From IMG/VR virus record IMGVR_UViG_3300021387_001054: a stretch of 64,000 nt of DNA. One strand, written 5' to 3'. This DNA is from a virus. Both the position numbers and the translations under genes were made by a program. Under the pieces are notes generated by a model, which made no database searches, was not told where the DNA came from, and saw only the letters and a program-made list of their open reading frames with translations. Within the stretch, counting starts at the first letter, position 1; every line of letters begins with the position of its first letter. Positions 1 to 64,000 of the stretch are shown piece after piece.

Positions 1-1
1 C

Positions 2-121
2 GCGCAGCGCGACAGACAGACAGTGCCGCCAGCGCGCAGAGCAACGCGCAGCGCGACAGACAGACAGTGCCGCCAGCGCGCAGAGCAACGCGCAGCGCGA
101 CAGACAGCGCGCAGAACGGCA
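2..121. repeat. GC-rich 44-bp tandem direct repeat; 2 full copies plus a diverged third; truncated by the window edge
   Basis: Unit gcgcagcgcgacagacagacagtgccgccagcgcgcagagcaac at 2-45 and 46-89, partial degenerate copy at 90-121. GC-rich against an AT-rich flank. Confidence 0.8.
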
Positions 122-122
122 G

Positions 123-151
123 TAGAAATATTTGATTTTTTGTGCTATAAT
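123..151 (+). promoter_or_regulatory. Candidate sigma-A promoter with extended -10 (TGcTATAAT, 143-151) and weak -35 tagaaa
   Basis: TGnTATAAT at 143-151. The -35-like tagaaa sits 17 nt upstream. Reads into the non-coding region. Confidence 0.3.
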
Positions 152-564
152 GAACGGGTACATTATATAGCAACGAAAAAGTATATCAATATGCGATTAA
201 GCAACGCGGTTTACCGCGCGTCGGATGCCCGTTTACGGAATGCTTATTAAAGCATAAAAAACGATAGCAAATTGACTATAACGCAAAAAGCTATAAAGGC
301 TATTTTTTTGCTATATTGCATCCGGGAAAGTACAAGCATTTTAGTATAGAAGTTAGCAAGTGTTAACACGGATTTAGTTAGCAAGTAGGGATAAAATGCA
401 AGTAGAATTAAATTGCTAATAAAGAAAGAATTGTTAGCAAAACATGAACGATTAAAAATATTTGTGCGGTTTTGCTAGTAAAAATGTTATTGATTTTTAA
501 TGGTTTGTATTGTGAAATATTTTATATTTTCAAGCATAAATAGAATATTATCACATATTGTTAG

Positions 565-700
565 TTAAATAGTATAGTGTTATATTATTATGATATACAA
601 TGTATAGTGTACAATTTGATACAAATATACATTGTATAGTTAGTATATAGTATGTATGTAGTATGTTAGGAAGATACAAAGTATACAGTTGATAGTAACA
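565..700. repeat. Iteron-like degenerate direct repeats containing TGTATAGT or GTATACAGT
   Basis: atacaatgtatagtgtacaat (591-611), atacattgtatagttagtat (625-644), gatacaaagtatacagttgatag (672-694), plus tagtatagtgtt (570-581). Confidence 0.5.
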
Positions 701-874
701 TACATTAAAGTATTAAAGAATAGTTGTTTTTCAGGCGGGAACGGCAGGCAGATTGCAGAGGTAGGAAGGCACGGCAGCCACGCAGGGAAGACGAGTTGCC
801 GTCATTGAGAAGCAATCGGAAATTGTATCAGATAATACATATTTCAAGCGTTATTTGCATGATAAAACAGAAAA

Positions 875-957
875 TATTGTACTTTTTTTGTGTTTAGAAT
901 GTAAAAATAAAGGAAAATGTATTGTTTTTTGTACTTTTTTTAATGTTTAGATAATGT
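875..957. repeat. Pair of about 28-bp direct repeats (gtactttttttNNgtttagaNNatg)
   Basis: gtactttttttgtgtttagaatg (879-901) and gtacttttttttaatgtttagataatg (931-957). Confidence 0.5.
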
Positions 958-1149
958 TTTATAGAGTAAGCAGCCGCTAACTTTTTAGTGAAAATGTTGC
1001 AATAATAATACAGGAAAACGGCTGTATTTGTAAAATTTGACCAAAACGAAAAATTTTGCATGGGGACAGAATTTTGAGAAAAAGGGTTTTTTTGAACTTT
1101 TCAGCCACTAAAACGGCGATTTTATATCAATAGGGGCATAATTTACAAC

Positions 1150-1440
1150 TATATACGCATAATTTACTTCTCATTCCGGCTAGTTCATAATTTAATCTAT
1201 TCAAACTTTTCATCCATCTAATCTCAAAAAACCATAAAAAACAAACCATTTTTTGTACTTTTACAAACATTTTCACTCTATTTTCTTAAAATTTCACACA
1301 AAATTTTTTACTTTTTTCTAACAATTTCCCACAAAAATCTAAAAATTTTTCAGTAAATCCGTAAAATTTTCCACCAAACTTTTTCAAAAAATCTAAAAAC
1401 TACACCCTTTTTAACATTTCAGCGAACAATTTTTTAAGTT
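1150..1440 (+). other. Strongly G-depleted, A/T/C-only tract on the + strand (about 7 G in 280 nt) with repeated aaaaatctaaaaa motifs
   Basis: Direct reading: lines 1201-1440 are almost devoid of G. aaaaatctaaaaa occurs at about 1334 and 1386. cataatttac occurs twice at 1137-1167. Confidence 0.6.
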
Positions 1441-1531
1441 CCAAGTTCTTTTTCCTTATCGTTACTGGAAACATTTACAATAAAACCCCTCCCTCTTTTA
1501 TGAGATATAAAATGTTTTTAATTTTACTTAC

Positions 1532-1560
1532 TTGTAAACCTGCAAATATTATGTTATAAT
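1532..1560 (+). promoter_or_regulatory. Sigma-A type promoter for the helicase gene: -35 ttgtaa, 17-nt spacer, extended -10 TGtTATAAT
   Basis: ttgtaa at 1532-1537 and TATAAT at 1555-1560 with TG at 1552-1553. RBS gaggag precedes the ATG at 1583. Confidence 0.55.
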
Positions 1561-1582
1561 TAACATCAAAACCTGCGAGGAG

Positions 1583-3154
1583 ATGGTAAAGATATTACCA
1601 TTACAAAATATAAGTCAACTTAACGACGGCTCTCTTCCGGCGAATCTGAATGCTCGTACCACTAAAGTTTCGATGATACTCTCCGTCGAGAGCATACTCT
1701 CTATGCCAGAGAACAGTTCTCTCTTTTTACTGGTAGGCACAGGAGGGGGAAAAAGTCACTTTGCATCTACTACACTATACGAGGTAGCTGAAAGGCTGCA
1801 AACGAGGGTGCTGATATTAGAGAACCGTATACGAACAAAGGAGCAGATGCAGTACGACATTACACAAGCTGACAGTTCGGATCGTATATCGGTTCTTAGC
1901 TATCAGGCTTACGAGTTTTTGAAATCACGAGGTGAGACATTAGATTTCTCTAAGTACGGTTTAATCGTATGTGATGAGTTTCAACACATTGTAATGGATG
2001 CACCATTACCAAAGGCTTACCGTACATACGATATCGTAGAGGATATAATGAAACTCTCTGTTCGTAGATTTTTTATGAGTGCAACGCCAGCGGGGTTAGT
2101 GCCACATTTACAGCAGTTGCACAATGAAGCCTCTATCCCCTACTACACTTTATCGTTAGATATGGATTATAGTAGAATATATTTACGTCCATTTTACAGG
2201 TTGAATGATATTCCACATATAATAAGTAAAGCTCTATCAGAAAAGAAAAAGATTATAATTTTTTCACGAGATTTACAACAAGCGAAAGAACTTTATAAAA
2301 TGTACAAAACAAATAAAAATTCAAATATTATGTTTATTTGTTCTAAAAGTGCAAAGTTTTGTTATACACGTTTAATGGATGACAAGCTAGTTAATATGTT
2401 GATCGAAACAAAACGTATTCCGGATGGAATAGATATTATTGTTACCAGTACAGTATTAGATGTAGGCATTAGCATTGTAGATCCCAAACTAACGTATGTA
2501 GTTACGATGCTCACAGACATTGAACAAAGTATTCAATGTTTAGGCCGTAAGAGGTTAGTTGGGGATGAAGAGGTTCAATTTTACGTTCAGAATGTAAGTG
2601 AAGGCAAGTTGAGGCAAGAATTAACCACTATACAAAAACGGTATGAGGCTTACCGTATTTATAGAGATCGAGGGATTGCGGCAATGCTTATACATATTGG
2701 TGGCGTATCGCTTGATTATTATAATATGATAGTCTATCCGGACAATGATACGATACGCTGTCAACCAATTATGGGTAGAGTATTATATGATGAGTACCGC
2801 ATGGCTGCCATTACAGAAATTTTAGAGAGTAAACGCAGGTTGGTAGATGTAATGGCTGCGAAGTATCACTTTAATCAAACAGACATGCAGCAGCCGGTCT
2901 TACCAACTCACATTACTCGTGAAGCTGTACTAGCTGACTATGTAGGGATTCCATTATTAAATATGACTGAACGGCAACCGTTCATCCGAGCATTGGGATT
3001 GAGAGGTATTGATCGTCATTTAATAAGTAGTCGCAAAAAGATTAACACTGTACTAAAGGATGAAGGTTTGCCGTATGAAATTCATGAGTACCGTAAAATG
3101 ATCGGGGGGGTTGATTATCAACGAGTATGGGAAGTAGTTAAAGCAAACGGGTAA
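1583..3154 (+). CDS. SF2 (DEAD/DExH-box-like) helicase, probable phage replication helicase
   Basis: Motif I LLVGTGGGKS, motif II VCDEFQH, motif III MSATP, motif VI QCLGRKRL. Good RBS. Confidence 0.6.
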   Translation: MVKILPLQNISQLNDGSLPANLNARTTKVSMILSVESILSMPENSSLFLLVGTGGGKSHFASTTLYEVAERLQTRVLILENRIRTKEQMQYDITQADSSDRISVLSYQAYEFLKSRGETLDFSKYGLIVCDEFQHIVMDAPLPKAYRTYDIVEDIMKLSVRRFFMSATPAGLVPHLQQLHNEASIPYYTLSLDMDYSRIYLRPFYRLNDIPHIISKALSEKKKIIIFSRDLQQAKELYKMYKTNKNSNIMFICSKSAKFCYTRLMDDKLVNMLIETKRIPDGIDIIVTSTVLDVGISIVDPKLTYVVTMLTDIEQSIQCLGRKRLVGDEEVQFYVQNVSEGKLRQELTTIQKRYEAYRIYRDRGIAAMLIHIGGVSLDYYNMIVYPDNDTIRCQPIMGRVLYDEYRMAAITEILESKRRLVDVMAAKYHFNQTDMQQPVLPTHITREAVLADYVGIPLLNMTERQPFIRALGLRGIDRHLISSRKKINTVLKDEGLPYEIHEYRKMIGGVDYQRVWEVVKANG

Positions 3155-3505
3155 AACCCCCCCATGTTGCGGGAATTTATAACGGAATGCTTATAGTATA
3201 AATAAAAAATAACTACCTTAATTTATACTAAACCATACCTGTTCATTATCCACCGCGACTTGGTTCGGGGATACCACCCCCATACTTATGTCTTACAACA
3301 AAGTAGATCAATTAAAAAACGAGAAAGCAAATCAACAATACATTATCGTAACAGCAATGGGGTGTTGTAGTTGTTTGTTTATGGTCTACCTCTACTCATA
3401 ACTAAAGCACCTAGGCTTTCCACTCATTTCTCTAAAAAAACTATTGTATACGATGATGTGATATAGTTAATTCAATTCTTAAAGGAAAAATGAGGTGATT
3501 ATATT

Positions 3506-3949
3506 ATGTATTCGGCATTTGAAGTAGCAAAGTACATCATATGGTACTGTACCAAAGAGAATCATATAGTAAGCAATCTTAAATTGCAAAAAATTTTATA
3601 CTTTGTACAAGCTGAATTTTTGGTTGCACGTAATACCCCATGCTTTAACGAAAAAATTGAGGCGTGGACTTTTGGGCCAGTTGTTCCTGATGTTTATTAT
3701 AAATATCGAGCATTTGGAAATGCACATATTCCTTGTGTAGATATGACGGATTCGTACAATATTACACATGAAGATAGATTACTCATCAACGGTATTATTG
3801 ATGCTTGTGCGCCTTACACAGCTCCGCAATTAACGGAAATTACACGAAATCAATCTCCATGGTTAAAAGCATATCACACAAACAAATCTTGTATAATTTC
3901 TGAAACATCTATCCATGAATTTTTCAAAAAAGAGGAAAGCGATCTATGA
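3506..3949 (+). CDS. Panacea (DUF4065/GepA/SocA-like) domain protein, antitoxin-like
   Basis: N-terminal MYSAFEVAKYIIWYC...NLKLQKILYFVQAEF...EAWTFGPVVPDVY matches the recalled KLQKLLYYAQ / AW.HGPV.P.VY pattern of the phage-associated GepA/Panacea family. RBS aggtga. Confidence 0.5.
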   Translation: MYSAFEVAKYIIWYCTKENHIVSNLKLQKILYFVQAEFLVARNTPCFNEKIEAWTFGPVVPDVYYKYRAFGNAHIPCVDMTDSYNITHEDRLLINGIIDACAPYTAPQLTEITRNQSPWLKAYHTNKSCIISETSIHEFFKKEESDL

Positions 3950-4134
3950 ACATACGCACTCAATCCGGTATAAAAATCTACTGTCTTCCTAGCAGCGCTC
4001 TATGCAAATGTACAAGGAAATCTCCAGAACATATGAATGAATGTCCGATTTGCAATTTTGACTACTTCGGCATGGAATGCGTCCCTGAATTATGTGATAA
4101 ATACGAGGAAAATGAAACATCTGTAGAAGAATAA
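3946..4134 (+). CDS. Small Cys-rich (7 Cys, zinc-ribbon-like) protein translationally coupled to the Panacea gene by a 4-bp ATGA overlap
   Basis: CLPSSALCKCTRKSPEHMNECPICNFDYFGMECVPELC. The start overlaps the upstream stop. Confidence 0.35.
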   Translation: MNIRTQSGIKIYCLPSSALCKCTRKSPEHMNECPICNFDYFGMECVPELCDKYEENETSVEE

Positions 4135-4323
4135 AAAAATCCCATATTATAAATAAGTACGAAATCCTTACGCGAACATAAGAAAAGGAATATTCATAAA
4201 TAAAACCCTTTCGTTTGTCGTAGGTGGAGTCGCAAGTCACGTACCTTTAGGTGCGTGGTAGTTGACTATGATGTAAAATCAAGAAATAGGTGTAATTCTA
4301 ACTCAAGTATTTAATTATTTTAA

Positions 4324-4352
4324 TTGACATTTCTTCCATCTTATGTTATAAT
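4324..4352 (+). promoter_or_regulatory. Consensus sigma-A promoter: TTGACA, 17-nt spacer, TGtTATAAT, driving the early small-gene cluster
   Basis: TTGACA at 4324-4329 and TATAAT at 4347-4352 with TG at 4344-4345. Shares ttatgttataat with the 1548 promoter. Confidence 0.65.
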
Positions 4353-4405
4353 ATAAACAGTATGGATATACAATCTTTTAATCGTTCTGAAAGGAGTGTT
4401 TAATC

Positions 4406-4792
4406 ATGTTACTTAATCCCAATGTAGATGTCGAGCCGACAAGTATGTGCAATCGTGATGTTGTCTGGGACTGTGTCGATATCTTGTCGTGTATTGGCCC
4501 GGTGGTTCAGGATTGTATGCAGTCTCCAGTAGTAAGCAATAGCACTGTGTATAATGCGTTAGAAGCTATGCGGATCACGGAACTGCTCTTTATTAAAGGT
4601 TATTTAGCGGGGAAAGAGGGCAGCGACGAATTTAGTGATATTTATAAAGTTCATAGTAAGATTGTCCAGATGGCGCATGAGTTAAGTCCGATTGCGGGAG
4701 CGCGGCTGAAGACAGCTTATAGTTATCTTGATGACGTAGTTCAGCGTGCTTCTGTCTCTGAGGAATTATCTTCCGATGATGATAAGGTGTGA
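4406..4792 (+). CDS. Hypothetical early protein (128 aa)
   Basis: ORF with RBS aaaggag. No recognisable domain. Confidence 0.45.
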   Translation: MLLNPNVDVEPTSMCNRDVVWDCVDILSCIGPVVQDCMQSPVVSNSTVYNALEAMRITELLFIKGYLAGKEGSDEFSDIYKVHSKIVQMAHELSPIAGARLKTAYSYLDDVVQRASVSEELSSDDDKV

Positions 4793-5103
4793 TTATGAGT
4801 GGTAGAGCAACAAGGTTTGAAGCCCAAATTATAGACCCAACCCTACCTCTTAATGGACGTAAGGTTGAAGTTCTTCAATGTGATTGGGATCCTGATTTTT
4901 TATTGCTGTGTGGTTGGAATCTTATAGATGATAGAGAGGCTATGCTGACTTCGTGGCAAGTCGAAAAGGAATCTGACGTGTGTCATTATAATACATTGGA
5001 AGAATTTATCAAAGCGTGGAATAATTGGGAATTACCGCCATTCGTTCTTCTCAGACCTGAACAAGTGGAAATTTGTCAGGAGTTAGGACATGTAGATATG
5101 TAG
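4789..5103 (+). CDS. Hypothetical early protein (104 aa), coupled to the upstream ORF by a 4-bp overlap
   Basis: ATGA overlap with the upstream ORF. Confidence 0.4.
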   Translation: MIMSGRATRFEAQIIDPTLPLNGRKVEVLQCDWDPDFLLLCGWNLIDDREAMLTSWQVEKESDVCHYNTLEEFIKAWNNWELPPFVLLRPEQVEICQELGHVDM

Positions 5104-5146
5104 ACGGCAATTCTTTTAGCGAAATTTTAACACTAAGGAGATAGAT

Positions 5147-5752
5147 ATGGGTAAACTAACAATTGATGACTTTGTAAAAGCAATTAAACTCTGCATGTCG
5201 ACTAAAGTAGAGGGTTGTAGTGGATGCCCCGCTGTGTATGTAGAGGATGATTGTCTGCAAATCAATGAGATTGTTGCACCGATCGTAACTGCAAGAGTAC
5301 GCGCGAAACGTCTTGAACGTGACCTTAAAGTGGCAAAAGCAGAAATTACTTTATTAAAAGGTGCAATGAAAACAATGACTGACCAGCCCGAAAAGGACAC
5401 CCGGAAAACAAGTTCTACTCCCCGCAACCAGAATGAAGAAGATTTAGAACGCTGGCACCTGATTGGTGCAAAAGCTCTTAACGATTTGTTATGTTTGCAC
5501 ATGATTGTCGAATATGGAGCACCATTAACCGGTTGTGTTATCAGCGAGTTAGAAAATAGCATGGATGTTTGTTTTGGCGTTTTAGCGAAAGTAGCTACTG
5601 CGTGTGAGTATCCTACTATTGGTGAATTTATGATTCGGGCTGCATTGATCTTAGATAAAAGATCGGCAGACCCCAGTAAACGAAAATATATTAACGAAAC
5701 TTTAGTTGTATTGTTGATGAGAGGAGATGGATCGCATGAGTCTATTTGGTAA
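5147..5752 (+). CDS. Hypothetical protein (201 aa)
   Basis: Strong RBS aaggagatagatATG. The antisense ORF 5116-5778 was judged spurious. Confidence 0.5.
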   Translation: MGKLTIDDFVKAIKLCMSTKVEGCSGCPAVYVEDDCLQINEIVAPIVTARVRAKRLERDLKVAKAEITLLKGAMKTMTDQPEKDTRKTSSTPRNQNEEDLERWHLIGAKALNDLLCLHMIVEYGAPLTGCVISELENSMDVCFGVLAKVATACEYPTIGEFMIRAALILDKRSADPSKRKYINETLVVLLMRGDGSHESIW

Positions 5753-6110
5753 GAAAGAACGTGACGAAATGTTAGCAAAAACTGCTCACACAGTTGCTAT
5801 TCGTGTTATGGATATTGCTAATCTTGCAAATATTATTTCACAGTTACATGATATTCACGGTGAATATGTTTTAGTGAGTGATATTGTAGATGGTGTAAAT
5901 GAAACAATTGACAATGCGTTCTTACATATTGCTCTAACCTCTGGCATAGTTAAGCACGATTTAATTCAGTTGGTATTACATACAGCCGAGCGACTTGATG
6001 AATCTGCTGCAAAGTCTGGCAAAAAAACTGATATGTATAATGTTGTTCGCGATTATCTCTCCCCTGATGTAGAGGCTCATATTATAGAGATGTTTGTTGA
6101 TGAAGAATAA
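5727..6110 (+). CDS. Hypothetical protein (127 aa)
   Basis: Overlapping-start arrangement and acidic small protein typical of phage early genes. Confidence 0.4.
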   Translation: MDRMSLFGKKERDEMLAKTAHTVAIRVMDIANLANIISQLHDIHGEYVLVSDIVDGVNETIDNAFLHIALTSGIVKHDLIQLVLHTAERLDESAAKSGKKTDMYNVVRDYLSPDVEAHIIEMFVDEE

Positions 6111-6519
6111 AATAGTCAAAGACACCTCTCCAGTCGATCTCAACCGTCATGTTGCTCTTATTCAAATTCGCGATTTCTTAAACTTCTTGCGTGATGCCGA
6201 GTATGAGTTTATCGCTGCAACAGGTATAATTGAATTAAAAGAGAGTGAACAACAAGATATCGAGCATTACTTAGAACTACACGATGTTTGTCCCAGTGAT
6301 TTAGAGAAATTAAGTGCAGCTCTAACTCAGATTCGCAGAGAGCGGCGCGAAGCAAAGAATTGTGTTGAACTACTTGCGCCGATTCAGAATTGGTATAATG
6401 ATAACCAAAAGATGATTTCTAGCTTGAAACATTTATTAGATGATGTATCTGCTATTGAATGTAAACAGCAACATAGAAACTATGTAGATCGAACGGATGT
6501 TATCAGACGCACCTTATGA
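6094..6519 (+). CDS. Hypothetical protein (141 aa)
   Basis: ORF overlapping the upstream stop. No recognisable domain. Confidence 0.4.
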   Translation: MLMKNKIVKDTSPVDLNRHVALIQIRDFLNFLRDAEYEFIAATGIIELKESEQQDIEHYLELHDVCPSDLEKLSAALTQIRRERREAKNCVELLAPIQNWYNDNQKMISSLKHLLDDVSAIECKQQHRNYVDRTDVIRRTL

Positions 6520-6586
6520 TTTGCAAAAGTGGTTTTAACAAATGTATTTAACGAATAAATATATTGTTTTGGAGGTGGAATGATTT

Positions 6587-6919
6587 ATGACTACCATGAT
6601 TCATCTGAAAACGGGCGAAGTTATCCCATGTTTTGGGGATGAGGAAATTCAATTGAGACGCATTATTGAAGAAAGGCTTGGCGACGATGCAGCGAAGACA
6701 TTTGATGATGTAATAGATCAATGTTGTCATAGCAATAAGGATGACGAATTCTTACTTGATGATATTGAACGTTTACAAAACCAACGCGAAGAAATCAGAG
6801 ACGCATTAGAAGATGCGTGCCAGACATTACATGAAACTGCAACTATGTTCCGGTTAGAGAATGAGATTGATGCGGATTATATTGAGGAGCAGGCGATGAT
6901 ATTGTCCCAGTTGTGTTGA
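6587..6919 (+). CDS. Hypothetical acidic protein (110 aa)
   Basis: RBS ggaggtgg upstream. Confidence 0.45.
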   Translation: MTTMIHLKTGEVIPCFGDEEIQLRRIIEERLGDDAAKTFDDVIDQCCHSNKDDEFLLDDIERLQNQREEIRDALEDACQTLHETATMFRLENEIDADYIEEQAMILSQLC

Positions 6920-6934
6920 TAGGGAGTGACTGAA

Positions 6935-7096
6935 ATGTGGTTTGTCTTTCTTGTATCTATGATTGCTATTAGTTTGGTAAGTTCACTTTTGGTTTTATTT
7001 ATCAACGCGGTAGCCAATAAGATTCACAAAGATAATATCCGAGCAGAAAAAGAACTAGAAGAATATCGTACAAAGGAGCACTACAAAGATGAGTAA
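6935..7096 (+). CDS. Unlisted 53-aa single-TM membrane peptide (MWFVFLVSMIAISLVSSLLVLFINAV...), overlapping the start of the SPFH gene
   Basis: ATG at 6935 preceded by agggag. Hydrophobic N-terminal helix then a charged tail. Stop TAA at 7094-7096 overlaps the ATG at 7089. Confidence 0.45.
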   Translation: MWFVFLVSMIAISLVSSLLVLFINAVANKIHKDNIRAEKELEEYRTKEHYKDE

Positions 7097-7961
7097 GAAA
7101 CTTATTGCTGTTATTATTGTTCTAATTGGAATTATTGGTGGTGTTTACACTGTCTTATCTTTAGAACACGTTGGTCAAGGTGAAGTTGGTGTTGTATATC
7201 GCATGAAGGACGGTGTACAAGATGAGACGCTTGCGCCAGGATTTCACTTCATCTCCCCCACTAGCAAAGTAAAGACGTACCCTATTGCTCAACAGCAACT
7301 TGTATTGAGTAATAATCCCTCTGATTACAATACTGATTCTCATGCGGATTGGCATGTCGATGCACCCGCTAATGGCGGTATGGTAAAACTCAATATGACG
7401 ATCAATTATAACTTCTTACCTGACCGTGTAGTAGAACTCTATGAAAAGTTCAACGGCATGGACGGCGATCAAATCATGGATAGTATGGTACAGAATAGTG
7501 CTATCGCTTACATCAAAGAAGTTACGCCGCAATTCACCGTAATGGATATTTATAGTGATAAACGGTCTGAGGTAAGCAAAGCAATTACTCAGTATCTTGA
7601 TTCTAAATTGACGGACGAGTACGGTATCAATATTTCTTCTGCTCTTATTATTGATGTACAACTTGATAAGACATTACAAGAAAAGGTACAGGCAAAAGAA
7701 CAGGCTAAACAGGATGCAGAAAAAGCTGAATTGGATAAACAGACAGCTATTGCACAGGGTGAAGCAAATAAAGCAAAGGCAGAAGCGGCTGCGGCGGTTA
7801 CTATTACAAATGCGCAAGCGGAAGCTAAAGCAAACCAGATTATTTCCGCTTCTATCACTGATAAGTTAATTGCAATGAAGGAAGCAGAAGCCCGGCAGAA
7901 GTTTGGTTGGATTACTGTACAAGGAGCCAATACAGTTGTTACTACAGATGAAGATCAGTAA
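7089..7961 (+). CDS. SPFH/band-7 (HflK/HflC/flotillin-like) domain membrane protein
   Basis: N-terminal TM segment (LIAVIIVLIGIIGGVY), then GEVGVVYRM...APGFHFISP, and a C-terminal A/E/K/Q-rich coiled coil (EKVQAKEQAKQDAEKAELDKQTAIAQGEANKAKAEAAAA). Confidence 0.6.
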   Translation: MSKKLIAVIIVLIGIIGGVYTVLSLEHVGQGEVGVVYRMKDGVQDETLAPGFHFISPTSKVKTYPIAQQQLVLSNNPSDYNTDSHADWHVDAPANGGMVKLNMTINYNFLPDRVVELYEKFNGMDGDQIMDSMVQNSAIAYIKEVTPQFTVMDIYSDKRSEVSKAITQYLDSKLTDEYGINISSALIIDVQLDKTLQEKVQAKEQAKQDAEKAELDKQTAIAQGEANKAKAEAAAAVTITNAQAEAKANQIISASITDKLIAMKEAEARQKFGWITVQGANTVVTTDEDQ

Positions 7962-7988
7962 TGCTAATATTTGTTTTGAGGTGATTTG

Positions 7989-8114
7989 ATGTCATGTATA
8001 AATTTTATATGGTTTGAATTTGGTGGGCTATTAGGTGTTCTTTTCATGACACTACTTAATATTTGCAGAGACTATCGTGATGATGATTACTATGACGACG
8101 ATGATGACGATTAA
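7989..8114 (+). CDS. Unlisted 41-aa micro-ORF: hydrophobic peptide with a poly-Asp tail (MSCINFIWFEFGGLLGVLFMTLLNICRDYRDDDYYDDDDDD)
   Basis: ATG at 7989 with RBS gaggtg. Stop TAA at 8112-8114. Confidence 0.35.
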   Translation: MSCINFIWFEFGGLLGVLFMTLLNICRDYRDDDYYDDDDDD

Positions 8115-8157
8115 ATAAAAGACTGTCGCAGTTAATACTGCGAGGGAGGAGGCGAAC

Positions 8158-8352
8158 ATGCCGGAGTGCCTGTACCGCGCTGCTTGCGGGAAGGAGGGAT
8201 TTGATGACTGCCCTTGTGATTTTTATTTTCCGATGTCCGACTATTCGAGGCTCTCCTGTCCGGATCGGCAGCAATTAACTTCGTATCGCATTTCTTTAGA
8301 ACAAAGACAGAAAGCGTACCGTGAAATTATAAAAGACTTTAAGGATGATTAA
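8158..8352 (+). CDS. Small Cys-rich protein (64 aa)
   Basis: Strong RBS gagggaggagg. Cysteines appear as C..C / C.C / C. Confidence 0.45.
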   Translation: MPECLYRAACGKEGFDDCPCDFYFPMSDYSRLSCPDRQQLTSYRISLEQRQKAYREIIKDFKDD

Positions 8353-8474
8353 ACATTTTTGCACCACCTCTGTATAAAGTAAGAAAATTCCCTTTATCAC
8401 TTTTAATAGAATGTGATTTCAAATTAAGTGATAATAAAGAATTAGACAAGTATTTAGTTAATCAGCAAGACAAT

Positions 8475-10931
8475 ATGCTGTTTCGTCAAATTAGAATGAT
8501 TACCGGTGATTGCGGCAAACGCAACGATTATATTATCTTTGTTAATTGTAAAGGTGGCAAAGCTCACCGTGACGCATTATCTGATTTAGTACGAGAAGGA
8601 TTTTGGATTGGTGATACACATTACGTAACCAGCGAACGGTCAGCATCTATGGTACGCACCTCTATACTTTCTTTTGTAGATGAAAGTATTAGTGAAGAAT
8701 TACGCCGTCGTGTCACGATGGATATACATTTAGAAACAACGGTTCTTTCTAAGTGGTATGCGTATCGCGGATTGATGTTAAGCTCGTGTCATTGTTTAGA
8801 GGGTTGGACGCCGCGTATTATTATCGTACCAGACTTATATCGTGTTATTGCAAATCAGACGATTAAGTATGTTTATGATAAACACATGACCTATGAAAAG
8901 GACGGTAAAGTATTACCGTGGGTGCAAAAAGATATTGCGACCGGTGTACGAGACATCGAGATCAATGCTGCGGATGGGTGTGGAATACATCATCCTGATA
9001 TTACCGATCAAGTTCGTGGCATGTTGGACGCTAAGTCCGACCCTACTTCAATCTTGTGGCGTGCGCCTTTTATCAAAGGCGTAACCCACGAGATGGATTA
9101 CATTTCATTTTTTCAAGAACGCGGGGTAACTGAAATAGTAGATATTTGGGGAGTACGTCACGACGTCTCCCCTTCTTCCCTACCTGCTATTATTATGTGT
9201 GAATCAATGTATAAAGGTTTCAAATATTTCAAACGCAATGGAGATGTGTCAGATTGGGAACATTATTGGGAAGTGTTTCATAAATACAATCATTGCATCG
9301 GAGTTGCGAAATGGAATTTTTCTTTAGATGAAGAACCTTTGTATACTCGCGGCAACTATCAGATATTGCAAGACTTAGATTTACCTTATGAGGATTTTGC
9401 TACGCTGGCGCGATATTCGATAAGTTGGGTGTCACGCATTCTTACCGGCGATCCCGTTTATCTGTATAGTTTTCTCGGATTATTTGCCGACCAACATAAG
9501 AGCTTTGATTTGCGCATGGAAGCGTTAGTTAAGAATCGTATGATGATTCATGAAGCTGGTGTACGTCAGTACATTATATCATTGATTTCTAAAACGATTG
9601 ATGATATGAAGTGTGGTAAATTATATTTGAAAGCCTGTTTTAAATTTGAAGCTCCTGACCTTATTATGTTAATGGAACATATCGGCGGTTTGCCTTTGCA
9701 TGGTTGTTTAGAATCAGATGAGTTTTTCTCGTTTAACAAACAAGGTAAGTTCAACGGTTATTATTTGGTGGAACGCAACCCCCATATTTGTCGATCTGAG
9801 CATTGCAAATTAAAAGCGGTTAATAATGAATTAACTGACAAGTATTGTTCCCACCTGGTGAATGTAGCTATGTTAAATAGTAAATCAATTACTGCCCAGC
9901 GATTAAACGGTAGTGACTTTGACGGCGATTTAGTATTAGTAATTGATGAACCCATGATGATGGCAGGCGTAGACCCCGACGTTCCAATTACGATTGATGT
10001 TGAAGATAAAGTTACTGCTTTAGAAGAAGCTGACACGCCTGAGAATCAGGTGAAAGTTGCATTACGTGGCATGAATTCGTTAATCGGTGAGACAAGTAAT
10101 TGTGCTACGGCATACATCAATAAAACGCCGAAGACCATTGAAGCTAAATTGCGCTATGACTCTTATATAAACTTACTGAGTGTTATCAATGGTAAAGCAA
10201 TTGATTCGGCTAAGACCGGTGTAGTGTATAATATTCCTAGATATATTGCTAAGTATGGGCGACCTCTCCCCTACTTCATGAAATATGCTTCACCATATTA
10301 TGCCAGCATGAAAGACTTATCTAAGTCACTTAGTAACATGAATCGTCTTTGCATGGAAATTGAATCGTGGCAGCGGTCTATCCGGTGGAATAAACCGTTT
10401 TCTAAATTTTCTGCTACGGGAACAATGCAAAACTTTGAGTATCATATTGACACAGAGGATAATATGAATCAGCCCGCAGAGTCACAGCATTTTGATTATA
10501 AAATCATGATCGACGATACAATCCCCGTCGATAAAAATAAACTCGAACAGATTCGGGCTATCTTTCTACAGTACAATCAAGAAAGTAGTGCTTTAACAAA
10601 AGAGTTTCGCGCAGGGTTATTAAAGGCTACAAATAAAAAGAGCCGATCTGAAAGCTATGTAATAGATATTGATTGGCAGACATTTTATAATTCGTACCGA
10701 TTAAGATGTTTTGATATTTGTCCTAACATCTGTGAGCTTGCTAACTATGCTGTTATTATTTGTTATGAGTATTATCCAAAAAGGTCAAAAGGTTTTTTGT
10801 GGCATATAGCTGGCGAAGGCATTATTGCTAATCTTAAACAAGTAGAAGAATATTTACCTATCAGAGATGATGCCGGTGACTACGAATATTTAGGTCGGCG
10901 GTATCGAATGGAGAAGATCATGTTTGATTAA
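8475..10931 (+). CDS. Candidate YonO-like single-chain DPBB RNA polymerase (818 aa)
   Basis: Contains NGSDFDGDLVLVIDE. DFDGD is the Mg-binding signature of the RNAP beta-prime double-psi beta-barrel and of YonO- and crAss-type phage RNAPs. The size is close to the recalled 839 aa of YonO. It is followed by an HU-like gene and then terminase and portal, as in SPbeta (from memory). Confidence 0.45.
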   Translation: MLFRQIRMITGDCGKRNDYIIFVNCKGGKAHRDALSDLVREGFWIGDTHYVTSERSASMVRTSILSFVDESISEELRRRVTMDIHLETTVLSKWYAYRGLMLSSCHCLEGWTPRIIIVPDLYRVIANQTIKYVYDKHMTYEKDGKVLPWVQKDIATGVRDIEINAADGCGIHHPDITDQVRGMLDAKSDPTSILWRAPFIKGVTHEMDYISFFQERGVTEIVDIWGVRHDVSPSSLPAIIMCESMYKGFKYFKRNGDVSDWEHYWEVFHKYNHCIGVAKWNFSLDEEPLYTRGNYQILQDLDLPYEDFATLARYSISWVSRILTGDPVYLYSFLGLFADQHKSFDLRMEALVKNRMMIHEAGVRQYIISLISKTIDDMKCGKLYLKACFKFEAPDLIMLMEHIGGLPLHGCLESDEFFSFNKQGKFNGYYLVERNPHICRSEHCKLKAVNNELTDKYCSHLVNVAMLNSKSITAQRLNGSDFDGDLVLVIDEPMMMAGVDPDVPITIDVEDKVTALEEADTPENQVKVALRGMNSLIGETSNCATAYINKTPKTIEAKLRYDSYINLLSVINGKAIDSAKTGVVYNIPRYIAKYGRPLPYFMKYASPYYASMKDLSKSLSNMNRLCMEIESWQRSIRWNKPFSKFSATGTMQNFEYHIDTEDNMNQPAESQHFDYKIMIDDTIPVDKNKLEQIRAIFLQYNQESSALTKEFRAGLLKATNKKSRSESYVIDIDWQTFYNSYRLRCFDICPNICELANYAVIICYEYYPKRSKGFLWHIAGEGIIANLKQVEEYLPIRDDAGDYEYLGRRYRMEKIMFD

Positions 10932-11568
10932 CGAAATATTATTAGTTCAGAATTTATTAGATGGAATCGGTATCAATAAGGCATGTTTGTTTCAACATTG
11001 TTATTTATTGGCGAAGTATTATTTGCAGTTAGGATACGAACCGGTAGATGTTCGTCGGAATATTTTTGCGTGGGCAAATAAATATAATTTATATTTAAGC
11101 AGCACAAAAATCAATATCAACCGCATCATTTTCAAAGCGCAAGAAGATAAACGTCGTTTACGTGAGGACGTAGTTGTTCGTGTTTCGCAGAAAGATTTAG
11201 ATAATATTGCAGAACGGTTTGATAATCCGAAAACGCGCCGCATTGCTCTGGCCATGTTGTGCTATGCAAAGGTTGCAGCAGATAGCGCAAATGAGTTTGA
11301 ACTATCTATCATATCATTCTGTAACTGGCTCGGAGTTGATTTCTCACGGATGCACAGGGCATATCTAAAAGAATTGCAAACCTTTGGATATGTTGAGCGG
11401 ATATCAAAGACTCATGCCAAGAAGATTTATTCGTGGGATCGCAACGTCAAAAGTAAAGCTGCGAATTTTAAGTTGTTAGTGAAGTTTAATAATTCTGGCA
11501 CGCATGTATTAAGAAATAACGATATTGATGCTTTGTTTCATGAATGTTTCGATGAGCGCACTGACTGA
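10924..11568 (+). CDS. Hypothetical protein (214 aa), last gene of the operon
   Basis: Start overlaps the upstream stop. Followed by a strong terminator. Confidence 0.45.
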   Translation: MINEILLVQNLLDGIGINKACLFQHCYLLAKYYLQLGYEPVDVRRNIFAWANKYNLYLSSTKININRIIFKAQEDKRRLREDVVVRVSQKDLDNIAERFDNPKTRRIALAMLCYAKVAADSANEFELSIISFCNWLGVDFSRMHRAYLKELQTFGYVERISKTHAKKIYSWDRNVKSKAANFKLLVKFNNSGTHVLRNNDIDALFHECFDERTD

Positions 11569-11586
11569 CGAAAACTTTATATTGAA

Positions 11587-11625
11587 CCACCCCTCTGTTG
11601 TTTTTGAGGGGTGGTTTTGTTTTGA
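11587..11625 (+). terminator. Rho-independent terminator (10-bp perfect stem accacccctc/gaggggtggt plus T-run)
   Basis: accacccctc tgttgttttt gaggggtggt tttgttttg. Confidence 0.75.
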
Positions 11626-11763
11626 AAAAGTCTGTGTATATGAATACATAATATGTGTGGTAAATATAAATTGTTAAAATAAATGGCTCTGGCTGAGTCA
11701 AATTTAATTTTTGCTCGTGGTCTTTGGATTACGATCAAAGAAGTAAAGGAATGAAAGAACGTA

Positions 11764-11973
11764 TTGATTAAGTTGTTAAGCACCGAAGTCACGGAGTTGG
11801 CACGCCAAAAGAAACATTATAATCTGGTTAAGACACAGGGATCTCATCGTGGACGTAAAAAATATTATTTGAAAAACGATGATTATGAGGCTATGGCAGT
11901 TATTGCCAATATGCGAGGGTACGATCTGAATACCTTCTATCATAACTGTGTCGAGGGATTGGGATATGTATGA
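11764..11973 (+). CDS. Hypothetical small protein (69 aa)
   Basis: ORF only. Confidence 0.3.
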   Translation: MIKLLSTEVTELARQKKHYNLVKTQGSHRGRKKYYLKNDDYEAMAVIANMRGYDLNTFYHNCVEGLGYV

Positions 11974-12170
11974 GCCAAGATAATGTATTTGAACAGGCTA
12001 TTGTAAAAATCTCAGGCGTATTCGATGTAGACGATAACGGGCAGATTGTTGTGTATGATGATGATATGCAGCCTTGTAGGTTGTCTGAGATATTAGAAAA
12101 ATATATGGGACACTACGCTTTGTTAACAATAGAAACACGCGAATTAGGAATCACAAAGAAAGGACGGTGA
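11970..12170 (+). CDS. Hypothetical small protein (66 aa)
   Basis: ATGA-coupled to the upstream ORF. Confidence 0.3.
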   Translation: MSQDNVFEQAIVKISGVFDVDDNGQIVVYDDDMQPCRLSEILEKYMGHYALLTIETRELGITKKGR

Positions 12171-12509
12171 GTGCTAGTGGTTAAAAAGGAATTAGTAGCA
12201 GAGATTGCTGACCGTATGAATATCGACAAAGAAACCGCAGGTTTATTCTTTCAAACATTTCAGGATGTAGTCTATGACACGCTTAATTCTGGCGAGGATA
12301 TTTTAATTGTTAATATGATGCGTATGGAGATTGTGCTACGCGATGGACGTAGCTATTATGATTTATCTGCAAAGGCAAACGCATGGGCACCGCCTAGATA
12401 TAATTTAGTAATTCGTCCTATTGGCAAATTAAAGGACTCTATTAAGAGCCAGAAGGTTTCTACTTATGAAGCAAAGAAATTGCGTAAGCACTCTCGGAGC
12501 GAAGACTAA
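12171..12509 (+). CDS. HU/IHF-like DNA-binding protein (GTG start)
   Basis: Length and pattern (KKELVAEIADRMNIDKETAGLFFQTFQDVVYDTL..GEDILIV...R.GR...........P...LVIRPIGKLKDSIK) parallel bacterial HU (MNKTELI..VA...L.K......V......I...L..GD.V.L.GFG.F.V..R..R.GRNP.TG....I.....P.FK.GK.LKD.V). Confidence 0.5.
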   Translation: MLVVKKELVAEIADRMNIDKETAGLFFQTFQDVVYDTLNSGEDILIVNMMRMEIVLRDGRSYYDLSAKANAWAPPRYNLVIRPIGKLKDSIKSQKVSTYEAKKLRKHSRSED

Positions 12510-13471
12510 TGGGTAGAGCAAAACAAAGTAAACACATTAAGTTGTTCGATAAAGAAAAAGTTGCGAAGATTAACCCTGAGAGTAAAAGGCTATTAAGAGA
12601 ATATAAAAAAGATATGGTGTTGCGTGAACTGTCTCCCGGAACAATCGAAGGTTATTTTGGTGACTTATATCAGTGGTTGATTTTTGTATTAGAGAATCAA
12701 GAGAATAAGTCTGTTTTAGAAATAGACGAAGATGATCTGACAGATTTTTTCTATTGGTGTAAAACCGAAGGAAACAATACACGCCGCATGAGACGTAGAT
12801 ATTCTAGCATTTCAGCGTTTTATAAATTTTTAAGGAAAAAGCGCAAGGTCACAGAGAACCCGATGGAGTTTGTAGACCGACCAATTAAAGATGTCGATGT
12901 AATCACTCAGACATATTTAACAGTAGAGCAAATTGAAGAAATGAAAGAGAAATTAGCAGCGACGGGAAATCTCACACTTGAAGTGTATGCTTTATTCTCT
13001 TTGAGTACAATGGCTCGTGTCAATGCTGTGTCCAACATCAAGTGGAAACAGATTGATTTTGCGCAACGCATTGTTACGGACGTTTTAGAAAAAGAAGGAA
13101 AAATAGTAACCTTATATTTTTCTGAGGAAGTCCGGTTAAAACTTATTCGACTTCAACAGTTCCGCGAACTAAACGAGATCGACGATGGTGGTTATGTCTT
13201 TTTCAGCAGAGATAAAGATGGTCATCCTAAACCTGTATCGACTGGTACATTACATAGTTGGGCAAGGAAGATTGGTCGCATGATTGGGGTGCCTACGCTG
13301 CATCCGCATGACTTTAGGCACTCTGGTAGCCAGCAACTTAAACTTGCTGGTATGCCCTTAGAGGAAATATCGGTTTTATTAAATCATGAATCGACTGAAA
13401 CTACCCGGAGACATTACCTACAAGCCGACACACAAAGTATACGAGCATCCAAAGATAAGTATGGCTTGTGA
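12509..13471 (+). CDS. Tyrosine site-specific recombinase (XerC/D or phage-integrase family)
   Basis: C-terminal catalytic block LHPHDFRHSGSQQLK ... TRRHYLQ (H-x-x-R ... Y) and an N-terminal SAM-like domain. Confidence 0.8.
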   Translation: MGRAKQSKHIKLFDKEKVAKINPESKRLLREYKKDMVLRELSPGTIEGYFGDLYQWLIFVLENQENKSVLEIDEDDLTDFFYWCKTEGNNTRRMRRRYSSISAFYKFLRKKRKVTENPMEFVDRPIKDVDVITQTYLTVEQIEEMKEKLAATGNLTLEVYALFSLSTMARVNAVSNIKWKQIDFAQRIVTDVLEKEGKIVTLYFSEEVRLKLIRLQQFRELNEIDDGGYVFFSRDKDGHPKPVSTGTLHSWARKIGRMIGVPTLHPHDFRHSGSQQLKLAGMPLEEISVLLNHESTETTRRHYLQADTQSIRASKDKYGL

Positions 13472-13513
13472 GTTTGGATAATTTTGGAATAGAAGAATTA
13501 AAGGATTGATAGC

Positions 13514-14650
13514 ATGGATTTACTTGATTTACGAGCAGATCAACGTGCTGCGGCAGCTAAGAACGAGAAACTTGGCGAGATGTATGTATTCGCGTCGCGC
13601 CATGTTAAATGTACACGGTGCGGTCTGGTGCCGCGCAAAGCTGATACTGTTTTCTTCAAAAAGAATGATTCTCCTGTTTACTCAGCAAACAATGGACGTA
13701 TTTGTATTTGTAAATCGTGTGCACAGAAAATATTTGAAGCATACGCAAAGGAAACAAATGATCCTTTGTACGCATTGATGCAATTTTGTGCTGAGTTTAA
13801 TTACTATTATGATAAAGAAGTCGCCATTGCACTGTATGATAATGGCACATTATCATTAGGTAGATACATAGCGAAGATCAATACAGTAGACAGAGGTAAA
13901 ACATTTGCTGACAATTTTGCATCTGTTGTATCTACTCAACGAGAAGAACCTGCGGTTTTAGAGCAACCAACCTATAATCGTACAACGTCTTGGGCAATTG
14001 AAGACAAGAAAAACAAAGACAATGTTTCAGAACGTATCGGCTACGACCCGTTTATTGACGGGGGATTTTCTGATGAACAGTTAAAATTTCTGTATAATAC
14101 CTGCGCGGGGTATTTAACAGATGCGGTTGAACAAGACCCGCATAAATTGCAAAACGTCGTTTTGATGTGTAAAACATTTTTACAGTTGGAAACAATTGAT
14201 AAGATGTTAAATAATCAATTTAACTCAGTTAATCCAGACACACAACTCATTGCGTCACTCACTGCCACTAAAGAGAAATTGACTAATACTATTACTAGAA
14301 TAGCGAACGAAAATGGTTTTGCTGAAAAAACTAGCGGTCGTTCCAACCAAGGTTCAAACACACTGTCGTTCAAAATGCGTGAAATGGAACAAAAACATTT
14401 TGAGTTTTCTAAGGTAAATATACATGATGTTCGTATGGCTGAATCATTTAAGGAAATCGCCAAAATTAACGCACACGCTTTAATGGATGAACTTGCAGAA
14501 ACCGGCGATGATTTTGCTCGTCTCTGCGCGGATCAGCGACAGTTTGTTGTGGAATTGCAAGAAGAGAACGATGAATTAACTGAGCAGAATAGATTGCTTA
14601 ATATTCGTATCAAAGACTTAGAAGAACAAATAAAGGCGAAGGCTCGGTGA
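13514..14650 (+). CDS. Zn-ribbon plus leucine-zipper coiled-coil protein (378 aa); possible terminase small subunit or DNA-binding packaging factor
   Basis: CTRCG...CICKSC Zn-ribbon-like N-terminus and a C-terminal heptad coiled coil. Sits immediately upstream of TerL. Confidence 0.3.
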   Translation: MDLLDLRADQRAAAAKNEKLGEMYVFASRHVKCTRCGLVPRKADTVFFKKNDSPVYSANNGRICICKSCAQKIFEAYAKETNDPLYALMQFCAEFNYYYDKEVAIALYDNGTLSLGRYIAKINTVDRGKTFADNFASVVSTQREEPAVLEQPTYNRTTSWAIEDKKNKDNVSERIGYDPFIDGGFSDEQLKFLYNTCAGYLTDAVEQDPHKLQNVVLMCKTFLQLETIDKMLNNQFNSVNPDTQLIASLTATKEKLTNTITRIANENGFAEKTSGRSNQGSNTLSFKMREMEQKHFEFSKVNIHDVRMAESFKEIAKINAHALMDELAETGDDFARLCADQRQFVVELQEENDELTEQNRLLNIRIKDLEEQIKAKAR

Positions 14651-14655
14651 TATAG

Positions 14656-16644
14656 GTGGCAGTTAGTACACAGCTCTCCCCCGCTATTGCCGATGATGAA
14701 ATTTTCCAGTTTGACACAGTGCGTTTTGATTTAGCGTCTATTCGTTTAGACCAGATCGAGATTACTGACCCTGACTTGTTACAGTTAGCGTACAAATACT
14801 ATAAAGCACTCAGCGCAAAAAAGATTAAAGAGTATTTGCGTTTCTGCAAATTTGTGCAATGGGGACGTTTGAATCCAGTTGATTTTGCTTCGGCTGTATT
14901 TGGCATTGAGATGTTAGATTTGCAGAAATATGCTTTAATCAACTCTTGGCCGCGACAGTTTGTATTATGGCTTGAATGTCGAAACGCTGGCAAGACTACC
15001 TTGATCGCAATTTATGTTATGTTACGGTCGTTATTGATTCCCTATCATGTTACATACTTGTTAGGCAAAATCGGCGGTCAGTCAAAGCAAATATTCAAAA
15101 AAATTGAAGAAATTGCTACACAACGTATTGAGACATTCCTAGGTGTTACTGATGTGTTCTACAATGAGTTGCGCAAAGATGGTGCAAACTCAACAGGATT
15201 TAAGCACGATCCGAACTCGTTTGAATTGAATTTGTTTAATAACGCTGCTGTATATACATTGAACTCTGACCCAACAAATATTAAAGGTAAGCGTGCATCA
15301 TTAGTCGTATTTGACGAAGCAGGTTGGTTCTCTGACGAATTGTTTACACAAGCAGAAGCATTTGTAAATCAGAATGAAGAATTCAAATTAGGTGGAGATG
15401 TCGATTTAAGCATTGAGCCTACAGGATTCCCTAGACAGTTATTATATGCGTCTTCGGCTTCTGATACAAACTCTGGTTTTTATCGTAAGTTTAAGAATAT
15501 ATCAGAACGTATGTTACTTGGCGATACTCGGTACTTCTCTGTCAACTTTACAGCAGATGCTTTGTTGAATGCAAAGGTTGATGGTAAACCTTATACTTCT
15601 CTGGTATCTAAAGATCAGATTGATAAAATGATGACCGAAAAGCGCGAGGCTGCATTACGAGAATACTATAATCATTTTTCTGCTGACTCTTTTGAAGGGC
15701 AAATTATTTCTCGTCGAGATTTGATGCAGTGTACAGAAAACTATACTCCTATTATGTCCAACGATACCGGCAATCGAATCATTTGTATGTCGTGGGACTC
15801 TGCGAGACTGAACGATAATTCGGTTATTGTAATCGCAGAATTTTATAAAAAGAAAGAACGCGACAAAGATTCTGGCCGTACACGCGATATGGGATGGCAC
15901 ATGCGCATTCTCAATGTTGTCTCATTAGTTGACGTTAAAACCAAACAGCGCACGCCAATGCGTTTCCCTGAGCAAGTAGAAAGATTCAAACAATTATTGT
16001 TGGATTATAACGGCACGCAACACGGCAAAAAAGACTATGAAAACATTAAACGTATTATTTGTGATGCCGGTGCCGGTGGTCAGATCATTGGTTCTGTAGC
16101 TGATTATATGTTAGCTCACTGGACAGATTCATTTGGTAATGAACACAAAGGCATTATTGATGTTTCTCATAAGGCGAATGAAAGTGCTAGAGCCACTTAT
16201 CCTGATGCAGTTGATATTATGACGCTTGTCGATCCTAGAGCGCACAGAAATGAAATTTTTGATGCGATTGAAAAAATGGTGAAACTTGGAGTGGTATCAT
16301 TCCCTGCCGATCCAGAAGGCAGAGACTTTATTACCCATATTGATGATGAAGGCAATGACATTGTTACTCAACTGACGCCGGAACAGATGGTAGCTTGTTC
16401 TCAAATCGAGTTAATGAAAACAGAAATTGTTACTATGTGCAAGTATGTAACGCAAGGTAATATTCGTTATGATTTTCCGGCCGACAAAAGAAATCGTATG
16501 CACGATGACCGCGTATTTGCGTTTGGATTGTTGTGTTGGTATTTAGCGAAACTGCGGCGCGGTGATGTGGTAACACGTAGACCAGAAGATGAACCAGAAG
16601 TGTTTGTACTTCCGTTCCGTAAACCAGTATTAAGAAAACTCTAA
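14656..16644 (+). CDS. Terminase large subunit
   Basis: Walker A-like LECRNAGKTTLIAIYV and Walker B LVVFDEAGWF. Size, nuclease-like C-terminal half, and position before the portal gene all fit. Confidence 0.75.
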   Translation: MAVSTQLSPAIADDEIFQFDTVRFDLASIRLDQIEITDPDLLQLAYKYYKALSAKKIKEYLRFCKFVQWGRLNPVDFASAVFGIEMLDLQKYALINSWPRQFVLWLECRNAGKTTLIAIYVMLRSLLIPYHVTYLLGKIGGQSKQIFKKIEEIATQRIETFLGVTDVFYNELRKDGANSTGFKHDPNSFELNLFNNAAVYTLNSDPTNIKGKRASLVVFDEAGWFSDELFTQAEAFVNQNEEFKLGGDVDLSIEPTGFPRQLLYASSASDTNSGFYRKFKNISERMLLGDTRYFSVNFTADALLNAKVDGKPYTSLVSKDQIDKMMTEKREAALREYYNHFSADSFEGQIISRRDLMQCTENYTPIMSNDTGNRIICMSWDSARLNDNSVIVIAEFYKKKERDKDSGRTRDMGWHMRILNVVSLVDVKTKQRTPMRFPEQVERFKQLLLDYNGTQHGKKDYENIKRIICDAGAGGQIIGSVADYMLAHWTDSFGNEHKGIIDVSHKANESARATYPDAVDIMTLVDPRAHRNEIFDAIEKMVKLGVVSFPADPEGRDFITHIDDEGNDIVTQLTPEQMVACSQIELMKTEIVTMCKYVTQGNIRYDFPADKRNRMHDDRVFAFGLLCWYLAKLRRGDVVTRRPEDEPEVFVLPFRKPVLRKL

Positions 16645-16657
16645 AGGAGGTGTATGT

Positions 16658-18112
16658 GTGAGTAGCAATCAAGTTGTAGATGAACAGTTTTTAAGATACG
16701 CGAAACTTGCGAAACAATATTTAAGACCTCCGGGCAGTATTACTTCTGATACTCAGACCACATTTGGTTCTTTTACAAAAAAAGATATTCTGGATTTGTT
16801 AGAGCGTCCAGCAAATTCTGAAAGGCAACTGCGAAAAGCATCTATCATGCTTTACAATATTTCCAGTCATTATCGTCGTTTGATTTCTTATTTTGCTAAA
16901 ATGCCGACGTTTGACTTCTATCTAACACCACTTGGGGTTGATCCCCAGGCGAAAATTAACGAGAAGAGTTTTAAGAGTTGTTTCAAAAAGGCCGTTGACC
17001 AAGTAGAGCGGATGAATTTGAAACATGAATTACAAAAAGTATCAACTACGATTTGGCGTGAGGATGTATTTTATGGATATGAGTATGAGCAGAAAGACTC
17101 GTACTTCATCCAAAAATTAAATGCTGATTATTGTAGACTGTCTGCAATTGAAGACGGCGTGTTTACTTTTGAATTTGATTTTAGCTTTTTCAATTCTCGG
17201 TTGCATTTGCTGCCGTACTATGCTCCTGAATTTCAGCGCAAATATGAATTGTATAAATCAGATCGAAAAGGCAAACGCTGGCAAGAGCTTGATACAAAAA
17301 AAGAAGTATGTTTCAAGCTAAATGAAGATTTAGAATATATTTTCCCTCCCTTTGCAGGGACGTTCCCTGACATTTACGACATCGCTGATTATAAGCAGCT
17401 CATGAAGGCTCGCACTGAGATTGATAACTATAAATTGGTCTATTTGAAAATACCTTTTGAAAATGGCAGATTTAAGTTACCAGAAAGACTTGCGAATAAT
17501 TACTATGAGCAAATGGGACAGCAGATGCCACCCGGTGTTGGTCTTGGCATGACCCCCATGGATATCGACCAAGTAAGTTTTGAGCAATCTGGTAATACTC
17601 GTGACACAGATACGGTTGCGCGAAGTGAAGCTGCATTTTGGAGCGGTAGCGGTGCATCGTCTGCTATTCTCGGTAAAGATGATATTACATCGTCTTCTGC
17701 AATTATGCTGTCAATCGAAACAGATGCAGAAATTGTATATTCATTACTGCGGCAGATTGAACGATGGGTTAATCGTAAATTAAAACAATTATCGGGAACG
17801 TATCATTTTAAGCTCACATTCTTAAATTCGACTGTATTTAATAAGCAAAACGCACAGGAACAATACCTCAAGGCTTGTCAATATAGTTTCCCGTTGAAAT
17901 ATGCGGCTGCCGCAGCATACGGCATTACGCCGTCTGATTTTAGCGGTTTATTAGTATTAGAAAATGAGACAATGAAATTGCACGAGGAAATGATACCTGT
18001 ATCATCTTCTCATACGCAAAGCAGTGATAGTTCGCCGGGGCGTCCTGCCCAGGACACAGTAGATGAGTCGGGTGAAAAGAATAGGGCGAATGATAGCAAT
18101 GATAAACGGTAA
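16658..18112 (+). CDS. Portal protein
   Basis: 484-aa protein directly downstream of TerL, with a Ser/Asp-rich acidic C-terminus. Called by position and size. Confidence 0.55.
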   Translation: MSSNQVVDEQFLRYAKLAKQYLRPPGSITSDTQTTFGSFTKKDILDLLERPANSERQLRKASIMLYNISSHYRRLISYFAKMPTFDFYLTPLGVDPQAKINEKSFKSCFKKAVDQVERMNLKHELQKVSTTIWREDVFYGYEYEQKDSYFIQKLNADYCRLSAIEDGVFTFEFDFSFFNSRLHLLPYYAPEFQRKYELYKSDRKGKRWQELDTKKEVCFKLNEDLEYIFPPFAGTFPDIYDIADYKQLMKARTEIDNYKLVYLKIPFENGRFKLPERLANNYYEQMGQQMPPGVGLGMTPMDIDQVSFEQSGNTRDTDTVARSEAAFWSGSGASSAILGKDDITSSSAIMLSIETDAEIVYSLLRQIERWVNRKLKQLSGTYHFKLTFLNSTVFNKQNAQEQYLKACQYSFPLKYAAAAAYGITPSDFSGLLVLENETMKLHEEMIPVSSSHTQSSDSSPGRPAQDTVDESGEKNRANDSNDKR

Positions 18113-18360
18113 CGCATTATTTTTATATACCTGCAACCCCTCAACCGCCGAACGGTTGCGAGAGTTAAATTTTGATCTATTAAATGTTAGAGGCGGTCAA
18201 TATATATTCGTTTGTTCTCCTGATATGTATAGTTGTTATTCAAGTAATGAGTTAAGTGATATATTATCAGAATTATATGTGACAAATAAATTGATACTCT
18301 AACTGCCTGATGGCAGTTTTATTATTTGATAGGAGGTGAGATATCATAGAAAAGATTCGT

Positions 18361-19890
18361 TTGAAGTCTTCACTTTCTAATTCGGTTTCTAATTTAACTG
18401 ATATCAATGACTCTTTCGCTCTTGGAACATTGAATGTAGCTTACACCGGTGAAAATCGAAATCAGACTGCAATCTCCAAAGAGGCATTTGAAAAAAGTGC
18501 TTGGTCAGCCTTAAACTGTCCGATTGTTGCTAATTATGACTTCGAGACAAAAGAAATCGGTGGTCATGACACAATTTTATCATTGTCACCTAATGGAGCA
18601 AGTGTTATCAACCTCACCCAACCTGTCGGTGTTGTGCCTGAATCGGCGAAATTTTATTGGAAATCAATTGAGGACAATGGCGTTGTGCATGACTATTTAT
18701 GTATTGATAATGTTATATTATGGAAACGTCAACCATGTTATCAGAAACTTGTCGAGAATGGCACAACCGCTCAGTCTATAGAAATTAGTGTTACTAATGG
18801 ACAGTTAGATGATGGCATATTACATATCAACGAATTTCAGTTTGAAGCATTTTGTTTGTTAGAACGCGATGAGCCGTGTTTTGAACAGGCTTCTTTGCAG
18901 TTATTTAGTAAGCAAGAATTTGCTGAACAGTGGCAACAGATGTTACAAGAATATGCACAAACCACATTACCGGATTCCGAGAATGGAGGGAAATCAGTGG
19001 ATTTAGAAAATACCGTAATTCAGGAAGTAGAAGATATAGCGGAGGAGACAGTAGTTGCCCCCGCAGATGATGGTGCACAAAATGATGTGGACGTAGCTGA
19101 ACAGTCTGCGGACGAAGAGGTTGTAGCAACTTCTGAGGAAACATCTGAGGTGGAAACGACAGAAAATAAAACGTCTGATGGTGAACTGCCTGTCGATGAC
19201 GAAACTGTTGAAAGCGAAGGAGCAGAAGTACTGGAGTCGTTTGCTTTAACTGCGGAACAAATTCGCTGCCAATTATTGCGAGAACTTGATGTTATGGGCA
19301 ATCATTTTAGCTTGTATGATTACGATAATGAAAATGTCTATTTTTATGATTGTGAAGATGGACTGTTGTATGGATGTGCGTACCAGATCGTAGATGGACA
19401 CGCGGTTATTAACTTAGAGACTAAAACTCGTAAGCAACTTGCTATTGTTGATGTAGAACAATCTGAGAGTCATTCTGTTTTGTCTGACTTAATCAATCAT
19501 ATGGTGGACGAGCAGGTTGGTAATTGCTCTGCTGCGTATGCAGATAAGATAGCTCAATTAGAAACTCAGATTGGCGAATTAAATGCTACCATTAAAGAAC
19601 TGACTGAGTTTAAGACACAGAAGTTGGCAGACGAGCGTGCATCTGCGGAGACGGCATTGTTTGATCGTTTTGATGAACAACTGCAACGGTGTGATGCGTA
19701 TACCGAATTAAAGCAACATGCAGCTGAGTATTCGCTCTCTGAATTAGAGACTCAGTGTTATGTATTAGTAGCAAAGAAAGCTATGATGTTTTCAAAGGCA
19801 CCTGTGTCTCGTAGAATACCCGTCGAGGGTGTTACAAATACGTCGGTAGATGCTTATGGTGGTTTACTGAACGATAAAAAACAAATTTAA
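18361..19890 (+). CDS. Scaffolding or prohead-protease-scaffold fusion-like protein
   Basis: Globular N-terminal domain, highly acidic low-complexity linker (EETVVAPADDGAQNDVDVAEQSADEEVVATSEETSEVETTEN) and a C-terminal coiled coil. Sits between portal and capsid. Confidence 0.35.
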   Translation: MKSSLSNSVSNLTDINDSFALGTLNVAYTGENRNQTAISKEAFEKSAWSALNCPIVANYDFETKEIGGHDTILSLSPNGASVINLTQPVGVVPESAKFYWKSIEDNGVVHDYLCIDNVILWKRQPCYQKLVENGTTAQSIEISVTNGQLDDGILHINEFQFEAFCLLERDEPCFEQASLQLFSKQEFAEQWQQMLQEYAQTTLPDSENGGKSVDLENTVIQEVEDIAEETVVAPADDGAQNDVDVAEQSADEEVVATSEETSEVETTENKTSDGELPVDDETVESEGAEVLESFALTAEQIRCQLLRELDVMGNHFSLYDYDNENVYFYDCEDGLLYGCAYQIVDGHAVINLETKTRKQLAIVDVEQSESHSVLSDLINHMVDEQVGNCSAAYADKIAQLETQIGELNATIKELTEFKTQKLADERASAETALFDRFDEQLQRCDAYTELKQHAAEYSLSELETQCYVLVAKKAMMFSKAPVSRRIPVEGVTNTSVDAYGGLLNDKKQI

Positions 19891-19905
19891 GATGGAGGTA
19901 ATATA

Positions 19906-20421
19906 ATGGCTAATTGTGTAGTTCGTACCGATCTTATGAGCGGTATTACAGATGCTTCTTGCCTTGAGCATGGTCGTTTCTATGGCTCTGACGGTAAGTT
20001 CGCAGAGATTCAAAATGGTTCGATTGTACAGGTAGGTGCTTTAGAGGAAAATGAGCGTGAGTCTCATAAATACACCGACGTTGCCGATGGTGCGACTTTA
20101 ACGGATGTAGTGCTTATTGCTGAACCGGAGATGGGTAAGACTTATAGAAATCATGTTGATCTGACTGAGTATATCAACGAGGCAGGCAAGTGTATCCGTG
20201 GTTATCGTCTGCACGCTTTTGATGAGTTTTCTGTAACCGCAGATGGTTTTAAGGACGCAACAGCAGCAAAGGTTGGTGCCTTTGTGTCGGTTGCTAAGAA
20301 TGAGCACATTCTGACTGTTGGTGCTTCTAAGCCGTCCTCTGGTCTGTACATTGGTAAGATTGAGCATGTAGAGACTCGCGGAACTCTGACGTTCTATAAC
20401 ATCGCTGTTTACGCAAAGTAA
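19906..20421 (+). CDS. Hypothetical head protein (171 aa)
   Basis: Strong RBS ggaggtaat. Position upstream of the capsid gene. Confidence 0.35.
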   Translation: MANCVVRTDLMSGITDASCLEHGRFYGSDGKFAEIQNGSIVQVGALEENERESHKYTDVADGATLTDVVLIAEPEMGKTYRNHVDLTEYINEAGKCIRGYRLHAFDEFSVTADGFKDATAAKVGAFVSVAKNEHILTVGASKPSSGLYIGKIEHVETRGTLTFYNIAVYAK

Positions 20422-20445
20422 TTATAAGAGGAGGTTTTAATAATA

Positions 20446-21462
20446 ATGGCTAATACTAACGAGATCGTAAGACTGGCTCTTGATAGCCGTCATGGTCGTG
20501 GTGATGCGACACATTATTCTGCGCATGACGTGCAAGACTCCCTGCGTTCTGCTCTGATTGACCTGAATGGTGGTTCTACGAAGTTGAATGCAAAGGCTAT
20601 CCGCAATGGCAATGCTAATGAGATGTTTTCTGTTGCCGAAGAGGTTATCCAGCATGAGTTAAATGATTATTGGACGAACAACGAGATTGTTAATCGTGTT
20701 GTTGAGCATCGCAATGCAGCTCTTGGCGATGACCTTGAGTTCTATGTACCGGACAATTCTCTGTTCGCAGTTGCTACTATTTCTGAGGGTAACACTGGTA
20801 TTCGTCGCCAGCGTTTTACGAATGGCCAGTACGTTAATGTTCCGGTTGAACTGCGCGGTATTAAGATTTATGAGGATATGATTCGCGTACTGTCTGGCCG
20901 TGTTGATTTTAATGATATGATTGACAGAGCTATTGCATCTATGGCAAAGGACGGTTACGACCGCGCTATGAGTGCATGGGCTAAGATTTCTGCTACCGAG
21001 CTTGGCGACACTTATGTTCCGACCGTAACTGGCACATACGACGAGGACACTCTTCTGCGCCTGGTTGATGACGTCGAGGCTGAAACCGGTAAGAAGGCTG
21101 TTATTTACGGCACGAAGCGTGCTCTGCGCACCATTGCTCCGTCCGTTGAGATGGCAGCATCGTCTGCGAAGGAAGACCTGTATCAGATGGGTTACTTTGG
21201 TAAGTTCTATGGCACCGATTGTGTTGCTATGCAGCAGGCGCACAAGACCAATTCGACCGAAATGGTTCTTGATGACAAGACCTTGTTTGTTATGGCAGCA
21301 GATGACAAGCCGATCAAGCACGTTACTTATGGTGAAGGACTCATCCTGCAAAAGGATGCTATCGAGAATGCTGATCTTACCTACGAGTGGCTTTACACTG
21401 AACGCGATGGTTTTGGTGTTGTTGTCAGCGACGTATTTGGTAAGTACACGTTTGCGAACTAA
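20446..21462 (+). CDS. Major capsid protein (candidate)
   Basis: 338 aa with strong RBS aggaggtt and codon usage biased to GC-ending codons (highly expressed). Position after the scaffold. The antisense ORF 20659-21351 is spurious. Confidence 0.5.
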   Translation: MANTNEIVRLALDSRHGRGDATHYSAHDVQDSLRSALIDLNGGSTKLNAKAIRNGNANEMFSVAEEVIQHELNDYWTNNEIVNRVVEHRNAALGDDLEFYVPDNSLFAVATISEGNTGIRRQRFTNGQYVNVPVELRGIKIYEDMIRVLSGRVDFNDMIDRAIASMAKDGYDRAMSAWAKISATELGDTYVPTVTGTYDEDTLLRLVDDVEAETGKKAVIYGTKRALRTIAPSVEMAASSAKEDLYQMGYFGKFYGTDCVAMQQAHKTNSTEMVLDDKTLFVMAADDKPIKHVTYGEGLILQKDAIENADLTYEWLYTERDGFGVVVSDVFGKYTFAN

Positions 21463-21500
21463 TTTTATTTTTCCGTAGATTAAACGGGATTATTTTTTGA

Positions 21501-22073
21501 ATGAAAGGATTTAATATGGCAGAAACAAATACGAAGACTCGTAAAACGCAATCTGCAAAGGACAGCACCGAAAAAGCTACACGGAAACCGAGACACACCG
21601 CTCAACGTAGACAACAGATTAGTATTCCGCTTGATACTCAAATTTGCTGTGTGAGTGGTGTAGTTGGTAAGTTGATTTACGAAAGTAAACTGTTGCAAGG
21701 GCGTGTTTATGAATGGTCTGGATATGGCGATGAGCAGTATTTAGATTTAGCAGAATTACAGTCGATGCGTAATGCGTATCCGGCATTCTTTACTCAAAAC
21801 TGGATTTTAATTGACGATGAGGAAGTATTAAAGTTTTTGCGTATTGCGTCTTATTATCCGCACATTCGTTCGATTGAAGATATTGAGGACGTGTTTGACG
21901 CTACGCCGAATGTAATTCGGGCAAGAGTATCGCCCTGTGGCAACACTCTGAAACACACAATTGCTTCTTTGGCACGCAAAAAATTGGCTAGTGGTGAGTT
22001 GGATTCTAATGCCGCCATTACAGCTCTTGAGGAATCGACCGGTGTAAGTATCCGAAATACGGCATTGGGGTGA
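21501..22073 (+). CDS. Hypothetical structural protein with a basic N-terminus (190 aa)
   Basis: ORF in the head-tail module. Confidence 0.4.
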   Translation: MKGFNMAETNTKTRKTQSAKDSTEKATRKPRHTAQRRQQISIPLDTQICCVSGVVGKLIYESKLLQGRVYEWSGYGDEQYLDLAELQSMRNAYPAFFTQNWILIDDEEVLKFLRIASYYPHIRSIEDIEDVFDATPNVIRARVSPCGNTLKHTIASLARKKLASGELDSNAAITALEESTGVSIRNTALG

Positions 22074-22077
22074 GTAT

Positions 22078-22518
22078 GTGGCTACCAGTTATACAACTAT
22101 CATTGAGAGATTTCTTCCGACTGTGAAGGAATACTTATATGCTGATATTGATGAGGATGAACTCTACGAGTTAGTATGCCCTTATATTATAAGTGCTGCA
22201 ACTCAATTCAACGATGCTTGCATTGTAGACCTTAATGATAGAGATGACGAAGCAAGAGAGTTCGTGAATGATTTATCTGACGAGGAAATTGATATTTTAG
22301 TTGATTTGATGCGTGTTGAGTGGCTTAAACATAAATTATATAATTCCGAGTTGTTGCGTAATGGTATGAGCACAAAGGATTATACTGTGTTCTCCCCCGC
22401 TAATCTGCAAAATCAAATTCGCATAACATATCAAGATGCACGCGAAGAAGCAAGAATGCGTTTATATCAATACTCATACACTCACCCCCTCTCTAATAAA
22501 CTGGGGGGAGTGACATGA
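22078..22518 (+). CDS. Head-tail connector/adaptor-like protein (146 aa; GTG start)
   Basis: Position and size only. Confidence 0.3.
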   Translation: MATSYTTIIERFLPTVKEYLYADIDEDELYELVCPYIISAATQFNDACIVDLNDRDDEAREFVNDLSDEEIDILVDLMRVEWLKHKLYNSELLRNGMSTKDYTVFSPANLQNQIRITYQDAREEARMRLYQYSYTHPLSNKLGGVT

Positions 22519-22826
22519 AATTAACATTTTCTTCGTCCGATGACCGAGCGTATGTACAAAGGTTGATTGGTAAAATTTATAAAATTTTGCCGATTTGTGA
22601 AACTAACCCGTCTACAAAGCAGGCTTATATTGAATCGTTAATGCGTGAATTACACGGTAGTTTATATACTATTTCAAATGCGTATTATCGTGTTCAATGT
22701 ATTACAGTCTTGAACACTCTCATGTATTTAAGTGTTGCAGATTACGATGCAGACATTTATCGAAGTGAGGTATTTAAGTGTCTCCATATCATTGAGTCTA
22801 TCGGAGATGAGCTGAATGAATCTTAA
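22515..22826 (+). CDS. Hypothetical head-tail protein (103 aa)
   Basis: Overlapping start-stop coupling. Confidence 0.3.
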   Translation: MKLTFSSSDDRAYVQRLIGKIYKILPICETNPSTKQAYIESLMRELHGSLYTISNAYYRVQCITVLNTLMYLSVADYDADIYRSEVFKCLHIIESIGDELNES

Positions 22827-23790
22827 CACGTACCAGAAGATGCTGACTCATGATGGCGCGACACGTAGAGAAAGGGCAGTTAATAAAATTCATCGTGATA
22901 TTTACGATCTTGCTGTTGACAATCCTGCATATCACAAAGTTCTCATCAACGGAGAAGAAAGATATGCGACTATTGTTTCATCTCTTGATCCGCATATTAA
23001 GAAGATTACTGCTATGCCGGGAGAGAGATTATCGGTAGGAAATCATGTGCGCTATTGCGATCATGATTATTGGATTACAGCTTGTAGTGCAGATGATGGT
23101 ATTTACGCATTTGGTGAAATGGTTTTGTGCAATGAGGTTGTTCGGTTCATTTCCCCTCTTGACCATAAAACAATCTTAGAATATCCGACGTTGGTTACGA
23201 ATACTACGAAGTTTAACACAGGTGAAACTCCTAATAAACGCTTGACTCTTCCGAGTGGTCAGTTTTCAATGCTGTTGCCGATCAACGAGCACACACTGTT
23301 GGTGGATAATAATTTCCGTTTCTTAATTGATAAAAGAAAGGATTACCCGTCTGCTTATCGCGTGACTTATGTTGACCCGGAAACATACGGCTATGATGAT
23401 GGCTTGTTGAGTTTGATTTTGTTGCAGTGCGAATTAAACCGCGGCACTGACAACATCGACCTTATGATTGCAGACTATTGGAATCAAAAGGTAGATGACC
23501 CCCCTGCTCCTAAGATTTCACTGGATACTACTAAACCGACTATGCGTATAGGTTTGTCAAAGACGTTTACGCCGATTTTAGAGGGAGATATTTTAACCCC
23601 GTTGTTATTTACTGTGACTATGATGGATGAGATTGCTCCGTATGTATCTTACGAAAAATCTGATACATCTATTACATTCACTGTACAAAACGATATGCGG
23701 TTGGTTGGCAATGTAGTGAATTTATCTATCACTGATGCAGATGGATATAACCAATACAAGACATCAATTCAGATCCGAGGGGTGGTTTAA
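22816..23790 (+). CDS. Hypothetical structural protein (324 aa)
   Basis: ORF coupled into the operon. Confidence 0.4.
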   Translation: MNLNTYQKMLTHDGATRRERAVNKIHRDIYDLAVDNPAYHKVLINGEERYATIVSSLDPHIKKITAMPGERLSVGNHVRYCDHDYWITACSADDGIYAFGEMVLCNEVVRFISPLDHKTILEYPTLVTNTTKFNTGETPNKRLTLPSGQFSMLLPINEHTLLVDNNFRFLIDKRKDYPSAYRVTYVDPETYGYDDGLLSLILLQCELNRGTDNIDLMIADYWNQKVDDPPAPKISLDTTKPTMRIGLSKTFTPILEGDILTPLLFTVTMMDEIAPYVSYEKSDTSITFTVQNDMRLVGNVVNLSITDADGYNQYKTSIQIRGVV

Positions 23791-24254
23791 TGGCTGGTTT
23801 GCATAGTAGCGTTATTCGCTATAAAAACAACGCAATTGCCGCGATCTTAAATGACCCTGAGATTGTTGCCGCATTAGAACCTGAGACAGATTCAATCGAG
23901 GATTTAATTGAACGCAACGTTTTTCCGTATTTTCGTGTGCCGAGGACGGACACTGAAACGCTTACATATATCACCGTATGTATTGATTTGCCAGAAGAAT
24001 ATCATCCCCAAAATTTAATGCGTGATCTTATCTTGAAAATTTGTATTATTGTACATCAAGACGAGATGCACACAGACTTTGGTGCCACAAGATTAGATTA
24101 TATTGCTGCGCAATTGGACGATATTTTTCTTGACAATCCAGAATATGGTTATGGACGTTTGCGTTTATTATCCAGTATTGAAAGTAGTCTGGATCAATTT
24201 CATCGTTATCGTGAGATTATGTATGTGACGAACGAGTCTCAGGTGAAGTGCTAA
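23790..24254 (+). CDS. Hypothetical head-tail joining protein (154 aa)
   Basis: ATGG overlap coupling. Confidence 0.35.
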   Translation: MAGLHSSVIRYKNNAIAAILNDPEIVAALEPETDSIEDLIERNVFPYFRVPRTDTETLTYITVCIDLPEEYHPQNLMRDLILKICIIVHQDEMHTDFGATRLDYIAAQLDDIFLDNPEYGYGRLRLLSSIESSLDQFHRYREIMYVTNESQVKC

Positions 24255-24991
24255 TGGACGAGCACCGTCAATTATTTATTGATAAATTACAATACTATCG
24301 CGGCAACGATGTAAAAATTGATGATCTTATATTGCGCTGTCCGACTTTGGGCGAAGTATGTGATTATGGCGATAATAGGTTTTTATCTATGGCGCACCAT
24401 TTTTGCGCTATCCCCACAGATTATATGGATGAGTTGGACGCTGCCGGCATTCGTTATGAGGATTTAGATGAGTATGAATTTTTTATTACTAATATCTTCC
24501 CCTCTTTGGCAGACATGAATATTGGCATATTATTCCCGAACTTAAATATAACACAAATGCAATTAGCTGAAAATACGGAAACCAAAGAAATCCTACAGGT
24601 TGATTGGAGCACAGGGTTTCAATTCAATAAAGAAACGTACAACAAACTAATTCCGACGTTGCGTAATATTTTTGGTTTTGAATATGCACCTAAGATAGCA
24701 GGCACCGCGTTGACGAGAGAGAAAATGATAGAAGCTGCCCGTCAACAAAAATTGATGGCCAAAAACAAGAGTCATGAATCGTTTTTGTTACCACTTATCT
24801 CAGCCTTAATAAATACGGCTGAGTTCAAATATAACCATCGAGAAGTATGGGATATGCCGTTTTTTGCATTTATGGACTCTGTTCGTAGAATTCAAGCGGT
24901 CAAGGTAGCCCATGAAATGTCTACTGGTGGTTACTTCGGATTGAAATTATCCGAAGTGAAAGAATACTTAGATTGGATGCGTGATTTGTGA
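24248..24991 (+). CDS. Hypothetical structural protein (247 aa)
   Basis: ORF. Confidence 0.4.
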   Translation: MLMDEHRQLFIDKLQYYRGNDVKIDDLILRCPTLGEVCDYGDNRFLSMAHHFCAIPTDYMDELDAAGIRYEDLDEYEFFITNIFPSLADMNIGILFPNLNITQMQLAENTETKEILQVDWSTGFQFNKETYNKLIPTLRNIFGFEYAPKIAGTALTREKMIEAARQQKLMAKNKSHESFLLPLISALINTAEFKYNHREVWDMPFFAFMDSVRRIQAVKVAHEMSTGGYFGLKLSEVKEYLDWMRDL

Positions 24992-25026
24992 CGCATCTAT
25001 TTTTTATGTTTGGAGGTTATTAAATA

Positions 25027-25803
25027 ATGGCTACTTTTTATAAAGACGACATTATTATCAATATGATGCTGTCTGCCACGATGTTCAGTAAGTCTACCAA
25101 CGAGGTTCTGTTCTCTGCGACGATGTTGGAAGAGCCGAGCCTTGAACTTGGCGGCGAGAAGGCATACGTTACCGATAACTATGGCATGAACATTGCTGCA
25201 TTCAATAGACAGAAGACTTGTACATTCTCTGCAACCAACTCTCTGTTTTCTCTTGGTATGTTAGCAAACCAGTTTGGTGCAACGCCGCAGACGGGTTCTG
25301 ACATTCTGATTCCGGCTCGTGAAATCTTGAAGGTTGCAAGTGGCAATACTGTCAGTTTGAAGCACGCGCCGCGTACCGGTTCTGTTTCTATTGATGTTCT
25401 GGACGATAGTCGTTCGTCTATTGGCGTTCGTCTGACTGAATCTGCTACTGGCTCTGGTGTTGCTGTTCAGGACAAGAAGGTTACTATTACGTCTGATGAT
25501 GTAAAGGCAGGCACTCTGGTTGCTGTTCATTACACTTATGCAGGCGATGCAGTTCGTATTGCCAACAAGACCGATAGCTTTACCGCTGCTGGCGAGTTCC
25601 GCATTGAAATTCTGTTCTGCGATAAGTGCGATCAGATGACTCAGTATTATGGTTTCTTAGTATTCCCGAATGCTGCCCTTGACAACAATGCTACCATCAA
25701 CTTAACTTCTGATGGCAAGCACGCATTCTCTGTCGAGGCACTTGTTGACTATTGCTCTGAGGGTCAGGAGCTTTGCTACGTTGTAGTTCCGGACAGCAAG
25801 TAA
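25027..25803 (+). CDS. Major tail protein (candidate)
   Basis: S/T/V-rich beta-type 258-aa protein with strong RBS ggaggtt, upstream of the chaperone-like ORFs and the tape-measure protein. Confidence 0.35.
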   Translation: MATFYKDDIIINMMLSATMFSKSTNEVLFSATMLEEPSLELGGEKAYVTDNYGMNIAAFNRQKTCTFSATNSLFSLGMLANQFGATPQTGSDILIPAREILKVASGNTVSLKHAPRTGSVSIDVLDDSRSSIGVRLTESATGSGVAVQDKKVTITSDDVKAGTLVAVHYTYAGDAVRIANKTDSFTAAGEFRIEILFCDKCDQMTQYYGFLVFPNAALDNNATINLTSDGKHAFSVEALVDYCSEGQELCYVVVPDSK

Positions 25804-25804
25804 T

Positions 25805-26089
25805 ATGACTACGCGCATCTGTAAAATTTGCGGGAAAAAATATAAAGTATGTCCCTCATGTGAAGAAGTGCGAACTTTTGCACCGTGGCGCACGCTAGTT
25901 TGTTCGGTCGAGCATTATCAAGTGTTTACAATATTGTCTGAGCATATTTGTACTAAAGATTCAAAACAGGCCGCGCAATCGCTGCATAGACTGCATCTCA
26001 CTAAAGATGAGATGATAAAGTTTACGCCAGCGGTTCAGAAATCAATTACTGATATTTATGCGGCTGCTAAAAGCGAAGCGAAAAAGTGA
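25805..26089 (+). CDS. Small Zn-ribbon protein (CxxC...CxxC), paralog A
   Basis: ICKICGKKYKVCPSCEE... Confidence 0.4.
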   Translation: MTTRICKICGKKYKVCPSCEEVRTFAPWRTLVCSVEHYQVFTILSEHICTKDSKQAAQSLHRLHLTKDEMIKFTPAVQKSITDIYAAAKSEAKK

Positions 26090-26229
26090 TGACAATTAAA
26101 ACATGTGAAGTATGTGGGACAAAGTATGAAGTGTGTGATACATGCCCGAAGGAAATTGTTTTCTTTTGGAAAAATTATGTTTGTAGCCCCGAATGCTTTA
26201 TGATATATGCTCGTCAGCATTTGAATTAA
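26089..26229 (+). CDS. Unlisted 46-aa Zn-ribbon protein, paralog B (MTIKTCEVCGTKYEVCDTCPKEIVFFWKNYVCSPECFMIYARQHLN)
   Basis: ATG at 26089 overlaps the upstream TGA. Same C-x-x-C-G-x-K-Y-x-V-C-x-x-C pattern as paralog A. Confidence 0.4.
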   Translation: MTIKTCEVCGTKYEVCDTCPKEIVFFWKNYVCSPECFMIYARQHLN

Positions 26230-26278
26230 GGATAAAGGGGGAACGTAATGTTTCCCCTTTTTTCAGCGAATTTAAGGA

Positions 26279-26734
26279 GTGAATTTGGTGCCATCGAAAT
26301 TTAACGTGTCTTCTGATGTTAGCAAACGTACATATGATGGCATCGTATACGATTCAGCCGTCGAGATGAAGTTTATGCGGGATTATTTGAAACCCAAATT
26401 AGAATCAGGTGAATTGGTATCTGTTGAAAGACAAGTTAAGTATGTCTTACAACCCGCTTTCCGCCGTGAGGATAAATTAGTTAGAGCTATAAATTATGTC
26501 GCTGATTTTGTAATCACATACCAAGATGGTCATGTGTCAGTAATTGATATCAAGGGTATGGCAGATGCAACAGCATTATTAAAACGTAAGTTGTTTTGGT
26601 ATACGTTTCCAGATGTAGATTATCAATGGATTTCGTATTCTAAAACAGACGGCGGTTGGATATCTTACGATACTCTCATACAAAAGCGCAAAGAGCGCAG
26701 ACTAGAACGAAAGAAAAGGATGGAACATAAATGA
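26279..26734 (+). CDS. Hypothetical protein (151 aa)
   Basis: ORF with RBS aaggagtg. Confidence 0.35.
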   Translation: MNLVPSKFNVSSDVSKRTYDGIVYDSAVEMKFMRDYLKPKLESGELVSVERQVKYVLQPAFRREDKLVRAINYVADFVITYQDGHVSVIDIKGMADATALLKRKLFWYTFPDVDYQWISYSKTDGGWISYDTLIQKRKERRLERKKRMEHK

Positions 26735-27255
26735 TCGAAACAAGTAAGTTGATGGAAGTATTGCCTGTTGACGATGTATATACTACAGAACGTGCATCAG
26801 TAAATATACAAGGTCGTACCTTAGAGTTTGAGGTTGCAAAGTTGTTACCTATCTCTTCGGTCAACGATATATACGAAGATGTCTTATCTATGTGGTACGA
26901 CAGCGAAGGTGGCTTTCGTTTTGTTATGGCAGAATATCTTTGGAGATATGTGATTATTCACGCTTACACGGATATTGATTTGCCGGAGAGTCTTGATGAT
27001 GCTTATGCGTATTGTTACAGCGAGATATGGGATGCTGTGATTGATATTGTATCAGCAGATCAGTTGTTAGATTTACGCGCAGCATTAGATGCTGTAGTTG
27101 AGCAACGCGAATATCGTCAGCGGTCGAAACAACATATTACAGAGATTATGGACGATATCAACATGATTTCTCAAGCAATGTTGAATGTTGACAATCTGCC
27201 GGAATGGTTGGCAGATAATTTAAGCGAAGACAAACATCCCTTAATTAAGGGCTGA
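26731..27255 (+). CDS. Acidic protein; tail assembly chaperone-like
   Basis: Acidic composition and position upstream of the tape-measure protein. Confidence 0.3.
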   Translation: MIETSKLMEVLPVDDVYTTERASVNIQGRTLEFEVAKLLPISSVNDIYEDVLSMWYDSEGGFRFVMAEYLWRYVIIHAYTDIDLPESLDDAYAYCYSEIWDAVIDIVSADQLLDLRAALDAVVEQREYRQRSKQHITEIMDDINMISQAMLNVDNLPEWLADNLSEDKHPLIKG

Positions 27256-27260
27256 TAGTT

Positions 27261-27689
27261 GTGCTTGTAACATGGGGAGAGGTCGAAAGACGCGCAAAAG
27301 CCGCCATAAAAACGTCAATTACAAATACTACAAAGTTCGCACAAAAGGCTGCTATAAGATCATATGTCACCATGAAGCCAAGTTCTATTACTCATCATCA
27401 ATTAGTTAGCCGTGCTGGATACTCTATGGCGGTATCTTCTACTGGTTTAGGATATATTGGCACAGTTATTCCTACAGCATCTCCGCATCAATCAATTGTT
27501 AATCCAGCCAAATATAAGGTTATTCCGGGAAGTTTAGCTTACTTGTATGAATATGGGCATCGTTATAATTTAAGAACTCGTACTAAAGACCCTGCTTTTC
27601 CAGTTATTGCCAAAGTGCAAGCAGACGCAAATAATGAATTAAGAAAAGAGTTACTTACAAATTTCGCAGCAAAAGGATTCCGCTTATAA
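27261..27689 (+). CDS. Hypothetical protein (142 aa; GTG start)
   Basis: ORF. Confidence 0.3.
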   Translation: MLVTWGEVERRAKAAIKTSITNTTKFAQKAAIRSYVTMKPSSITHHQLVSRAGYSMAVSSTGLGYIGTVIPTASPHQSIVNPAKYKVIPGSLAYLYEYGHRYNLRTRTKDPAFPVIAKVQADANNELRKELLTNFAAKGFRL

Positions 27690-27708
27690 GAGTGTGGGGT
27701 GATCGCGG

Positions 27709-29997
27709 ATGGATGATAAATTACAAGTCAAAGTAGGCGTTGCCCTAGACCCTGCAAGCAAGCAGAAAGTATTAAGTGAACTTAAAACTCTAAAACCTAA
27801 AAACAAAATTAAAGTTCTTGTTGACGCTGATACTAAACCTGCGTCAAAAAAAATTCAGAAACTCATTAACAAATACGCCAAAAAGAAACTTACACTTAAT
27901 GTTGATGCAAAAATTGGTGGAACGAATACTTCTAGGAGTTCGGCTGCTCTCAATAAGGTGCTTGTAGGACAAGCGCAACAAACAAAAAAGAAACTTGAAA
28001 AAACTTTTCAAGGGGTTAAATTTAATACATCATTCACTGATATTGGTGCAGAACGCAAACGCCTTGAACAAAAATTACAAGCAGCGGGTAAATCAGCCAA
28101 GGTTGGTGCCGGTTATAATGTCAAGAGAGACACTGATGGTAATATTACTCGTTTTGCTTTTGGTATTAAAAATGTAGGCGCTGAAGCTGAGTCGTCTCAG
28201 AAATCGGTTGCAAAATTATTTTATACCCTTAAAGAAATAGACGGACAAAAGATGTTCGTTTTAGACAGCAGTTCATTAGGTTCTCTCCCTACTTTTACGA
28301 AACAAATTGATAACTATGAACAAAAACTCAAAAACCTAAAAGCATTGTGGGGAAAGGAAGGAACTCTTTCTTCTACTCTTCCAGGTGGGCTACAACAAAC
28401 TGCTATTAGTGAGTTAAGTCAATTAGAAAGCATATTACAAAAGGTTCGTGGGCAAGCAGTTGTTACGGGCGAAGATGTGGCGCGTGTTGGGGCTGCGTTT
28501 ACGAGGTTTGATAAACAACCCGCTTTGTGGAAAAAACAGTTGACCCCAGATTCAAAATCACGGATGTCATTAGAGCAGTACAATAAACAGATAGATACTC
28601 TCTATAACAAAATGCGTCGCTTTCAAGCAGATAATCCTAAAACAAAACAAATGAGTGGGTTTTCTGGCCTATTACAAGAATTAGGTCAATTAGATCGAAA
28701 CAAGGTTGACGTCAATGGGTTAAATGACCTTAAAAGTAGATATGAAGGATTAGTTACTTCTGCTCACGAAATGGGCTTTGCTGGACAATCCGCTTTTAGT
28801 GCTTTAATAGGCAAAGCTAAAGAACTTGGTCTTTATTTAAGTACCAGTGTCATGTTTACCCATGTTATAGATGGGTTTAAGATGATGGTATCTAATGTAG
28901 TTGAATTAGATACTGCATTAACAGAACTTAAAAAGACTACGAATGGTTCACAACAGGATTATGCAAACTTCATTCAAGGAGCTGCAAATACCGCACAAGC
29001 TGTTGGTGCCAAAATCTCTGATGTTGTACAATCTGCGGCTGAATGGTCACGTTCTGGTTATGGACTACAAGAATCAGGTGACTTAGCGAAGGCAGCCAAC
29101 ATGTACATGAATGTCTCGGAGTATGACAATATCACTGATGCAACCCAATCTATGATTTCTTCTATGAAAGCATATGGTTATGAAGCATCGAATGTTATGA
29201 CTCTGTTAGACAAGTTCAATGCTGTCGGCAATACTACTGCAACCAGTTCGAGCGGTTTAGGCGATGCTTTACTGCGAAGCGCAAGCGCATTAGCAACAGC
29301 AGGAAATACTATTGACCAATCGTTAGGTTTGGTCGTAGCCGCCAACGAAACGGTGCAAAACCCGGAAAAAGTTGGTAACGGATTAAAGACTATTTCTTTG
29401 CGTATTCGCAATACGAAGGGTGAACTTGAAGAACTGGGCGAAGAATCCGATGGTGCAGTAGAGTCTATCACGAAACTGCAAACTCAATTGTTGAATCAAA
29501 CCCATGGCAAGGTTAACATTTTTGATTCTAACGGACAATTTAGATCAACGTATGATATTTTAACCGACCTTTCTCAAGCATGGGGTAGCTTAGATTCGGT
29601 TGAGCAAGCGAATATTACCACCATGCTTGCCGGTGCAACACAAGCCAATACATTGACTGCGATTATGCAGAATATGTCTGTCGGCGCGAAAGCTGTAGAA
29701 ACTTCGTTACATAGTCAAGGCTCTGCGGCAGAAGAAAATGCTCGTTGGATGGATTCTATTCAGGGCAGAATGCAGCAGCTCTCTGCAAGTTTCCAAGAAT
29801 TATCTGCGACTGCGATCAACACTGATTTCGTCAAAGGTTTCATTAGCGGTGGACAATCTATCATTGAAATCTTAAATCAAATCATTTCTACAGCCGGTGT
29901 ACTTAAACCTTTATTAGCAGGGTTTGGCGTCGGCGCATTTATTAAGAACTTTGGTTGGCTCATAAAACATAGAGTCACGCTTATTCCTATTTCATAA
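27709..29997 (+). CDS. Tail tape-measure protein, N-terminal portion (TP901-family core)
   Basis: SMISSMKAYGYEASNVMTLLDKFNAVGNTTATSSSGLGDALLRSASALATAGNTIDQSLGLVVAANETVQNPEKVGNGLKTISLRIRN matches the tape-measure core motif. Has a hydrophobic C-terminal segment. Confidence 0.7.
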   Translation: MDDKLQVKVGVALDPASKQKVLSELKTLKPKNKIKVLVDADTKPASKKIQKLINKYAKKKLTLNVDAKIGGTNTSRSSAALNKVLVGQAQQTKKKLEKTFQGVKFNTSFTDIGAERKRLEQKLQAAGKSAKVGAGYNVKRDTDGNITRFAFGIKNVGAEAESSQKSVAKLFYTLKEIDGQKMFVLDSSSLGSLPTFTKQIDNYEQKLKNLKALWGKEGTLSSTLPGGLQQTAISELSQLESILQKVRGQAVVTGEDVARVGAAFTRFDKQPALWKKQLTPDSKSRMSLEQYNKQIDTLYNKMRRFQADNPKTKQMSGFSGLLQELGQLDRNKVDVNGLNDLKSRYEGLVTSAHEMGFAGQSAFSALIGKAKELGLYLSTSVMFTHVIDGFKMMVSNVVELDTALTELKKTTNGSQQDYANFIQGAANTAQAVGAKISDVVQSAAEWSRSGYGLQESGDLAKAANMYMNVSEYDNITDATQSMISSMKAYGYEASNVMTLLDKFNAVGNTTATSSSGLGDALLRSASALATAGNTIDQSLGLVVAANETVQNPEKVGNGLKTISLRIRNTKGELEELGEESDGAVESITKLQTQLLNQTHGKVNIFDSNGQFRSTYDILTDLSQAWGSLDSVEQANITTMLAGATQANTLTAIMQNMSVGAKAVETSLHSQGSAAEENARWMDSIQGRMQQLSASFQELSATAINTDFVKGFISGGQSIIEILNQIISTAGVLKPLLAGFGVGAFIKNFGWLIKHRVTLIPIS

Positions 29998-30417
29998 GCG
30001 GCCTACTTTATAGTAAGGATGCAACGAATATGGTGTTGCTACAAGCTATATTAACATAGGGGTTCTAAAATACCTAGAGGAGTATTGGCGGTCTGCAATT
30101 CCGCTATGCTGGAACGGAAAGTGTTATATAACCAAAACGGAATCGGTGACGATAAACGGCAATGGTTTGAAAATATATAATGCAAGAAAATAACGATTTT
30201 ATTTTCATGTCCCAATCAGCAGGACACGCTTCTGATATCATTTTATGATAGTGAAGGATATACTGGTAATACAGAGTAATCTTCTTAACAGAGTGCATCT
30301 TCATCGACTACCCATCCTCCCTGCTATTCAGACCTTATATGAATAACAGGTAAAGTATAGTCAAAAATGTGCCCATAATATTTGATGGATTGTTATGGGT
30401 TAATATAATTGCAAAAT

Positions 30418-30446
30418 AAAGAAGCGACAAACTGCCGCTTCTTTTT
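30418..30446 (-). terminator. Bidirectional stem-loop terminator (gaagcg...cgcttc with flanking A and T runs) downstream of the antisense moron
   Basis: aaagaagcgacaaactgccgcttctttttt. Confidence 0.6.
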
Positions 30447-30449
30447 TAA

Positions 30450-31145
30450 TTAAAAATCACTATTACAATTATTGCAATGCCACTGTTTGCCAATCTTTGA
30501 ACTAGCAAGTCCTGTCATACCGACAGATACAGCTCGTCCCCCTACCCCGATCTTTTTGCAATTATGCGATCCGCAATATGGACAAGTGACGGTATGCTCT
30601 TGAACTGGAGGGTCGAATTGTTGCATTTCTATAGCATGACGCATTTCACGTTCCATAACTTCTTCCTCGTGTTGTTCGTCTACTATTTTACTTGCGTAAG
30701 AATCGAAGTCAGCCATGATTTCATTATATTTTTTAAGTTCATCCGTGTAAGATTGCCCCATAAATAAAACCGGGAATGTTGTAATAAACCAAAAAATCAA
30801 AATAAATATTCCAAAAATCCACCAATCAAGGTCGTATGGATCTACAAAAGTCCAAATTGCCGCGCCAAGCAATGGTGATAATAGGATAGCATATTTGAAT
30901 TTATCTAGTATTGTCCATTTAACTGGTTCTTTTGGTTTTGGGACTTGCTTGATAAGTTGTTCTCGTTTTTTCTCCCATTCCAAATCTTCTTGTCTGCATT
31001 GTTCTTCAAACCTCTTTTGCTTTTGCTCTTGTTCATCTTCAAGTTGTTTGCGATAGGTTTGAATGTCGTATCCGCAATTCGGACAAATTAAAGCACTGCT
31101 TGATACGTCTTCTTTGCCACATTCCGGGCATTTAATTAGTGCCAT
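30450..31145 (-). CDS. Double zinc-ribbon membrane protein (N-terminal CPECG..CPNCG, coiled coil, 2 TM helices, C-terminal CPYCG..CNNCN); moron in the tape-measure region
   Basis: Opposite strand to every flanking late gene. Has its own terminator and RBS (aggagggatgatatATG on the minus strand). Confidence 0.55.
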   Translation of the reverse strand: MALIKCPECGKEDVSSSALICPNCGYDIQTYRKQLEDEQEQKQKRFEEQCRQEDLEWEKKREQLIKQVPKPKEPVKWTILDKFKYAILLSPLLGAAIWTFVDPYDLDWWIFGIFILIFWFITTFPVLFMGQSYTDELKKYNEIMADFDSYASKIVDEQHEEEVMEREMRHAIEMQQFDPPVQEHTVTCPYCGSHNCKKIGVGGRAVSVGMTGLASSKIGKQWHCNNCNSDF

Positions 31146-34100
31146 ATATCATCCCTCCTTACAAAAATTATATCACATTTTGCAGTTAAAAGAAATAGGA
31201 AATATTTTTAAGGCACTACAAAATGGTAAGAATTTTGGTGATATCAAAGATTCTTTAGATGGGCTGACGAAGTTCGGACGAGCAGTTACAGGAAAAGGAT
31301 TAGCGCGGTTACATGCAAAAGGTGCTATTGATGATTCTACATGGAAGGCTGCGCGCAATAGATTAGGTTTAGACGCAAGCGATGCTGCTAATGCGGCTAG
31401 TTTAATAGACACTGTTTCTGGAAAAGTTAATTCTCTAAAAACTGCATTGTCTGGATTAAAACAAATTGGCAGCAATGGGCTGTCCACAATCGCATCTGGA
31501 TTACAGCAAATTATTTCAGCAGGAGAAGGTGCTACCAACATCTTCCAAGGCGTTTGGGCTATGCTAAAACAAGGTGGAACCATGTTTATGGGTTCGTCGT
31601 TGCCGATAGTTGCTATGATTGCTGCCGCGACGGTTGCACTAAAAAAAGCATACGACGCAGCGCATGAATACGAAAACGCTCACCAAAAAGCTGTCGATTC
31701 ACAATCTTCATATGATAGTACGATCAGCGAGATAGATACACTTAATTCTAAATTAGATACTACTAAGCAACGGCTGAATGAACTGCGGACTATGCGCAGC
31801 AACGGTACTATCAGTGTAACAGACAAAGCAGAGTTGGATCGGTTAGAACGTGAAAACACTGAACTGGAAACTAGACAAAAGTTATTAGAAGGCGAAGCAA
31901 AACGACAACAGCGAACCGCTTCTATTGATGCTGTAGGCGCACTCAAAGCTAAAGAGCAGTCTCAGTACATGAAAGAACATGGGTATGAGACAGAAGAAGC
32001 AGTTAACTATACAGATAAAATTACTGCTGTTCGGCAAGACCTGCAATATCTCGATCAATTATATCGTAACCGTTCTGATTTAGAACAGCGACTCATCTCC
32101 GCATATAATAGTGGAGACACAAAAACTCAAGATAATCTTAAAAGCCAACTCAACGACAATGAGGCAGAAATCGAAAAGTATCATGAAACTTTATCGAAGA
32201 CTATGCCTGAGATCGAAAAGTATAGAGATACTTTACAACAGGATACGAATTTAGGTTCTATTGCAGGTGGAGAACAAGCCCTTACTGCTGCTTCTCAGTT
32301 AATGAATATGTGGCAAAATATTGGCACATCTCAAAGCGCAGCCGAAAAGACCTTATCTCAACTGAATACATTCTTTGATGGTAGTTCTAACAACACCGCC
32401 ATCAAAGACCAGATTATTGAGATGATGGATGCAGCAACCCCCGCTTCTGATGCTTTACATATGCTGGGCTTATCTTTGCAAGATTTAGGCGTTGAAGCTA
32501 CGCCTGAAAACCTTGCTGCTTTTAATAAGTATTTTGGTGAGTTAAAACAGCAAGCAGAGGATGCTGCGACTTCTGTCAAAACGCTTCAAGACGAAGTAGA
32601 TGGCACTATGTCTGGCATTGCAACAGCGATGGAGTCTCAAAATGCTGGAGCAAACTACGAACAGCTTGACCAATATTTAACTAAAGCAAAATCTTTATAT
32701 GATAGCGGATTAGTTGGTACTGATGATTTTAAGACTGTCGCTAAGATGATCTCTACAGGTGGCGCAGATATTGAAAAAGCTGTTCAAGATTTTTCTACTA
32801 ACTACGCAAACCTTCAGAAATATTTTACTAAAGATAGTAGTGGCAATTTCACTCGCACCGGTATTGACAAGTTTGTTTCTGACTTAGAAGCAACTGGGAA
32901 AACCTTCCATTCTACCGCAGAGGCCGCTGATGCACTCGGCATTTCAGCGGGAGCTTTTGAAGTTATTTTAGGCAGATTAGGAGATTATGACATCAAAAAG
33001 TATGGGGACAATGCTTTTGATGGCATGGTCAAATCTGCGGCAGCTTTTGAACAGGCCAAAGAAAATCTGTCACAATTACAGACTTTGTATGATAATATGG
33101 ATGAGGGCGGTCGCAAAGACGCTCTTGGCGATAAATTATCTAATTGGGAATCTCAAATTGACAAAGCGCAAACCGATCTGGAATCATTAGATACGGACAT
33201 TGTTTTGCAAATGAAATTAGAATATGATTTAGACTCTTTGCGAAACGAGATCGACGAAGCGCGTAGCGTGGCTCAAGCTGGTGGCGACGCTACAACTTGG
33301 GCTACTGCCATTAGCAAGCAACAGAAATATACTCAGGTTTCAGAACATGCCATGGGTATTGACCGTGAAGGCATTGAATTGCCTGTTAGTTATAAGATCG
33401 CAAAAGAATCATTTGCAGATTTACAAAGCCAGTTGAAAGAAGCTGTAGATAATGGCGATACTGAACTAATTGCTAAATTGCAACCTCAAGTTGAAAATGC
33501 TGGCGAGTTAGTTAACAGTTTAGACGACGCAATTCGAGAAAGCAAACCCGAACTCTCCCCCACGCTGGACGTCAGCGAAGCTAATAAACAACTTAGTGAC
33601 TGGGAAGCACAAAGTCGCAACACAAAGTTAGTCAAAGAGGCTTATATCAACTACATAACTGGTGGACAAGAAGCTCCCGAAGAAATGGATGCTTTGATGG
33701 ATTATATCTTGGCACATCAAGATAATCCGGAAGATACGCAGGCAATGCTTGATTACATTAAAAGTCATCAAGACAACCCTGATGATATGCAAGCAATGCT
33801 TGATTACTTATTAAAGCATCAAGACGATCCAAACCCAATGAAAGCAGCATTGGATTACTGGAAACGAACTCAAGAAGGAGCGACACAATCAAATACTAAG
33901 GTTAACTATAGACGAGGATCGCAGGAAGGCCCCGCACCAAAAACAGCTTTTGTACATTATATTGCATCGGGAGTTGCGGGTGCGGTTAGACGAGCTAAAG
34001 ACTGGGTATCTCAACACGCACCTCACGCCCAAGGCACAGCTCATGCTTTTGGTTCTTGGGGTTTGCATAAAAACCAAACTTCTCTCATCAATGAGTTAGG

Positions 34101-36408
34101 CGAAGAAATCATTGTTCGTAATGGTAAATGGTTTACTCTCAATAATGGCTATCCTACTTTTGCAAAACTCCGGCGCGGTGACATAATTTTCAATCATAAA
34201 CAAACAGAAGAATTGTTGAAGAATGGTTATGTCACCAATTCTCATGCTCGTATATTTGGTGCGGCTCGTGCAGCAGGAACAGTCAGCGGTACTGCATTTG
34301 CAACTGGAACGAAAAAATCTAAATCATCTAAGAATACATCTTCTGATAAAACAACAATTGATTGGCTTGAAATTCTGCTTGACCGCGCAGAACGTGCCGT
34401 TAAAAAACTGACTGATAAAGTTGGAAACACTTTTGCAAAGTACACATATCGTTTACAAGATGTTGCAAAAGCAATTACATCTACTCAGTCTGAAATCGCC
34501 AAACAACGCAAGGCGCAAGCTGCTTATCAGAAAAAAGCAAATGCTGTAAAACTTTCTGCTGGCTTAAAAAAGCAAGTGCGCGAAGGTGCATACTATATTT
34601 ATGATTATGATGAGAAAACCCAAAAACTCATTAACGATTATAAAGAGTGGTATGAAAAGAGTTTAGACGCCAAGGATGCTATTGATGAATTAACTGAATC
34701 GTTAGGCGAGTTAGCGCAGAAGGCGTTTGACATTGTATCAAAAGAGTATGCGAATGAGTTTGATACATTAGAAAACCATGGAAAGTTGATTAGTGGCGCG
34801 GCAGACCTTGCAGAAGCAAGAGGGTACTTTGTTAATAGCGGCACGTATACCGATCTTATTGGTATGGAACAACGCAAACGCGATAAAGGCATTAAACAAT
34901 ACAATGACTTAAAAGCACAACTTGATAAAGCTGTAAAATCCGGCGCGGTCGCAAAATTTTCCGAAGAATGGTGGGCGATGTCGAACGAGGTTCGTGAAGC
35001 CTCTATTGCAATTCAAGAGTGCGATGTAAGCATTGCAGAGTTCCAGCAAAAGATCAATGAGTTGAACTGGGAGAAGTTTGATTATCTGCAAGATACAATT
35101 AGTAAAGTAATTGACGAATCTAATTTCTTAATTGATTTATTGGAAGATTCGGATTTATTTACTGATTCGGGTCAGCCTACATCTGAAGGCTGGGCAACGA
35201 TTGGATTGCACAGTTCTAACATTAAAGTGTATCAAGATCAAGTTAAGCAATACGCCAAAGCTATTCAAGATGTAGACAAACAACTCGCCAACGATCCGTA
35301 TAATAAAGAACTGATTTCTCGCAGAACTGACTTATACGAAGCGCAACAAAAAGCTATTCTAGCAGCCAAAGATGAAAAGAAGGCTATTTCTGATTTAATC
35401 GAAGATGGTATTGATAAGCAAGTCGATCATATTAAAACTCTGATTGATACTTATACAGATGCTTTAGATGAAGCAAAGAGTTTATATGATTATCAGCGGA
35501 AGGTCACTGACCATACCAAAGAAATTGCTGCTATTCGTAAACAAATTGCGGCTTATAGCGGCGATGAATCTGATGAATCCAAAGCACGTATTCAGAAATT
35601 ACAAGTTGACTTAGAAAATGCAGAGAACGATCTTAAAGATACTGAGTATGATAAATATGTATCTGACACGAAGAAATTATTAGACAATTTCTATACACAG
35701 TACAAAGAAGATATGGAACGCCGTGCCGAACATTCTGATTCGTTGGTAGATGAATTGATTGGACAAGTAGACAGTCATTCCACAGAAATCAATGATGTTA
35801 TTCGGACTACAGCAAAAGATGTTGGTTATACGTTATCTTCTTCTATGAGCACACTAATCAGTGACACAAATGGTGGATTAACAAATATTACATCTATGTT
35901 GCAAACCATTAGTGACTACATAAAAGAGATGGCTGATGTTGCGGGTAAAACAGAGTTAAATAAAAACGGAGATCCTGTTGTGAACAGCAATGGCGAAGTT
36001 CAGTATGTAAAACCCAAAAAATGGGTATCTCGAACCAGTATCACGACAGGAGATCCTTCTAAGAGAGTAATTTCTGCTGACAGTAATGGCGCATCTATGC
36101 TCTCAACGATGAGTAATTTGCGTCCTATAACTCATCGTACCATTGGCGTTAAACCAACAATGTACCGCAATGGCAATAGTTTATTAAGTATGCCTGCCGT
36201 CGGATATGACACTAATAGCACAGGTGGCAATATCAATATCGCGGCAACAGCTAATGTAAGTATCGACCATGTATCTGACTACAATGATTTTGTAACGCAG
36301 TTACAGCACGACAAACAATTTGAATCTATGATTCAGTCCATGTCTGTTGATCGTCTTGTCGGCAAAACGTCTTTAGCCAAGAATAAATATAATTGGAGAA
36401 ATAATTAG
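31063..36408 (+). CDS. Tail tape-measure protein, C-terminal portion (start uncertain)
   Basis: Long coiled-coil protein with tandem about 16-aa repeats (AMLDYIKSHQDNPDD, x3-4 at about 33690-33870). The first 27 codons of the listed ORF overlap the antisense gene and are probably not coding. The first in-frame ATGs with a Shine-Dalgarno sequence are 31561/31582 (aaggtgg-N4-ATG), but TMP-like coding continues upstream to about 31195. Confidence 0.55.
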   Translation: MSYPQFGQIKALLDTSSLPHSGHLISAIYHPSLQKLYHILQLKEIGNIFKALQNGKNFGDIKDSLDGLTKFGRAVTGKGLARLHAKGAIDDSTWKAARNRLGLDASDAANAASLIDTVSGKVNSLKTALSGLKQIGSNGLSTIASGLQQIISAGEGATNIFQGVWAMLKQGGTMFMGSSLPIVAMIAAATVALKKAYDAAHEYENAHQKAVDSQSSYDSTISEIDTLNSKLDTTKQRLNELRTMRSNGTISVTDKAELDRLERENTELETRQKLLEGEAKRQQRTASIDAVGALKAKEQSQYMKEHGYETEEAVNYTDKITAVRQDLQYLDQLYRNRSDLEQRLISAYNSGDTKTQDNLKSQLNDNEAEIEKYHETLSKTMPEIEKYRDTLQQDTNLGSIAGGEQALTAASQLMNMWQNIGTSQSAAEKTLSQLNTFFDGSSNNTAIKDQIIEMMDAATPASDALHMLGLSLQDLGVEATPENLAAFNKYFGELKQQAEDAATSVKTLQDEVDGTMSGIATAMESQNAGANYEQLDQYLTKAKSLYDSGLVGTDDFKTVAKMISTGGADIEKAVQDFSTNYANLQKYFTKDSSGNFTRTGIDKFVSDLEATGKTFHSTAEAADALGISAGAFEVILGRLGDYDIKKYGDNAFDGMVKSAAAFEQAKENLSQLQTLYDNMDEGGRKDALGDKLSNWESQIDKAQTDLESLDTDIVLQMKLEYDLDSLRNEIDEARSVAQAGGDATTWATAISKQQKYTQVSEHAMGIDREGIELPVSYKIAKESFADLQSQLKEAVDNGDTELIAKLQPQVENAGELVNSLDDAIRESKPELSPTLDVSEANKQLSDWEAQSRNTKLVKEAYINYITGGQEAPEEMDALMDYILAHQDNPEDTQAMLDYIKSHQDNPDDMQAMLDYLLKHQDDPNPMKAALDYWKRTQEGATQSNTKVNYRRGSQEGPAPKTAFVHYIASGVAGAVRRAKDWVSQHAPHAQGTAHAFGSWGLHKNQTSLINELGEEIIVRNGKWFTLNNGYPTFAKLRRGDIIFNHKQTEELLKNGYVTNSHARIFGAARAAGTVSGTAFATGTKKSKSSKNTSSDKTTIDWLEILLDRAERAVKKLTDKVGNTFAKYTYRLQDVAKAITSTQSEIAKQRKAQAAYQKKANAVKLSAGLKKQVREGAYYIYDYDEKTQKLINDYKEWYEKSLDAKDAIDELTESLGELAQKAFDIVSKEYANEFDTLENHGKLISGAADLAEARGYFVNSGTYTDLIGMEQRKRDKGIKQYNDLKAQLDKAVKSGAVAKFSEEWWAMSNEVREASIAIQECDVSIAEFQQKINELNWEKFDYLQDTISKVIDESNFLIDLLEDSDLFTDSGQPTSEGWATIGLHSSNIKVYQDQVKQYAKAIQDVDKQLANDPYNKELISRRTDLYEAQQKAILAAKDEKKAISDLIEDGIDKQVDHIKTLIDTYTDALDEAKSLYDYQRKVTDHTKEIAAIRKQIAAYSGDESDESKARIQKLQVDLENAENDLKDTEYDKYVSDTKKLLDNFYTQYKEDMERRAEHSDSLVDELIGQVDSHSTEINDVIRTTAKDVGYTLSSSMSTLISDTNGGLTNITSMLQTISDYIKEMADVAGKTELNKNGDPVVNSNGEVQYVKPKKWVSRTSITTGDPSKRVISADSNGASMLSTMSNLRPITHRTIGVKPTMYRNGNSLLSMPAVGYDTNSTGGNINIAATANVSIDHVSDYNDFVTQLQHDKQFESMIQSMSVDRLVGKTSLAKNKYNWRNN

Positions 36409-36411
36409 TTT

Positions 36412-36442
36412 GGGGGGGAGGGTTTGCCCCCCCTCCCATTTT
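36412..36442 (+). terminator. G7/C7 stem-loop followed by ATTTT
   Basis: gggggggagggtttgccccccctcccatttt. Confidence 0.35.
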
Positions 36443-36481
36443 GGCGCATATGTTAACAATAGAAATTGAAAGGATTAAAAA

Positions 36482-36775
36482 ATGAGAATACGTCAAGCGC
36501 GACAACGCCAGTATCTTATTGAATTAGCACAAGAGAATAAAATTCTCTTAAAAGAAAACGAGCGGTTGCGTACTCAATTAGAAGAGCAAGAAGAAATAAC
36601 TGCTCAAATTGTAAATAAATATGAACAAGATCATAAAGAACACCAAGAGCAATTGGAACGATTAAGAAAAATAGAAATTGAGTATCAAGATTTAATGCGA
36701 CAAGCAAGAAAAACTCAACATGATTATTCTAGCGATATGCAATTTTTGCTAAAGCAGTTGAATATAATAACTTGA
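36482..36775 (+). CDS. Small coiled-coil protein (97 aa)
   Basis: Heptad-rich Q/E/L sequence. Confidence 0.4.
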   Translation: MRIRQARQRQYLIELAQENKILLKENERLRTQLEEQEEITAQIVNKYEQDHKEHQEQLERLRKIEIEYQDLMRQARKTQHDYSSDMQFLLKQLNIIT

Positions 36776-38065
36776 TTGGAGGTGTTGCAAATGTATATCC
36801 GTGACTTTGAATATGACGGACAAAGGCTGAGTGATTTTGGTTTTATTGTAGGCAATGTTGATGGTAACGCAGGAACAGAATCAATCAATCCTGGCTATGA
36901 TTTAACATTTAACACAGTAAGCACACGGTACGGTCAACGGTGGCTATCGGCGGGGACGCAATATGATGAATGTTTGCAATCATCCATTCAAATTTGCAAA
37001 GACCCATGTTGTGCAGATGGGTTAGCTATTACTTCTACAGAATATCGCAATCTTGTACGATGGCTCAATCGTAAACAATTTTTACCGTTTCGTGCTATAA
37101 ATACTAGCAATAATTTATTGATGGACGTTTACGCACCGAGCCTAAAAAAAGTTAATGCCCCTGCGGATCGTTACCTATCAGATGCCGCCAATATAAATAC
37201 AACCGGTGCTTTTGTAGGAGTATTCGACCTCCCCGATCCAAAGGCGAATTATGTATACCGCATTACTTCGACAGATGGTCAACGACGCATGTTATGCTGG
37301 TACGCTGGCACACACCCCCCGCTGCACGTTGGTTTAACTTATCGTATGTCGTGTTATGCAAAAGCGAATTCTGGAAACCCTAATTTGCGTTTATTTGTAA
37401 ATGCAGTAGCCAGCCAGTTTTTTGAATTAACATCTGAATGGAAACGCTACGAGTATGTATTCACCGTTCCGGTCTACGACGGCACCCCCCCCGATCAATA
37501 TATGCGTGTATATTTTGGGCTAGGCGAATCGTCTGGCGCATGTGAGCTTGATATGTGTGGGTTTCGACTTGAACAAGTATCAGATATTTTATGGTGCGAT
37601 GCTAGTTTTAATATGACTAAGACTATGGTTGATGGGCGTTGTTATGGCGTTGAATTGACAATGCAAACAAATCGACCGTTTTGTTATGGTGATACCATCT
37701 CCCAAACGCTAACTTTTGATGAAGTTAATGCAACGGCTACCATAGATAACCAGTCTGATGAGTTTGGATATATGTATCCGACTGTAGTAATTACATGCAA
37801 GCAGGCCGGAGATTTAACTTTAACAAATACTTTTGCTGATTGTACGACTGTCATTAAAGGATGTTCGTCTGGCGAAAAAATTACTATGTCCGGCGATACG
37901 CAAATTATTACTACATCAAAATCTAGTCATAAACTCTCAAAAAATTTTAACTTTGAATTTTTGAGATTGAATCGTTCTTATGAACAATCAGACAATATTA
38001 TATCAGCCTCTCTCCCCTGCACAGTGAAAATTACATATAATCCAATTATAAAAGATGTATGGTGA
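36776..38065 (+). CDS. Distal tail protein (Dit) with an inserted carbohydrate-binding-like module
   Basis: Position between the tape-measure protein and Tal. The internal about 155-aa module (LLMDVYAPSLKKVNAPADRYLSD...CGFRLEQVSD) recurs twice in the 44971 gene. Confidence 0.45.
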   Translation: MEVLQMYIRDFEYDGQRLSDFGFIVGNVDGNAGTESINPGYDLTFNTVSTRYGQRWLSAGTQYDECLQSSIQICKDPCCADGLAITSTEYRNLVRWLNRKQFLPFRAINTSNNLLMDVYAPSLKKVNAPADRYLSDAANINTTGAFVGVFDLPDPKANYVYRITSTDGQRRMLCWYAGTHPPLHVGLTYRMSCYAKANSGNPNLRLFVNAVASQFFELTSEWKRYEYVFTVPVYDGTPPDQYMRVYFGLGESSGACELDMCGFRLEQVSDILWCDASFNMTKTMVDGRCYGVELTMQTNRPFCYGDTISQTLTFDEVNATATIDNQSDEFGYMYPTVVITCKQAGDLTLTNTFADCTTVIKGCSSGEKITMSGDTQIITTSKSSHKLSKNFNFEFLRLNRSYEQSDNIISASLPCTVKITYNPIIKDVW

Positions 38066-38071
38066 TGTGGA

Positions 38072-41000
38072 ATGGATATAAAGATTAAATTCGACGACGA
38101 ATGTATGCCACAGACTCCTACATTTGTACTTGCTACACGCAGCGGAGAGTATATTGGCGCGGTGCCTGCTGTTAATATTACGTGTAAAAACCCATGGAAT
38201 GCTAATGCTGATTTAATGTTTCGAGTCTATAAATATGATAATGACGTAGAGTATCAATACTGGCATGAATTAAAAGACTTTAGATTGGTTTGGTGTAGAG
38301 AATGGAATGCGTGGTTTGAGATTTCAGTAGAGTTAGAAGAAGCTCCTCATATATCAAAAATTATTACTTGTACTTCTTTAGCAGAAGCAGAATTGGGACA
38401 AATCATGTTATATGAGACTGAAATCAATACTGAGGATGATATTGCTCGTTCTGATTATATACCGACAGTGTTATATCAACCAGACAAACCGCGAGGTTCT
38501 TTATTAACGCGCATACTCAAAAAGGCTCCAAACTATATCATTGAACATGTAGATGACAGCATTAAAAATATCCAACGAACTTTTTCATTTCACGATGTGA
38601 GTATTTACGATGCTTTTCAAACTATTACAGAAGAAATAGATTGTATTGCGATCTTTCGCGCTTATACTACAGATACAGGGGAAATTAAACGCTCTATATC
38701 TGTATATGATTTAGAAAATTCTTGTTCTGCATGTGGTGAACGAGGAACTTTTGAAGATATATGTCCAAAATGTGGCAGCACAAATATAACACCCGGATAC
38801 GGAGAAGACACTACTGTTTTTGTTTCAGTAGATAATTTAGCTGATAATATTAACTACACTACGGATGTAGGTTCTGTTAAGAATTGTTTCCGGTTAGAAG
38901 CTGGGGACGATTTAATGACTGCGGCGATTGTGGCTTGTAACCCGAATGGAACACAATATTTGTGGCATTTTTCGGACGATATGAAAAGCGATATGTCGCA
39001 AGCATTAGTAAAAAAAATCAACAACTATGACCAACTTTATCAATCATACCTCACCACCCACGAGATTAGTATTGAAAACACTAAGTTATTGCAACAATAT
39101 AACCAGATTGTTACGAAATATAATAATTTACATTCACAAAATTTTTCAACCATTGAATCGCCTTTGCATGGTTTTTCAGAACTAATGCGTGCGTACTACA
39201 ATGTCATAGATTTTGATTTGTATTTATCCCACGGTATGATGCCATCCCCTCCCCCCGCTCCTGATTCGGCTACCGAGCAAGCAACATTGTTAGAGACGGA
39301 GCATATGCCTGCTGTAGCTGTATTATCTATACCAAAGTGTACAGTTTCTACAGCATCAAGTGCGGTGCAGGCTATGGCTCGTGTAGTTGTAGACCCTCAC
39401 TTCCAAGTTCGCGTCGGAGACAGTGCATTGAGTGATATAACAACAGAAGCATCTGGGGAGCAATATCGGCAATGGACAGGCACGTTTGTTATTACGAATT
39501 ATGATGATGATACTGATACGGCTACAACTAATAGTATTTCTATTAGAATCACAAACGAATATATAAGCTATGTTCAGCAACGTATGCAGTCTCTTTTGGA
39601 TCGACACAGTGAAGACGCTTCAGATATTGTTACTTTATTTCAGTTACCCATTGCTAACTTTAAGCAAGAATTAAAAAAGTATGGACAAGCATCTTTGCAA
39701 ATATTTTATGATGCTTGTCAGTCTTGTATGGATGTTTTAATTCAGCAACAGGCGTATGCTGATTACACAGATGTAGCAACAAGTTATTATAACAATTATT
39801 ATGAACGATTATCTGCTTTATCTGATGAATTAGCCGTGAGAGCATCGGAGATTGCTGTTGTGTCTGGACAACAGGTTGGAGTGGTTGCGGGGCATAGTAT
39901 GTTAGAAATCTTACAGGCTAAACGCACCAAAATTCAAGCAGCACTAGATTTTGAAACTTATTTAGGTGAAAATTTATGGTTAGAATTTTCGTTATATAGA
40001 CGAGAATGCTCGTTCTCGAACAGCAACTATATTTCTGATGGCTTAGATAATTTTCAGTTATTTCAACGCGCACAAGAGTTTTTTGATAAAGCATCCCAAG
40101 AGATTTATAAATCAGCCAATTTGCAACACTCTATTACCGCTACTCTAAAAAATTTGTTAGCTATGGAAGAATTCAAACCTTTAGTTCAACATTTTCAGTG
40201 TGGTAATTGGATTCGTATTCGAGTCGATGACAATGTTTATCGTTTGCGTTTAATAAGTTATGACATAGATTTTGATGATTTAACACATATAACAGTTGAA
40301 TTTTCAGATGTAAAGCAAGTTTCTAATGGTGTAACTGACGCAGAAAGTATTTTTGCACAAGCCAAACAAATGGCAACCTCTTACACTGCAACACAGAGAC
40401 AGGCCAGTAAAGGCAATAAGAGCAGCCGACAAGTGCAAAATTGGGTAGACGATGGTTTATCATTAACTACCATGAAGATTGTGAATGATGCTAGTAATCA
40501 AGATATTGTTTATTCTGATAGTGGCATTACGTTACGCGAAAAAATCCCGTTCACCGACGAATATGATCCGCGCCAAATTAAATTGATAAATCAAGGGTTG
40601 TATGTCACGAATGATAATTGGCAAACGTCCAGCGCAGGGGTTGGACACTTTTATTATTATGATCCTGCTACTGGAAACATCGTTGATGATTATGGTGTTA
40701 TAGCAAATACTATTGTCGGTAACTTATTATTAGGTAAGAATTTAGGTATTTATAATTCAGACGGCAGTGTAACAGTTAATGAGAATGGATTGACTTTAAC
40801 AACAAATACTGATGATGACCAATCGCAAAAAAATATCTTCACCATACAAAAAGAAACGGATAATCAGGATGGCACAAAAACAACCATTCCCCTCTTATAC
40901 ATTGATGACGACGGAAACCTTGTCTTAAACGGTTCGATGAAAATTGTATCTGATATTGAAGGAGTTACTACACGTACCTTTGACGATGTCGCTGCGGATG

Positions 41001-41290
41001 TAGACGAGATCAAATCGCAAGACAGATATCGTGTTGAAACGGTTGTATCTGGTGTCAACATTTTTAATTCAAGAAACCAGAGCAGTCGCATGGAATGTCA
41101 TGTGTATTCGTGGGATAAAGATATCACTGATACTATAAATGCTTCGTGCTTTGCGTGGCATCGTCATTCTGCGAACCCAAACTCAGACGCGACATGGGAT
41201 GCCGCTCATAAAGGCATGAAATATATTGTTGTATCAACAGAAGATGTGTTTCAGAATGCGTCGTTTACGTGCGAGGTTACGTTAGAATAA
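38072..41290 (+). CDS. Tail-associated lysin (Tal) / phage minor structural protein, 1072 aa
   Basis: Position after Dit and its size. Has an internal CSACG...CPKCG zinc ribbon. Confidence 0.5.
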   Translation: MDIKIKFDDECMPQTPTFVLATRSGEYIGAVPAVNITCKNPWNANADLMFRVYKYDNDVEYQYWHELKDFRLVWCREWNAWFEISVELEEAPHISKIITCTSLAEAELGQIMLYETEINTEDDIARSDYIPTVLYQPDKPRGSLLTRILKKAPNYIIEHVDDSIKNIQRTFSFHDVSIYDAFQTITEEIDCIAIFRAYTTDTGEIKRSISVYDLENSCSACGERGTFEDICPKCGSTNITPGYGEDTTVFVSVDNLADNINYTTDVGSVKNCFRLEAGDDLMTAAIVACNPNGTQYLWHFSDDMKSDMSQALVKKINNYDQLYQSYLTTHEISIENTKLLQQYNQIVTKYNNLHSQNFSTIESPLHGFSELMRAYYNVIDFDLYLSHGMMPSPPPAPDSATEQATLLETEHMPAVAVLSIPKCTVSTASSAVQAMARVVVDPHFQVRVGDSALSDITTEASGEQYRQWTGTFVITNYDDDTDTATTNSISIRITNEYISYVQQRMQSLLDRHSEDASDIVTLFQLPIANFKQELKKYGQASLQIFYDACQSCMDVLIQQQAYADYTDVATSYYNNYYERLSALSDELAVRASEIAVVSGQQVGVVAGHSMLEILQAKRTKIQAALDFETYLGENLWLEFSLYRRECSFSNSNYISDGLDNFQLFQRAQEFFDKASQEIYKSANLQHSITATLKNLLAMEEFKPLVQHFQCGNWIRIRVDDNVYRLRLISYDIDFDDLTHITVEFSDVKQVSNGVTDAESIFAQAKQMATSYTATQRQASKGNKSSRQVQNWVDDGLSLTTMKIVNDASNQDIVYSDSGITLREKIPFTDEYDPRQIKLINQGLYVTNDNWQTSSAGVGHFYYYDPATGNIVDDYGVIANTIVGNLLLGKNLGIYNSDGSVTVNENGLTLTTNTDDDQSQKNIFTIQKETDNQDGTKTTIPLLYIDDDGNLVLNGSMKIVSDIEGVTTRTFDDVAADVDEIKSQDRYRVETVVSGVNIFNSRNQSSRMECHVYSWDKDITDTINASCFAWHRHSANPNSDATWDAAHKGMKYIVVSTEDVFQNASFTCEVTLE

Positions 41291-41433
41291 TTGAGTCAAT
41301 TACCCACCCACTAAAGTGAGTGGGCTTGTAACTCCCCAGTAGTGCGAACGTCTTGTGACTCCTACCTTTGGCTTATCTGATTACTCAGATAGTGGGGTTA
41401 CATCGCAGGGTGATTGACTGCACCCTTATCATC

Positions 41434-42588
41434 TCAGACGTGCTGAGATGATACTGTATCCGGTACTTGACTATCCTTTGCAAGATAGTTGATTCCCATG
41501 CGATACAGATTCATTGCTCCGATACGGTCATCATTGGACGTGTAACCGCAAGATTTACAGCAGAAGATATGCTTATTTTTATCACGGTTAGACTTTTCCG
41601 TGTGACCGCAAACAGGACAGGTCTGGCTCGTATAACGAGGGTCTACGTTAATTACTAGACTCTCGTTGAGCGCAGCCTTATACTTTAACTTCTTCTCCAG
41701 GTCGTAAAACGACCAAGATACGGTAACATAACGGTCTTTGCGACGCACCTTCTCTGTGGCAGAACGAACGCCGGACAGGTCCTCTAAGACAAAGAGCGTG
41801 TGCTTCGGGTTAGACTCAACGAGTGCCTTTGATACACAATGGTTTACATCCTGCATCCAACGGTTTTCTCGCTGACCGATAGCTTTTAGCCTTCGTCTTG
41901 CAGAAGGAGTCTGTCTTTGCTGAAGTTCCTTGCGGAGCTGTTTGTACTTAGCACGTTTTTGCTTAATATTCCTGCCGCTTACAAAGCCGGACTTATGTTT
42001 GCTGTCATAGGTTGCAACGACAAAGTTAATACCCCTGTCTACGCCGACAACATTACAAACGTCGCAATCCAAGGCTTCAAGGATATCTCTGGTAACTGGG
42101 ATATGCAGAAAATACTTGCCATGCTTTTTCACAAGTTTGGCAGTGCCAAAGGAGTAGATATCGTGGTCAAAGTATTTCTCCATGCCACCAGAATAGTATG
42201 GCAGCTTCACACGACCGCTAAGTGTATTTACAGAGAACAAGTTCTGCGTAAGAGAATAGTCTCTATTCCACACAAGGTCGTATTGAGGATTAGAAAAATC
42301 TGGCTTAATCCATTCATGTTGGTTTTCTAAGATGGTTTTGTATCTTGCAATAACCGTCTTAAAAACAGATTGTGCCATCTGGGATTTTAAGCCATAGCGC
42401 TTACGGAGATCATAATACAATGCCTTATTAAGCGAAAACTGCTTCAGGTCATGCGTCTGGAAGATGTAATTTGCCACAAAGTTACACGCACTGCGATAGG
42501 TGTCCATAGTAACATCCAACAGCTCACGCTGTTCGGGTGCAACTCGGACCTGAATCTTTGCAGTAGTAGTGATTTGCATCAGTAACAT
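41434..42588 (-). CDS. tnpB: TnpB (OrfB) RuvC-like RNA-guided endonuclease of IS200/IS605
   Basis: RuvC-I VVGVDRGINF, RuvC-II LFVLEDLSG, zinc finger CPVCG...CKSCG, RuvC-III NDDRIGAMN. Confidence 0.85.
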   Translation of the reverse strand: MLLMQITTTAKIQVRVAPEQRELLDVTMDTYRSACNFVANYIFQTHDLKQFSLNKALYYDLRKRYGLKSQMAQSVFKTVIARYKTILENQHEWIKPDFSNPQYDLVWNRDYSLTQNLFSVNTLSGRVKLPYYSGGMEKYFDHDIYSFGTAKLVKKHGKYFLHIPVTRDILEALDCDVCNVVGVDRGINFVVATYDSKHKSGFVSGRNIKQKRAKYKQLRKELQQRQTPSARRRLKAIGQRENRWMQDVNHCVSKALVESNPKHTLFVLEDLSGVRSATEKVRRKDRYVTVSWSFYDLEKKLKYKAALNESLVINVDPRYTSQTCPVCGHTEKSNRDKNKHIFCCKSCGYTSNDDRIGAMNLYRMGINYLAKDSQVPDTVSSQHV

Positions 42589-42662
42589 CTCCCTTCATTG
42601 TATTTCACTATAAATTATTATAGCATGGATTTAGTGAATACACAATAGGAGGAACTAAATTT

Positions 42663-43067
42663 ATGCAAAACCGCTATAATCGCAGAAATAGACGCAAATA
42701 CAATCTTAAAGTGCATATCGTACTTGTGACCAAGTATAGGAAAGCGTTGTTGCAGAATGGTATCGACGACTTCGTAAAACGTGCTATAAGCTATCTCGCA
42801 GACCAAAACGACTGGACAATTATCGTTATGGAAACGGACAAGGATCACGTTCACATACTTCTGGAATATGACGCAACAGAACGCATCTGTGACATCATCA
42901 GCATCATCAAACAGAGAACAACACATTGGCTCTGGACACGCTACAGAAATATATTAAATAAGCAATACTGGGAAAAACACATCTTCTGGTCAGACGGATA
43001 CTTTGCCTGTAGTATTGGAGAAGTATCATCTGCAACCATTGAAAAGTATATAGCCGAACAAGGCTAA
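42663..43067 (+). CDS. tnpA: IS200-type Y1 HUH transposase TnpA
   Basis: HuH motif HVHIL. C-terminal Tyr block (RTTHWLWTRY...SDGYFACSIG). 134 aa. Confidence 0.8.
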   Translation: MQNRYNRRNRRKYNLKVHIVLVTKYRKALLQNGIDDFVKRAISYLADQNDWTIIVMETDKDHVHILLEYDATERICDIISIIKQRTTHWLWTRYRNILNKQYWEKHIFWSDGYFACSIGEVSSATIEKYIAEQG

Positions 43068-43147
43068 GAAAGGAGAAAGCGGCTCCTCCCACCTGCTAAA
43101 GCAAGTGGGTTTCCGCCGCTAAATGATTTTATGAAAGGATTATATAA

Positions 43148-44962
43148 ATGGCTATTTTAACCAGTTCTCCGCAGACATTTATTGATATTACCGATCAACG
43201 TAAATTATCTGCGTATATAACTGCTAATTTGCCGAAAGTACAAACGGAAGACCCGAATGTGTTACCGCATGAATACGAGCCGGATTGGACAACGACAAAA
43301 CTTAAATTAACGCCCGTAGTGTTCCTCGACCAAACTGAAATTGGTCTTAAAGAAACCGGCTTAACTATCTCATGGAAACGTAAAGATGGTTCTGGCGCGG
43401 AAACATCATTAGTGTCCGGCGAATCTGTCAGTAATGGTATTTTGACAATTTCTAAAAATGTACTACCTACTTCAAGTAGTGGCATGATTACTTATCTTTG
43501 TCATATTAGTTTTTACGACAGTGAAACGCAAAGCACTGTAAAGATTACATCTGATTTGACTTTTACTCTTGTCAAAAACGCATCTAATGCAAGATTAGCT
43601 TATGTGACTGCTGACACTTATGTATTCAAATATAATACAAATTCGACTTTAGTTGGAGCAAAACAGGCTACTCTGAGCGGACAAGTACAAGGTGTGCAAA
43701 TTTCTAAATGGCAATATAAAAATAGTTCAGGTAATTGGGTGGATTATCCGACCACTTCTGATAACGATAATATCACAAGTGATACTCTAATCGTGAAACC
43801 AACTCATGCAGTATTTGTGAGCAATGTTGCTCAAATTAAATTAGTAACGGATGATGCAGATGTTTTTGATACTATTAGCATTACAAAGTTATATGATGGA
43901 GCGCAAGGCAGCGGTGGCGTAGGAGGTTTATCTGTAGTTCTCGGAAACGAAGCACAGACTATTGCGTGCACGAAGGATGGCTTAGTTGAATCTGCTTTTA
44001 ACATTGAAATACCTTTTTCTGCTTATCAAGGTACAACTCAGATTGCATGTTCATGTACGGTTGGTACTTTGCCTTCTGGTATAACAATTAAAACCAATAC
44101 TGCGGCTACAGCAAGTGCCGCAGGTAAATTGATTCTAGCGGTAGAAGCCAATGGGACATTAGGTGGTAAGAATGTCGTAAATGGTTCTATTACTCTTACT
44201 TTTGCTGTTTCTGATAAATCTGTCGTTAAGAATTTTACATGGTCTAAATCAACGAAAGGCGCAACGGGAGAACCGGGTGCGGCCGGTAAAAACGCGGTCG
44301 TTTTCTCTGTTTATGCTCCTAATGGAACAATCGTTCAGAATCAATCTGGTTCTATTACATTGGCGACTGCTGCATACGACGGCGGCGATGAAATTACGTC
44401 CGACGCGACATACCAATGGGCGAAATATGTAAGTGGCAAATGGACAAATATCAGTGGCGCAACGTCCGCTACATTAAGTGTGTCTGGCAGCGATATTGTT
44501 AATATTCAATCGTATCGTTGTACCATGACATATTCTGGGACTACTTATAAAGACATTATTACAGTAGAAGATAAGTCTGACCCGTATGTATCTGAAATGT
44601 TGAGTATTGGTGGTTTTACAGTCAAAAACGGACAAGGTGGATTAGTGCCGTATGTCATTGTTCGTACAAACCAAAAAGAGGTAGATGCTCTTAAAGGTAT
44701 TATAAGTACAACAGCACCAAGTAATCCAACAACTGGAACATTTTGGTACGCTATAGATCACAGTGCTAAAACTGTGACATTAAAAAAATATTCTGGTTCA
44801 GCGTGGAAAAACGCAACAGAAAAACAGTCTTTAACTTATACATGGTACAAACAAGATAAAAATGGCAATGCAGTTACCTTCAATAAGACCGGTAAAGTAA
44901 TTTATTTATCAGCCGATGATATAGATGTGTTGGCAACTTTGCAATGCGACGTGACACAGTGA
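43148..44962 (+). CDS. Tail fibre / receptor-binding protein 1
   Basis: N-terminus MAILTSSPQTFIDITDQ is paralogous to the N-terminus of the 44971 gene. Ig-like, S/T-rich beta-type sequence and a short collagen-like GATGEPGAAGKN. Confidence 0.45.
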   Translation: MAILTSSPQTFIDITDQRKLSAYITANLPKVQTEDPNVLPHEYEPDWTTTKLKLTPVVFLDQTEIGLKETGLTISWKRKDGSGAETSLVSGESVSNGILTISKNVLPTSSSGMITYLCHISFYDSETQSTVKITSDLTFTLVKNASNARLAYVTADTYVFKYNTNSTLVGAKQATLSGQVQGVQISKWQYKNSSGNWVDYPTTSDNDNITSDTLIVKPTHAVFVSNVAQIKLVTDDADVFDTISITKLYDGAQGSGGVGGLSVVLGNEAQTIACTKDGLVESAFNIEIPFSAYQGTTQIACSCTVGTLPSGITIKTNTAATASAAGKLILAVEANGTLGGKNVVNGSITLTFAVSDKSVVKNFTWSKSTKGATGEPGAAGKNAVVFSVYAPNGTIVQNQSGSITLATAAYDGGDEITSDATYQWAKYVSGKWTNISGATSATLSVSGSDIVNIQSYRCTMTYSGTTYKDIITVEDKSDPYVSEMLSIGGFTVKNGQGGLVPYVIVRTNQKEVDALKGIISTTAPSNPTTGTFWYAIDHSAKTVTLKKYSGSAWKNATEKQSLTYTWYKQDKNGNAVTFNKTGKVIYLSADDIDVLATLQCDVTQ

Positions 44963-44970
44963 GGTGAAGT

Positions 44971-47900
44971 ATGTCAATTTTAACATCTTGTCAAAACACA
45001 TTTATGGATTTAACCGATCCTGTTGGAATTAGTAATGTTTCGGAACATTATGCTGTATCTTCCTCTAATAGTACGCCCCCAACAAAATGGTACGACACGC
45101 CGCAGACCATGACGATCACGAATAAATATTTGTGGAATTACGAAACAATTACTTACTCTAACAACACAACCAAAGATACGGATAAACGTGTTATTGGTGT
45201 TTATGGTAGTACCGGTAAAGGCATTTCTAAAGTTACAAATTATTATCTTGCGACTTCTTCATCATCTGGAATTACAACATCAACATCTGGATGGTCAGAA
45301 GACGCTGAATCCCAAAATGTCACGCCGTCTAAAAAGTATTTGTGGAACTACGAGAAACTAACATACACGGATAATAGCATATACTCTACCGATCCATGTA
45401 TCATAGGAGCATATGGTGAAAAAGGGGACAAAGGTGATCGCGGTACAGCCGGAACGACCTCGAATCTGCTGCTAGACGTCTACGCGTCCACGCTGAAAAA
45501 GGTTGACGCACCGGCTGACCGGTATCTGTCGAACAGCAAAAACACAAACACAACCGGCGCGTTTGTAGCGGCAAGTGATCTGCCCGACCCGAATGCCACA
45601 CATGTGTACCGCGTTACCTCGACGGACGGGAAACAAAGAATGCTGTGTTGGTACGCTAGTGGACATCCCCCACTGCTTGTTGGCGCAACCTACCGTCTGT
45701 CGTGTTACGCAAAAGCCAACAGCGGAAGTCCGAAGCTGCGCTTTGAGATCAACAGTGTCGGGCACAAAACCTTTGACATCACGGACGAGTGGAAACGGTA
45801 TGAATTTACCAAAACGATACCGATTTACGACAGCACACCTCCCGACACTTATCTGCGAGTATATTTTGGATTAGGTGATTCATCCAACGCATGTGAGTTG
45901 GACCTGTGCGGATTTCGTGTAGAGCAAGTATCGGATGGCATATTTGGACTTGCTGAACACTATGCGGTATCGTCTTCTAATACCACTGCTCCGAGTACAT
46001 GGTATGACACCCCGCAAACCATGACCCCCACTAAGAAATACCTGTGGAATTACGAGACGGTCACTTACGCGGACGGAACGACTAAAGACACCACGAAACG
46101 TGTCATCGGTGTGTATGGTAATACAGGCAATCCGGGAGTCGCAGGTAAAGGAATATCTGCGGTCACGAACTACTATCTTGCAACCGCATCATCTTCTGGT
46201 GTAACGACTACTACTTCTGGATGGACAACTACAGTACAAAATGTAACTTCATCTAAGAAATATTTATGGAACTATGAAAAGTTAACGTATACAGACAGTT
46301 CCACATATTCTACTGACCCGTGTATCATAGGAGCATATGGTGACACAGGAACGCGAGGAGCCACATGGTATGCAGGAACAGCGATTTCCGGAGGTAGTTC
46401 GGTATCTGCAAAGGTGTTTGATAACTCTGGTATAACCTCTGCTATCGTAGGAGATGTTTACTTAAACACGAGCACTCAAGACACATACAAGTGTGTTAAA
46501 GCAGGAAATGCAGCAACCGCACAGTGGACATATTTGAGTAATATCAAGGGCGCAACAGGATCGCCTGGAGGAAAAGGCACAGACGGGAAAACCGCATATT
46601 TTCACGTCAAGTATAGCAATGATGGTGGAAAAACTTTTACAGGAAATTCTGGAGAAGACCCCGGTACTTATATTGGTACATATACTGATAATACATCTGC
46701 GGATAGTACGTCTGTTTCAAAATATACTTGGGTGAAAATTGAAGGCGAAGACGGTGTTAGTCCAACTGTGTCTACGTCAAAATCTGGCGCCACAACAACT
46801 ATTACAATTAAAGACGCACAAGGAATAAAAACAGCAACCGTAAAAGACGGGGACAAGGGTGACAAAGGTGATAAGGGAACATCGGGTATGAGCGCAAATT
46901 TGCTGATGGACGTTTATGCGTCTACACTAACAAAAATCGACGCACCGGCTGACCGGTATCTGTCGAACAGCATAAACACAAACACAACCGGCGCGTTTGT
47001 AGCGGCAAGTGATCTGCCAGACCCGAATGCTACGCATTTGTTCCGTATTACCTCTACTGACGGGAAAACTCGCATGTTATGCTGGTACGCTGGCACACAC
47101 CCCCCGCTGTTTACAGGGGCGACCTATCGCCTGTCATGTTATGCGAAGGCAAATTCCGGCAATCCGAAGTTGCGTTTATTTGTTAATGGAGTTGAGACAA
47201 AAACAGTTAACACTACCTCAGAATGGAAACGATATGAATTAACGGTAACTGTATCGGAATACGATGGAACTCCAGATAGTAATTACCTTCGTGTTTATTT
47301 CGGACTAGCTACATCGTCGGGCGCGTGTGAGTTGGATATGTGCGGATTCCGCGTTGAACAAGTATCAGAGGATATTTTAGATATCAAAGATACTGCTAGT
47401 AGAGCATTAACTTCTGCTGACGGAAAAAATAAAGTGTTTTATCAAAAGACAGCTCCGACTTCTGGCATGAAAACGAATGATGTATGGTTCAATACAAAAA
47501 AAGACAAAGACCATACTATGAATGTTTATGATGGAACACAGTGGGTGTTGCATAAGGCTGGAACAACGTCAATTTCACAAGGAGCAATCACTACAGATTT
47601 ACTCGCTGCGAATGCTGTAACGGCAGATAAAATATTGGCAGGAGAAATTGGGACAGACCAATTAGCTGCGAATGCTGTGACAGCTGCAAAAATAAATGTA
47701 AAGGATTTGTTTGCACAAAATATCGAAGCAACAGGAACAATCAAGGGTTTAACATTAGAGGGTGCACAAATTCGCGGAAAACAAATTGATATATGTAATT
47801 TGCCTGCGGGCGATTATGACGTATTAGAGCCGCGCTGCTCTATATCTACAAACACAGACACGAATAGTTTGGTCTTAGAAGCCAAAGAGGGTGGCTCTAC

Positions 47901-48456
47901 AAATGCTAAATCAATACAAATCAATCCATATAATATATACATTGGCTCCCCAAAAGGAGGAGACATTATCCTTGCAGGCGAGACTGAATTCACAGAAACC
48001 CCTTATGTTTTAAAAGGGGGAGTCGTTTATCCCATAGACGCTTGTATCACTGGAATATACTTGGATGGGGTGATAGAGACTTGGCGATATGAGTGGCATA
48101 TAGGCGGTAGACTTCGTTTAACTATGAAGATTCCAGTAAACCCTGCTGTTAAAACCGCTTTGGGTAATAGCTATCGTAGTGGGTACTGTTATACTCCATC
48201 TGATTATAAATACCCATCATCTATTCTAGATCCAAACACTGACCTAGACGTTGCCATAAAATTCTCTCAAGTTCCTGTTGTGCAGATGACATTTACCCCG
48301 ACTAACAATCAAGGTGCATTCGTTTGGGCTACCGACTCTGGAACAACAACAACTCCCCCTCATTGTTATTTAGTTCGTCCTACCAGTTCAGATAGCGTAC
48401 AGGGATGGATTAACATTATTGTTGATGGAGAGTGGGAATACACAAATACTGAATAA
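44971..48456 (+). CDS. Tail fibre / receptor-binding protein 2 with tandemly duplicated [YLWNYE domain + collagen-like GDKGDKG + CBM] units
   Basis: Two copies of the about 155-aa CBM-like module (about 45440-45920 and 46890-47360), two copies of the upstream about 140-aa domain, and a C-terminal fibre domain. Confidence 0.5.
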   Translation: MSILTSCQNTFMDLTDPVGISNVSEHYAVSSSNSTPPTKWYDTPQTMTITNKYLWNYETITYSNNTTKDTDKRVIGVYGSTGKGISKVTNYYLATSSSSGITTSTSGWSEDAESQNVTPSKKYLWNYEKLTYTDNSIYSTDPCIIGAYGEKGDKGDRGTAGTTSNLLLDVYASTLKKVDAPADRYLSNSKNTNTTGAFVAASDLPDPNATHVYRVTSTDGKQRMLCWYASGHPPLLVGATYRLSCYAKANSGSPKLRFEINSVGHKTFDITDEWKRYEFTKTIPIYDSTPPDTYLRVYFGLGDSSNACELDLCGFRVEQVSDGIFGLAEHYAVSSSNTTAPSTWYDTPQTMTPTKKYLWNYETVTYADGTTKDTTKRVIGVYGNTGNPGVAGKGISAVTNYYLATASSSGVTTTTSGWTTTVQNVTSSKKYLWNYEKLTYTDSSTYSTDPCIIGAYGDTGTRGATWYAGTAISGGSSVSAKVFDNSGITSAIVGDVYLNTSTQDTYKCVKAGNAATAQWTYLSNIKGATGSPGGKGTDGKTAYFHVKYSNDGGKTFTGNSGEDPGTYIGTYTDNTSADSTSVSKYTWVKIEGEDGVSPTVSTSKSGATTTITIKDAQGIKTATVKDGDKGDKGDKGTSGMSANLLMDVYASTLTKIDAPADRYLSNSINTNTTGAFVAASDLPDPNATHLFRITSTDGKTRMLCWYAGTHPPLFTGATYRLSCYAKANSGNPKLRLFVNGVETKTVNTTSEWKRYELTVTVSEYDGTPDSNYLRVYFGLATSSGACELDMCGFRVEQVSEDILDIKDTASRALTSADGKNKVFYQKTAPTSGMKTNDVWFNTKKDKDHTMNVYDGTQWVLHKAGTTSISQGAITTDLLAANAVTADKILAGEIGTDQLAANAVTAAKINVKDLFAQNIEATGTIKGLTLEGAQIRGKQIDICNLPAGDYDVLEPRCSISTNTDTNSLVLEAKEGGSTNAKSIQINPYNIYIGSPKGGDIILAGETEFTETPYVLKGGVVYPIDACITGIYLDGVIETWRYEWHIGGRLRLTMKIPVNPAVKTALGNSYRSGYCYTPSDYKYPSSILDPNTDLDVAIKFSQVPVVQMTFTPTNNQGAFVWATDSGTTTTPPHCYLVRPTSSDSVQGWINIIVDGEWEYTNTE

Positions 48457-48581
48457 AAAATTAAGGTTATATCCCCTATTTGTAATCAGACTTCAAAAGA
48501 GGTGATTGGTCTTTTATTTTTGATGCTTTAAGTTGTTAAATAAGAGTTTTTAACAATCCACTACCCTATTTATAAAAAGCG

Positions 48582-48983
48582 ATGTGTTTTATGGAGGTTT
48601 ATCAGATACTTTGTTTGCTCGGTCTTCCCTCTTTGGTGTCTGGTGCTGTTGTATATTGTGTGAAAAAAATTGTGGCTATGATAGAAAGAATCGAATGTGC
48701 CAAGCAACAACAGATTGATAATAGTCGCCACGAGATAGAGAAAATTCAGAACCGAATTGATCTATTAGAACACTCACAACAAGCACAGTTAAGAGATAGT
48801 CTGATAGCAAATTATGAAAAATATGCAGCCCAAGGTAGTGCGCCCCTTTATGCAAAAGATAATTTTGAAAATTGTTGGATGTGGTATCACAGCTTGGGTG
48901 CTAACGGTGTCATGGACGATATTCACGCAAAGTTCATGGCACTACCTATACATCCCGAAGGAGATGATTCAAATGAGAATTGA
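48582..48983 (+). CDS. Membrane-anchored coiled-coil protein in the lysis cassette (133 aa)
   Basis: N-terminal TM segment and coiled coil. Overlaps the holin start. Confidence 0.3.
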   Translation: MCFMEVYQILCLLGLPSLVSGAVVYCVKKIVAMIERIECAKQQQIDNSRHEIEKIQNRIDLLEHSQQAQLRDSLIANYEKYAAQGSAPLYAKDNFENCWMWYHSLGANGVMDDIHAKFMALPIHPEGDDSNEN

Positions 48984-49248
48984 TGTTACAAAAATCAGTT
49001 CGGCAACTGTAACACGTTTTATTGTTTTAGTATTAGCTTTAGTCAATCAAGTTCTGTCAGCGTCCGGGCACCCTGTTCTTCCCATTGATGACGCTCAAGT
49101 TGAAATGTTGGTTACTTCCCTGTTTACTGTGGGTTCTGCCCTCGTCGGTTATTGGTTTGACAACGATGTTACTCGTTATGCGATTGAACGCAAAAAAGCC
49201 GGAGAGGAAATTATGTCCGCTCAAGAAGATACTGTAGATACATACTAA
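48973..49248 (+). CDS. Holin (phage phi-LC3-family-like), 91 aa
   Basis: MRIDVTKISSATVTRFIVLVLALVNQVLSASGHPVLPIDDAQVEMLVTSLFTVGSALVGYWFDND has the two-TM layout and pattern of phiLC3-type holins. ATG at 48973 is in frame within the listed 48814 ORF. Confidence 0.5.
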   Translation: MRIDVTKISSATVTRFIVLVLALVNQVLSASGHPVLPIDDAQVEMLVTSLFTVGSALVGYWFDNDVTRYAIERKKAGEEIMSAQEDTVDTY

Positions 49249-49255
49249 GAGTTAA

Positions 49256-49290
49256 GGAGCTGTCGGACTTCGGCAGCTCCATTTTATTAT
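49256..49290 (+). terminator. Rho-independent terminator (10-bp stem ggagctgtcg/cggcagctcc, then ATTTTATT)
   Basis: ggagctgtcggacttcggcagctccattttatt. Confidence 0.65.
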
Positions 49291-49301
49291 GAGGTGAAAT
49301 A

Positions 49302-49586
49302 ATGTTTATAGACGTTGTAAGGAAAGAAATTACAGCTAATTCTCCCGAAACATTTCAATTAAAAATCAGTGCTTGCAGTTTTCAGGTAAAGAATTTCACT
49401 GATGGCGCCGTATTGGTATGCTTAGATCATTGGAATGAAGATGAATCTGTAATGATTGGCGCGGGTATGTGTGAGGTTATCAACAGTAATCCAGACTTTG
49501 ACCGTGGCATGACACGCACGCCAACAAATAAGGTTGTTGTCAAAGGCGAACAGTCTGGTTTGGTAGAAGTTATTCGTTTTGACTAA
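49302..49586 (+). CDS. Hypothetical protein (94 aa)
   Basis: RBS gaggtga. Confidence 0.4.
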   Translation: MFIDVVRKEITANSPETFQLKISACSFQVKNFTDGAVLVCLDHWNEDESVMIGAGMCEVINSNPDFDRGMTRTPTNKVVVKGEQSGLVEVIRFD

Positions 49587-49664
49587 TAGTGTAATCTTAT
49601 TTGTATTTTTTATTCATCGTACTTCTGTGACATTATCACAGAAGTTTGCAAAGAAAGGACTACT

Positions 49665-50192
49665 ATGATTGAAAGAAAATCAATAATTGCCTCTACCCTT
49701 GGCGTTCAAAATCATGGTGGCAGTGGTGGAGATGTAGATTTAAGTGAATACAGGAAATATGTAGATCAAGATGTGATTGATGCGGCACTGACTGCGAAGG
49801 TGACGGCATTAGAAGATAAAGCCGAACGCTTTGTTGTACATTGTACTGCCTCTTCTATCCCGCCTTTTGGAGGAGCATTTGATATTGCTACTGATAAATC
49901 GTTCAATGATATATTATCTGCATACAACAGTAATAGAGAGGTATGCGCTATTTTGACGTCATCCGCAATGCAAGGTGTTGCATTCCTTACAGGCATTGCT
50001 CCGGATGCTGCTATATTTTACACTCTCATTACTTTAGGTTCGCAAAGCAATCTTATGTACTTACTCGTTTGTATTAGTAACGATAAACCGTTTGGCGTAT
50101 TGATGTCTGCAACATATGATGATACTGATATTTCTAATCGCGTTTCCGCACTGGAAACCGCGCTGACAGGACTAGACGAGGTGATCGGATGA
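49665..50192 (+). CDS. Hypothetical protein (175 aa)
   Basis: ORF with RBS aaggac. Confidence 0.4.
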   Translation: MIERKSIIASTLGVQNHGGSGGDVDLSEYRKYVDQDVIDAALTAKVTALEDKAERFVVHCTASSIPPFGGAFDIATDKSFNDILSAYNSNREVCAILTSSAMQGVAFLTGIAPDAAIFYTLITLGSQSNLMYLLVCISNDKPFGVLMSATYDDTDISNRVSALETALTGLDEVIG

Positions 50193-51700
50193 GTACATAT
50201 GTTGAGCGTATTCAAGCGCAGATTGATAAAGCGAATACTGCAACGGGAAAAGATGATTCCACGCTGGTACAAGCCGTTCAATCGCTCGTCGACGGCTACG
50301 GTGCAGGCGGCGGCGATTCCGGGGCGGAAGATATGCTGAAAGGCTTGATCGAACGCTCTGCAACGGAAATCACGATCCCAAACGGTGTGACGAGCATCGG
50401 GGATTATGGGTTTGCATATTATTCCGGCCTGACCAGCATCACGATCCCGAACAGCGTGACAAGCATCGGGAGTAATGCGTTTTTTAACTGTGCAAAATTA
50501 GCTAGTATTACGATCCCGGGCAGTGTGAAAACCATCGGAACCTTCGCATTTCAAAGGTGTTCACAACTTGCCAGCGTCACAATCCTGAACGGCGTGACGA
50601 GCATCAAGGATTATGCGTTTTACAACTGTGCAGAATTAGCTAGCATCACAATTCCGAACAGCGTGACAAGCATCGGGAGTAATGCGTTCAAGGGTATCAA
50701 CGCGAACGCCGTAATCACTTGCAAATTCGCAGAAGGCGCGGTGTCAGGTGCGCCGTGGGGTGCGCCAGACACGGTTCAAATTATTTACGAACGACGTGTA
50801 TATACTGTATATTTTTATAACGGTTCTACGCTGTTACAGACGGTTGAAGGAGTACAAGCAGGAGGAACGGCGACTTATACCGGGGAGACCCCGACAAGGA
50901 CTGGCGTGGAGAACCCTGAGGACTATTCGTTCAGCGGATGGTCGCCGTCTAACACCAACATCCAGAGCAACACATCCTGCTATGCACAGTTCAATTATAC
51001 TGGCGTGCCGGAGACCATTACGGATAGTTGGGACGACATCATCGCGGCGGTCAACAACGGGACCTATGCCAGCAAGTACAGCGTCGGAGACACCAAGCAA
51101 ATCGACCTCGGCACGGAGGGTATCGTGGCTATGCAGATTGCGGCCATCGACACCGACGCGCTCGCCAGCGGCAGCGGAACGGCGGCCATCACATGGATTT
51201 CGCAGCAGCTTATCGCTACGAGCCATCGCATGAACCCGGCCAGAGCCGCAGACCCGGAGGATTCCTCCAAGTATCAGGAGGGTACGGGAACCATCGGCGG
51301 CTGGGAAAAGACGGAGATGCGGAGCTGGCTGAAAGAAACGGTCAAGCCGCTTATCCCGGCGAACGTATTGGCAGCCATCAAGCCCGTAACGAAGTACAGC
51401 AGGATTTACGACACTTCCGGCAGCGCGGTGAACAACGTCACCAGCACGGAGGATGTATGGATTCCGTCGGCCAGAGAGGTCGGCTTCACCGGGTACGAGA
51501 CAGAGGGACCGACCTACACCGGGCTGTTTACGGCCAATGCAGACCGTATCAAGAGCAAGACAGGCGCGTCCAGCGCCTTGTGGTGGCGGCTGCGGTCCGC
51601 TTCCGGAAGCGATACCTTCGGTAATGTGCATTCGGCCGGCTCCTATATCAGTTACAGCGCGTACTACTCTGGCGCGGTGGTTCTCGGCTTCTGCATATAA
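50189..51700 (+). CDS. BspA-type leucine-rich-repeat protein with a Listeria-Bacteroides (flg_new-like) repeat and an uncharacterised C-terminal domain; GC-rich cargo gene
   Basis: About 5 LRR_5 repeats (ITIPNSVTSIGSNAF..C..L.SITIP..V..IG..AF). YTVYFYNGS...GETPTRTG..F.GW motif. GC rises to about 55-60% by eye against about 38-40% around it. The overlapping ORFs 50748-51233, 50834-51631(-), 51028-51624 and 51453-51836 are GC-driven artefacts. Confidence 0.65.
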   Translation: MSTYVERIQAQIDKANTATGKDDSTLVQAVQSLVDGYGAGGGDSGAEDMLKGLIERSATEITIPNGVTSIGDYGFAYYSGLTSITIPNSVTSIGSNAFFNCAKLASITIPGSVKTIGTFAFQRCSQLASVTILNGVTSIKDYAFYNCAELASITIPNSVTSIGSNAFKGINANAVITCKFAEGAVSGAPWGAPDTVQIIYERRVYTVYFYNGSTLLQTVEGVQAGGTATYTGETPTRTGVENPEDYSFSGWSPSNTNIQSNTSCYAQFNYTGVPETITDSWDDIIAAVNNGTYASKYSVGDTKQIDLGTEGIVAMQIAAIDTDALASGSGTAAITWISQQLIATSHRMNPARAADPEDSSKYQEGTGTIGGWEKTEMRSWLKETVKPLIPANVLAAIKPVTKYSRIYDTSGSAVNNVTSTEDVWIPSAREVGFTGYETEGPTYTGLFTANADRIKSKTGASSALWWRLRSASGSDTFGNVHSAGSYISYSAYYSGAVVLGFCI

Positions 51701-51753
51701 TCCGCAAACCCCTAATCTGGCTCCCTTTGTGGGGCCAGATAGGATTTGTCGGC

Positions 51754-51806
<53 letters not shown>

Positions 51807-51938
51807 GTGGGGCGTGTCTTTTTCTTTTTTGTTTAAAACGAACAGGGGGAAGGTAAGAGTAGCAGGGCGGGGGTGCGGTATAGTATTATTAACATCTCCT
51901 CTCTACCCCTCCCTCAAAACAAAAATCAACTATATCAA

Positions 51939-51957
51939 GGGGGAGTACCCCTTTTTT
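51939..51957 (+). terminator. Weak stem-loop ggggg-agta-cccc followed by TTTTTT
   Basis: aagggggagtaccccttttttc. Confidence 0.3.
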
Positions 51958-52033
51958 CTCCATATTACCTCCCCTAAAAATATATAAAACTCTCCAAACC
52001 TCCCCATAAACACTAGATTAACCAAATTTTATG

Positions 52034-52042
52034 TGATATAAT
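52034..52042 (+). promoter_or_regulatory. Extended -10 element TGaTATAAT upstream of the second-module TerS gene
   Basis: tgtgatataat, then RBS aaggagg and ATG at 52080. Confidence 0.4.
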
Positions 52043-52079
52043 ATACTTGATAAAAACAAAAAAGGAGGAAATACATACT

Positions 52080-52520
52080 ATGACTATAAACGAAAGACAA
52101 TTTGTAAACAATTATATTGAAACTCTAGATGACAAAAAATCACAAAAACTCGCTAACATAACCCCTTATGACCCTTCCTTGCTCTCTCGTCCAGATATTA
52201 ACTCTTTGATTTCTGAAAAACTAGAAGACCATTTCGCTACCTTAGATATCACCGATGAGTATATCTTATCCAACATCAAGAAAGTTTTTGAAGATGCCTC
52301 ACGTCCCGTACCTCGAGTTAAGATTGATAAATACGGAGACCAGATTTACTACCAAACTCAAGATGGTAAACCCATCATGGACATTGACCGCTCCAGCCAG
52401 TTGAAAGCCTTAGAACTATTAGGTAGGTATCGCAGCTTGTTCACTGACAAACAACAAGTTGATGTAAGCACAGATTTTGAGAAATATATATCCCAGGCTC
52501 AAGATAAGGAGGAATGGTAA
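52080..52520 (+). CDS. Terminase small subunit (candidate)
   Basis: ERQFVNNYIETLDDKKSQKLANI resembles the TerS helix-turn-helix N-terminus (..Q.F...Y.....N.T.AA..AGYS). Sits upstream of the second TerL. Start chosen at the RBS-supported ATG 52080, not the listed 52047. Confidence 0.45.
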   Translation: MTINERQFVNNYIETLDDKKSQKLANITPYDPSLLSRPDINSLISEKLEDHFATLDITDEYILSNIKKVFEDASRPVPRVKIDKYGDQIYYQTQDGKPIMDIDRSSQLKALELLGRYRSLFTDKQQVDVSTDFEKYISQAQDKEEW

Positions 52521-52524
52521 GACC

Positions 52525-53490
52525 ATGAGTACATCTACATCCACACCCACACCCACACTAGCAACTTTGAAACAACGTTTTTCTGAATATTTATCCAAAG
52601 TTAAACATCCGTATATATCGAAAATTGCTTCTGACTTAAATATATCTGAACTAGAAGTTAGAGGACTTATTGCTTTATTAAATTCGGAGTCACATTCACT
52701 AATGATAGATGATAAAGGTAGATTAAAACCGCTATCACCACAATCGTCACAAGAACCGTATCAGATACCGAACTTCTTAGACCATGTGCGTCTGTTATTA
52801 ATATCTGATACACATCTAGCCTCAAAATTTGATAGATTAGATATCTTACGATACTTGTATGATAAAGCTGATTCTACTCATACTAATTATATATTACACG
52901 CAGGAGATTTGACAGAAGGAGTAAGTGGTAGACCAGAACAACTCTATGACTTACGTGAACTATCGTACACAGGACAAAGAGACTACGTGATTTCAAACTA
53001 TCCCATCTCACCCACTGACTGCCCTACATATTTTATAGCTGGTAATCACGACAATTGGTGGTTAAAGAAATGTGGTTCAGATATATGTAAAGATATTTCT
53101 ATAAGACGACCTGACTTACACTATTTGGGTTCAGATTGTGAGGATTTGGCTATAGGTAGCCTACGCATACGTCTGTATCATGGGAAAGGTGGCTGTTCGT
53201 ATGCCCGTTCGTATAAATTACAGAAGTATTTAGATTCAATTCCAGCAGAACAACGACCTCACTTGTTGGTAACAGGTCACGTACATAATAGTTTTTACAT
53301 GAAACAAGATAAAACCCACTGCTTCCAAACTAGTTGCTTACAGGATTTGACACCGTACGCACGTTCACTAGGTCTTGCGTCAGATAAAAGTTGTTGGTGG
53401 GTAGATGTGTATTTTGATGCACAAGGTAGACCACATTCAGTAAAACAAGAATTAGAAACGTTTGAGAATAAAAAACAGTTAAAGAGGTGA
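52525..53490 (+). CDS. Metallophosphoesterase (calcineurin-like) with an N-terminal HTH-like domain
   Basis: Motifs LLISDTHL (D-x-H), HAGDLTEG (GD), FIAGNHDNWW (GNHD), VTGHVHNS (GH-x-H). Start at the RBS-supported ATG 52525. Confidence 0.65.
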   Translation: MSTSTSTPTPTLATLKQRFSEYLSKVKHPYISKIASDLNISELEVRGLIALLNSESHSLMIDDKGRLKPLSPQSSQEPYQIPNFLDHVRLLLISDTHLASKFDRLDILRYLYDKADSTHTNYILHAGDLTEGVSGRPEQLYDLRELSYTGQRDYVISNYPISPTDCPTYFIAGNHDNWWLKKCGSDICKDISIRRPDLHYLGSDCEDLAIGSLRIRLYHGKGGCSYARSYKLQKYLDSIPAEQRPHLLVTGHVHNSFYMKQDKTHCFQTSCLQDLTPYARSLGLASDKSCWWVDVYFDAQGRPHSVKQELETFENKKQLKR

Positions 53491-53496
53491 TATATC

Positions 53497-55179
53497 GTGT
53501 CATCGACAATAAATATAAAGAAATATATTGAGAACTTTATTAAAATTCGTAATAAAAATTCAGATATAGTGCCACTACACTTGAATAAACCACAACAAAA
53601 ATTATATGATATAATTCGCATGCAGAAACAACAAAATAAACCCGTTCGTATAATTATTTTGAAAGCACGTCAGATGGGGTTTTCGACAGTTACAGGTGGT
53701 TTGATACTCTCACAAACAGCCACACATAAAAATAAGATGGCTGCGATAGTCGCTCACCAGGAGGACTCAACAACTAACTTATTTAATATGTATAAGTTAA
53801 TGTATCAGAATTTGCCGACCGCTATACAGCCAACACAGTTGGCGTCAAACGCTAAAGAATTAGTGTTTGATAATAAAGCACACACGGGATTGAACTCACG
53901 TATAAGGTGTATGACCGCAGGTACAGGTGGAGTTGGACGTTCGTTCACGATAAATTATTTACACATATCAGAGTTAGCCTTCTGGAAAAGTGACGTACAA
54001 GAAACTATGTTAGGTTTGATGCAGGCTGTACCGAATACACCAGACTCTATGGTAATAATTGAGTCTACTGCAAACGGTTATGAGGAGTTTCAGTCACGTT
54101 GGGAGGCTGCTGAAAAAGGAGAATCAGACTTCTACCCACTATTTGTTGGTTGGAACGAGTTAGATGAATACTCTATGCCGTACTCTGGGTTCGAGCTAAC
54201 TGATGAGGAGCACAATCTTCAGGACACCTACTCCTTGACAAATGACCAGCTTGAGTGGAGAAGATGGTGTATTAAAAATAACTGTGGTGGAGATGTACGC
54301 TTGTTCAAACAAGAGTATCCGATAAGTCCAGAAGAAGCGTTCCTAACAACAGGTGACTGCGTATTTGACCAGGAGAAAATAATGGAGCGATTAAAACATA
54401 TTCCTGAACCACTATATAGAGGACACTTTGAGTATAAATATGATGATACTAAAGAAAAAGCTGAAAAGATGTCGGACATAAAATTCGTACCAACTAAAAC
54501 AGGATACATAAAAATATATAAAGAACCTGACCCATCACATTCGTATACACTATGTGGTGATACAGCTGGAGATACACAAGGAGACTATTTTGCGGCTCAT
54601 GTAATTGATAATATAACTTGCGAGCAGGTAGCCGTATATCACAACATGACAGACGAGACGTTATTTGCTAGGCAGATGATATGTTTAGGCTACAGATACA
54701 ATAAAGCACTGATAGCGATAGAGGCTAACTTCTCGACATATCCTAACAAAGAGATTGCGAGACTAGGGTATCCGAACATATACGTACGTGATAAAGAAGA
54801 TGACTATAGACAACCTATCGTATCAGCCTACGGATTTAAAACGACACAGATAACTAGACCACTAATAATATCATCACTAGTTGATATAGTTCGTGACAAT
54901 GTAGAGTGTATAAATGATAGATTAACACTAAATGAGTGCTTGACGTTCATAACAAATGAGCACGGTAGAAAAGAAGCCATGCAGGGTAAACACGATGACT
55001 TGGTTATGAGTTTGGGTATAGGGTATTATGTAAGAAATGCACATTACTTTAGAGTATCCTATAAAGAACCTGAACTTAAAAAATTATTTAAATGGAGCGA
55101 GGACTTGAAACAGGACTACTATAAAGCAGACCTTGCGACAAGAAAGAGAATGGAGGAGAAATATGGAGCAATCAATTAA
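53497..55179 (+). CDS. Terminase large subunit (second copy in the window)
   Basis: ATPase N-terminal half (ILKARQMGFSTVTGGLIL Walker A-like) and nuclease-like C-terminus. GTG start with RBS aaagaggtga. Position after TerS. Confidence 0.65.
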   Translation: MSSTINIKKYIENFIKIRNKNSDIVPLHLNKPQQKLYDIIRMQKQQNKPVRIIILKARQMGFSTVTGGLILSQTATHKNKMAAIVAHQEDSTTNLFNMYKLMYQNLPTAIQPTQLASNAKELVFDNKAHTGLNSRIRCMTAGTGGVGRSFTINYLHISELAFWKSDVQETMLGLMQAVPNTPDSMVIIESTANGYEEFQSRWEAAEKGESDFYPLFVGWNELDEYSMPYSGFELTDEEHNLQDTYSLTNDQLEWRRWCIKNNCGGDVRLFKQEYPISPEEAFLTTGDCVFDQEKIMERLKHIPEPLYRGHFEYKYDDTKEKAEKMSDIKFVPTKTGYIKIYKEPDPSHSYTLCGDTAGDTQGDYFAAHVIDNITCEQVAVYHNMTDETLFARQMICLGYRYNKALIAIEANFSTYPNKEIARLGYPNIYVRDKEDDYRQPIVSAYGFKTTQITRPLIISSLVDIVRDNVECINDRLTLNECLTFITNEHGRKEAMQGKHDDLVMSLGIGYYVRNAHYFRVSYKEPELKKLFKWSEDLKQDYYKADLATRKRMEEKYGAIN

Positions 55180-57049
55180 AGATTGGCAAGACAAATATAT
55201 TGATGCGTATAATCGATATGAAGAAGTCTTACGAAATGGTAAAGATAATGAGAAAGCCTATGAAGGTACTCGTAAAATTAAAAAACCAGATGGTACTGAT
55301 GCTGATAAACAGGGTTCAGTTTCACGTAAGATGTGTTTTGAGTTAACAGAAACTCAGGCTGATATTCAGATTCCAATGCCTCGTGTAATATCTAAAAGAG
55401 GTGCTGAAGAAAGAGCTATAATGATTGAAAATGTTATTAGAACAGAACTTGATGAGATGAATATGGAGGAGATAGTCGACGAACAAGCACGACTTACACC
55501 TATATGGGGTGGTTCAATATTTATGCTTGAATGGGATAACACCTATAGAGATTCATTTGGTGTAGGTAAATTAGTTGTAAAAAATTTACACCCATCACAA
55601 GTAATACCTCAGCCGGGTGTATACAAATTAGATGAAATGGACTACTTATTTATAACATTTGAGCAGACTAAAGACTATATTTTAAGAACATATGGTGTAA
55701 ATGTTGAGGAAGAAGGAGACCAGAATAAAGACGGCGAACCACTAGACCATATGAGAACTCACATATATTGTTATTACAGAAATGACGAAGGTAATATAGG
55801 ACTAATAAGTTGGGTAGGAGATACTAAAATTCAGGACTATGAAGACTATTTTTCTAGAAAACAAGAAGTATGTGAGAAATGTGGTGCTGTAAAAGACCCG
55901 TTTAAAGAAGAGTGTATTAAATGTGGTAGTAAAAAATTTAAAATAGAAGATAAAGAATACGAAGATGTTGACTATGATGTTGAAGTAACTGACCCTCAAA
56001 CAGGACTAACTACAACAACTAAGAAAACAGCTAAGGTAAAATATTATGTACCGAAGGTATTTCCGATAGTAATTCATAAAAATGTTGGTGATATTCACAG
56101 TTTCTTAGGTCGTTCAGATATTGACTTCATAAAAGACCAGCAGAATGATATGAATATTTATATGAATAAGATAAGAGAAAAGTTATTGAAAGGTGGTTCA
56201 TATTTTACACTACCGGAAGGTGTTGATGTTGAGGCTAGTGATGAAGAACTTAAAATAGTTAGAATAAAAGACCCAGCACAAAAGGCTATGATTGATGTAA
56301 CTACTGTTCAACCCAATATAGCAACCGACTTAGAAATCTTAAACTTTAACTATCAGATAGGTCGTCAGACACTAGGTATAACTGATTCATATCAAGGTCG
56401 TGAAGATAGAACAGCAACGTCTGGTAAAGCAAAACAAATAGCTGTTGAACAGAGTGCTGGTAGATTAAAAAGTAAACAGACTATGAAAGATGCTGCATTT
56501 GCTGATTTATATAAGTTGATGTTTCAGTTCTTGTTAGCATATACCGATGAGAAAAGACCATATATACAAGAAGATACAAACGGAAAACTTGAATACAAAT
56601 GGTTTGATAAGAAATTTTTCGTTGAAGAAGATGATAATGGAGAAATATATTACGATGATGAGTTTGTATTTAGTGTTGATGTATCTGGTACTTTGGCTAA
56701 CGATAGACAGGCTATGTGGCAGGAGACACGTTCTAACTTTGAAAGTGGTGCATACGGAGACCCAACTCAGTTAGATACACTAGAAATGTATTGGACTACT
56801 ATGAACAAACTTCACTATCCATGTGCTCCAGATGCATTGAAGTTAATATCACAACGTAAAGCAGAACAACAACAATTAATGTTACAACAACAAGCACAAG
56901 AGGCTGCTATAAATGCTATGAACGCTAGTCAGACTAAGAGATTACTTGCTGAGAATATAGACCAGCAGAATCAGTTAAATAGACAACAGAATGAACTACA
57001 AAGAGTTAAGCGAGAAGCAAAAGCTCCCTTAACGGATAAGGAGGATTAA
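55163..57049 (+). CDS. Portal protein (second copy)
   Basis: About 630-aa protein directly after TerL. RBS ggaggag before ATG 55163. Confidence 0.5.
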   Translation: MEQSIKDWQDKYIDAYNRYEEVLRNGKDNEKAYEGTRKIKKPDGTDADKQGSVSRKMCFELTETQADIQIPMPRVISKRGAEERAIMIENVIRTELDEMNMEEIVDEQARLTPIWGGSIFMLEWDNTYRDSFGVGKLVVKNLHPSQVIPQPGVYKLDEMDYLFITFEQTKDYILRTYGVNVEEEGDQNKDGEPLDHMRTHIYCYYRNDEGNIGLISWVGDTKIQDYEDYFSRKQEVCEKCGAVKDPFKEECIKCGSKKFKIEDKEYEDVDYDVEVTDPQTGLTTTTKKTAKVKYYVPKVFPIVIHKNVGDIHSFLGRSDIDFIKDQQNDMNIYMNKIREKLLKGGSYFTLPEGVDVEASDEELKIVRIKDPAQKAMIDVTTVQPNIATDLEILNFNYQIGRQTLGITDSYQGREDRTATSGKAKQIAVEQSAGRLKSKQTMKDAAFADLYKLMFQFLLAYTDEKRPYIQEDTNGKLEYKWFDKKFFVEEDDNGEIYYDDEFVFSVDVSGTLANDRQAMWQETRSNFESGAYGDPTQLDTLEMYWTTMNKLHYPCAPDALKLISQRKAEQQQLMLQQQAQEAAINAMNASQTKRLLAENIDQQNQLNRQQNELQRVKREAKAPLTDKED

Positions 57050-57051
57050 TA

Positions 57052-57435
57052 ATGATAAGATTAGATGAAAAGGATTTTACAACCTTACACTTAACTCGTG
57101 GTGATAGATGTACTTTTAGAGCATATGTTATTGATAGTAAAACAAGAGAACGATATACTTTTCCAGCTGGTTGTTGGGTAAGTTTTGTAATCATTGATAA
57201 ATTAGGCTATACTTTAGAAAATCCACTTCTTAGAAAGAAAGTTTATGTACCAGAAGACACACTTGAAGTAGAATTTACTTTAACAGCTGAAGATACTAAG
57301 ATAGGTGATATGATTGATAAAAAACAAAAATATTGGTATAATATCGTTGTTAATGATGATATAACTATACTTGGTAGTGATGAAAAAGGAGAAAAAGTAA
57401 TTATAATTTATCCAGAGGTAGGTGAGAAAAGATGA
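57052..57435 (+). CDS. Hypothetical protein (127 aa)
   Basis: ORF. Confidence 0.35.
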   Translation: MIRLDEKDFTTLHLTRGDRCTFRAYVIDSKTRERYTFPAGCWVSFVIIDKLGYTLENPLLRKKVYVPEDTLEVEFTLTAEDTKIGDMIDKKQKYWYNIVVNDDITILGSDEKGEKVIIIYPEVGEKR

Positions 57436-59606
57436 ATAATAATTCATTGAATATTTTAGGACAATTGAGATTGGTGGAAACAAGAGGATACAGTGCGTAC
57501 GAAGTAGCAGTATTAAATGGTTATACAGGTACAGAAGAAGAATGGTTAGAGAGTTTAGTTGGACCACAAGGACCACAAGGACCTGAAGGAAAGAGTGCCT
57601 ATGAGGTGGCAGTTGAAAATGGATTTATTGGTACAGAACAAGATTGGATAGATTCATTTTTAACACCAGATGGTTATTATACTAAAGAAACAATAGATGA
57701 GAATTTTACTAAGATTTGTTCTAATATAGAAGAAATGGAAGATTTAGATTCAAAAGAAGGAATGACGATACATACTTTGGGTTATTATACTGCTAATGAT
57801 GGTGGAGAAAGCTTTTATAAAATAAGACTTAAAACAGAAGAAGATGTTGATGATGGTGGTTCTATCATTATAATTGGTGATTTAGTAGCCGAATTAATAG
57901 TTGAAAATAATACTGTAAATGTAAAACAATTTGGTGCTAAAGGTGATGGTATTAGTGATGATACATTACCAATTCAAAATGCATTAAATAGTCAAGCAGA
58001 TAAAATATATGTTTCAGAAGGAAATTATTTAATAACATCAACTTTAACAATGCCTTTTAATAAAACACTATATGGATGTAATGCTAATACTTGTATTTTT
58101 AAAGGCGATGATTTCGATGATTATTTAATAATATATGGAACTACTTATGATTATGGAAGCAAAAGGGGAAAGATTGAAGATATTAGATTGGAGACTTCGG
58201 ATGAACAGCTTGCTAATCAAACATATGGTTTATACTTAAATAGTGGATTAGAAATAAAAAATGTTTATTTTAATCATTTAAAACAAGCGATAAGTAAATC
58301 TAGTTCATATATAGATAATTTAATTTTATATCGTTGTCATATAATGTATTGTGGTGGAAAAGCTAATTCTTATGTTGTAGACTTGGCTGGAAAAGGTGAT
58401 GCTATTTTAATTTCACAATGTCATTTTGTTGCAGGATATACATTGGATAATTATAATGATTATCTTGGAATCAGAGTTCAGAGTAGTACAGGTACTTTAT
58501 TAGAAAACAATATAATTAATGCACCGATAACAATTAACAATTCCATAGCAACTTTATTAAATAATCATGTGGAAGGTCCAAGTGCACCTTTACATTTTAA
58601 TTTATCTAATATTATGATAAATAATTCTAATGTTTCAATAGATACATTATTTATACATAAATGTATAAATAAACCTGAAATTGCCATTCAATTAGAAACA
58701 TCTAATGAAGCACATAATAGTGAAGTTAATTTGAAAAATGTAAACATTTGTTTGACAAGTTTAATGTTTTCAAATTATCAAAATATGTCTGATATGTATA
58801 ATTTATATGTTGGAAATCAAGTTGTTGTATATATTGATAATGTTATTAATTATGTAGATTATTCGGCTACATGGAGTCAAGTTAAACCAGAGACAGGTAT
58901 TATCGTTAAAAATGCTGATGGATTACTTGAAGACTTTAATATAATTTCTTCTATTGCTAGTCTACATTCATTAATTTCAATGAATAAAGTTTATACTCAT
59001 GATTTACAACCTATTGATGTTAATAGTACAAATAATTCATTATCAAATTCTACTGGTAATAAATACACTCCGTGGTTTGAAAGCGGATTTAACAACGACA
59101 GTGTATTTTATAGAAGGGTTAGTTGTTATGATTTCGATAGAAAATTAGCAGCATCTATATCCAATGAAAAAGAAGTTACAGGCATAACATCATATACAAG
59201 TGATAGTGAAATTGGAAAAGGTGCAACTATTTCAAATTTATCAAGTTTTATGAATAAAACTGTTGGTTGTGGATTATTAGATATTATATATCGTGGTAGT
59301 AGTACTGGTACATATGATAAAATTACTAAATTACCTGTATGTTGTGGTAGAGCTATATATGACTTTGGTACACATATCTTAGGTTATCCAACAATAGCAA
59401 GAGAGGCTTCTGCTATAGATGATTACAATATAGTTACTAATTTCAAAAGAATTGGAAATAATGTTGAATTTACATCTAGTAGTACACCTACTTATGGAAC
59501 ATTCATAAAAGGGGATATATGCATTAATTCTAGCATTGGAACAGGAAATACTATTTCATGGATATACGATGGAGAGAATTGGGTTTCGCAAGGAACGTAT
59601 GCGTAA
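57432..59606 (+). CDS. Tail spike with two N-terminal anchor repeats, a collagen-like GPQGPQGPEG motif and a pectate-lyase-type right-handed beta-helix
   Basis: VNVKQFGAKGDGISDDTLPIQNALN is the hallmark N-cap of Pectate_lyase_3-type tailspikes. The repeat SAYEVAV.NGF.GTEE.W appears twice. Confidence 0.55.
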   Translation: MNNNSLNILGQLRLVETRGYSAYEVAVLNGYTGTEEEWLESLVGPQGPQGPEGKSAYEVAVENGFIGTEQDWIDSFLTPDGYYTKETIDENFTKICSNIEEMEDLDSKEGMTIHTLGYYTANDGGESFYKIRLKTEEDVDDGGSIIIIGDLVAELIVENNTVNVKQFGAKGDGISDDTLPIQNALNSQADKIYVSEGNYLITSTLTMPFNKTLYGCNANTCIFKGDDFDDYLIIYGTTYDYGSKRGKIEDIRLETSDEQLANQTYGLYLNSGLEIKNVYFNHLKQAISKSSSYIDNLILYRCHIMYCGGKANSYVVDLAGKGDAILISQCHFVAGYTLDNYNDYLGIRVQSSTGTLLENNIINAPITINNSIATLLNNHVEGPSAPLHFNLSNIMINNSNVSIDTLFIHKCINKPEIAIQLETSNEAHNSEVNLKNVNICLTSLMFSNYQNMSDMYNLYVGNQVVVYIDNVINYVDYSATWSQVKPETGIIVKNADGLLEDFNIISSIASLHSLISMNKVYTHDLQPIDVNSTNNSLSNSTGNKYTPWFESGFNNDSVFYRRVSCYDFDRKLAASISNEKEVTGITSYTSDSEIGKGATISNLSSFMNKTVGCGLLDIIYRGSSTGTYDKITKLPVCCGRAIYDFGTHILGYPTIAREASAIDDYNIVTNFKRIGNNVEFTSSSTPTYGTFIKGDICINSSIGTGNTISWIYDGENWVSQGTYA

Positions 59607-59700
59607 TTAAGAAACTATTTATAGTTTCTTTTTTATTTACTTTTAATTAATTCCATGTTATAATTTAGTTATGAAAAACTATTTGAAAGGAGATATTCAA

Positions 59701-60210
59701 ATGGAAAACGAAAACGAAAATCAAGTTGGTGAATTATATGTTGTTGGTACTAGAGGATATAGTGCTTATGAAATAGCTGTTCAAGAAGGTTTTGAAGGTA
59801 CAGAAGAAGAATGGTTAGAGAGTTTAGTTGGACCACAAGGACCACAAGGTCCTCAAGGAGAAATTGGACCTCAAGGAATACCTGGGACACCTCCTCAATT
59901 AAGAATAGGTAGGGTTGATACTTTAAATCCACAGCAAAATGCTTATGTTAATATAACAGGAACACCTTCAAATGTAATATTAAGTTTTGGCATACCAAAA
60001 GGAGAAAAAGGTGATGAAGGAGAACCAGGTCCATCTCCTGATTTAAGCAATTATTATACCAAAGGTGAGGTAGATAACCTAATTCCTGAAGTACCTACAA
60101 ATATAAGTTATTTTACAAATGATTCTGATTATACAACGAAAAGTTATGTTGATGGTTTGATAGGAGATATAAACGATTATTTGGATTTAATAAATGGTGA
60201 GGTGATTTAA
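59701..60210 (+). CDS. Collagen-like triple-helix repeat tail fibre protein
   Basis: GPQGPQGPQGEIGPQGIPGTPP... GEKGDEGEPGPSP. Shares the N-terminal anchor repeat. RBS aaaggag before ATG 59701. Confidence 0.5.
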   Translation: MENENENQVGELYVVGTRGYSAYEIAVQEGFEGTEEEWLESLVGPQGPQGPQGEIGPQGIPGTPPQLRIGRVDTLNPQQNAYVNITGTPSNVILSFGIPKGEKGDEGEPGPSPDLSNYYTKGEVDNLIPEVPTNISYFTNDSDYTTKSYVDGLIGDINDYLDLINGEVI

Positions 60211-61856
60211 TGGGAACTACTTCTAACAAAATGGTTTATTTAAATGAAACAAAGCAAAAATTAAAGACCTACATTAATACCTTTGGTGGAAATATAACAG
60301 ATGAAAGTACATTTAGAAGTTATATAGATAAATTGAATAATGTTATTTTAAATTCAATGGATGGAAAAATTGATCTATATAGTCTTTATCCTAAATACAC
60401 TGGTTCTGCAGATGAGGTTAGTTTAAATAATACTGAAAAATATAAAATAAAATTTTCATTGTTATGTAAAGAATTATCTCAAAATGGAACACCTTCACCA
60501 GATACTCCAATTTCTCTTAATGTTATAAAAGGAAAAAATAATATTAAAATTAAAAATGAAAATTTATTTGATAAAGAAAATATGAATATTTTTAATGGTG
60601 GAATACAGCTGAATACATTGGTTATGCAAACATCTGAAGCAAATAGAAGCTTGTGGATTTCATGTAATCCAAATACAACATATACAATACAAAAAAGAAA
60701 CGATGGTAATACTAATAGATTTGCTGTAGCAAGTAGTACTGTTCCACCTGCAGCTGGCTCTTCTTTAACAAAAGCAACTCGTGATGATAACTCTAATGTT
60801 TTAACAATAACAACCGGGTCTTCCGACATATATTTAATAGTTCAATTTTACAGAACAGCAGAATCAGAGATAACATACCGAGATGTTATCGATAGTATTC
60901 AAATAGAAATAGAAAAAAAGAATTTATTTGATAAAGATAACGCCAATATTTTAAATGCATATATTGATAGAACAACTACAACAATAACTTCTATCAATAA
61001 TAATAGAATAGTATGGATACCTTGTAATCCCAATACAACGTACACTATAAGTAGAATGAATGGGTTTCAACCAAATGTTGCGTGGACTGAAGAAACACCT
61101 GCTATAGGGGTTAGTTCTTACGGACAAGTTAAGGCAGAAAATAATGTTGCAACAATAACAACAGAGGCAACTGCAAAATATTTAATTGTGAGAGTATATC
61201 AAGCTACAACCGATACTGAAAGTCTTGAAACAGTTTTAAATAGTTTACAAATAGAAGAAGGTAATCAAGCAACTTCATACGAACCATATCAATCACAAAT
61301 TCAAAATTATTCTATTGATTTGGGTGATATTGAATATACAAAAATAGGAACAACAGAAGATAAAATATATCGAGATGAAAATGGAGATTGGTATTTTGAA
61401 GAACATATTGGTAAAAAGATTTTAAATGGAACTGAAAATTGGATTTTAAGTTCTGCATATACAAATGATACTATTTTATCTGTTTTTGTTCCAATTAGTG
61501 GAAAAGATAATGCAATTTATAAATCAGATAAATTTCCTTATATGCCAGTTATAAGTGCATCTACTACTGAAGAATATATAAGAGCAAATGGAACTTCAGT
61601 TAGAATTGGAATTTTTAAAAGCAGATTAACAGAAGGAACACCAGCAGCATTTAAAACATGGTTAACCCAAAATAATGTAAAAACTTATTATGAATTAGCA
61701 ACACCAATAACAACTAAAATAACAGATACTTCGCTAGGAATACAATTAGAAAACTTATACCAAAATGCTATGAGTTATAAAGGAAGTACGATTATAACGC
61801 AACTAAACGATGGGTTACCGTTTACATTAGAGTATGCTGTTTTAAAAGAAATATAA
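60210..61856 (+). CDS. Tail fibre / receptor-binding protein with an internal about 120-aa domain duplication
   Basis: NLFDKENMNIF...CNPNTTYTIQK... and NLFDKDNANIL...CNPNTTYTISR... are tandem paralogous domains. Confidence 0.4.
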   Translation: MGTTSNKMVYLNETKQKLKTYINTFGGNITDESTFRSYIDKLNNVILNSMDGKIDLYSLYPKYTGSADEVSLNNTEKYKIKFSLLCKELSQNGTPSPDTPISLNVIKGKNNIKIKNENLFDKENMNIFNGGIQLNTLVMQTSEANRSLWISCNPNTTYTIQKRNDGNTNRFAVASSTVPPAAGSSLTKATRDDNSNVLTITTGSSDIYLIVQFYRTAESEITYRDVIDSIQIEIEKKNLFDKDNANILNAYIDRTTTTITSINNNRIVWIPCNPNTTYTISRMNGFQPNVAWTEETPAIGVSSYGQVKAENNVATITTEATAKYLIVRVYQATTDTESLETVLNSLQIEEGNQATSYEPYQSQIQNYSIDLGDIEYTKIGTTEDKIYRDENGDWYFEEHIGKKILNGTENWILSSAYTNDTILSVFVPISGKDNAIYKSDKFPYMPVISASTTEEYIRANGTSVRIGIFKSRLTEGTPAAFKTWLTQNNVKTYYELATPITTKITDTSLGIQLENLYQNAMSYKGSTIITQLNDGLPFTLEYAVLKEI

Positions 61857-61867
61857 GGAGGTATGAA

Positions 61868-62080
61868 ATGAATTTGAAAAAATTATGGAATAATAGAATA
61901 TTTAGAACTTTTATACAAACAATAATCGCTACTATCGCAACTTATTTTATGACAACTAATGTTTTTGATATTGACAACAAAGCTTTGATAGGATTGATGA
62001 TAAGTGCAATTTCAACAGCTGTAGCAAAAATAATGCCTTTGTTTGATGAGGAGGGAAATAATGGACGATACAACAGTTAA
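61868..62080 (+). CDS. Small two-TM membrane protein (holin-like candidate)
   Basis: FIQTIIATIATYFMTT and LIGLMISAISTAVAKIM hydrophobic segments. 70 aa. Confidence 0.3.
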   Translation: MNLKKLWNNRIFRTFIQTIIATIATYFMTTNVFDIDNKALIGLMISAISTAVAKIMPLFDEEGNNGRYNS

Positions 62081-64000
62081 TAACAGGGAAGGTTATTTAT
62101 ATTTAACAGGTAGACGAGGCTACTCTGCTTATGAAGTAGCAGTACAAAATGGTTTCGTTGGAACTGAAGAAGAATGGTTAGAATCGTTGAGAGGAGAACC
62201 AGGAACTCCTTTCGGCGAATTAACTCCCGAAGAAAGAGAATTAATTAGAGGCTCAGAAGGAAAATCAGCATATGAGGTTGCTGTTGATAATGGATATATT
62301 GGTACAGAAGAACAATGGGTTAATAGTTTCCTAACACCAGATGGATATTATAATAAAGAAACCCTAGATTATAAGTTGAATAAAATTAAACAAGAAGAAA
62401 ATCAAGTGAAATATATTTTTCCTAAATCACATAGTTTAAGTGGAGATTATAACATCATTCAAGTAGATGGAAAAAATATATTAATCGATTGTTTTGTTTA
62501 TGAAGGTTGGAGTGAATTTAAAGCTGTATTAGATAGTTATAATATTTCTCATATAGACATATTTATATGCACTCACTTTCATGCAGACCATATAGGTAAT
62601 TTTAATAATTTAGTAACAAATGGCTATATAAATGAAGAAACAACTATATATTTTCCAAAATATACATTTAGTTTATGGGAAAATGATAGCTCTTATACAA
62701 CAACCCATGGATATTTAGAAGCAATGAGTACAGTAGAACAATATAGTTTAAGTCCAATACAACCAACAGAAGGAATGGAAGTAATTTTAAATGATAATAC
62801 AAAATTTACTTTTTATAATACTGACGATGAATATTCTTATGAAACATTTACTCAACAAAATAAATATAATAATACATCTTTAATTGTATTGTTTAAACAT
62901 TACGATATTTATAATGTTTATTGGGGTGATTGTTATAATCAACCTGTACAATGGTTATATGGTTTAGGATTGCTTCCTGAGAATATAGGTATATGGAAAA
63001 TGGGTCATCATGGAGTTGATTATACAGGGCAATCTGCTTTTGAAGTATTAAGAAAGTTAAAAATAAACTATGCTATTCAAGAATTAGGACGAAATTATTT
63101 ATCTGCAGGTCATAGTTATTCAAATGGAACAGCGAGTGAATTACAAAAATTAGGAGTTCCAGTATATGTGTCTGCTTATAACGATAATAATATTGAAATA
63201 ATAACTAACAAAAATTTAATTAACTTAATATCTGGTACAGATAATTTAACGTCTGAACGTAGTCGTTATAAAACAGTAACATGGTATGTTGACCCTGTTA
63301 ATTATAGTTCTGATAAACAGGATGGAAGTCAAAGCTATCCATTTAGTAACTTAAATCAATGTTTGGGAAATATAACTAGAAATAATGCTATTAGTTATAC
63401 TATTAATCTTGCGGATGGAGATTATAATAATGAATTTATTTCTTATGATGAAACAAAAGATATATCGACTTTATATGGAGTAACGAATACAGTTGTTATT
63501 CAAGGAAATTCAGAAGATAAATCACAAGTTATTTTGCATCATGGATTTAATATTTCCAATTGTTCAAATATAACAATTAAAGACTTGACCATAAATAACG
63601 GTGGTACTGAAAATGGAATAGACGTATTAAATTCAAACATAGTAATATCCAATATTGAATATACAATTGATACTACAAAAACTACGGCTCATCCTGTAGC
63701 AGTTAATTCTGTTTATAGTAAAATAAACATGAATAATTGTTTAGTCTCAGGAACAAATCACGCAATAAAAGCTGAATATTCTAATTTGATTTTGGATACT
63801 ATTCAGATGAGCGAAATGAGATATGCAGGCTTCAATTTGTTGAGTTGTATTGTTCAAGCAAAAGATTGTTCTGTTACCGATGATAGTAACAAGTTAATAG
63901 TCAATGCAGATAACAATAAGAAAAGTGACTTTATAAATGGTATTTCTTTATGGAAAGGAACATTGGTATATGATGATGTAACTCCTGAAAATAATACAAT
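62061..64000 (+). CDS. Partial tail fibre: two anchor repeats plus an MBL-fold metallo-hydrolase domain (HFHADHIG) plus a right-handed beta-helix; continues past the window end
   Basis: ATG at 62061. YSAYEVAVQNGFVGTEEEWLESL and KSAYEVAVDNGYIGTEEQWVNSF repeats. ICTHFHADHIGNF. Beta-helix-like NNGGTENGIDVLNSNIVISN repeats. Confidence 0.45.
   Translation, partial: MDDTTVNNREGYLYLTGRRGYSAYEVAVQNGFVGTEEEWLESLRGEPGTPFGELTPEERELIRGSEGKSAYEVAVDNGYIGTEEQWVNSFLTPDGYYNKETLDYKLNKIKQEENQVKYIFPKSHSLSGDYNIIQVDGKNILIDCFVYEGWSEFKAVLDSYNISHIDIFICTHFHADHIGNFNNLVTNGYINEETTIYFPKYTFSLWENDSSYTTTHGYLEAMSTVEQYSLSPIQPTEGMEVILNDNTKFTFYNTDDEYSYETFTQQNKYNNTSLIVLFKHYDIYNVYWGDCYNQPVQWLYGLGLLPENIGIWKMGHHGVDYTGQSAFEVLRKLKINYAIQELGRNYLSAGHSYSNGTASELQKLGVPVYVSAYNDNNIEIITNKNLINLISGTDNLTSERSRYKTVTWYVDPVNYSSDKQDGSQSYPFSNLNQCLGNITRNNAISYTINLADGDYNNEFISYDETKDISTLYGVTNTVVIQGNSEDKSQVILHHGFNISNCSNITIKDLTINNGGTENGIDVLNSNIVISNIEYTIDTTKTTAHPVAVNSVYSKINMNNCLVSGTNHAIKAEYSNLILDTIQMSEMRYAGFNLLSCIVQAKDCSVTDDSNKLIVNADNNKKSDFINGISLWKGTLVYDDVTPENNT

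What the first reader, a model, noticed from the sequence alone, without database searches (positions are those of the whole stretch)
3506..4134. Panacea-domain (DUF4065) antitoxin-like gene coupled to a 62-aa cysteine-rich ORF: candidate toxin-antitoxin or anti-defence pair
The 147-aa protein has the N-terminal pattern I associate with the phage-associated GepA/SocA Panacea family (NLKLQKILYFVQ...EAWTFGPVVPDVY). Panacea domains are known as promiscuous antitoxin modules paired with unrelated toxins. Here the only tightly coupled partner (ATGA overlap) is a tiny 7-Cys protein that does not resemble any toxin class I can name. It could be a new small toxin partner or a regulator.
Basis: partly seen in the sequence, partly recalled or inferred. 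Interest (0 to 1): 0.6.

Follow-up and report, generated by a model that had tools for sequence, protein, structure and literature searches.

The report
Orphan phage antitoxin beside unrelated mini-protein
A large gut phage carries a Panacea-type antitoxin gene without the membrane-protein partner its relatives normally have, probably to disarm a host toxin, and the tiny cysteine-rich gene overlapping it is an unrelated, undescribed phage mini-protein rather than its toxin.

Summary
ORF 3506-3949 (147 aa) is a stand-alone Panacea/DUF4065 protein (PF13274, E=6.9e-16, 59.6 bits against a cut-off of 25.7). It overlaps by ATGA a real 62-aa, 7-Cys ORF (3946-4134).

The reading as a pair does not hold.
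- Of 160 loci with Panacea homologues, 129 have a homologous partner directly downstream. It is about 265-350 aa, with a soluble N-terminal half and 3-5 C-terminal hydrophobic segments.
- The closest relative outside this phage (66% identity) has that partner. The 64-kb window has none (HMM, E<=10).
- The Cys-rich ORF belongs to a separate family of acidic Cys4 mini-proteins (139 representative clusters). It has no Pfam match, one marginal PHROG match, and no fold match in PDB or BFVD.
- That family sits in other phages' early-gene arrays next to unrelated genes: 0 Panacea hits in 22 such loci. It appears in none of 168 other Panacea loci except a copy of this same phage.

Unpartnered ("orphan") Panacea genes recur in large viral contigs (median 101 kb against 25 kb for partnered ones) and are under purifying selection there.

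Best reading: an orphan PanA antitoxin used by the phage against host or prophage PanT membrane toxins (inferred, not shown), placed next to an independent mini-protein of unknown function. Interest is moderate.

The parts
3459..3467 (+). Candidate extended -10 promoter element (TGaTATAGT) about 40 nt upstream of the Panacea start. Low confidence: there is no good -35.
   Evidence: Read directly from the sequence. The consensus promoter scan found no + strand sigma-70 site between 3155 and 3505, so the transcription start of this unit is unresolved.
3492..3497 (+). Shine-Dalgarno sequence (GAGGTG) of the Panacea gene, 8 nt before the ATG at 3506.
   Evidence: Sequence read.
3506..3949 (+). Stand-alone Panacea-domain protein (147 aa). 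It is an orphan PanA-type antitoxin homologue that lacks the membrane partner found next to most relatives.
   Evidence: PF13274 at E=6.9e-16, 59.6 bits, cut-off 25.7. 804 homologous clusters. It keeps all 33 invariant columns of a 30-sequence alignment. Nearest relatives are P0007 at 66% and P0008 at 65% identity, both with the membrane partner. No partner homologue in the window. Its C-terminal 5-7 residues (KKEESDL) extend past where relatives end and are encoded by the small ORF's ribosome-binding region.
3932..3936 (+). Shine-Dalgarno sequence (GAGGA) of the small ORF, inside the 3' end of the Panacea gene and 9 nt before the ATG at 3946.
   Evidence: Sequence read.
3946..4134 (+). 62-aa acidic Cys4 mini-protein. 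It belongs to an undescribed phage family with the signature LP(D/E)xAxC...P..M..CP...FD..G..C.PE.C..Y.E. It is probably metal-binding and its function is unknown.
4237..4258 (+). 9-bp hairpin (UCACGUACC-UUUA-GGUGCGUGG) in the 190-nt spacer after the small ORF. It has no U tract. It may be a weak terminator or processing site.
   Evidence: RNA fold of 4125-4330: MFE -39.9 kcal/mol, z=-2.16. No terminator-like site found by the scan.
4324..4352 (+). Perfect sigma-70-type promoter (TTGACA, 17 nt, TATAAT, with TG) for the next gene at 4406. It marks the downstream boundary of the two-gene unit.
   Evidence: 12 of 12 consensus matches.

Best explanation
The two genes are not a co-evolved module.

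**Gene 1 (3506-3949).** This is a stand-alone Panacea (PanA-type) antitoxin homologue. Its relatives are almost always followed by a homologous ~265-350 aa protein with a soluble N-terminal half and 3-5 C-terminal hydrophobic segments. That architecture matches experimentally validated membrane-depolarising PanT toxins. This phage, whose genome is at least 108 kb, carries the antitoxin without that partner. The most likely role is that the orphan PanA is made during infection and binds PanT-type membrane toxins of PanAT modules resident in the host or its prophages. That would block abortive infection. The closest precedents are T4 Dmd against RnlA/LsoA and the phage NADAR orphan antitoxins against DarTG1.

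**Gene 2 (3946-4134).** This is an independent member of an undescribed family of acidic Cys4 mini-proteins, probably metal-binding. The family moves between the early-gene arrays of different phages. It was joined here to the 3' end of the Panacea gene, at the position the membrane partner normally occupies.

**Shown:** domain identity, absence of the partner, independence of the two families, recurrence of orphans in large viral contigs, and purifying selection on those orphans.

**Inferred:** that the membrane partner is a toxin, that the phage PanA neutralises it in trans, and any function for the mini-protein.
For: 1. **Panacea domain.** It is significant and stand-alone.
2. **Partner census.** The gene directly downstream of the Panacea homologue (gap mostly -20 to +10 nt) belongs to one BLAST-linked cluster in 124 of the 151 loci where a downstream ORF was found. 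After tblastn rescue of missed cases, the partner is present in 129 of 160 loci: 56 of 80 viral and 73 of 80 genomic.
3. **Partner architecture.** 121 partners have 3-5 hydrophobic segments starting at about 55% of their length.
4. **Absence here.** The window has no partner homologue by tblastn at E<=1e-3 or by HMM at E<=10.
5. **Closest relatives are partnered.** P0007 (66% identity) and P0008 (65%) both have the partner. P0007's partner matches the cluster at E=2e-97, and P0008's pair sits beside a prophage lysis module. The orphan state is therefore probably derived; in the neighbour-joining tree the window sits within a family that is mostly partnered.
6. **Orphans recur in large viral contigs.** 20 of 76 viral loci are orphans against 6 of 79 genome loci (Fisher p=0.002). 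Median contig length is 101 kb for orphans and 25 kb for partnered genes (Mann-Whitney p=5e-5). A 118-kb contig carries two tandem orphan Panacea genes.
7. **Orphans are maintained.** A clade of large-phage orphans has dN/dS of 0.06-0.19 at dS of 0.6-1.4.
8. **Literature.** Stand-alone Panacea domains directly neutralise membrane-spanning toxins, and PanA specificity can be shifted by two substitutions (PMC8832971; PMC10440598). Phage orphan antitoxins act as counter-defence (PMC11825919).
9. **The small ORF is independent.** Reciprocal HMM tests found no co-occurrence. Its neighbours differ between loci and carry no antitoxin domains.
Against: - No experiment or complex prediction links this PanA to any toxin.
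- The host is unknown, so it is not shown that the host carries the PanA-membrane-protein module.
- The membrane partner has no Pfam, PADLOC or NCBIfam match. Its toxicity is assumed from architecture alone.
- About half of all Panacea proteins are not in TA-like loci (PMC8832971), so stand-alone Panacea proteins may have other roles.
- The phage encodes a tyrosine recombinase and may be temperate.
- Viral and genome loci are not phylogenetically independent samples, and IMG/VR contigs include prophages. The enrichment statistics are therefore indicative only.
- The tree is neighbour-joining without support values.
Confidence: 0.5

Rival explanations
1. First reader's hypothesis. The two genes form a genuine new PanAT module in which the 62-aa Cys-rich protein has replaced the membrane toxin as a new small soluble toxin neutralised by the Panacea antitoxin. 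This would be a partner swap caught in a phage.
For: The order is antitoxin first, with a 4-nt overlap and a separate promoter after the pair. Partner swapping inside Panacea clades is frequent (PMC8832971). The small ORF sits exactly where the usual partner sits. The pair is retained in at least 22 contigs of this phage lineage.
Against: - The architecture is not conserved outside one phage lineage, so it fails the published requirement of conservation in two or more species.
- The small-ORF family (139 clusters) occurs in at least 20 other loci with no Panacea gene and no recognisable antitoxin next to it. No neighbour is shared across the family.
- It has no membrane segment and no enzymatic or toxin domain, and it is acidic.
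- Some members are fused to other Cys-rich segments, which is unusual for a toxin that needs a separate antidote.
- The same tight overlaps with unrelated upstream genes occur in other phages.
Confidence: 0.07
2. The orphan Panacea protein has a role other than neutralising a host toxin. Examples are a sensor or regulator, a proteolytic adaptor like SocA, or a controller of one of the phage's own membrane proteins such as the Band_7 protein or a holin. The small ORF is an unrelated neighbour.
For: About half of Panacea proteins are not in TA-like loci. Ernits et al. propose that Panacea is primarily a sensor domain. Orphans are maintained by selection in large phages, which shows that they function but not what the function is. 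Band_7 homologues lie within about 3.5 kb of orphan Panacea genes in the window and in L045, L062 and L063.
Against: The window protein is 65-66% identical to partnered PanAs and keeps every invariant column of the family, so a changed activity is not the simplest reading. The match to the SocA equivalog model is far below its cut-off (66.9 against 190 bits). The Band_7 proximity may simply reflect shared ancestry of these large phages.
Confidence: 0.28
3. The locus is the remnant of a degraded PanAT module. The toxin gene was deleted or replaced, and the antitoxin persists without a current function or only as an anti-addiction relic.
For: The closest relatives are partnered. The small ORF occupies the former partner position. 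The Panacea C-terminus is altered at the junction.
Against: The ORF is intact with a good Shine-Dalgarno sequence and is identical across at least 22 contigs from different samples. Comparable orphans in other large phages are under clear purifying selection and are even duplicated. No trace of the partner remains in the window.
Confidence: 0.08
4. Both genes are separate components of a small anti-defence island. The orphan PanA acts against TA-type abortive infection. The Cys4 mini-protein acts against another host system such as restriction. They do not interact physically.
For: A Lar-like zinc-ribbon gene (PF14354, restriction-alleviation family) lies directly downstream of the small-ORF homologue in L017, L026, L201, L204 and L206, and within 1.5 kb in L028 and L205. 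The mini-protein is small, acidic and encoded in early-gene arrays. Anti-defence genes tend to cluster (PMC11541004).
Against: The Lar association covers only two or three independent phage groups, and Lar-like genes are very common in phage early regions. Most Lar-family members are untested. The mini-protein shows no similarity to any known anti-defence protein.
Confidence: 0.07

Closest known systems
PanAT type II toxin-antitoxin systems with stand-alone Panacea antitoxins and membrane toxins (Kurata et al. 2022, PMC8832971; Ernits et al. 2023, PMC10440598). Examples: Bartonella PanT(D11):PanA and Gelidibacter toxFtsL(D9, 281 aa):PanA.
   Same: The antitoxin domain (PF13274) is the same, and so is the single-domain architecture. 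The relatives of the window protein have the same antitoxin-first, tightly spaced two-gene layout. Their partner has a soluble N-terminal region and C-terminal membrane segments.
   Different: The window gene has no such partner. The membrane partner of this Firmicutes subfamily has no detectable family assignment and has not been tested for toxicity.
Phage orphan antitoxins used as counter-defence: T4 Dmd against RnlA/LsoA, and the T4-like NADAR protein AdfN against DarTG1 (PMC11825919).
   Same: A phage carries a homologue of a bacterial antitoxin without the cognate toxin. Relatives in bacteria and prophages are encoded with the toxin.
   Different: Those cases are experimentally shown, and AdfN is enzymatic. 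Here the mechanism would be direct binding by a Panacea domain, and it is only inferred. My literature searches found no report of a Panacea-based orphan counter-defence.
SocA of Caulobacter (SocAB; NCBIfam NF047745).
   Same: It shares the Panacea domain over about 70 N-terminal residues.
   Different: The score is 66.9 bits against an equivalog cut-off of 190. There is no SocB-like partner. SocA works as a ClpXP adaptor (my own knowledge), and nothing here supports that role.
Small cysteine-rich phage early proteins such as Lar-type zinc ribbons (PF14354).
   Same: The mini-protein is similar in size, has four conserved Cys, sits in phage early-gene arrays, and is often adjacent to Lar-like genes.
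   Different: It has no sequence or fold similarity to them. The Cys spacing is C-x12-C-x11-C-x4-C, not paired CxxC knuckles. A confident model finds no structural neighbour.

Membership tests
Panacea / DUF4065 domain family (Pfam PF13274) | A significant match to the family HMM above the gathering threshold, covering most of the profile. | tested here: met
   E=6.9e-16, 59.6 bits against 25.7, profile positions 1-112 of 113.
Panacea / DUF4065 domain family (Pfam PF13274) | Stand-alone architecture: no PAD1, HTH, ZBD or Phd-C accessory domain. | tested here: met
   147 aa with a single Pfam domain at residues 27-119. The only other hit is below threshold. It has the same length class as 804 homologous clusters.
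PanAT two-gene TA module (criteria of Kurata et al. 2022) | Two co-directional genes no more than 100 nt apart. | tested here: met
   4-nt ATGA overlap.
PanAT two-gene TA module (criteria of Kurata et al. 2022) | [quoted passage not shown] | tested here: not met
   The small-ORF HMM hits only the window and the same phage among 168 Panacea loci plus the window. The Panacea HMM has 0 hits in 22 small-ORF loci.
PanAT two-gene TA module (criteria of Kurata et al. 2022) | The partner is toxic when expressed alone and is neutralised by, and binds, the PanA. | not testable with these tools
   This needs expression and pull-down assays. No multimer prediction was available.
PanA + C-terminal-membrane partner subfamily (defined here) | The Panacea protein clusters with the subfamily. 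| tested here: met
   50-66% identity to partnered members, and placement inside the family in the tree.
PanA + C-terminal-membrane partner subfamily (defined here) | A homologous ~265-350 aa partner with 3-5 C-terminal hydrophobic segments directly downstream. | tested here: not met
   No partner homologue anywhere in the 64-kb window (tblastn at E<=1e-3; HMM at E<=10).
SocA antitoxin (NCBIfam NF047745, equivalog) | A score above the equivalog cut-off. | tested here: not met
   66.9 bits against a cut-off of 190. Only residues 6-76 align.
Phage orphan-antitoxin counter-defence (Dmd / AdfN kind) | A phage-encoded antitoxin homologue without a cognate toxin, while relatives are encoded with the toxin. 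| tested here: met
   The window is a phage, with terminase, portal and tape-measure genes. The partner is absent. 129 of 160 relatives are partnered.
Phage orphan-antitoxin counter-defence (Dmd / AdfN kind) | It neutralises a host toxin and rescues phage growth on hosts that carry the TA system. | not testable with these tools
   The host is unknown and no assay is possible.
Small membrane-active or enzymatic TA toxin (for the 62-aa ORF) | A hydrophobic membrane segment or a recognisable toxin domain. | tested here: not met
   The maximum Kyte-Doolittle 19-residue mean is 0.40, and net charge is -5.5. No Pfam, PADLOC, PHROG or NCBIfam hit.
Small membrane-active or enzymatic TA toxin (for the 62-aa ORF) | Conserved adjacency to an antitoxin gene across the family. 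| tested here: not met
   Neighbours differ between loci, none is shared family-wide, and no antitoxin domains were found.
Zinc-ribbon / treble-clef type metal-binding mini-domain (for the 62-aa ORF) | Four conserved metal ligands. | tested here: met
   C20, C33, C45 and C50 are conserved at 99-100% in 71 sequences.
Zinc-ribbon / treble-clef type metal-binding mini-domain (for the 62-aa ORF) | Paired CxxC/CPxC knuckles and a fold match to known zinc ribbons. | tested here: not met

The most novel reading that the evidence does not exclude
The Cys4 mini-protein may really have replaced the membrane toxin as a new partner of the Panacea antitoxin in this phage. That would make it a soluble, metal-binding toxin or effector with a fold not seen in PDB or BFVD, and a live example of Panacea partner swapping. 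A weaker version is that the mini-protein and the orphan PanA act together as a two-part anti-defence cassette.
Probability: 0.07. Interest if true: 0.65.

Novelty: new member of a known kind. Interest (0 to 1): 0.42.

Why it matters
If the orphan PanA does disarm host or prophage PanT membrane toxins, it would be the first Panacea-based phage counter-defence that my literature searches could find. It would also imply that the very common PanA-membrane-protein modules of gut Firmicutes work as anti-phage systems.

The survey gives a directly testable pattern. Partnered modules sit in prophage-sized contigs and bacterial genomes. Selected orphans sit in phages of about 100 kb.

The Cys4 mini-protein family is a separate lead. 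It has 139 clusters, a confident model and no known fold relative, and it belongs to an uncharacterised class of phage early proteins.

Tried and rejected
- **DNA similarity to INPHARED phages for 3000-5200:** no match.
- **Rfam and tRNA scans of the window:** nothing found.
- **PADLOC for both proteins and eight membrane partners:** nothing.
- **Pfam and NCBIfam for the membrane partners:** only sub-threshold noise.
- **PDB sequence search with both family profiles:** nothing.
- **First AlphaFold2 run of the mini-protein with 5 sequences:** uninformative (pLDDT 51). Repeating with 71 sequences gave pLDDT 91.
- **Wider context search for the mini-protein:** The search for related loci with the broader alignments failed because no stretch was conserved enough. 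The narrow alignment against metagenomes gave 13 more loci.
- **Search for homologous phages through the helicase:** a single protein and a 5-sequence alignment returned only the same phage from IMG/VR. I therefore could not see what lies between the helicase and the downstream genes in related phages.
- **Fused members of the mini-protein family:** they gave no informative Pfam domains.
- **Rejected, "ATGA overlap means functional coupling":** the same tight junctions occur with unrelated genes in other phages.
- **Rejected, "membership of SocA":** the score is far below the cut-off.
- **Not possible here:** multimer structure prediction, reading model coordinates to check Cys geometry, and host assignment.

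Full report
**1. What is in the sequence**

The + strand carries ORF 3506-3949 (147 aa) and ORF 3946-4134 (62 aa). They overlap by ATGA. Each has its own Shine-Dalgarno sequence: GAGGTG at 3492-3497 and GAGGA at 3932-3936.

Upstream lies a helicase-like gene at 1583-3154 (PHROG 16), followed by a 350-nt spacer. Downstream there is a 190-nt spacer and then a perfect sigma-70-type promoter at 4324-4352 for the next gene. The two ORFs therefore form a short unit bounded downstream by that promoter.

The window is a phage genome. It encodes terminase, portal and tape-measure proteins and a tyrosine recombinase. The identical gene pair occurs on at least 22 metagenomic contigs. The longest contig recorded for the small protein is 108.8 kb.

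**2. The Panacea gene**

Pfam PF13274 matches at E=6.9e-16 with 59.6 bits, against a cut-off of 25.7, covering nearly the whole profile. The protein is a single-domain Panacea protein. It belongs to a large family of 140-147 aa proteins from gut Clostridia and their phages, with 804 clusters at E<=1e-3. It is not a SocA equivalog: 66.9 bits against a cut-off of 190.

**3. The normal partner of this Panacea subfamily**

I fetched 160 loci encoding homologues at 36-58% identity, 80 from IMG/VR and 80 from genomes.
- A downstream co-directional ORF was found in 151 loci. In 124 of these it belongs to one BLAST-linked cluster of ~265-350 aa proteins, usually with a gap of -20 to +10 nt.
- tblastn rescued five more cases, giving 129 of 160 partnered loci.
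- The partners have a soluble N-terminal half and 3-5 hydrophobic segments in the C-terminal half.
- They have no Pfam, PADLOC or NCBIfam assignment.

This layout matches published PanAT systems, in which a stand-alone Panacea domain directly neutralises a toxin with C-terminal membrane helices (PMC8832971; PMC10440598). I could not test homology to those validated toxins.

**4. The window gene is an orphan**

No homologue of the membrane partner exists anywhere in the 64 kb, either by tblastn or by a family HMM at E<=10.

The nearest relatives outside this phage are partnered. P0007 (66% identity) is followed after 16 nt by a partner matching the cluster at E=2e-97. P0008 (65%) is followed by a 352-aa partner and sits next to a prophage holin/endolysin module.

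Other close relatives are orphans. P0010 (61%) lies on 118-kb phage-like contigs that carry two tandem orphan Panacea genes. P0013 (60%) lies next to an SSB gene.

In a neighbour-joining tree the window sits in a mixed small clade inside a family that is overwhelmingly partnered. Partner loss, or capture of the antitoxin alone, is the likely history.

The window protein runs 5-7 residues beyond where relatives end (KKEESDL). That extension is encoded by the ribosome-binding region of the small ORF, which looks like a recombination joint.

**5. Orphans are a recurring, selected feature of large phages**

After excluding truncated loci and the window's own phage, 20 of 76 viral loci are orphans against 6 of 79 genome loci (Fisher p=0.002).

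Orphans sit on much longer viral contigs: median 101 kb against 25 kb (Mann-Whitney p=5e-5). 13 of 20 orphans are on contigs of at least 70 kb, against 6 of 56 partnered genes.

A clade of orphans from 70-145 kb contigs shows dN/dS of 0.06-0.19 at dS of 0.6-1.4. They are functional without a neighbouring partner.

These samples are not phylogenetically independent, and IMG/VR includes prophages. I treat the statistics as indicative only.

**6. The 62-aa ORF**

It is acidic (pI 4.7, net charge -5.5) and has no hydrophobic segment.
- A word-indexed search found only four other clusters.
- An exhaustive profile search found 139 representative clusters, 55 of them at E<=1e-10.
- In a 71-sequence alignment C20, C33, P34 and C50 are invariant. 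P15, C45, P47, Y53 and E55 are conserved at 90% or more. The other three Cys of the window protein are variable.
- The ligand spacing is C-x12-C-x11-C-x4-C, which is not a classical zinc ribbon.
- AlphaFold2 with this alignment gave pLDDT 91 and pTM 0.71.
- No member matches a Pfam family. One member marginally matches a PHROG.

This is an undescribed family. It is probably metal-binding, and its function is unknown.

**7. The two genes are not co-conserved**

Homologues of the small ORF lie in other phage early-gene arrays next to unrelated genes:
- between a DUF3799 PD-(D/E)XK nuclease and a Lar-like zinc ribbon in L017;
- among small Cys-rich proteins of unknown function in L018-L020;
- after a GIY-YIG protein and two unknown proteins in L021 and L022.

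The reciprocal HMM tests are clear. The Panacea HMM gives 0 hits in 22 small-ORF loci (99.7 kb). The small-ORF HMM hits only the window and a copy of the same phage among 168 Panacea loci plus the window (1.24 Mb).

No neighbour is shared across the small-ORF family. The only recurring neighbour is a Lar-like gene. It is directly downstream in five loci and within 1.5 kb in two more, but these represent only two or three independent phage groups.

Zero-gap junctions and ATGA overlaps with unrelated upstream genes are the norm for this family. The overlap in the window is therefore not evidence of functional coupling.

**8. Interpretation**

The best-supported reading has two parts. First, an orphan PanA antitoxin carried by a large phage, most likely acting in trans against PanT-type membrane toxins of PanAT modules in the host or its prophages. 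Second, an independent Cys4 mini-protein placed beside it.

The genomic facts are shown: domain identity, partner absence, independence of the two families, and recurrence and selection of orphans. The mechanism is inferred from the validated behaviour of stand-alone Panacea antitoxins and from phage orphan-antitoxin precedents (T4 Dmd; NADAR/AdfN, PMC11825919).

The rivals are:
- a non-antitoxin role for orphan Panacea proteins (about 0.28);
- a decayed TA remnant (about 0.08);
- a two-gene anti-defence island without physical interaction (about 0.07).

**9. Novelty and score**

The Panacea domain and the idea of phage orphan antitoxins are both known. A Panacea-based orphan and the split between large phages and prophage-sized elements did not turn up in my literature searches. 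I class the finding as a new member of a known kind.

The mini-protein family is new to the libraries searched, but it has no function attached. Interest is 0.42: a clear and testable hypothesis, not a surprise on its own.

Noticed in passing
window 8475-10931 (+): An 818-aa protein matches Pfam PF05183 (RdRP, the eukaryotic-type RNA-dependent RNA polymerase family) at E=2.7e-17 over residues 32-613. It also matches PHROG 8308, of unknown function. From my own knowledge this resembles the YonO-like single-subunit two-barrel RNA polymerases of some phages. It may explain why few sigma-70-type promoters are seen.
   Followed up: partly
L031-L189 (example L193 5444-6502; L031 4441-5430): A large, unannotated family of ~265-350 aa proteins with a soluble N-terminal half and 3-5 C-terminal hydrophobic segments lies directly downstream of Panacea genes in 129 of 160 loci from gut Firmicutes and their prophages. 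It has no Pfam, PADLOC or NCBIfam match. It is a candidate membrane PanT toxin or abortive-infection effector.
   Followed up: partly
L190 4294-5426; also L192, L212: Phage-like contigs of about 118 kb carry two tandem orphan Panacea genes (147 and 141 aa) separated by a 71-aa ORF. There is no membrane partner.
   Followed up: partly
L045-L054, L062, L063 (Panacea gene at 4001-4426 in most; 2529-2954 in L046): A clade of orphan Panacea genes on 70-145 kb IMG/VR contigs starts with TTG and is under purifying selection, with dN/dS of 0.06-0.19. Three of these loci also encode a Band_7 homologue about 3.5 kb away, as the window does at 7089-7961.
   Followed up: partly
L017 8174-8380; L026 1423-1629; L201, L204, L206; L028 and L205: Lar-like zinc-ribbon genes (PF14354 in L017) lie directly downstream of, or close to, homologues of the Cys4 mini-protein. 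Several loci hold multiple Lar-like paralogues.
   Followed up: partly
window 12509-13471 (+): A tyrosine recombinase (Phage_integrase plus SAM-like N-terminal domain) sits just upstream of the terminase and portal block. The phage may therefore be temperate or use it for dimer resolution.
   Followed up: no
window 41434-42588 (-) and 50189-51700 (+): A transposase (PHROG 506) on the opposite strand interrupts the otherwise + strand structural region. A local GC peak of 0.51 at 50-52 kb coincides with a BspA-type leucine-rich-repeat plus DUF6273 protein.
   Followed up: no
window 58000-64000: GC content falls to about 0.28 from 58 kb onward, against 0.38 for the window as a whole. This suggests a compositionally distinct module.
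   Followed up: no
L018 259-1306: Three consecutive paralogous small Cys-rich proteins (MGVYIK.MEVPK.C...CPLIPVP.HG) lie directly upstream of a mini-protein homologue. This is another unannotated family in phage early-gene arrays.
   Followed up: no
genome contig CAVAGP010000002.1 (Faecalibacillus sp., 116,270 bp; L159): L159, from this contig, carries a partnered Panacea gene. A helicase relative of window 1583-3154 (P0269, 37% identity) is recorded on an NCBI contig of exactly the same length, 116,270 bp. It may be the same contig and a distantly related phage or prophage of similar size.
   Followed up: no

What the first reader, a model, noticed from the sequence alone, without database searches (positions are those of the whole stretch)
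8475..12509. Candidate YonO-type single-chain RNA polymerase (DFDGD) with a downstream HU-like gene, ahead of the late operon
The 818-aa protein carries the exact pentad DFDGD (NGSDFDGDLVLVIDE). In cellular RNAP beta-prime this is the catalytic Mg-binding motif NADFDGD. It is also the recognisable signature of the non-canonical single-subunit RNAPs of SPbeta (YonO) and of crAss-like phages. The HU-like gene 1.3 kb downstream and the terminase and portal genes that follow mirror the yonO-yonN...yonF-yonE order as I recall it for SPbeta. The late structural genes would then be transcribed by a phage-encoded RNAP, presumably insensitive to rifampicin. That would explain the absence of sigma-A-like promoters before 13514 and 14656.
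Basis: partly seen in the sequence, partly recalled or inferred. Interest (0 to 1): 0.7.

Follow-up and report, generated by a model that had tools for sequence, protein, structure and literature searches.

The report
YonO-family phage RNA polymerase module
This gene encodes a small single-chain RNA polymerase of the type first found in Bacillus phage SPbeta, and although the enzyme type is known, a conserved promoter-like sequence and a DNA-binding partner gene next to it may show how such enzymes find the phage's late genes.

Summary
ORF 8475-10931 (+) encodes 818 aa with DFDGD at residues 481-485.

- The protein matches Pfam RdRP PF05183 (E 2.7e-17).
- It aligns with SPbeta YonO (BLASTP 1e-23), DFDGD on YonO's DNDGD.
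- Downstream genes mirror the SPbeta yon late module: YonK-like, HU, YonG, TerL, portal, YonD, YonB.

So this is a new member of a known kind, in an SPbeta-like phage of gut or rumen Bacillota.

The gaps before 13514 and 14656 are 42 and 5 nt, inside an operon.

The likely late promoter lies elsewhere. A strong terminator follows the RNAP and a conserved 214-aa winged-helix partner gene. Then comes a unique motif, TATGAATACATAATATG (11639-11655), about 125 nt before a conserved small ORF.

A regex fixed in advance found this motif at the same place in 10 of 19 independent genome loci, against 0.10 expected (P 3e-17).

Partner-less relatives, SPbeta included, carry a variant, TATGARGGT. In SPbeta it falls in the published P_YonO start-site interval.

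Promoter and cofactor roles are inferred, not shown.

The parts
8475..10931 (+). Single-chain two-barrel RNA polymerase, YonO family (818 aa)
9060..9080 (+). R196-A-P-F-I-K201-G202, conserved basic motif of the first (beta-like) barrel
   Evidence: R196, P198, K201 and G202 are invariant in 50 homologs. Aligns with YonO RLPWVKG. The correspondence to the beta-subunit GRHGNKG motif is from my own knowledge of two-barrel RNAPs (Iyer, Koonin and Aravind 2003) and was not tested here.
9774..9785 (+). R434-N-P-H437 motif of the second (beta-prime-like) barrel
   Evidence: Invariant in 50 homologs. Aligns with RDR2 KNPCLH and YonO RSPHL.
9915..9929 (+). D481-F-D483-G-D485, predicted catalytic metal-binding triad
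   Evidence: D481, D483, G484 and D485 are invariant. Aligns with YonO DNDGD and RDR2 DLDGD. The YonO triad mutant D>N was made to test its role in catalysis (PMC5467207).
10197..10220 (+). A-I-D577-S-A-K580-T-G582 motif
   Evidence: D577, K580, T581 and G582 are invariant. Aligns with RDR2 AVDFAKTG. Recurrent intron insertion site in relatives.
10924..11568 (+). 214-aa partner gene, overlapping the RNAP stop: N-terminal helical domain plus winged-helix domain
11584..11626 (+). Intrinsic terminator closing the RNAP-partner unit
   Evidence: 12-bp G+C-rich stem at 11584-11617 followed by UUUUGUUUU. dG -22.5 kcal/mol, z -5.45, 0 of 200 shuffles fold as well. Equivalent hairpins in L086, L088, L089, L091, L092 and L110.
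11639..11655 (+). Conserved promoter-like motif TATGAATACATAATATG (class A; family consensus TnTw-TATGRATAC-WWAAWATGTnT)
   Evidence: Invariant island in otherwise unalignable intergenic DNA of 5 clade members. Unique in the 64-kb window at up to 3 mismatches. Best nhmmer hit of the whole window with the window left out of the model. A regex fixed in advance gave 10 hits against 0.10 expected at the same relative position in independent genome loci, P 3e-17. Consensus from 16 sites.
11764..11973 (+). 69-aa small ORF (TTG start), first gene after the motif
   Evidence: The same small-protein family (M[IV]x[IL]xKxE..LR..[IV]xRT..YY..[ED][ED]) starts 50-135 nt after the motif in class A and class B loci. 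Not called by gene finders on identical contigs.
11970..12170 (+). 66-aa YonK-like gene
   Evidence: Pfam YonK PF09642 E 0.0018, below the cutoff. Position matches yonK at the head of the SPbeta late operon.
12171..12509 (+). HU/IHF-like DNA-binding protein (YonN counterpart)
   Evidence: Pfam PF00216 E 4.5e-12. PHROG 379 E 3e-12.
12509..13471 (+). Tyrosine recombinase (320 aa) inside the late cluster
   Evidence: Pfam Phage_integrase E 1.3e-21 plus an N-terminal SAM-like domain. Conserved at this position in L086-L091.
13514..14650 (+). YonG-like protein
   Evidence: Precomputed Pfam YonG_N PF27269 on identical contigs. tblastn to yonG E 0.002. PHROG 3314.
14656..16644 (+). Large terminase (YonF counterpart)
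   Evidence: PHROG 9 E 1e-6. tblastn to yonF E 9e-7. Pfam Terminase_6N E 6e-4, below the cutoff.
16658..18112 (+). Portal protein (YonE counterpart)
   Evidence: PHROG 2739 E 4e-122.
18361..19890 (+). YonD-like protein
   Evidence: Precomputed Pfam YonD_N PF27290. tblastn to yonD E 7e-6.
20446..21462 (+). YonB-like virion protein
   Evidence: Precomputed Pfam YonB PF27364 on identical contigs.

Best explanation
**What it is.** The window is part of a large SPbeta-like phage or prophage of an uncultured gut or rumen Bacillota host.

**Shown.** Gene 8475-10931 encodes a YonO-family single-chain two-barrel RNA polymerase with an intact catalytic DxDGD triad. It forms a two-gene unit with a 214-aa winged-helix protein (10924-11568) that ends at a strong intrinsic terminator (11584-11626).

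**Inferred from SPbeta.** The unit is made by the host polymerase after induction or infection. The phage enzyme then acts as a DNA-dependent RNA polymerase. It starts at one promoter just after that terminator and transcribes the long co-oriented late cluster as one operon. That cluster holds the small ORF, YonK-like, HU, recombinase, YonG, terminase, portal, YonD, YonB and the following genes.

**Proposed (about 0.55).** The conserved motif at 11639-11655 (TATGAATACATAATATG) is that promoter or its core.

**Proposed (about 0.35).** The winged-helix partner helps the polymerase recognise or open it.
For: **Enzyme identity**
- Pfam PF05183 E 2.7e-17.
- tblastn and BLASTP to YonO, E 2e-17 and 1e-23, with DFDGD on DNDGD.
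- Catalytic and barrel motifs are invariant in 50 homologs.
- AF2 pLDDT 89.
- Foldseek against viral models finds phage 'RdRP'-annotated homologs and a Thermus virus P23-45 protein.

**Role**
- YonO is a DNA-dependent RNAP. It transcribes the SPbeta late genes as one operon from a start site upstream of yonK (PMC5467207).
- The window has the same module order, with YonK, HU, YonG_N, TerL, portal, YonD_N and YonB homologs.

**Unit boundary**
- Terminator, z -5.45.

**Motif**
- Invariant island in 5 divergent genomes.
- Unique in the window.
- Top leave-one-out hit in 64 kb.
- Independent test: 10 hits against 0.10 expected, P 3e-17.
- The same small ORF family follows it at 50-135 nt.
- Partner-less loci carry TATGA[AG]GGT instead. 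In SPbeta that variant lies at L001 14915 and 15072. The published primer-extension primers bracket the start site within 14964-15157.

**Partner**
- Conserved adjacency.
- Winged-helix fold.
- Its presence or absence tracks the motif class.
Against: - No transcript data exist for this phage. Template preference (DNA or RNA) cannot be read from sequence.
- The Pfam family and NCBI names say 'RNA-dependent'.
- The position of the start site relative to the motif is unknown.
- The leave-one-out HMM failed in 6 of 13 loci: L004, L009, L023, L002, L063 and L021.
- 9 of 19 independent loci had no regex hit in the +600 to +950 window. One of them (L095) has a hit further downstream at +1517.
- The class B link to SPbeta is post hoc. 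SPbetaL4 lacks the second copy, and its first copy reads TGTTTGAGGG.
- Many class B loci are close relatives from one sample.
- The motif contains a -10-like CATAAT, so a host sigma factor cannot be excluded.
- SPbeta has no partner homolog, so the partner cannot be a universal requirement.
Confidence: 0.8

Rival explanations
1. The protein is an RNA-dependent RNA polymerase, as the Pfam and NCBI names say. It would copy phage or host transcripts into dsRNA or antisense RNA for regulation or counter-defence, rather than transcribing late genes.
For: - Pfam RdRP PF05183 is matched at E 2.7e-17, whereas YonO itself does not reach E 0.01 against that model.
- Sources name relatives 'RNA dependent RNA polymerase'.
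Against: - YonO, the only characterised bacterial or phage member, is DNA-dependent and transcribes late genes (PMC5467207).
- The structurally similar crAss gp66 is deposited as a DNA-dependent RNA polymerase (6vr4).
- The gene sits in YonO's position ahead of the same late module.
- A conserved DNA motif marks the start of that module.
- The names are inherited from the Pfam label, not from assays.
Confidence: 0.07
2. The enzyme is the late RNAP, but the conserved motif at 11639-11655 is not its promoter. It could be an operator for a regulator such as the winged-helix partner, a promoter for the host RNAP with a phage or host sigma factor, or a packaging or replication signal at the head of the structural module.
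For: - The motif contains -10-like CATAAT or TAATAAT.
- In many relatives it is followed by 3-6 clade-specific tandem direct repeats that look like protein-binding arrays.
- The partner is a winged-helix protein of the type used by repressors and initiators.
- No start site has been mapped here.
Against: - There is no conserved -35-like element at 16-18 nt upstream. The upstream DNA is a terminator or coding sequence and is not conserved.
- The core is conserved across phages whose partner proteins are only 29-50% identical, while the RNAP is the most conserved protein nearby.
- The motif always sits at the boundary between the terminated RNAP unit and the first late ORF.
- The partner-less variant coincides with the SPbeta P_YonO interval.
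Confidence: 0.25
3. The protein is a primase-like or replication enzyme that makes RNA primers on phage DNA, rather than a transcriptase.
For: - YonO can extend a DNA primer with NTPs in vitro (PMC5467207, passage).
Against: - The PolD match is far weaker than the matches to RNA polymerases.
- The authors of the YonO paper judged DNA-primer extension unlikely in vivo.
- The gene is next to the late structural module, not a replication module.
- The yonO deletion specifically silenced 37 late genes.
Confidence: 0.04
4. The gene is a decayed or non-catalytic relic, and the DFDGD is retained by chance.
For: None found.
Against: - The ORF is intact. All motif residues are invariant across homologs down to 52% identity.
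- The family has 1,347 50%-identity representatives.
- Self-splicing introns target exactly the catalytic motifs in relatives, as is typical for essential conserved genes.
Confidence: 0.01

Closest known systems
YonO of Bacillus phage SPbeta (Forrest et al. 2017, PMC5467207)
   Same: - Single chain of about 820-840 aa, homologous over residues 31-591 (E 1e-23).
- The same DxDGD, R-x-P-x-x-K-G and R-x-P-H motifs.
- The same genomic position ahead of HU, YonK, YonG, terminase, portal, YonD and YonB.
   Different: - Only 23% identity.
- The window protein matches Pfam RdRP strongly, while YonO does not reach E 0.01.
- A 214-aa winged-helix gene follows it, which SPbeta lacks.
- The candidate promoter is TATGRATAC..., against TATGARGGT in SPbeta-type, partner-less loci.
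- A tyrosine recombinase replaces the YonJ-like gene, and HU follows the YonK-like gene.
Thomasclavelia phage TR-TP1/TR-TP2 gp3-gp4 and uncultured gut-phage homologs (annotated 'RNA-dependent RNA polymerase')
   Same: - 41% identity over the full length.
- The same RNAP-partner gene pair.
- HU, then terminase and portal downstream.
- A class A-like motif TTATGAATATACTATAAT follows the partner gene.
   Different: - A different clade with a YonJ-like exonuclease and a lysis cassette between HU and terminase.
- The motif has an altered spacing and was not recovered by the leave-one-out HMM.
Eukaryotic cellular RdRPs (QDE-1, RDR2; Pfam PF05183)
   Same: - Shared RNPxxH, DxDGD and AxDxAKTG motifs.
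   Different: - 14-18% identity.
- Those enzymes copy RNA in silencing pathways.
- This one is in a dsDNA phage at the head of a late operon, so a DNA template is the more likely substrate (inference).
Other phage two-barrel single-chain RNAPs: crAss-like phi14:2 gp66 (6vr4), P74-26 gp62 (8f5m), P23-45 gp96 tape-measure-fused RNAP (8h2n)
   Different: - No detectable sequence similarity by phmmer.
- gp66 and gp96 are deposited as virion-packaged and tape-measure proteins, whereas this gene lies outside the structural module, next to a winged-helix gene.

Membership tests
YonO-like single-chain two-barrel RNAP | Significant sequence homology to YonO across the catalytic core | tested here: met
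   BLASTP E 1e-23, 23% identity over 576 aa. tblastn hits to yonO in 26 Bacillus SPbeta-like phage records.
YonO-like single-chain two-barrel RNAP | [quoted passage not shown] | tested here: met
   [not shown]
YonO-like single-chain two-barrel RNAP | Catalytic aspartate triad DxDGD in the beta-prime-like barrel | tested here: met
   D481, D483 and D485 are invariant in 50 homologs. They align with YonO DNDGD and RDR2 DLDGD.
YonO-like single-chain two-barrel RNAP | DNA-dependent, processive RNA synthesis | not testable with these tools
   Known only for YonO itself (PMC5467207).
YonO-like single-chain two-barrel RNAP | Transcribes the phage late operon from a dedicated start site upstream of yonK | tested here: inconclusive
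   Context fits: terminator, conserved motif, small ORF, then YonK-like gene and late genes. No transcript data.
Pfam PF05183 RdRP (QDE-1/RDR family) | Score above the Pfam gathering cutoff | tested here: met
   63.2 bits against a cutoff of 23.8, profile positions 55-573 of 582.
Pfam PF05183 RdRP (QDE-1/RDR family) | RNA-templated RNA synthesis | not testable with these tools
   Genomic context argues for a DNA template. This is inference only.
SPbeta-like (yon) late module | Order yonO - yonN(HU) - yonK - yonJ - ... - yonG - yonF(TerL) - yonE(portal) - yonD - yonB | tested here: inconclusive
   Homologs of YonO, HU, YonK (weak), YonG, TerL, portal, YonD and YonB are present in the same direction. 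However, YonK-like precedes HU, there is no YonJ, and a partner gene, a small ORF and a tyrosine recombinase are added.
Sigma-70-type promoter (for the motif at 11639-11655) | -35 and -10 hexamers at 16-18 nt spacing | tested here: not met
   No + strand match of at least 9 of 12 positions in 11569-11763. Upstream positions are not conserved beyond T at -4 and -2.

The most novel reading that the evidence does not exclude
The motif TnTw-TATGRATAC-WWAAWATGTnT (window 11639-11655) would be the first defined promoter for the YonO family of single-chain two-barrel RNA polymerases. The adjacent 214-aa winged-helix protein would be a dedicated initiation factor. It would switch promoter class from TATGARGGT (partner-less phages such as SPbeta) to TATGRATAC. 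That would make a minimal two-protein transcription system related to cellular RNA polymerases.
Probability: 0.3. Interest if true: 0.75.

Novelty: new member of a known kind. Interest (0 to 1): 0.5.

Why it matters
YonO-type enzymes are the smallest known relatives of cellular RNA polymerases. They are used as a model for the ancestral two-barrel polymerase. The 2017 paper left two questions open: which promoter YonO recognises, and whether it needs a factor. I found no follow-up in the searchable library.

This locus and its roughly 100 relatives give concrete, cheap-to-test candidates for both:
- a conserved ~24-nt element at the exact boundary between the polymerase unit and the late operon;
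- a variant of that element at the mapped SPbeta start-site interval;
- a winged-helix partner whose presence tracks the motif class.

There is also an annotation point. The family is widely labelled 'RNA-dependent RNA polymerase' in gut-phage and Bacillota genomes. That label is probably a misleading functional name.

Tried and rejected
1. phmmer of the protein against PDB sequences found nothing relevant. The alignment profile gave only marginal RDR2 and QDE-1 hits, E 0.0075-0.5, though they align on the right motifs. Fold comparison was needed.
2. nhmmer of the window's intergenic region against viral loci of 58% or lower identity gave no hits. Closer relatives had to be fetched.
3. The leave-one-out motif HMM failed for 6 of 13 loci. 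I therefore did not trust eyeballed distant instances. I fixed a regex in advance and tested it on a new locus set.
4. Rfam found nothing in the window at gathering level. It also found nothing in 11500-12250 at E up to 1. So there is no counterpart of the SPbeta ncRNA here.
5. The exact SPbeta start-site coordinate (2225998 in strain 168) could not be mapped onto the phage record. Only the primer-bracketed interval could be used.
6. The resemblance of SPbeta's TCATTTATGAGGGT to the class A motif is only the TATGA core. I treat the link as suggestive, and SPbetaL4 is a counter-example.
7. No tandem direct repeats occur after the motif in the window itself, unlike in relatives.
8. Two literature searches for later YonO promoter work returned only unrelated papers.
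9. The local Pfam copy lacks the YonG_N, YonD_N and YonB models. For these I rely on precomputed hits on identical contigs plus weak tblastn matches.

Full report
**Observation**

ORF 8475-10931 (+) is intact, encodes 818 aa and contains NGSDFDGDLVLVIDE. In an alignment of 50 homologs at 52-73% identity, D481, D483, G484 and D485 are invariant. So are R196/P198/K201/G202, R434/N435/P436/H437 and D577/K580/T581/G582. The pentad is therefore a conserved functional motif, not a chance string.

**What the protein is**

Sequence evidence:
- Pfam RdRP (PF05183, the QDE-1/RDR family) is matched at E 2.7e-17 over profile positions 55-573 of 582.
- tblastn against phage records finds yonO of SPbeta and about 25 SPbeta-like Bacillus phages (E about 1e-15 to 2e-17).
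- Closer relatives appear in Thomasclavelia phages TR-TP1/2 (41%), Enterocloster phages, C. botulinum phages c-st and D-1873, and 0305phi8-36.
- Pairwise BLASTP to YonO gives E 1e-23 over 576 residues. It places DFDGD on YonO's DNDGD, RAPFIKG on RLPWVKG and RNPH on RSPH.

Structural evidence:
- An AlphaFold2 model built on the 50-sequence alignment is confident (pLDDT 89.1, pTM 0.86).
- A profile search of PDB sequences aligns the family's RNPH, DFDGD and AIDxAKTG motifs with RDR2's KNPCLH, DLDGD and AVDFAKTG.

The family is large. It has 1,347 50%-identity representatives at E up to 1e-3, and 163 at E up to 1e-30.

**Context**

Identical contigs occur in metagenomes (ENA ERZ28612943 and ERZ28612966, Logan SRR873599, IMG/VR 3300021400). 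On these contigs the downstream genes carry precomputed Pfam hits YonG_N, YonD_N and YonB. Direct tblastn to the SPbeta locus gives co-linear weak matches to yonG, yonF and yonD. The 66-aa ORF at 11970 weakly matches Pfam YonK.

- The SPbeta order is yonO, yonN (HU), yonK, yonJ..., yonG, yonF, yonE, yonD..., yonB.
- The window order is RNAP, 214-aa gene, terminator, 69-aa ORF, YonK-like, HU, tyrosine recombinase, YonG, TerL, portal, YonD, ..., YonB.
- Four closer relatives (65-73% RNAP identity; L086-L091) keep exactly this order.
- More distant ones keep RNAP, ~210-aa gene, gap, small ORF or HU, ~400-aa YonJ-like gene, YonG, TerL and portal.

Genome hits place relatives in Lachnospiraceae, Oscillospiraceae, Faecalibacillus, Christensenella, Sedimentibacter and Peptococcaceae. 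The host of this phage is not identified.

**How it most likely works**

Forrest et al. showed three things for YonO (PMC5467207):
- It is a processive DNA-dependent RNAP.
- 37 late genes stay silent in a yonO deletion.
- Late transcription starts at a single site upstream of yonK.

The promoter, and any need for cofactors, were left open. By homology and synteny I infer the same role here.

- Those gaps are 42 and 5 nt.
- Genes from 11764 to 18112 overlap or abut.
- Sigma-70-like matches in 7.9-19 kb are at chance level, 35 found against 37.3 expected.

**The candidate late promoter**

Directly after the 214-aa gene there is a strong intrinsic terminator. It has a 12-bp G+C-rich stem at 11584-11617 plus a U-tract, with dG -22.5 and z -5.45.

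I aligned the following intergenic DNA with four relatives. One invariant island stands out, TATGAATACATAATATG at 11639-11655, while the flanks are unalignable.

Tests on the held loci:
- The motif is unique in the 64-kb window at up to 3 mismatches.
- An HMM built without the window still finds it as the best hit of the whole window (9.8 bits, next best 4.4).
- The leave-one-out test also succeeded for L086, L088, L089, L091, L006 and L060.
- It failed for six distant loci. I therefore wrote down a regex before fetching new data.

Independent test on 19 testable loci from bacterial genomes:
- The regex hit the + strand 619-918 nt after the RNAP stop, just past the partner gene, in 10 loci.
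- Only 9 hits occurred in the other 583 kb, both strands counted.
- That is 10 observed against 0.10 expected, Poisson P 3e-17.

Sixteen sites with identical spacing give the consensus TnTw-TATGRATAC-WWAAWATGTnT.

The first ORF after the motif, 50-135 nt downstream, belongs to one small-protein family across clades. The window's 69-aa ORF (11764-11973) is a member.

**Two motif classes and the link to SPbeta**

Among 52 non-redundant viral and phage loci:
- 13 of 22 loci with a partner homolog have the class A motif at +630 to +693.
- 19 of 30 loci without a partner, SPbeta included, instead have TATGA[AG]1-3GGT at 1.1-2.3 kb downstream, at variable distances. The same small ORF follows it at 52-61 nt in the four class B loci examined.

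In SPbeta the two copies lie at L001 14915 and 15072. The published P_YonO primer-extension primers map at 14940 and about 15157-15183, so the start site lies within 14964-15157.

This part is post hoc and has caveats:
- Many class B loci are close relatives.
- SPbetaL4 lacks the second copy, and its first copy is diverged.

**The partner**

- The 214-aa protein has no Pfam or PHROG family.
- It has homologs at 29-67% identity, always immediately after the RNAP gene.
- Its model (pLDDT 87.4) has an N-terminal helical domain and a winged helix.
- These scores do not discriminate among winged-helix functions.

A role as an initiation factor is an inference. It rests on adjacency, co-termination with the RNAP gene and the correlation with motif class.

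**Rivals**

- The enzyme is an RNA-templated polymerase, as its labels say (0.07).
- The motif is an operator, a host-sigma promoter or a packaging signal rather than the phage-RNAP promoter (0.25, conditional on the enzyme being the late RNAP).
- The enzyme has a primase-like role (0.04).
- The gene is a dead relic (0.01).

**Novelty and score**

The enzyme is a new member of a known kind. Its identification by Pfam is straightforward, and relatives are already annotated, though probably with a misleading template label. What raises interest above ordinary is the statistically solid, position-specific motif and the conserved partner. Together they make the open question of YonO-family promoter recognition directly testable. 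Interest 0.5.

Noticed in passing
L108 9455-10407; L109 9431-9735, 9956-10214, 10324-10614; L110 9521-9740, 10021-10293; L060 2189-3414; L067, L069, L075, L077, L079: In relatives, the RNAP gene is interrupted at two precise sites. One is residue ~482-483, inside DFDGD. The other is residue ~577, inside AIDxAKTG. L109 has a third break at ~552. Frame shifts across the breaks point to introns rather than inteins, and one insertion (L109 9905-10179) is a group I intron in Rfam (104.6 bits). Many 50%-identity representatives of the family are fragments ending or starting at residues ~483 or ~577. The window's gene is uninterrupted.
   Followed up: partly
window 12509-13471: A tyrosine recombinase (320 aa) sits inside the late cluster between HU and YonG. 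It is conserved at that position in the close clade (L086-L091). More distant clades and SPbeta have a ~400-aa YonJ-like gene there instead. It could be the integrase or a concatemer or dimer resolvase working with the adjacent HU.
   Followed up: partly
L092 ~6110-6200, L043 4400-4480, L066 11080-11130, L004/L099, L100, L011, L053, L060: In many relatives the class A motif is followed at once by 3-6 tandem direct repeats of 11-13 bp. The repeat sequence differs between clades, for example AAATGTTTACAC x6 or GCGTCAGTTGACCT x4. They look like a protein-binding array. No such repeats occur in the window.
   Followed up: partly
L006 ~5130-5220, L011 ~9800, L043 ~4500, L109 14219-15710: In some relatives, tRNA genes follow the RNAP-proximal motif or gap, ahead of the structural genes. 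In L109 there is a full ROOL RNA (299 bits) plus a tRNA array. The window has no tRNA gene and no Rfam match.
   Followed up: partly
L001 (SPbeta) 16039-16104; L113 (Goe14) 306-415: SPbeta carries an Rfam DUF3800-VIII RNA (47.5 bits) between the P_YonO interval and yonK. This is possibly the 'unannotated non-coding RNA' of Forrest et al. The Goe14 record annotates a 'skipping-rope' RNA directly after hup/yonN, upstream of that interval.
   Followed up: partly
window 8158-8352: A Cys-rich 64-aa ORF lies just upstream of the RNAP gene. It has the same size and position as SPbeta yonP, with no detectable similarity. Gene finders call it on one identical contig.
   Followed up: no
window 1583-3154, 3506-3949, 7089-7961: The upstream, presumably early, region encodes a helicase-like protein (weak Helicase_C and Cas3-like C-terminal hits), a SocA/Panacea antitoxin-domain protein (E 7e-16) and an SPFH/Band_7 protein (E 3e-24).
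   Followed up: no
window 18301-18318: A terminator-like hairpin with a T-run lies in the 248-nt gap between the portal and the YonD-like gene. If the late cluster is one operon, the phage RNAP would have to read through it.
   Followed up: no
window 41434-42926; 50001-52000; 58001-64000: Two minus-strand ORFs (384 and 102 aa) break the otherwise all-plus gene run at about 41.4-42.9 kb. This may be the end of the late operon. G+C rises to 0.51 at 50-52 kb and drops to 0.28 beyond 58 kb, against about 0.39 elsewhere.
   Followed up: no
window 8475-10931 versus L001 11638-14157: The window protein matches Pfam RdRP at E 2.7e-17. YonO itself does not reach E 0.01 against the same library. So this clade is closer in sequence to the eukaryotic RdRP profile than the characterised Bacillus enzyme is.
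   Followed up: partly

Follow-up and report, generated by a model that had tools for sequence, protein, structure and literature searches.

Two packaging gene sets on one viral contig very probably come from unrelated phages joined inside a poly(T) tract

K-mers that are common to different genomes link assembly graphs and can yield contigs of mixed genomic origin (PMC7299287). The usual cause of such chimeras in metagenomes is a conserved gene or repeat of related strains. In the 64,000-nucleotide viral stretch analysed here (the window), the shared sequence is a T homopolymer, and each side of it has a well-supported, different continuation in other assemblies; unlike the usual case, the two sources are unrelated phages that have in common only a low-complexity T run, 22 T long in one and at least 54 T in the other. 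We consider the window very probably a chimeric metagenomic contig in which an in-silico step or a library chimera fused two unrelated phage genomes within a poly(T) tract native to each. Its source is probably sheep rumen. Bases 1-51779 belong to phage 1, as part of a SPbeta-like siphovirus genome of ~109 kb with its own large terminase subunit (TerL) and portal, and bases 51758-64000 are the start of phage 2, a phage of ~48 kb with a T4-type TerL and its own small terminase subunit (TerS) and portal. Each packaging set would serve only the phage that encodes it, and a nested element, a satellite, and a recombinant would all be absent from this picture. Because the two sets come from separate genomes, most likely stitched in a common T run, their adjacency is almost certainly an artefact and not biological.

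The phages with which phage 1 is best compared are the SPbeta-like phages (SPbeta, Sundance, and TR-TP1), which share with it a YonO-type RNA polymerase (YonO is described in PMC5467207) and a YonD_N protein. Its portal and a structural protein have homologues in Sundance, and the gene order (RNA polymerase and HU, then TerL, portal, tape measure, and giant fibre) is that of TR-TP1. With its RNA polymerase, virion module, and genome of more than 100 kb, phage 1 has the characters of a SPbeta-like phage, a resemblance that holds at the family level only. Phage 1 differs from these phages in carrying plasmid-type genes (Rep3 and ParA/ParB), an IS200/IS605 insertion, and a GC-rich leucine-rich repeat (LRR) cargo gene, and from Sundance in that its TerL is of another lineage than the Sundance packaging protein, to which it has no detectable similarity. 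Close relatives of phage 1, as judged also from its portal, were not found in the GTDB genome collection.

Genes of the window lie on the plus strand unless stated otherwise. The YonO-like single-chain RNA polymerase of phage 1 (8475-10931; Pfam PF05183, RdRP, E 2.7e-17) is, by tblastn, 40.6% identical to gp3 of Thomasclavelia phage TR-TP1 and 23% identical to SPbeta yonO. It is followed by a tyrosine integrase/recombinase (12509-13471; phrog_1, E 2.5e-46) with XerA/XerC-like NCBIfam matches that all score under the curated cut-offs. A preliminary description of this DNA had placed a TerL and a portal at 14656-18112, and both are present there. The TerL (14656-16644, 662 aa) is divergent, and its assignment draws on PHROG, tblastn, sequence motifs, and synteny: it matches phrog_9 (E 1.1e-6) and the annotated TerLs of Bacillus phages Stahl and Slash (E 5e-9), resembles the terminase ATPase domain of TR-TP1 by BLASTP (E 1e-6), and scores 20 bits against Pfam Terminase_6N, just below the 22-bit cut-off. 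Its translation contains a Walker A motif (NAGKTT), a Walker B motif (LVVFDEAG), and a C-terminal HDD nuclease motif, and the gene is immediately followed by that of the portal, an arrangement found also in TR-TP1 and Sundance. No match to it was found in PDB or NCBIfam. The portal (16658-18112; phrog_2739, E 4e-122) is 38% identical to that of Brevibacillus phage Sundance.

Downstream of the portal lie a YonD_N-domain protein of the virion module (18361-19890; phrog_3313, with a precomputed match to Pfam PF27290, YonD_N) and a virion structural protein (20446-21462; phrog_4088, E 1e-78) that is 32% identical to the gp023 structural protein of Sundance (E 2e-53) and, judging by its position and size, is probably the major capsid protein. 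A tail tape measure protein (27709-29997; phrog_4211, E 1.4e-76) precedes a distal tail and fibre module of giant proteins of 1781, 429, 1072, 604, and 1161 aa (31063-48456), which contain DUF6558 phage-tail domains and a collagen-flanked surface repeat. This module is interrupted by an IS200/IS605-type element (41434-43067) encoding TnpB on the minus strand (41434-42588; Pfam Cas12f1-like_TNB and OrfB_IS605) and a Y1 TnpA (42663-43067; Y1_Tnp on the identical gene of two other phage-1 assemblies, L001 and L002). The last gene before the T run is the cargo gene (50189-51700), for which Pfam predicts BspA-type LRR and DUF6273 domains. It has a GC content of 54.5% and a tetranucleotide profile that does not correlate with that of the remaining window. 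The gene is native to phage 1, since the exact protein also occurs on L001, L002, and a third contig, L003.

Phage 2 is best compared with Roseobacter phage CRP-7 and Podoviridae sp. ctuNt529, which are podovirus-like, have genomes of ~45-58 kb, and encode TerLs 32-33% identical to its own (33% for CRP-7). As in these phages, the portal comes straight after TerL and the early genes are divergently transcribed. Phage 2 differs from them in its unusual gene order, in the long T homopolymer upstream of TerS, and in having true relatives that are uncultured. The second TerS, TerL, and portal that the preliminary description had reported at 52080-57049 are indeed found. TerS (52080-52520) matches Pfam Terminase_2 at 35 bits, against a cut-off of 26.1 bits, and phrog_51. 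Between TerS and TerL lies a metallophosphoesterase (52525-53490; Pfam Metallophos and Metallophos_2), called as a 321-aa gene on the phage-2 scaffold L004 and absent from the genes listed in the preliminary description. TerL (53497-55179; phrog_2, E 1.7e-21) is of the T4 gp17 type, having homology over both the ATPase and the nuclease domains of the solved T4 gp17 (PDB 3ezk/3cpe; E 2.4e-23, residues 46-224 and 325-512). The portal (55163-57049, with the longest open reading frame starting at 55133; phrog_156, E 8e-39) has counterparts of 82-86% identity in IMG/VR contigs. As the preliminary description held, the two sets differ in sequence: neither the two TerLs nor the two portals have any detectable similarity to each other.

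The second portal runs, as described before, into tail genes, with no capsid gene before base 64000. These are a pectate-lyase-like tail spike (57432-59606), two tail-fibre proteins with collagen-like N-termini (59671-60210 and 60210-61856), and a 745-aa fibre-like protein cut by the window end (62061-64000; gene calls on L004 and on contig L015), which has a collagen-like N-terminus, a weak metallo-beta-lactamase match, and PHROG tail matches. The earlier hint that capsid genes might be missing was dispelled by looking past 64 kb, where a major head gene lies ~7.5 kb beyond the window end and an endolysin lies just outside the window. Phage 2 has the unusual order of portal, tail spikes, holin-like gene, fibre, endolysin, and, ~14.5 kb later, head protein. 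Its scaffold L004 (47,992 bp) carries tail spikes and fibres, a holin-like gene, an amidase endolysin, and a major head protein, and phage 2 is a complete, self-sufficient phage. No integrase was seen in its first 20 kb, the part examined. Across the 64-kb window, Rfam at the gathering threshold returned nothing and ARAGORN found no tRNA.

The two halves exist apart in other assemblies, and the switch from one genome to the other falls within the T run. On the phage-1 side, L001 (a 108,841-bp scaffold) and L002 (a 59,049-bp NODE contig) match window 40189-51779 at 99.98% identity, and L001 is exactly collinear with the window over 16658-51779. In both, identity to the window ends inside the T run, which has exactly 22 T and continues into GAGGGATAAAACATAATTTAAGGAGG, the native phage-1 sequence, with genes for a 107-aa protein, a CBM5_12 protein, Rep3, ParA, and ParB. 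On the phage-2 side, the terminal 10.8 kb of L004 are 100% identical to window 51758-62520, and the phage-2 contigs that end inside the T run are L004 (54 T), a Logan contig (23 T), and an NCBI contig (3 T). Identity to phage 1 therefore stops at 51779 and identity to phage 2 begins at 51758, both within the 48-T homopolymer at 51758-51805 that is the point of the chimeric join. Its first 22 T are compatible with phage 1 and all 48 with phage 2, as L004 ends in at least 54 T, and in both phages a T homopolymer followed by G is native. The breakpoint thus lies in low-complexity sequence common to both sources, and each side of it is found elsewhere with another continuation (L001 and L002 for phage 1; the relatives L010 and L018 for phage 2). 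We infer that an assembler or scaffolder made the join. At 22 T, the run falls short of the final k-mer that most modern assemblers use, a point that counts against the chimera account.

Among indexed contigs, the first portal occurs on 16, five of which are 50-200 kb long, with several sheep-rumen runs represented, the second TerS occurs only on contigs of at most 50 kb, and none carries genes of both halves. The GTDB genome collection lacks the junction 71-mer, exact-pattern scans of IMG/VR with the T-run flanks (the phage-1 side and the phage-2 leader) gave no match, and neither half matched any of 50,697 phage records by megablast. In JGI metagenome contigs the phage-2 leader was found only on one 3.4-kb AUXO contig, which starts at the T run. 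The assemblies compared come largely from the same or sister samples, and so are independent as assemblies and not as biology. The source runs encountered are SRR873599, SRR873600, SRR873601, and SRR873603, which belong to BioSamples SAMN02144230 and SAMN02144231. At the start of the window, bases 1-107 are a GC-rich tandem repeat of 44 bp in 2.4 copies (TRF), the assemblies L021, L022, and L023 start at window positions ~10, 54, and 79, and L020 reads through with the same 2.4 copies. The window begins in a repeat where other phage-1 assemblies also break, which makes it a typical contig end.

Composition changes at the same point. GC content is 38.5-40% to the left of the junction and 38.7% in the phage-1 continuation on L001, as against 32% to the right, 31% in the phage-2 continuation past the window, and 28-30% in the relatives of phage 2. 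Tetranucleotide correlations are 0.93-0.97 within each phage and 0.86-0.92 between them, so that GC and tetranucleotide usage both shift abruptly at the join. The 7-point GC gap suggests different hosts. The lower GC of the second set and the separation of the sets by a GC-rich cargo gene and a poly(T) tract, both features of the preliminary description, are accordingly borne out.

The relatives of phage 2 are uncultured contigs from rumen and gut, 44-49 kb long, in which the early and replication module is complete. L018, a 47,842-bp contig from another sample, was reached via P0036, a homologue of the neighbouring amidoligase gene; two further homologues of that gene, P0018 and P0055, pointed to different samples or different phages. 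In alignments, homology of phage 2 to its relatives L010, L012, and L018 starts exactly at the T tract. L018 has 34 pure T followed by GGTGGGTGGG, inside the contig and between early genes and TerS. In L010 and L012 the tract is T-rich with interruptions and the leader is that of phage 2; L010 extends ~7 kb upstream, with minus-strand early genes preceding the tract. Since the tract lies within the contigs of these relatives, with their own early genes upstream, it is native to the phage-2 family. The conserved non-coding leader between the tract and TerS, defined by the same alignment, spans 51806-52079 on the plus strand and contains GGTGGGG..., GGGGGAAGGTAAGAGTA, and the hairpin GGGGGAGTACCCC followed by a T run, with a terminator-like site at 51937-51953. 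Directly upstream of this conserved leader and TerS, the tract itself is hypervariable, ranging in the family from an interrupted T-rich stretch through 34 T to 54 T or more, and it may have a function, for instance as an origin, as a packaging start, or as a late promoter tuned by slippage. This idea is weaker in novelty, yet likelier than a hybrid with a real junction.

The preliminary description had read the two sets as two adjacent or nested mobile elements or as a recombinant. Their independence stands, as they belong to separate phages, each half of the window being found alone elsewhere; their adjacency or nesting in one real molecule is unsupported. A real juxtaposition would mean that, in a sub-population, insertion or recombination had united the 48-kb phage 2 with the 109-kb phage 1 at poly(T) microhomology that the two share. 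Both phages do occur in the same samples, and a T homopolymer followed by G that is native to both could support illegitimate recombination or template switching. We nonetheless regard this as very unlikely: the inspected phage-1 contigs have the uninterrupted 22-T form, all other phage-2 contigs end in the T run, no indexed contig holds both halves, the relatives of phage 2 keep their own early genes upstream of the tract, the GC gap suggests different hosts, no integrase appears in the examined 20 kb of phage 2, and a hybrid of ~157 kb would presumably fit neither capsid. The earlier suggestion of a recombinant is likewise unsupported, given a switch that falls inside a homopolymer native to both phages and phage-1 assemblies that read through 22 T. 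Its more specific form, a minority rumen hybrid that arose by recombination of a 48-kb lytic-type phage into the poly(T) tract carried by a 109-kb SPbeta-like phage-plasmid, appears slightly less probable again; if true, it would make long homopolymers hotspots of inter-phage recombination. Tandem or nested prophages were considered and rejected: the junction was not reproduced, phage 2 being missing from all the phage-1 contigs examined and all the examined phage-2 contigs stopping at the T run; a homopolymer, and not an att core, forms the boundary; and the first 20 kb of phage 2 hold no integrase.

Capsid-forming PICIs (cf-PICIs) encode their own capsid and packaging genes and depend on helper tails (10.1101/2025.02.11.637232), and the window resembles such a pairing in that a second, independent packaging set is seen beside a large temperate phage, with no capsid gene after its portal within the window. 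A satellite of this kind, beside or inside a helper prophage and with its own TerS, TerL, and portal, was also among the earlier suggestions, and we judge it extremely improbable. Phage 2 stands alone at 47,992 bp and differs from cf-PICIs in having its own tail (spikes and fibres) as well as lysis, capsid, and replication genes; its relatives are contigs of 44-49 kb that include a full early and replication module; and its position beside phage 1 lacks support in the first place. The gene content of L015 also contradicts a satellite. That a single large phage genome should naturally contain two packaging modules has the window itself as its one point of support and is the least credible reading, with a probability close to nil. 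The 108.8-kb phage-1 scaffold continues without the second set, portal-2 homologues occur in no SPbeta-like record, and comparison of each half separately, as the preliminary description had proposed, shows the isolated phage-1 relative TR-TP1 to have one terminase and one portal. A single conserved genome with both sets was not found among the relatives.

Chimeric joining within the T run thus remains by far our preferred account, and it bears on how such contigs are used. Taken at face value, the contig would be catalogued as a phage of ~100 kb equipped with two packaging machines, or else as a phage together with its satellite, and either entry misleads viral catalogues, genome-size estimates, host prediction, and taxonomy. 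A simple check is to compare each flank of a suspect junction with other assemblies and to ask whether the breakpoint lies within low-complexity sequence. Phage 1 and phage 2 are new but ordinary members of kinds already known, and their case illustrates how the genomes of two unrelated phages can become fused through a long homopolymer.

The preliminary description had placed two terminase-portal sets in the window, and ORF listing together with profile searches located both at those positions. Set 1 lies in an SPbeta-like genome on the left (phage 1, 1-51779) and comprises a divergent TerL (14656-16644; phrog_9, E 1.1e-6) and a portal (16658-18112; phrog_2739, E 4e-122). This TerL scores 20 bits against Pfam Terminase_6N (cut-off 22), matches annotated TerLs of Bacillus phages by tblastn (E 5e-9) and the terminase of Thomasclavelia phage TR-TP1 by BLASTP (E 1e-6), and carries Walker A, Walker B and C-terminal HDD motifs in its translation. 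Set 2, in the right-hand genome (phage 2, 51758-64000), consists of TerS (52080-52520; Pfam Terminase_2, score over the cut-off), TerL (53497-55179; phrog_2, and T4 gp17 structures at E 2.4e-23) and portal (55133/55163-57049; phrog_156, E 8e-39), with a metallophosphoesterase (52525-53490) between TerS and TerL. No similarity was detectable between the two TerLs or between the two portals.

The two genomes meet at a homopolymer of 48 T (51758-51805). The exact leucine-rich repeat (LRR) protein of phage 1 is encoded on two differently named assemblies, a 108.8-kb scaffold (L001) and a 59-kb NODE contig (L002), both of which match window 40189-51779 at 99.98% identity until the match ends inside the T run; each then has exactly 22 T followed by GAGGGATAAAACATAATTTAAGGAGG, with genes for a 107-aa protein, CBM5_12, a 304-aa protein, Rep3, ParA, ParB and a resolvase. 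The exact TerS of phage 2 is found on a 47,992-bp scaffold (L004), a Logan contig (L005) and an NCBI contig (L006), which all terminate within the T run (54, 23 and 3 T, respectively); L004 matches window 51758-62520 at 100% identity. Because the phage-1 match ends and the phage-2 match begins within this run, the switch of genomes falls inside a homopolymer that both phages own. The assemblies compared come from the same or sister samples, probably of sheep rumen, since their record names (SHIW14-1, SAMN02144230/31, SRR8735xx-SRR8736xx, AUXO01) indicate a metagenome study of that source.

Base composition follows the same division, with GC of 38.5-40% in the phage-1 segments of the window and 38.7% in their continuation in L001, and of 32% in the phage-2 segment, 31% in its continuation (L015) and 28-30% in its relatives. 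Tetranucleotide correlations are 0.93-0.97 inside each phage and 0.86-0.92 across the two. Of the 16 indexed contigs with portal 1, five measure 50-200 kb, and no indexed contig carries both portal 1 and the phage-2 TerS, since the latter is confined to contigs of 50 kb or less. The junction 71-mer was not found in the GTDB genome collection, nor were the flanks of the T run, on either side, in IMG/VR; among JGI metagenome contigs, the phage-2 leader appeared on only one, of 3.4 kb, which itself begins at the T run.

A single organisation holding both packaging sets was sought among complete homologous phages, and the opposite was seen: in the isolate TR-TP1 (89.7 kb) terminase and portal are each present once, while homologues of portal 2 in the phage collection are limited to two faecal fragments, with none in its SPbeta-like records. 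These results favor the earlier reading of two elements, though not as adjacent or nested ones, given that each phage continues separately in other assemblies and the switch lies inside the common T run. We are highly confident that these are two real, independent phages, and that they were brought together at the common homopolymer only by an assembly artefact or a library chimera; k-mers common to different genomes are a recognised cause of chimeric metagenomic contigs (PMC7299287). The shared or sister origin of the comparison assemblies leaves some doubt over a chimera, and a real low-frequency recombinant between the two phages at the T tract is conceivable, if very improbable.

Relatives of phage 2 in IMG/VR, with portals 82-86% identical to portal 2, place the tract within this family. 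In two of them (L010 and L012) the T-rich tract is interrupted and leads into the same leader as in the window's phage 2; L010 reaches ~7 kb upstream of the tract, through minus-strand early genes including an amidoligase, and L012 has only ~60 bases there. A third relative, a 47,842-bp contig from another sample (L018), has 34 uninterrupted T followed by GGTGGGTGGG, internal to the contig with early genes on one side and TerS on the other. In a four-way alignment of the window and these relatives, homology starts exactly at the T tract, and nothing in the relatives matched the phage-1 sequence on the window's left flank. Judged from these sequences, the T tract is native to phage 2. Homologues of the neighbouring early gene are mostly on contigs of 44-49 kb, consistent with a phage-2 genome of roughly 48 kb.

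The tract immediately precedes a conserved non-coding leader and TerS, where the early gene block gives way to the late one (tract and leader at window 51758-52079; L018, reverse strand, about 6600-7400; L010 7180-7470; L012 64-360). It is very variable in the family, from interrupted T-rich sequence (L010, L012) to 34 pure T (L018) and at least 54 T (L004), and the leader holds GGTGGG..., GGGGAAGGTA and a GGGGGAGTACCCC hairpin. Relatives carry a tRNA (Gln or Cys) between leader and TerS (L010 7621-7694, L018 6406-6482), accompanied in L018 by a GIY-YIG gene; neither is present in the phage 2 of the window. Because all phage-2 assemblies break at the tract, its true length may exceed the span of short reads. 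The tract could act as an origin or a promoter element, or mark the start of packaging.

The apparent lack of capsid genes after set 2 had hinted at a satellite, a suggestion that is not borne out by the phage's own scaffold. Past the window end this encodes a fibre-like protein of 745 aa, an Amidase_2 endolysin, some dozen small proteins and a major head protein (PF25209; phrog_371, E 1.8e-13 on partial sequence), whose gene lies at window-equivalent ~71.5 kb, some 14.5 kb downstream of the portal. Phage 2 is thus complete in itself, with its genes in an unusual order, in contrast to cf-PICIs, which depend on helper tails (10.1101/2025.02.11.637232). In this order (window 52525-53490 and 57052-64000; L015 10194-20213) TerS and TerL are separated by the metallophosphoesterase, and after the portal come tail spike and fibres, a 70-aa holin-like protein, the 745-aa fibre (with a weak metallo-beta-lactamase/Apyc1-like match), the endolysin and, later, the head protein.

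The fibre genes of phage 2 include two collagen-like N-terminal segments of ~111 bp (57480-57590 and 59749-59859; 87% identical), and a 1161-aa protein of phage 1 has two 324-bp segments (45422-45744 and 46855-47177; 79% identical); such internal repeats may be substrates for fibre-module shuffling in both phages. An IS200/IS605-type element (41434-43067; minus-strand TnpB and plus-strand Y1 TnpA) separates giant tail-fibre genes in phage 1 and is found in both other assemblies spanning that stretch (L001 and L002). The BspA-type LRR/DUF6273 gene (50189-51700) has a GC content of 54.5%, reaching 60% over the 3' half, against 39% for phage 1, and its tetranucleotide profile shows no correlation with the remainder of the window. 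It looks like recently acquired cargo and is native to phage 1 in all assemblies covering it (L001, L002 and a third, L003). At the window start, a GC-rich 44-bp tandem repeat of 2.4 copies (1-107; 1338-1442 in L020, a phage-1 contig) sits within an otherwise AT-rich intergenic region of ~1.5 kb. One assembly reads through this repeat and several others break at it, an indication that the window begins at the end of a contig.

Phage 1 is an SPbeta-like phage of roughly 109 kb, because a 108,841-bp scaffold holding its DNA is exactly collinear with window 16658-51779, besides its likeness in gene content and order. Upstream of set 1 are a YonO-type single-chain RNA polymerase, an HU-like protein and a tyrosine integrase (12509-13471); downstream are a YonD_N protein, a structural protein with 32% identity to Sundance gp023, a tape measure protein, the giant tail proteins split by the IS200/IS605 element, and holin-like genes followed by the LRR cargo gene. 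This order is that of Sundance and TR-TP1, and the relatives of portal 1 are large Firmicutes siphoviruses (e.g. Sundance, 38% identity). Past the junction, L001 encodes plasmid-type maintenance functions (13513-17707: a Rep3_N initiator, an RHH protein, ParA and ParB, with a resolvase further on), and with these and its integrase phage 1 may be a phage-plasmid. Its early region also encodes a SocA/Panacea antitoxin-domain protein (3506-3949) and an SPFH/Band 7 protein (7089-7961), which may be defence or counter-defence accessories. The RNA polymerase (8475-10931; 818 aa, Pfam RdRP PF05183) is 40.6% identical to TR-TP1 gp3 and 23% identical to yonO of SPbeta, whose single-chain RNA polymerase is YonO (PMC5467207). 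The range of YonO-type enzymes is thereby extended to a putative rumen phage.

Follow-up and report, generated by a model that had tools for sequence, protein, structure and literature searches.

The window analyzed here, a 64,000-nt stretch of an SPbeta-like phage, carries a tape-measure gene whose frame is broken by an element that holds an oppositely oriented gene. The features of the locus are as follows.

27709..29955, + strand: exon 1 of the tape-measure gene, 749 codons ending in AAC TTT GGT (N-F-G), assigned from the open reading frame and its PF10145 match
29956..29997, + strand: read-through of the exon-1 frame into the predicted intron, 13 codons and a TAA stop
29956..31182, + strand: predicted group I intron, with the 5' splice site after U29955 and G31182 as its last base
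30418..30446, both strands: terminator hairpin, −10.8 kcal/mol on the + strand and −15.8 kcal/mol on the − strand, where it ends the antisense gene
30450..31145, − strand: cargo gene, 231 aa, Pfam Zn_ribbon_3 match (3.8e-8)
complement of 31153-31159, − strand: ribosome-binding site AGGAGGG of the cargo gene, 7 nt before its ATG
31167-31175, − strand: candidate extended −10 element of the cargo gene, TGATATAAT, a sequence match about 10 nt inside the 3' splice site
31183..36408, + strand: exon 2 of the tape-measure gene, beginning CAG TTA AAA (Q-L-K), 1,741 codons and a stop
33715..33846, + strand: tandem repeat within exon 2, a 51-nt unit in about 2.2 copies

The upstream open reading frame (27709-29997, 762 aa) matches PhageMin_Tail (PF10145; residues 430-642, E 1.4e-23) in a Pfam search, which bears out the claim of an earlier note on this DNA that a tape-measure core lies here and ends after a hydrophobic segment; the stop is 14 codons past that segment. 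The homology of relatives to exon 1 stops precisely behind the GGT at 29955. As the frame runs on from exon 1 into the intron, the 762-aa product acquires an odd C-terminus, WLIKHRVTLIPIS. Exon 2 has no match in the Pfam search, and its frame is open to 36408, as expected from the claim that tape-measure coding resumes downstream. Two sizes given in the earlier note had to be corrected: the insertion measures 1,227 nt rather than 1.07 kb, and the repeat unit is 17 rather than 16 aa. The repeat region is not the same in the window and its relative L005; in L005, exon 2 is longer by 56 aa.

Excision of 29956-31182 in silico produces a single open reading frame of 2,490 aa, with the predicted exon junction ...AACUUUGGU|CAGUUAAAAG. 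Alignment to intact homologues places the breakpoint exactly, after the Gly codon GGT: the spliced product (GAFIKNFG|QLKEIGN) lines up with the uninterrupted protein of L014 (GAFIKNFDNLKNVS) and with the spliced protein of L009 (AAFIKNYG|QLKDLGN), in both cases with no gap. The gene is likewise uninterrupted at this codon in L004/25/26/43, L022, L001 and L002. The frame is lost behind the same Gly codon in at least 24 of 67 viral relatives, at 27-46% amino acid identity, and in three of five prophages of Clostridia MAGs; in the broken relatives it picks up again 1.2-4.7 kb further on. The tape-measure gene of the Thomasclavelia phage TR-TP1 is split by HNH-containing insertions. Two independent metagenome contigs (L003/L007; L005) carry the arrangement of the window at 96-100% identity, thereby excluding an assembly artefact.

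Splice sites and ribozyme core of the predicted intron

In group I introns, the 5' exon ends in a U that is wobble-paired to a G in P1, and the terminal base of the intron is a G. Both rules hold in the window, where the element is flanked by GGT| at its 5' end and by TTTTG|CAG at its 3' end, and an equivalent of the terminal G is also found in L009, the L008 family and L074. Between these boundaries, the following elements were assigned.

29953..30003, + strand: P1 region, in which GGU|UG (29953-29957) pairs with CGGCC (29999-30003) over 5 bp, with a U29955-G30001 wobble at the splice site
29956-61/29972-77 and 29978-84/29994-30000, + strand: two hairpins enclosed by P1, as read from the sequence
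30077..30400, + strand: ribozyme core, with the P, Q, R and S motifs and the pairings P3-P9
30077-81/30315-19, + strand: P3
30086-91/30101-06, + strand: extra hairpin between P3 and P4
30107-12/30216-21, + strand: P4
30116-18/30210-12, + strand: P5, with about 90 nt of extension
30222-24/30298-300, + strand: P6, with about 65 nt of extension
30306-10/30358-62, + strand: P7
30320-30/30340-50, + strand: P8 (fold z −5.1)
30371-78/30393-30400, + strand: P9 (fold z −3.3)

Each of the P, Q, R and S motifs, which derive from independent group I introns, has a single occurrence in the 64-kb window, and the four follow one another in the proper order on the + strand (30106, 30214, 30302 and 30355; P is ATGCTGGRA and Q is AATCAGCAG), with a chance expectation for such ordered motif sets of about 6e-12. 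The R and S pattern of the window leads to 29 viral loci, nearly all of them with group I hallmarks. The entire 5' part of the intron has a fold z of −3.0. The extra hairpin between P3 and P4 was considered as P4 itself, and this was ruled out by comparison with reference introns. P7.1/P7.2 was not seen in the window intron. The ribozyme would occupy the first ~450 nt of the intron; its IA2-like core resembles the phage nrdD/sunY type and has additional hairpins in P5 and P6. Some 780 nt separate the core from the 3' splice site, and no helix that returns this site to the core was seen.

The covariation evidence is limited to the reference introns and a sister family, since the nearest relatives of the window (96-100% identical) are too alike to yield covariation for its own intron. 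In the reference introns, 88% of the cells are paired, and two-sided pair changes number 17, compared with 9.2 in shuffles. The structure of the sister family is 99.8% paired, versus ~43% when the partners are slid, with six compensatory pairs. The pairing of P1 and of the first hairpin enclosed by it is preserved despite changes in L009. The window P1 includes only three exon base pairs, and its P10 a single pair; the L008 family has a 7-bp P1 (GCUGGGU/GCCCAGC) and a 4-bp P10, L009 has 6 bp in each, and L058 a 7-bp P1.

With Rfam, neither the window intron, at the gathering score or at E values up to 10, nor the L008-family intron matched a group I model, and a search of the window, L006, L041 and 12 related loci gave no match at the tape-measure site. 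In a separate small search, the tape-measure site of L074 (an Oscillospiraceae MAG) matched RF00028 Intron_gpI at 48.9 bits (E 1.5e-11; gathering score 50). The L074 intron has the same layout as that of the window, namely the core, a terminator and an antisense zinc-ribbon gene. A second intron in L024 scored 52.8 on RF00028. A P4-P6 covariance model built from the reference introns also missed the window, its best matches being noise (E about 1); we would argue that this miss may be due to the ~90-nt P5 and ~65-nt P6 insertions. In sequence searches, the whole region had no megablast match in 50,697 phage records, the intron core had just one 43-nt chance match to phages in blastn, and a 19-nt core pattern had three chance matches in metagenomes. 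A protein query spanning the junction retrieved nothing but the N-part itself, its candidates being taken up by low-complexity words. A back-translated junction pattern, run against the metagenome and viral collections, revealed no intron-less allele of the window phage.

Other types of interruption were rejected. Rfam detected neither a domain V nor any other group II match; for an intein, the N-part extends only 14 residues beyond the junction; and a translational bypass would have to cross 1.2 kb, a gap that no bypass known to us approaches.

A genuine two-gene tape measure deserves closer attention. A moron would have landed in the gene, and the 762-aa N-part would cooperate, without any splicing, with a C-part started at TTG 31180 or at ATG 31561/31582. 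Consistent with this idea, the gene caller chose the TTG equal to window 31180 as the start of the C-part in L005, an ATG occupies the equivalent place in L009 and L074, AAGGTGGA lies upstream of ATG 31582, and the cargo bears all the marks of a moron. However, inspection of the sequence before exon 2 and the downstream coding start, including 31180/31183, revealed no Shine-Dalgarno sequence, and neither the TTG nor the ATG equivalents have one. The earlier note was right that no in-frame ATG with a Shine-Dalgarno sequence lies upstream of 31561/31582, but in-frame ATG 31063 and TTG 31180 codons do exist there, neither with a ribosome-binding site. The G of TTG 31180 makes more sense as the last base of the intron than as part of a start codon. 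Two cooperating genes would also leave no role for a break at one and the same codon across dozens of distant phages, for the guide pairings or for the full set of core motifs, and we consider this explanation very unlikely. Among the relatives compared, we did not encounter two separate genes with no insertion signature and a conventional start. Therefore, of the three options that the earlier note had left side by side, the intron-like element prevails, as a group I intron, while the moron-split pair of genes and reinitiation are unsupported, given the same break codon in many distant relatives, the lack of a ribosome-binding site for a second gene and the presence of ribozyme core elements. 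The tape-measure gene is thus probably a single gene that a group I intron interrupts, with an independent antisense cargo unit 3' of P9, and RNA splicing most likely still leads to one tape-measure polypeptide.

The antisense cargo unit and the integrity of the predicted intron

The complete antisense gene, with its own ribosome-binding site and two-way terminator, is present as the earlier note had described it, and the hairpin folds on both strands. The encoded protein consists of an N-terminal zinc ribbon, a long helix, two transmembrane helices, a further helix and a C-terminal zinc ribbon (CPYC...GKQWHCNNCNSDF), and its AlphaFold model (pLDDT 87) shows a helical membrane hairpin between the two zinc ribbons. 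Its 667 homologues are mostly unnamed, and there was no match in PADLOC, PDB sequences or Foldseek-PDB. It does not belong to a known homing endonuclease family, as Pfam, NCBIfam and PHROGs give zinc-ribbon matches alone. Neither the open reading frames nor the Pfam matches of the window intron include a transposase; the TnpB of the window sits outside the intron, at 41434-42588 in the tail module.

The candidate cargo promoter was not flagged by a consensus scan, owing to its weak −35 element. In the sister family, a perfect TTGACT-N17-TATA[AC]T spans the 3' splice site at 15 of 15 loci. Morons, a term associated with Hendrix and colleagues, are reportedly promoter-gene-terminator units added to phage genomes. 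The cargo unit resembles them in its predicted promoter, single gene and terminator, in being absent or different in relatives, and in being oriented against the late operon. Classical morons lie between genes, whereas this unit lies inside an intron inside a single essential gene. The moron proposed in the earlier note can therefore be retained as cargo, but not as an insertion that splits the gene in two.

On the plus strand, the internal hairpin with its U-run could halt late transcription. L003 and L005, both relatives, have an interrupted U-tract on the plus strand and retain the one on the minus strand. The position of this terminator directly after P9, together with the long and unstructured 3' part of the intron, raises the idea of trans-splicing, in which transcription stops at the hairpin, exon 2 and the intron's 3' end are made separately, and the two RNAs associate and splice. 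A promoter scan, however, found no plus-strand promoter for the 3' piece, complementary segments able to hold the two RNAs together were not seen, and the loss of the plus-strand U-tract in relatives indicates that termination there is not conserved. Trans-splicing thus appears highly improbable.

The terminator may also be read as a sign of decay, in which the cargo, the weak P1 and P10 and the internal terminator would have abolished splicing in a decaying prophage and left the tape-measure gene broken. The few pairs of P1 and P10, the failure of both Rfam and the P4-P6 model on the window intron, and the TnpB element elsewhere in the tail module are compatible with a dead group I intron. 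Nevertheless, the surrounding structural genes are all intact and both exons are open across 2,490 codons. The arrangement is retained in three independent samples, in which close relatives differ from the window ribozyme at only 2 positions in ~460 nt, none of them within P3, P4, P7, P8 or P9, and the layout persists in many phages that have diverged, on viral contigs 85-160 kb long. A dead intron is thus unlikely, and an intron that can still be spliced remains our preferred reading.

Comparison with known introns and a model of expression

Group I introns in tape-measure genes have precedents in TMP-IVS1, 2 and 3 of Bacillus cereus-group prophages (Tourasse and Kolsto 2008, PMC2504315). Different TMP-IVS introns adapt to the same site through P1/P10, and some have no working homing endonuclease (PMC2504315). 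They are short and carry a homing endonuclease gene or nothing, whereas the window intron carries an unrelated antisense unit and its relatives hold several kb of accessory genes. The present introns belong to SPbeta-like phages of gut Clostridia, and the likeness to TMP-IVS is drawn at the level of the gene. The type of cargo, an oppositely oriented membrane/zinc-ribbon gene with no homing endonuclease, appears to be new for tape-measure introns.

The overall architecture resembles that of the IStrons (CdISt1 and relatives), in which a group I intron is fused to an IS200/IS605 element with the cargo 3' of P9 (PMC4227781). IStrons also occur in Clostridia, combine an IA2-type ribozyme at the 5' end with a large non-endonuclease cargo at the 3' end, and are rendered harmless by splicing. 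Their cargo, however, is a transposon (tnpA/tnpB) that confers mobility, while the window intron has no transposase or IS200/IS605 component, lacks a visible P7.1/P7.2, and bears a cargo that lies on the opposite strand, has its own predicted promoter and varies in content between relatives. The 29 viral-contig introns found by the R and S pattern, which agree fully or almost fully with the window in R and S and resemble it in P and Q, link the core to IA2 introns of the phage T4 nrdD (sunY) type; several of them, judged from the flanking frame, would lie at the apparent C-terminal end of anaerobic ribonucleotide reductase genes. As in the window, their open reading frame follows the core rather than residing within P6, but it is in sense orientation and looks like an endonuclease, and the long P5 and P6 insertions and the extra hairpin between P3 and P4 distinguish the window. 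A protein gene opposite to the ribozyme strand is known from nuclear rDNA group I introns whose homing endonuclease genes are antisense (PMC9548176), although these are eukaryotic, encode His-Cys box endonucleases, and use spliceosomal and polyadenylation signals.

A likely transcriber of the late operon containing the intron is encoded in the window itself.

8475..10931, + strand: YonO-like single-chain RNA polymerase (PF05183 RdRP, 2.7e-17)

In SPbeta, the late genes are transcribed as a single operon by YonO, which pauses little and has no flap domain (PMC5467207). During lytic growth, transcription of the late operon would run across the intron. The YonO-like polymerase is the probable enzyme, and the internal hairpin terminator is expected to hamper it little. 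The folded intron and a guanosine cofactor would then attack the U29955|U29956 bond, and GGU would be joined to CAG. The outcome would be an mRNA for one tape-measure protein of 2,490 aa; with about 1.5 Å for each residue, this would correspond to a tail of ~370 nm. The host polymerase would read the cargo off the opposite strand, plausibly during lysogeny, and the essential gene around it would not be harmed.

The cargo 3' of the ribozyme ranges from 1.2 to >5 kb among relatives, and includes an Abi_2 abortive-infection gene, a PemK/Panacea toxin-antitoxin pair, a GmrSD-type restriction domain and an antirepressor. An antisense zinc-ribbon gene adjoins the 3' splice site in every complete example. 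We tentatively raise the possibility, less probable than the intron itself, that the site is a conserved safe harbour where phages of gut Clostridia keep and exchange accessory and defence genes expressed in lysogeny, and that the zinc-ribbon gene, with its predicted promoter at the 3' splice site, is functionally coupled to the intron; its transcript or protein might, for example, control splicing and thereby gate tape-measure synthesis between lysogeny and lytic growth.

Annotation pipelines split such tape-measure genes into two or three, as in L005 and the Thomasclavelia phage TR-TP1, leading to wrong protein lengths and wrong estimates of tail length. If splicing occurs, the phage would make a normal 2,490-aa tape measure and a tail of normal length, and the intron would serve as a slot for extra genes at no cost to an essential late gene. 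Genes for defence and lysogenic conversion would in that case be carried by a self-splicing intron; until now, such a role has been ascribed to morons between genes and, in another form, to IStrons.

Anatomy and boundaries of the interrupted tape-measure gene

An earlier note read the tape-measure gene as split by an insertion carrying an antisense gene, and the ORF list together with our reading of the DNA bears this out:

27709-29997 (+), tape-measure N-part ORF, 762 aa (ORF list)
30450-31145 (-), cargo ORF, 231 aa (ORF list)
30418-30446 (both strands), terminator hairpin 3' of the cargo gene (folding)

The 762-aa ORF contains PhageMin_Tail (PF10145) at residues 430-642 (Pfam, E 1.4e-23) and stops 14 codons past a hydrophobic stretch. 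The cargo gene has an RBS (AGGAGGG, 7 nt upstream of its ATG), and the hairpin folds with energies of -10.8 kcal/mol on the plus strand and -15.8 kcal/mol on the minus strand. Past the insertion, tape-measure-like coding resumes in the same frame and extends up to 36408; no RBS was found upstream of exon 2 by sequence reading. The same arrangement occurs in two independent metagenome contigs (96-100% identity), which excludes an assembly error as its origin. Two dimensions given in the note need revision: the element measures 1,227 nt rather than about 1.07 kb, and the tandem repeats, which are indeed present, have a unit of 51 nt, or 17 aa, instead of 16 aa. Around this repeat region, identity between window 32835-34029 and the relative L005 is 83% or lost, and exon 2 of L005 is 56 aa longer; the tape-measure length therefore varies between otherwise 96%-identical phages.

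The junction region of five relatives was aligned, and loci were then fetched with this alignment. In at least 24 of the 67 viral loci, the tape-measure frame is lost directly after one conserved glycine (...F-x-x-x-x-G, DNA ...GGT^, the caret marking the break) and regained 1.2-4.7 kb downstream, whereas in other loci it continues across this glycine. The break also falls at this codon in three of five prophage loci from Oscillospiraceae and Acutalibacteraceae MAGs. When window position 29955 is joined to 31183, a single open frame of 2,490 codons results, and the joined junction (GAFIKNFG^QLKEIGN) aligns without gaps to the uninterrupted locus L014 (GAFIKNFDNLKNVS) and to the spliced form of the interrupted locus L009 (AAFIKNYG^QLKDLGN). 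The element therefore starts after a U and ends in a G, and boundaries so read match those of group I introns. The terminal G is contributed by the TTG that the gene caller chose as a start in L005, and likewise by an ATG at the equivalent position in L009 and in L074, an Oscillospiraceae MAG locus. Among a moron, an intron-like element and reinitiation, the options offered previously, the second is the one supported: judged from its sequence, the element is likely a group I intron, with splicing predicted; a main reservation about this reading is that the curated Rfam model misses this copy.

The probable ribozyme core and its relatives

Rfam returned no match anywhere in the window, so the curated model misses this intron copy, and a P4-P6 model that we derived from the reference introns described below did not recognise it either. 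R- and S-like elements around a hairpin were spotted by reading the window sequence, and the pattern derived from them retrieved 29 viral loci, nearly all of which are group I introns as judged by conserved elements. In these reference introns the ORF is placed 3' of the core, and the flanking frame suggests that several sit where nrdD-type genes end. Covariation supports the structure of the reference introns, with 17 pairs changed on both sides versus 9.2 in shuffles; 88% of cells are paired versus 29-46% with the partners slid. They also have in common two elements from outside the search pattern, P (ATGCTGGRA) and Q (AATCAGCAG). The 64-kb window contains a single copy of each, P at 30106 and Q at 30214; R (30302) and S (30355) follow downstream, and all four are on the plus strand. 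With P, Q, R and S as anchors, the following pairings were drawn.

Core pairings of the window intron (plus strand, anchored reading)
30077-81/30315-19, P3
30086-91/30101-06, extra hairpin
30107-12/30216-21, P4
30116-18/30210-12, P5, with an extension of ~90 nt
30222-24/30298-300, P6, with an extension of ~65 nt
30306-10/30358-62, P7 (GACUA/UAGUC)
30320-30/30340-50, P8
30371-78/30393-400, P9

The long P5 and P6 insertions are probably the cause of both model failures. P8 and P9 fold much better than shuffles, and the whole 5' part of the intron has a folding z of -3.0. The window P1 is short (GGU^UG with CGGCC, including the wobble U29955-G30001), and P10 is weak.

In the L008 family, a large group of sister introns at the same site, P1 has 7 bp (exon GCUGGGU paired to GCCCAGC, at intron +31) and P10 has 4 bp, and a canonical Q-P6 is accompanied by P7 and P8. 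The R element runs on into P3', much as in the Tetrahymena intron. In an 18-sequence alignment the proposed structure is 99.8% paired versus ~43% with slid partners, with six compensatory pairs, as many as which were seen in 2 of 500 shuffles; the core helices are invariant, and hence neutral for or against the structure. Within the last ~70 nt of these introns, a hairpin with a UUGACCA-like loop separates the promoter of the antisense gene from its start codon; its sequence varies by locus while its complementarity is kept. Either a 3'-terminal helix of the intron or a structure in the 5'-UTR of the antisense mRNA would be a possible reading.

L009 has its first 50 intron bases in common with the window, compensatory changes in the first hairpin, a P1 and a P10 of 6 bp each, and a canonical AAUUGCUUGAAAG / GUUCAGAGAGCA core. 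L058 combines a 7-bp P1 with window-type R/S and a compensated P7 pair (GACUC/GAGUC). L074, broken at the same codon, scores 48.9 bits on Rfam Intron_gpI (E 1.5e-11, 441-nt search), just missing the gathering score of 50, and has the layout of the window: core, terminator-like hairpin, antisense zinc-ribbon gene, exon 2. In L024, a second group I intron (L024:3384-3791, Rfam RF00028, 52.8 bits) lies ~1.5 kb upstream of the cargo intron in the same tape-measure gene. In Thomasclavelia phage TR-TP1 (L001, PQ571309.1, 7519-12845), the annotation divides the tape measure into separate CDSs interleaved with two HNH endonuclease genes, and homology to window exon 1 begins 5' of the second of these CDSs; two unannotated introns at other sites probably account for the interruptions.

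Antisense cargo

The 231-aa cargo protein carries an N-terminal zinc ribbon (PF13248, 3.8e-8), and its confident model (pLDDT 87) comprises a long helix, two membrane-length helices, a further helix and a C-terminal zinc ribbon. The searches made gave no match to an endonuclease, a transposase, a defence protein or a known structure. Its family has at least 667 members, mostly unnamed; some sit in the corresponding tape-measure insertion of other phages (L079, L081), and others lie beside HTH regulators elsewhere in prophages, so that the cargo gene is a general accessory gene rather than one for an intron-specific enzyme. The C-terminal motif CPYC...GKQWHCxxCxSxF occurs in 22 loci, all interrupted, and in no uninterrupted locus. 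In every complete example the motif-bearing gene adjoins the 3' splice site, and in all of them except L054 it is antisense. In the L008 family the promoter of this gene (TTGACT-N17-TATA[AC]T) spans the 3' splice site in 15/15 loci; its window counterpart is TGATATAAT at 31167-31175. The region between the core and the motif-bearing gene differs among relatives:

L058, Abi_2 gene (1e-41)
L037, SocA_Panacea and PemK
L011, aspartyl protease
L079/L081, GmrSD_N, DUF2513 and ANT antirepressor, in an insertion of ~5.8-7.5 kb

In L080 (Logan SRR24359762_467, ~6930 onward), what comes after the tape-measure C-part and intron cargo is not the N-part but a set of genes of bacterial appearance (Flg_new, pseudouridine synthase, a two-component system); either the assembly is chimeric or a prophage ends within the cargo region.

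Group I introns have been documented in prophage tape-measure genes, where a single site can host different introns that have adapted to it and some introns are without a working endonuclease (PMC2504315). IStrons likewise place a large non-endonuclease cargo after P9 (PMC4227781), but that cargo is a transposon, unlike the one described here, and antisense genes in group I introns of nuclear rDNA are endonucleases (PMC9548176). The literature searched, of incomplete coverage, yielded no account of phage group I introns with independent, oppositely transcribed accessory or defence genes, which is weak evidence for the novelty of antisense accessory cargo.

Transcription and a proposed mechanism

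The phage is SPbeta-like, and a near-identical contig encodes YonD, YonB, YomW and YomU-type genes. The window encodes a YonO-type single-chain, two-barrel RNA polymerase:

8475-10931 (+), YonO-like RNA polymerase, 818 aa (PF05183, RdRP, 2.7e-17)

The late operon has a second antisense insertion, a TnpB-like gene (41434-42588, minus strand; Cas12f1-like_TNB 3.3e-20, OrfB_IS605 1.5e-7) flanked by two large ORFs of the tail module, 38072-41290 and 43148-44962. A gene for a DUF1064 protein (26279-26734, plus strand; precomputed Pfam match on the L005 copy) is unusually placed, within the tail module and with the tube gene on one side and chaperone-like genes on the other.

Compared with L003 and L005, window 30417-30504, which covers the terminator and the end of the antisense gene's coding sequence, is enriched in substitutions (9 in 100 nt versus 0-5 per 100 nt elsewhere), and only the plus-strand U-tract is destroyed. 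In these two relatives the plus-strand U-tract is broken and the minus-strand one is kept; therefore, the terminator serves the antisense gene. In SPbeta, the late genes form a single operon transcribed by YonO, which pauses little and is without the flap domain on which hairpin-dependent termination relies (PMC5467207). A YonO-like polymerase may for these reasons pass the internal hairpin, and the late operon would be transcribed through the intron. Our observations cover the anatomy, the site common to relatives, the core and the cargo that varies among them; beyond these, we propose that the ribozyme would excise 29956-31182 to give one 2,490-aa tape measure, and that the host polymerase would express the cargo gene from the other strand.
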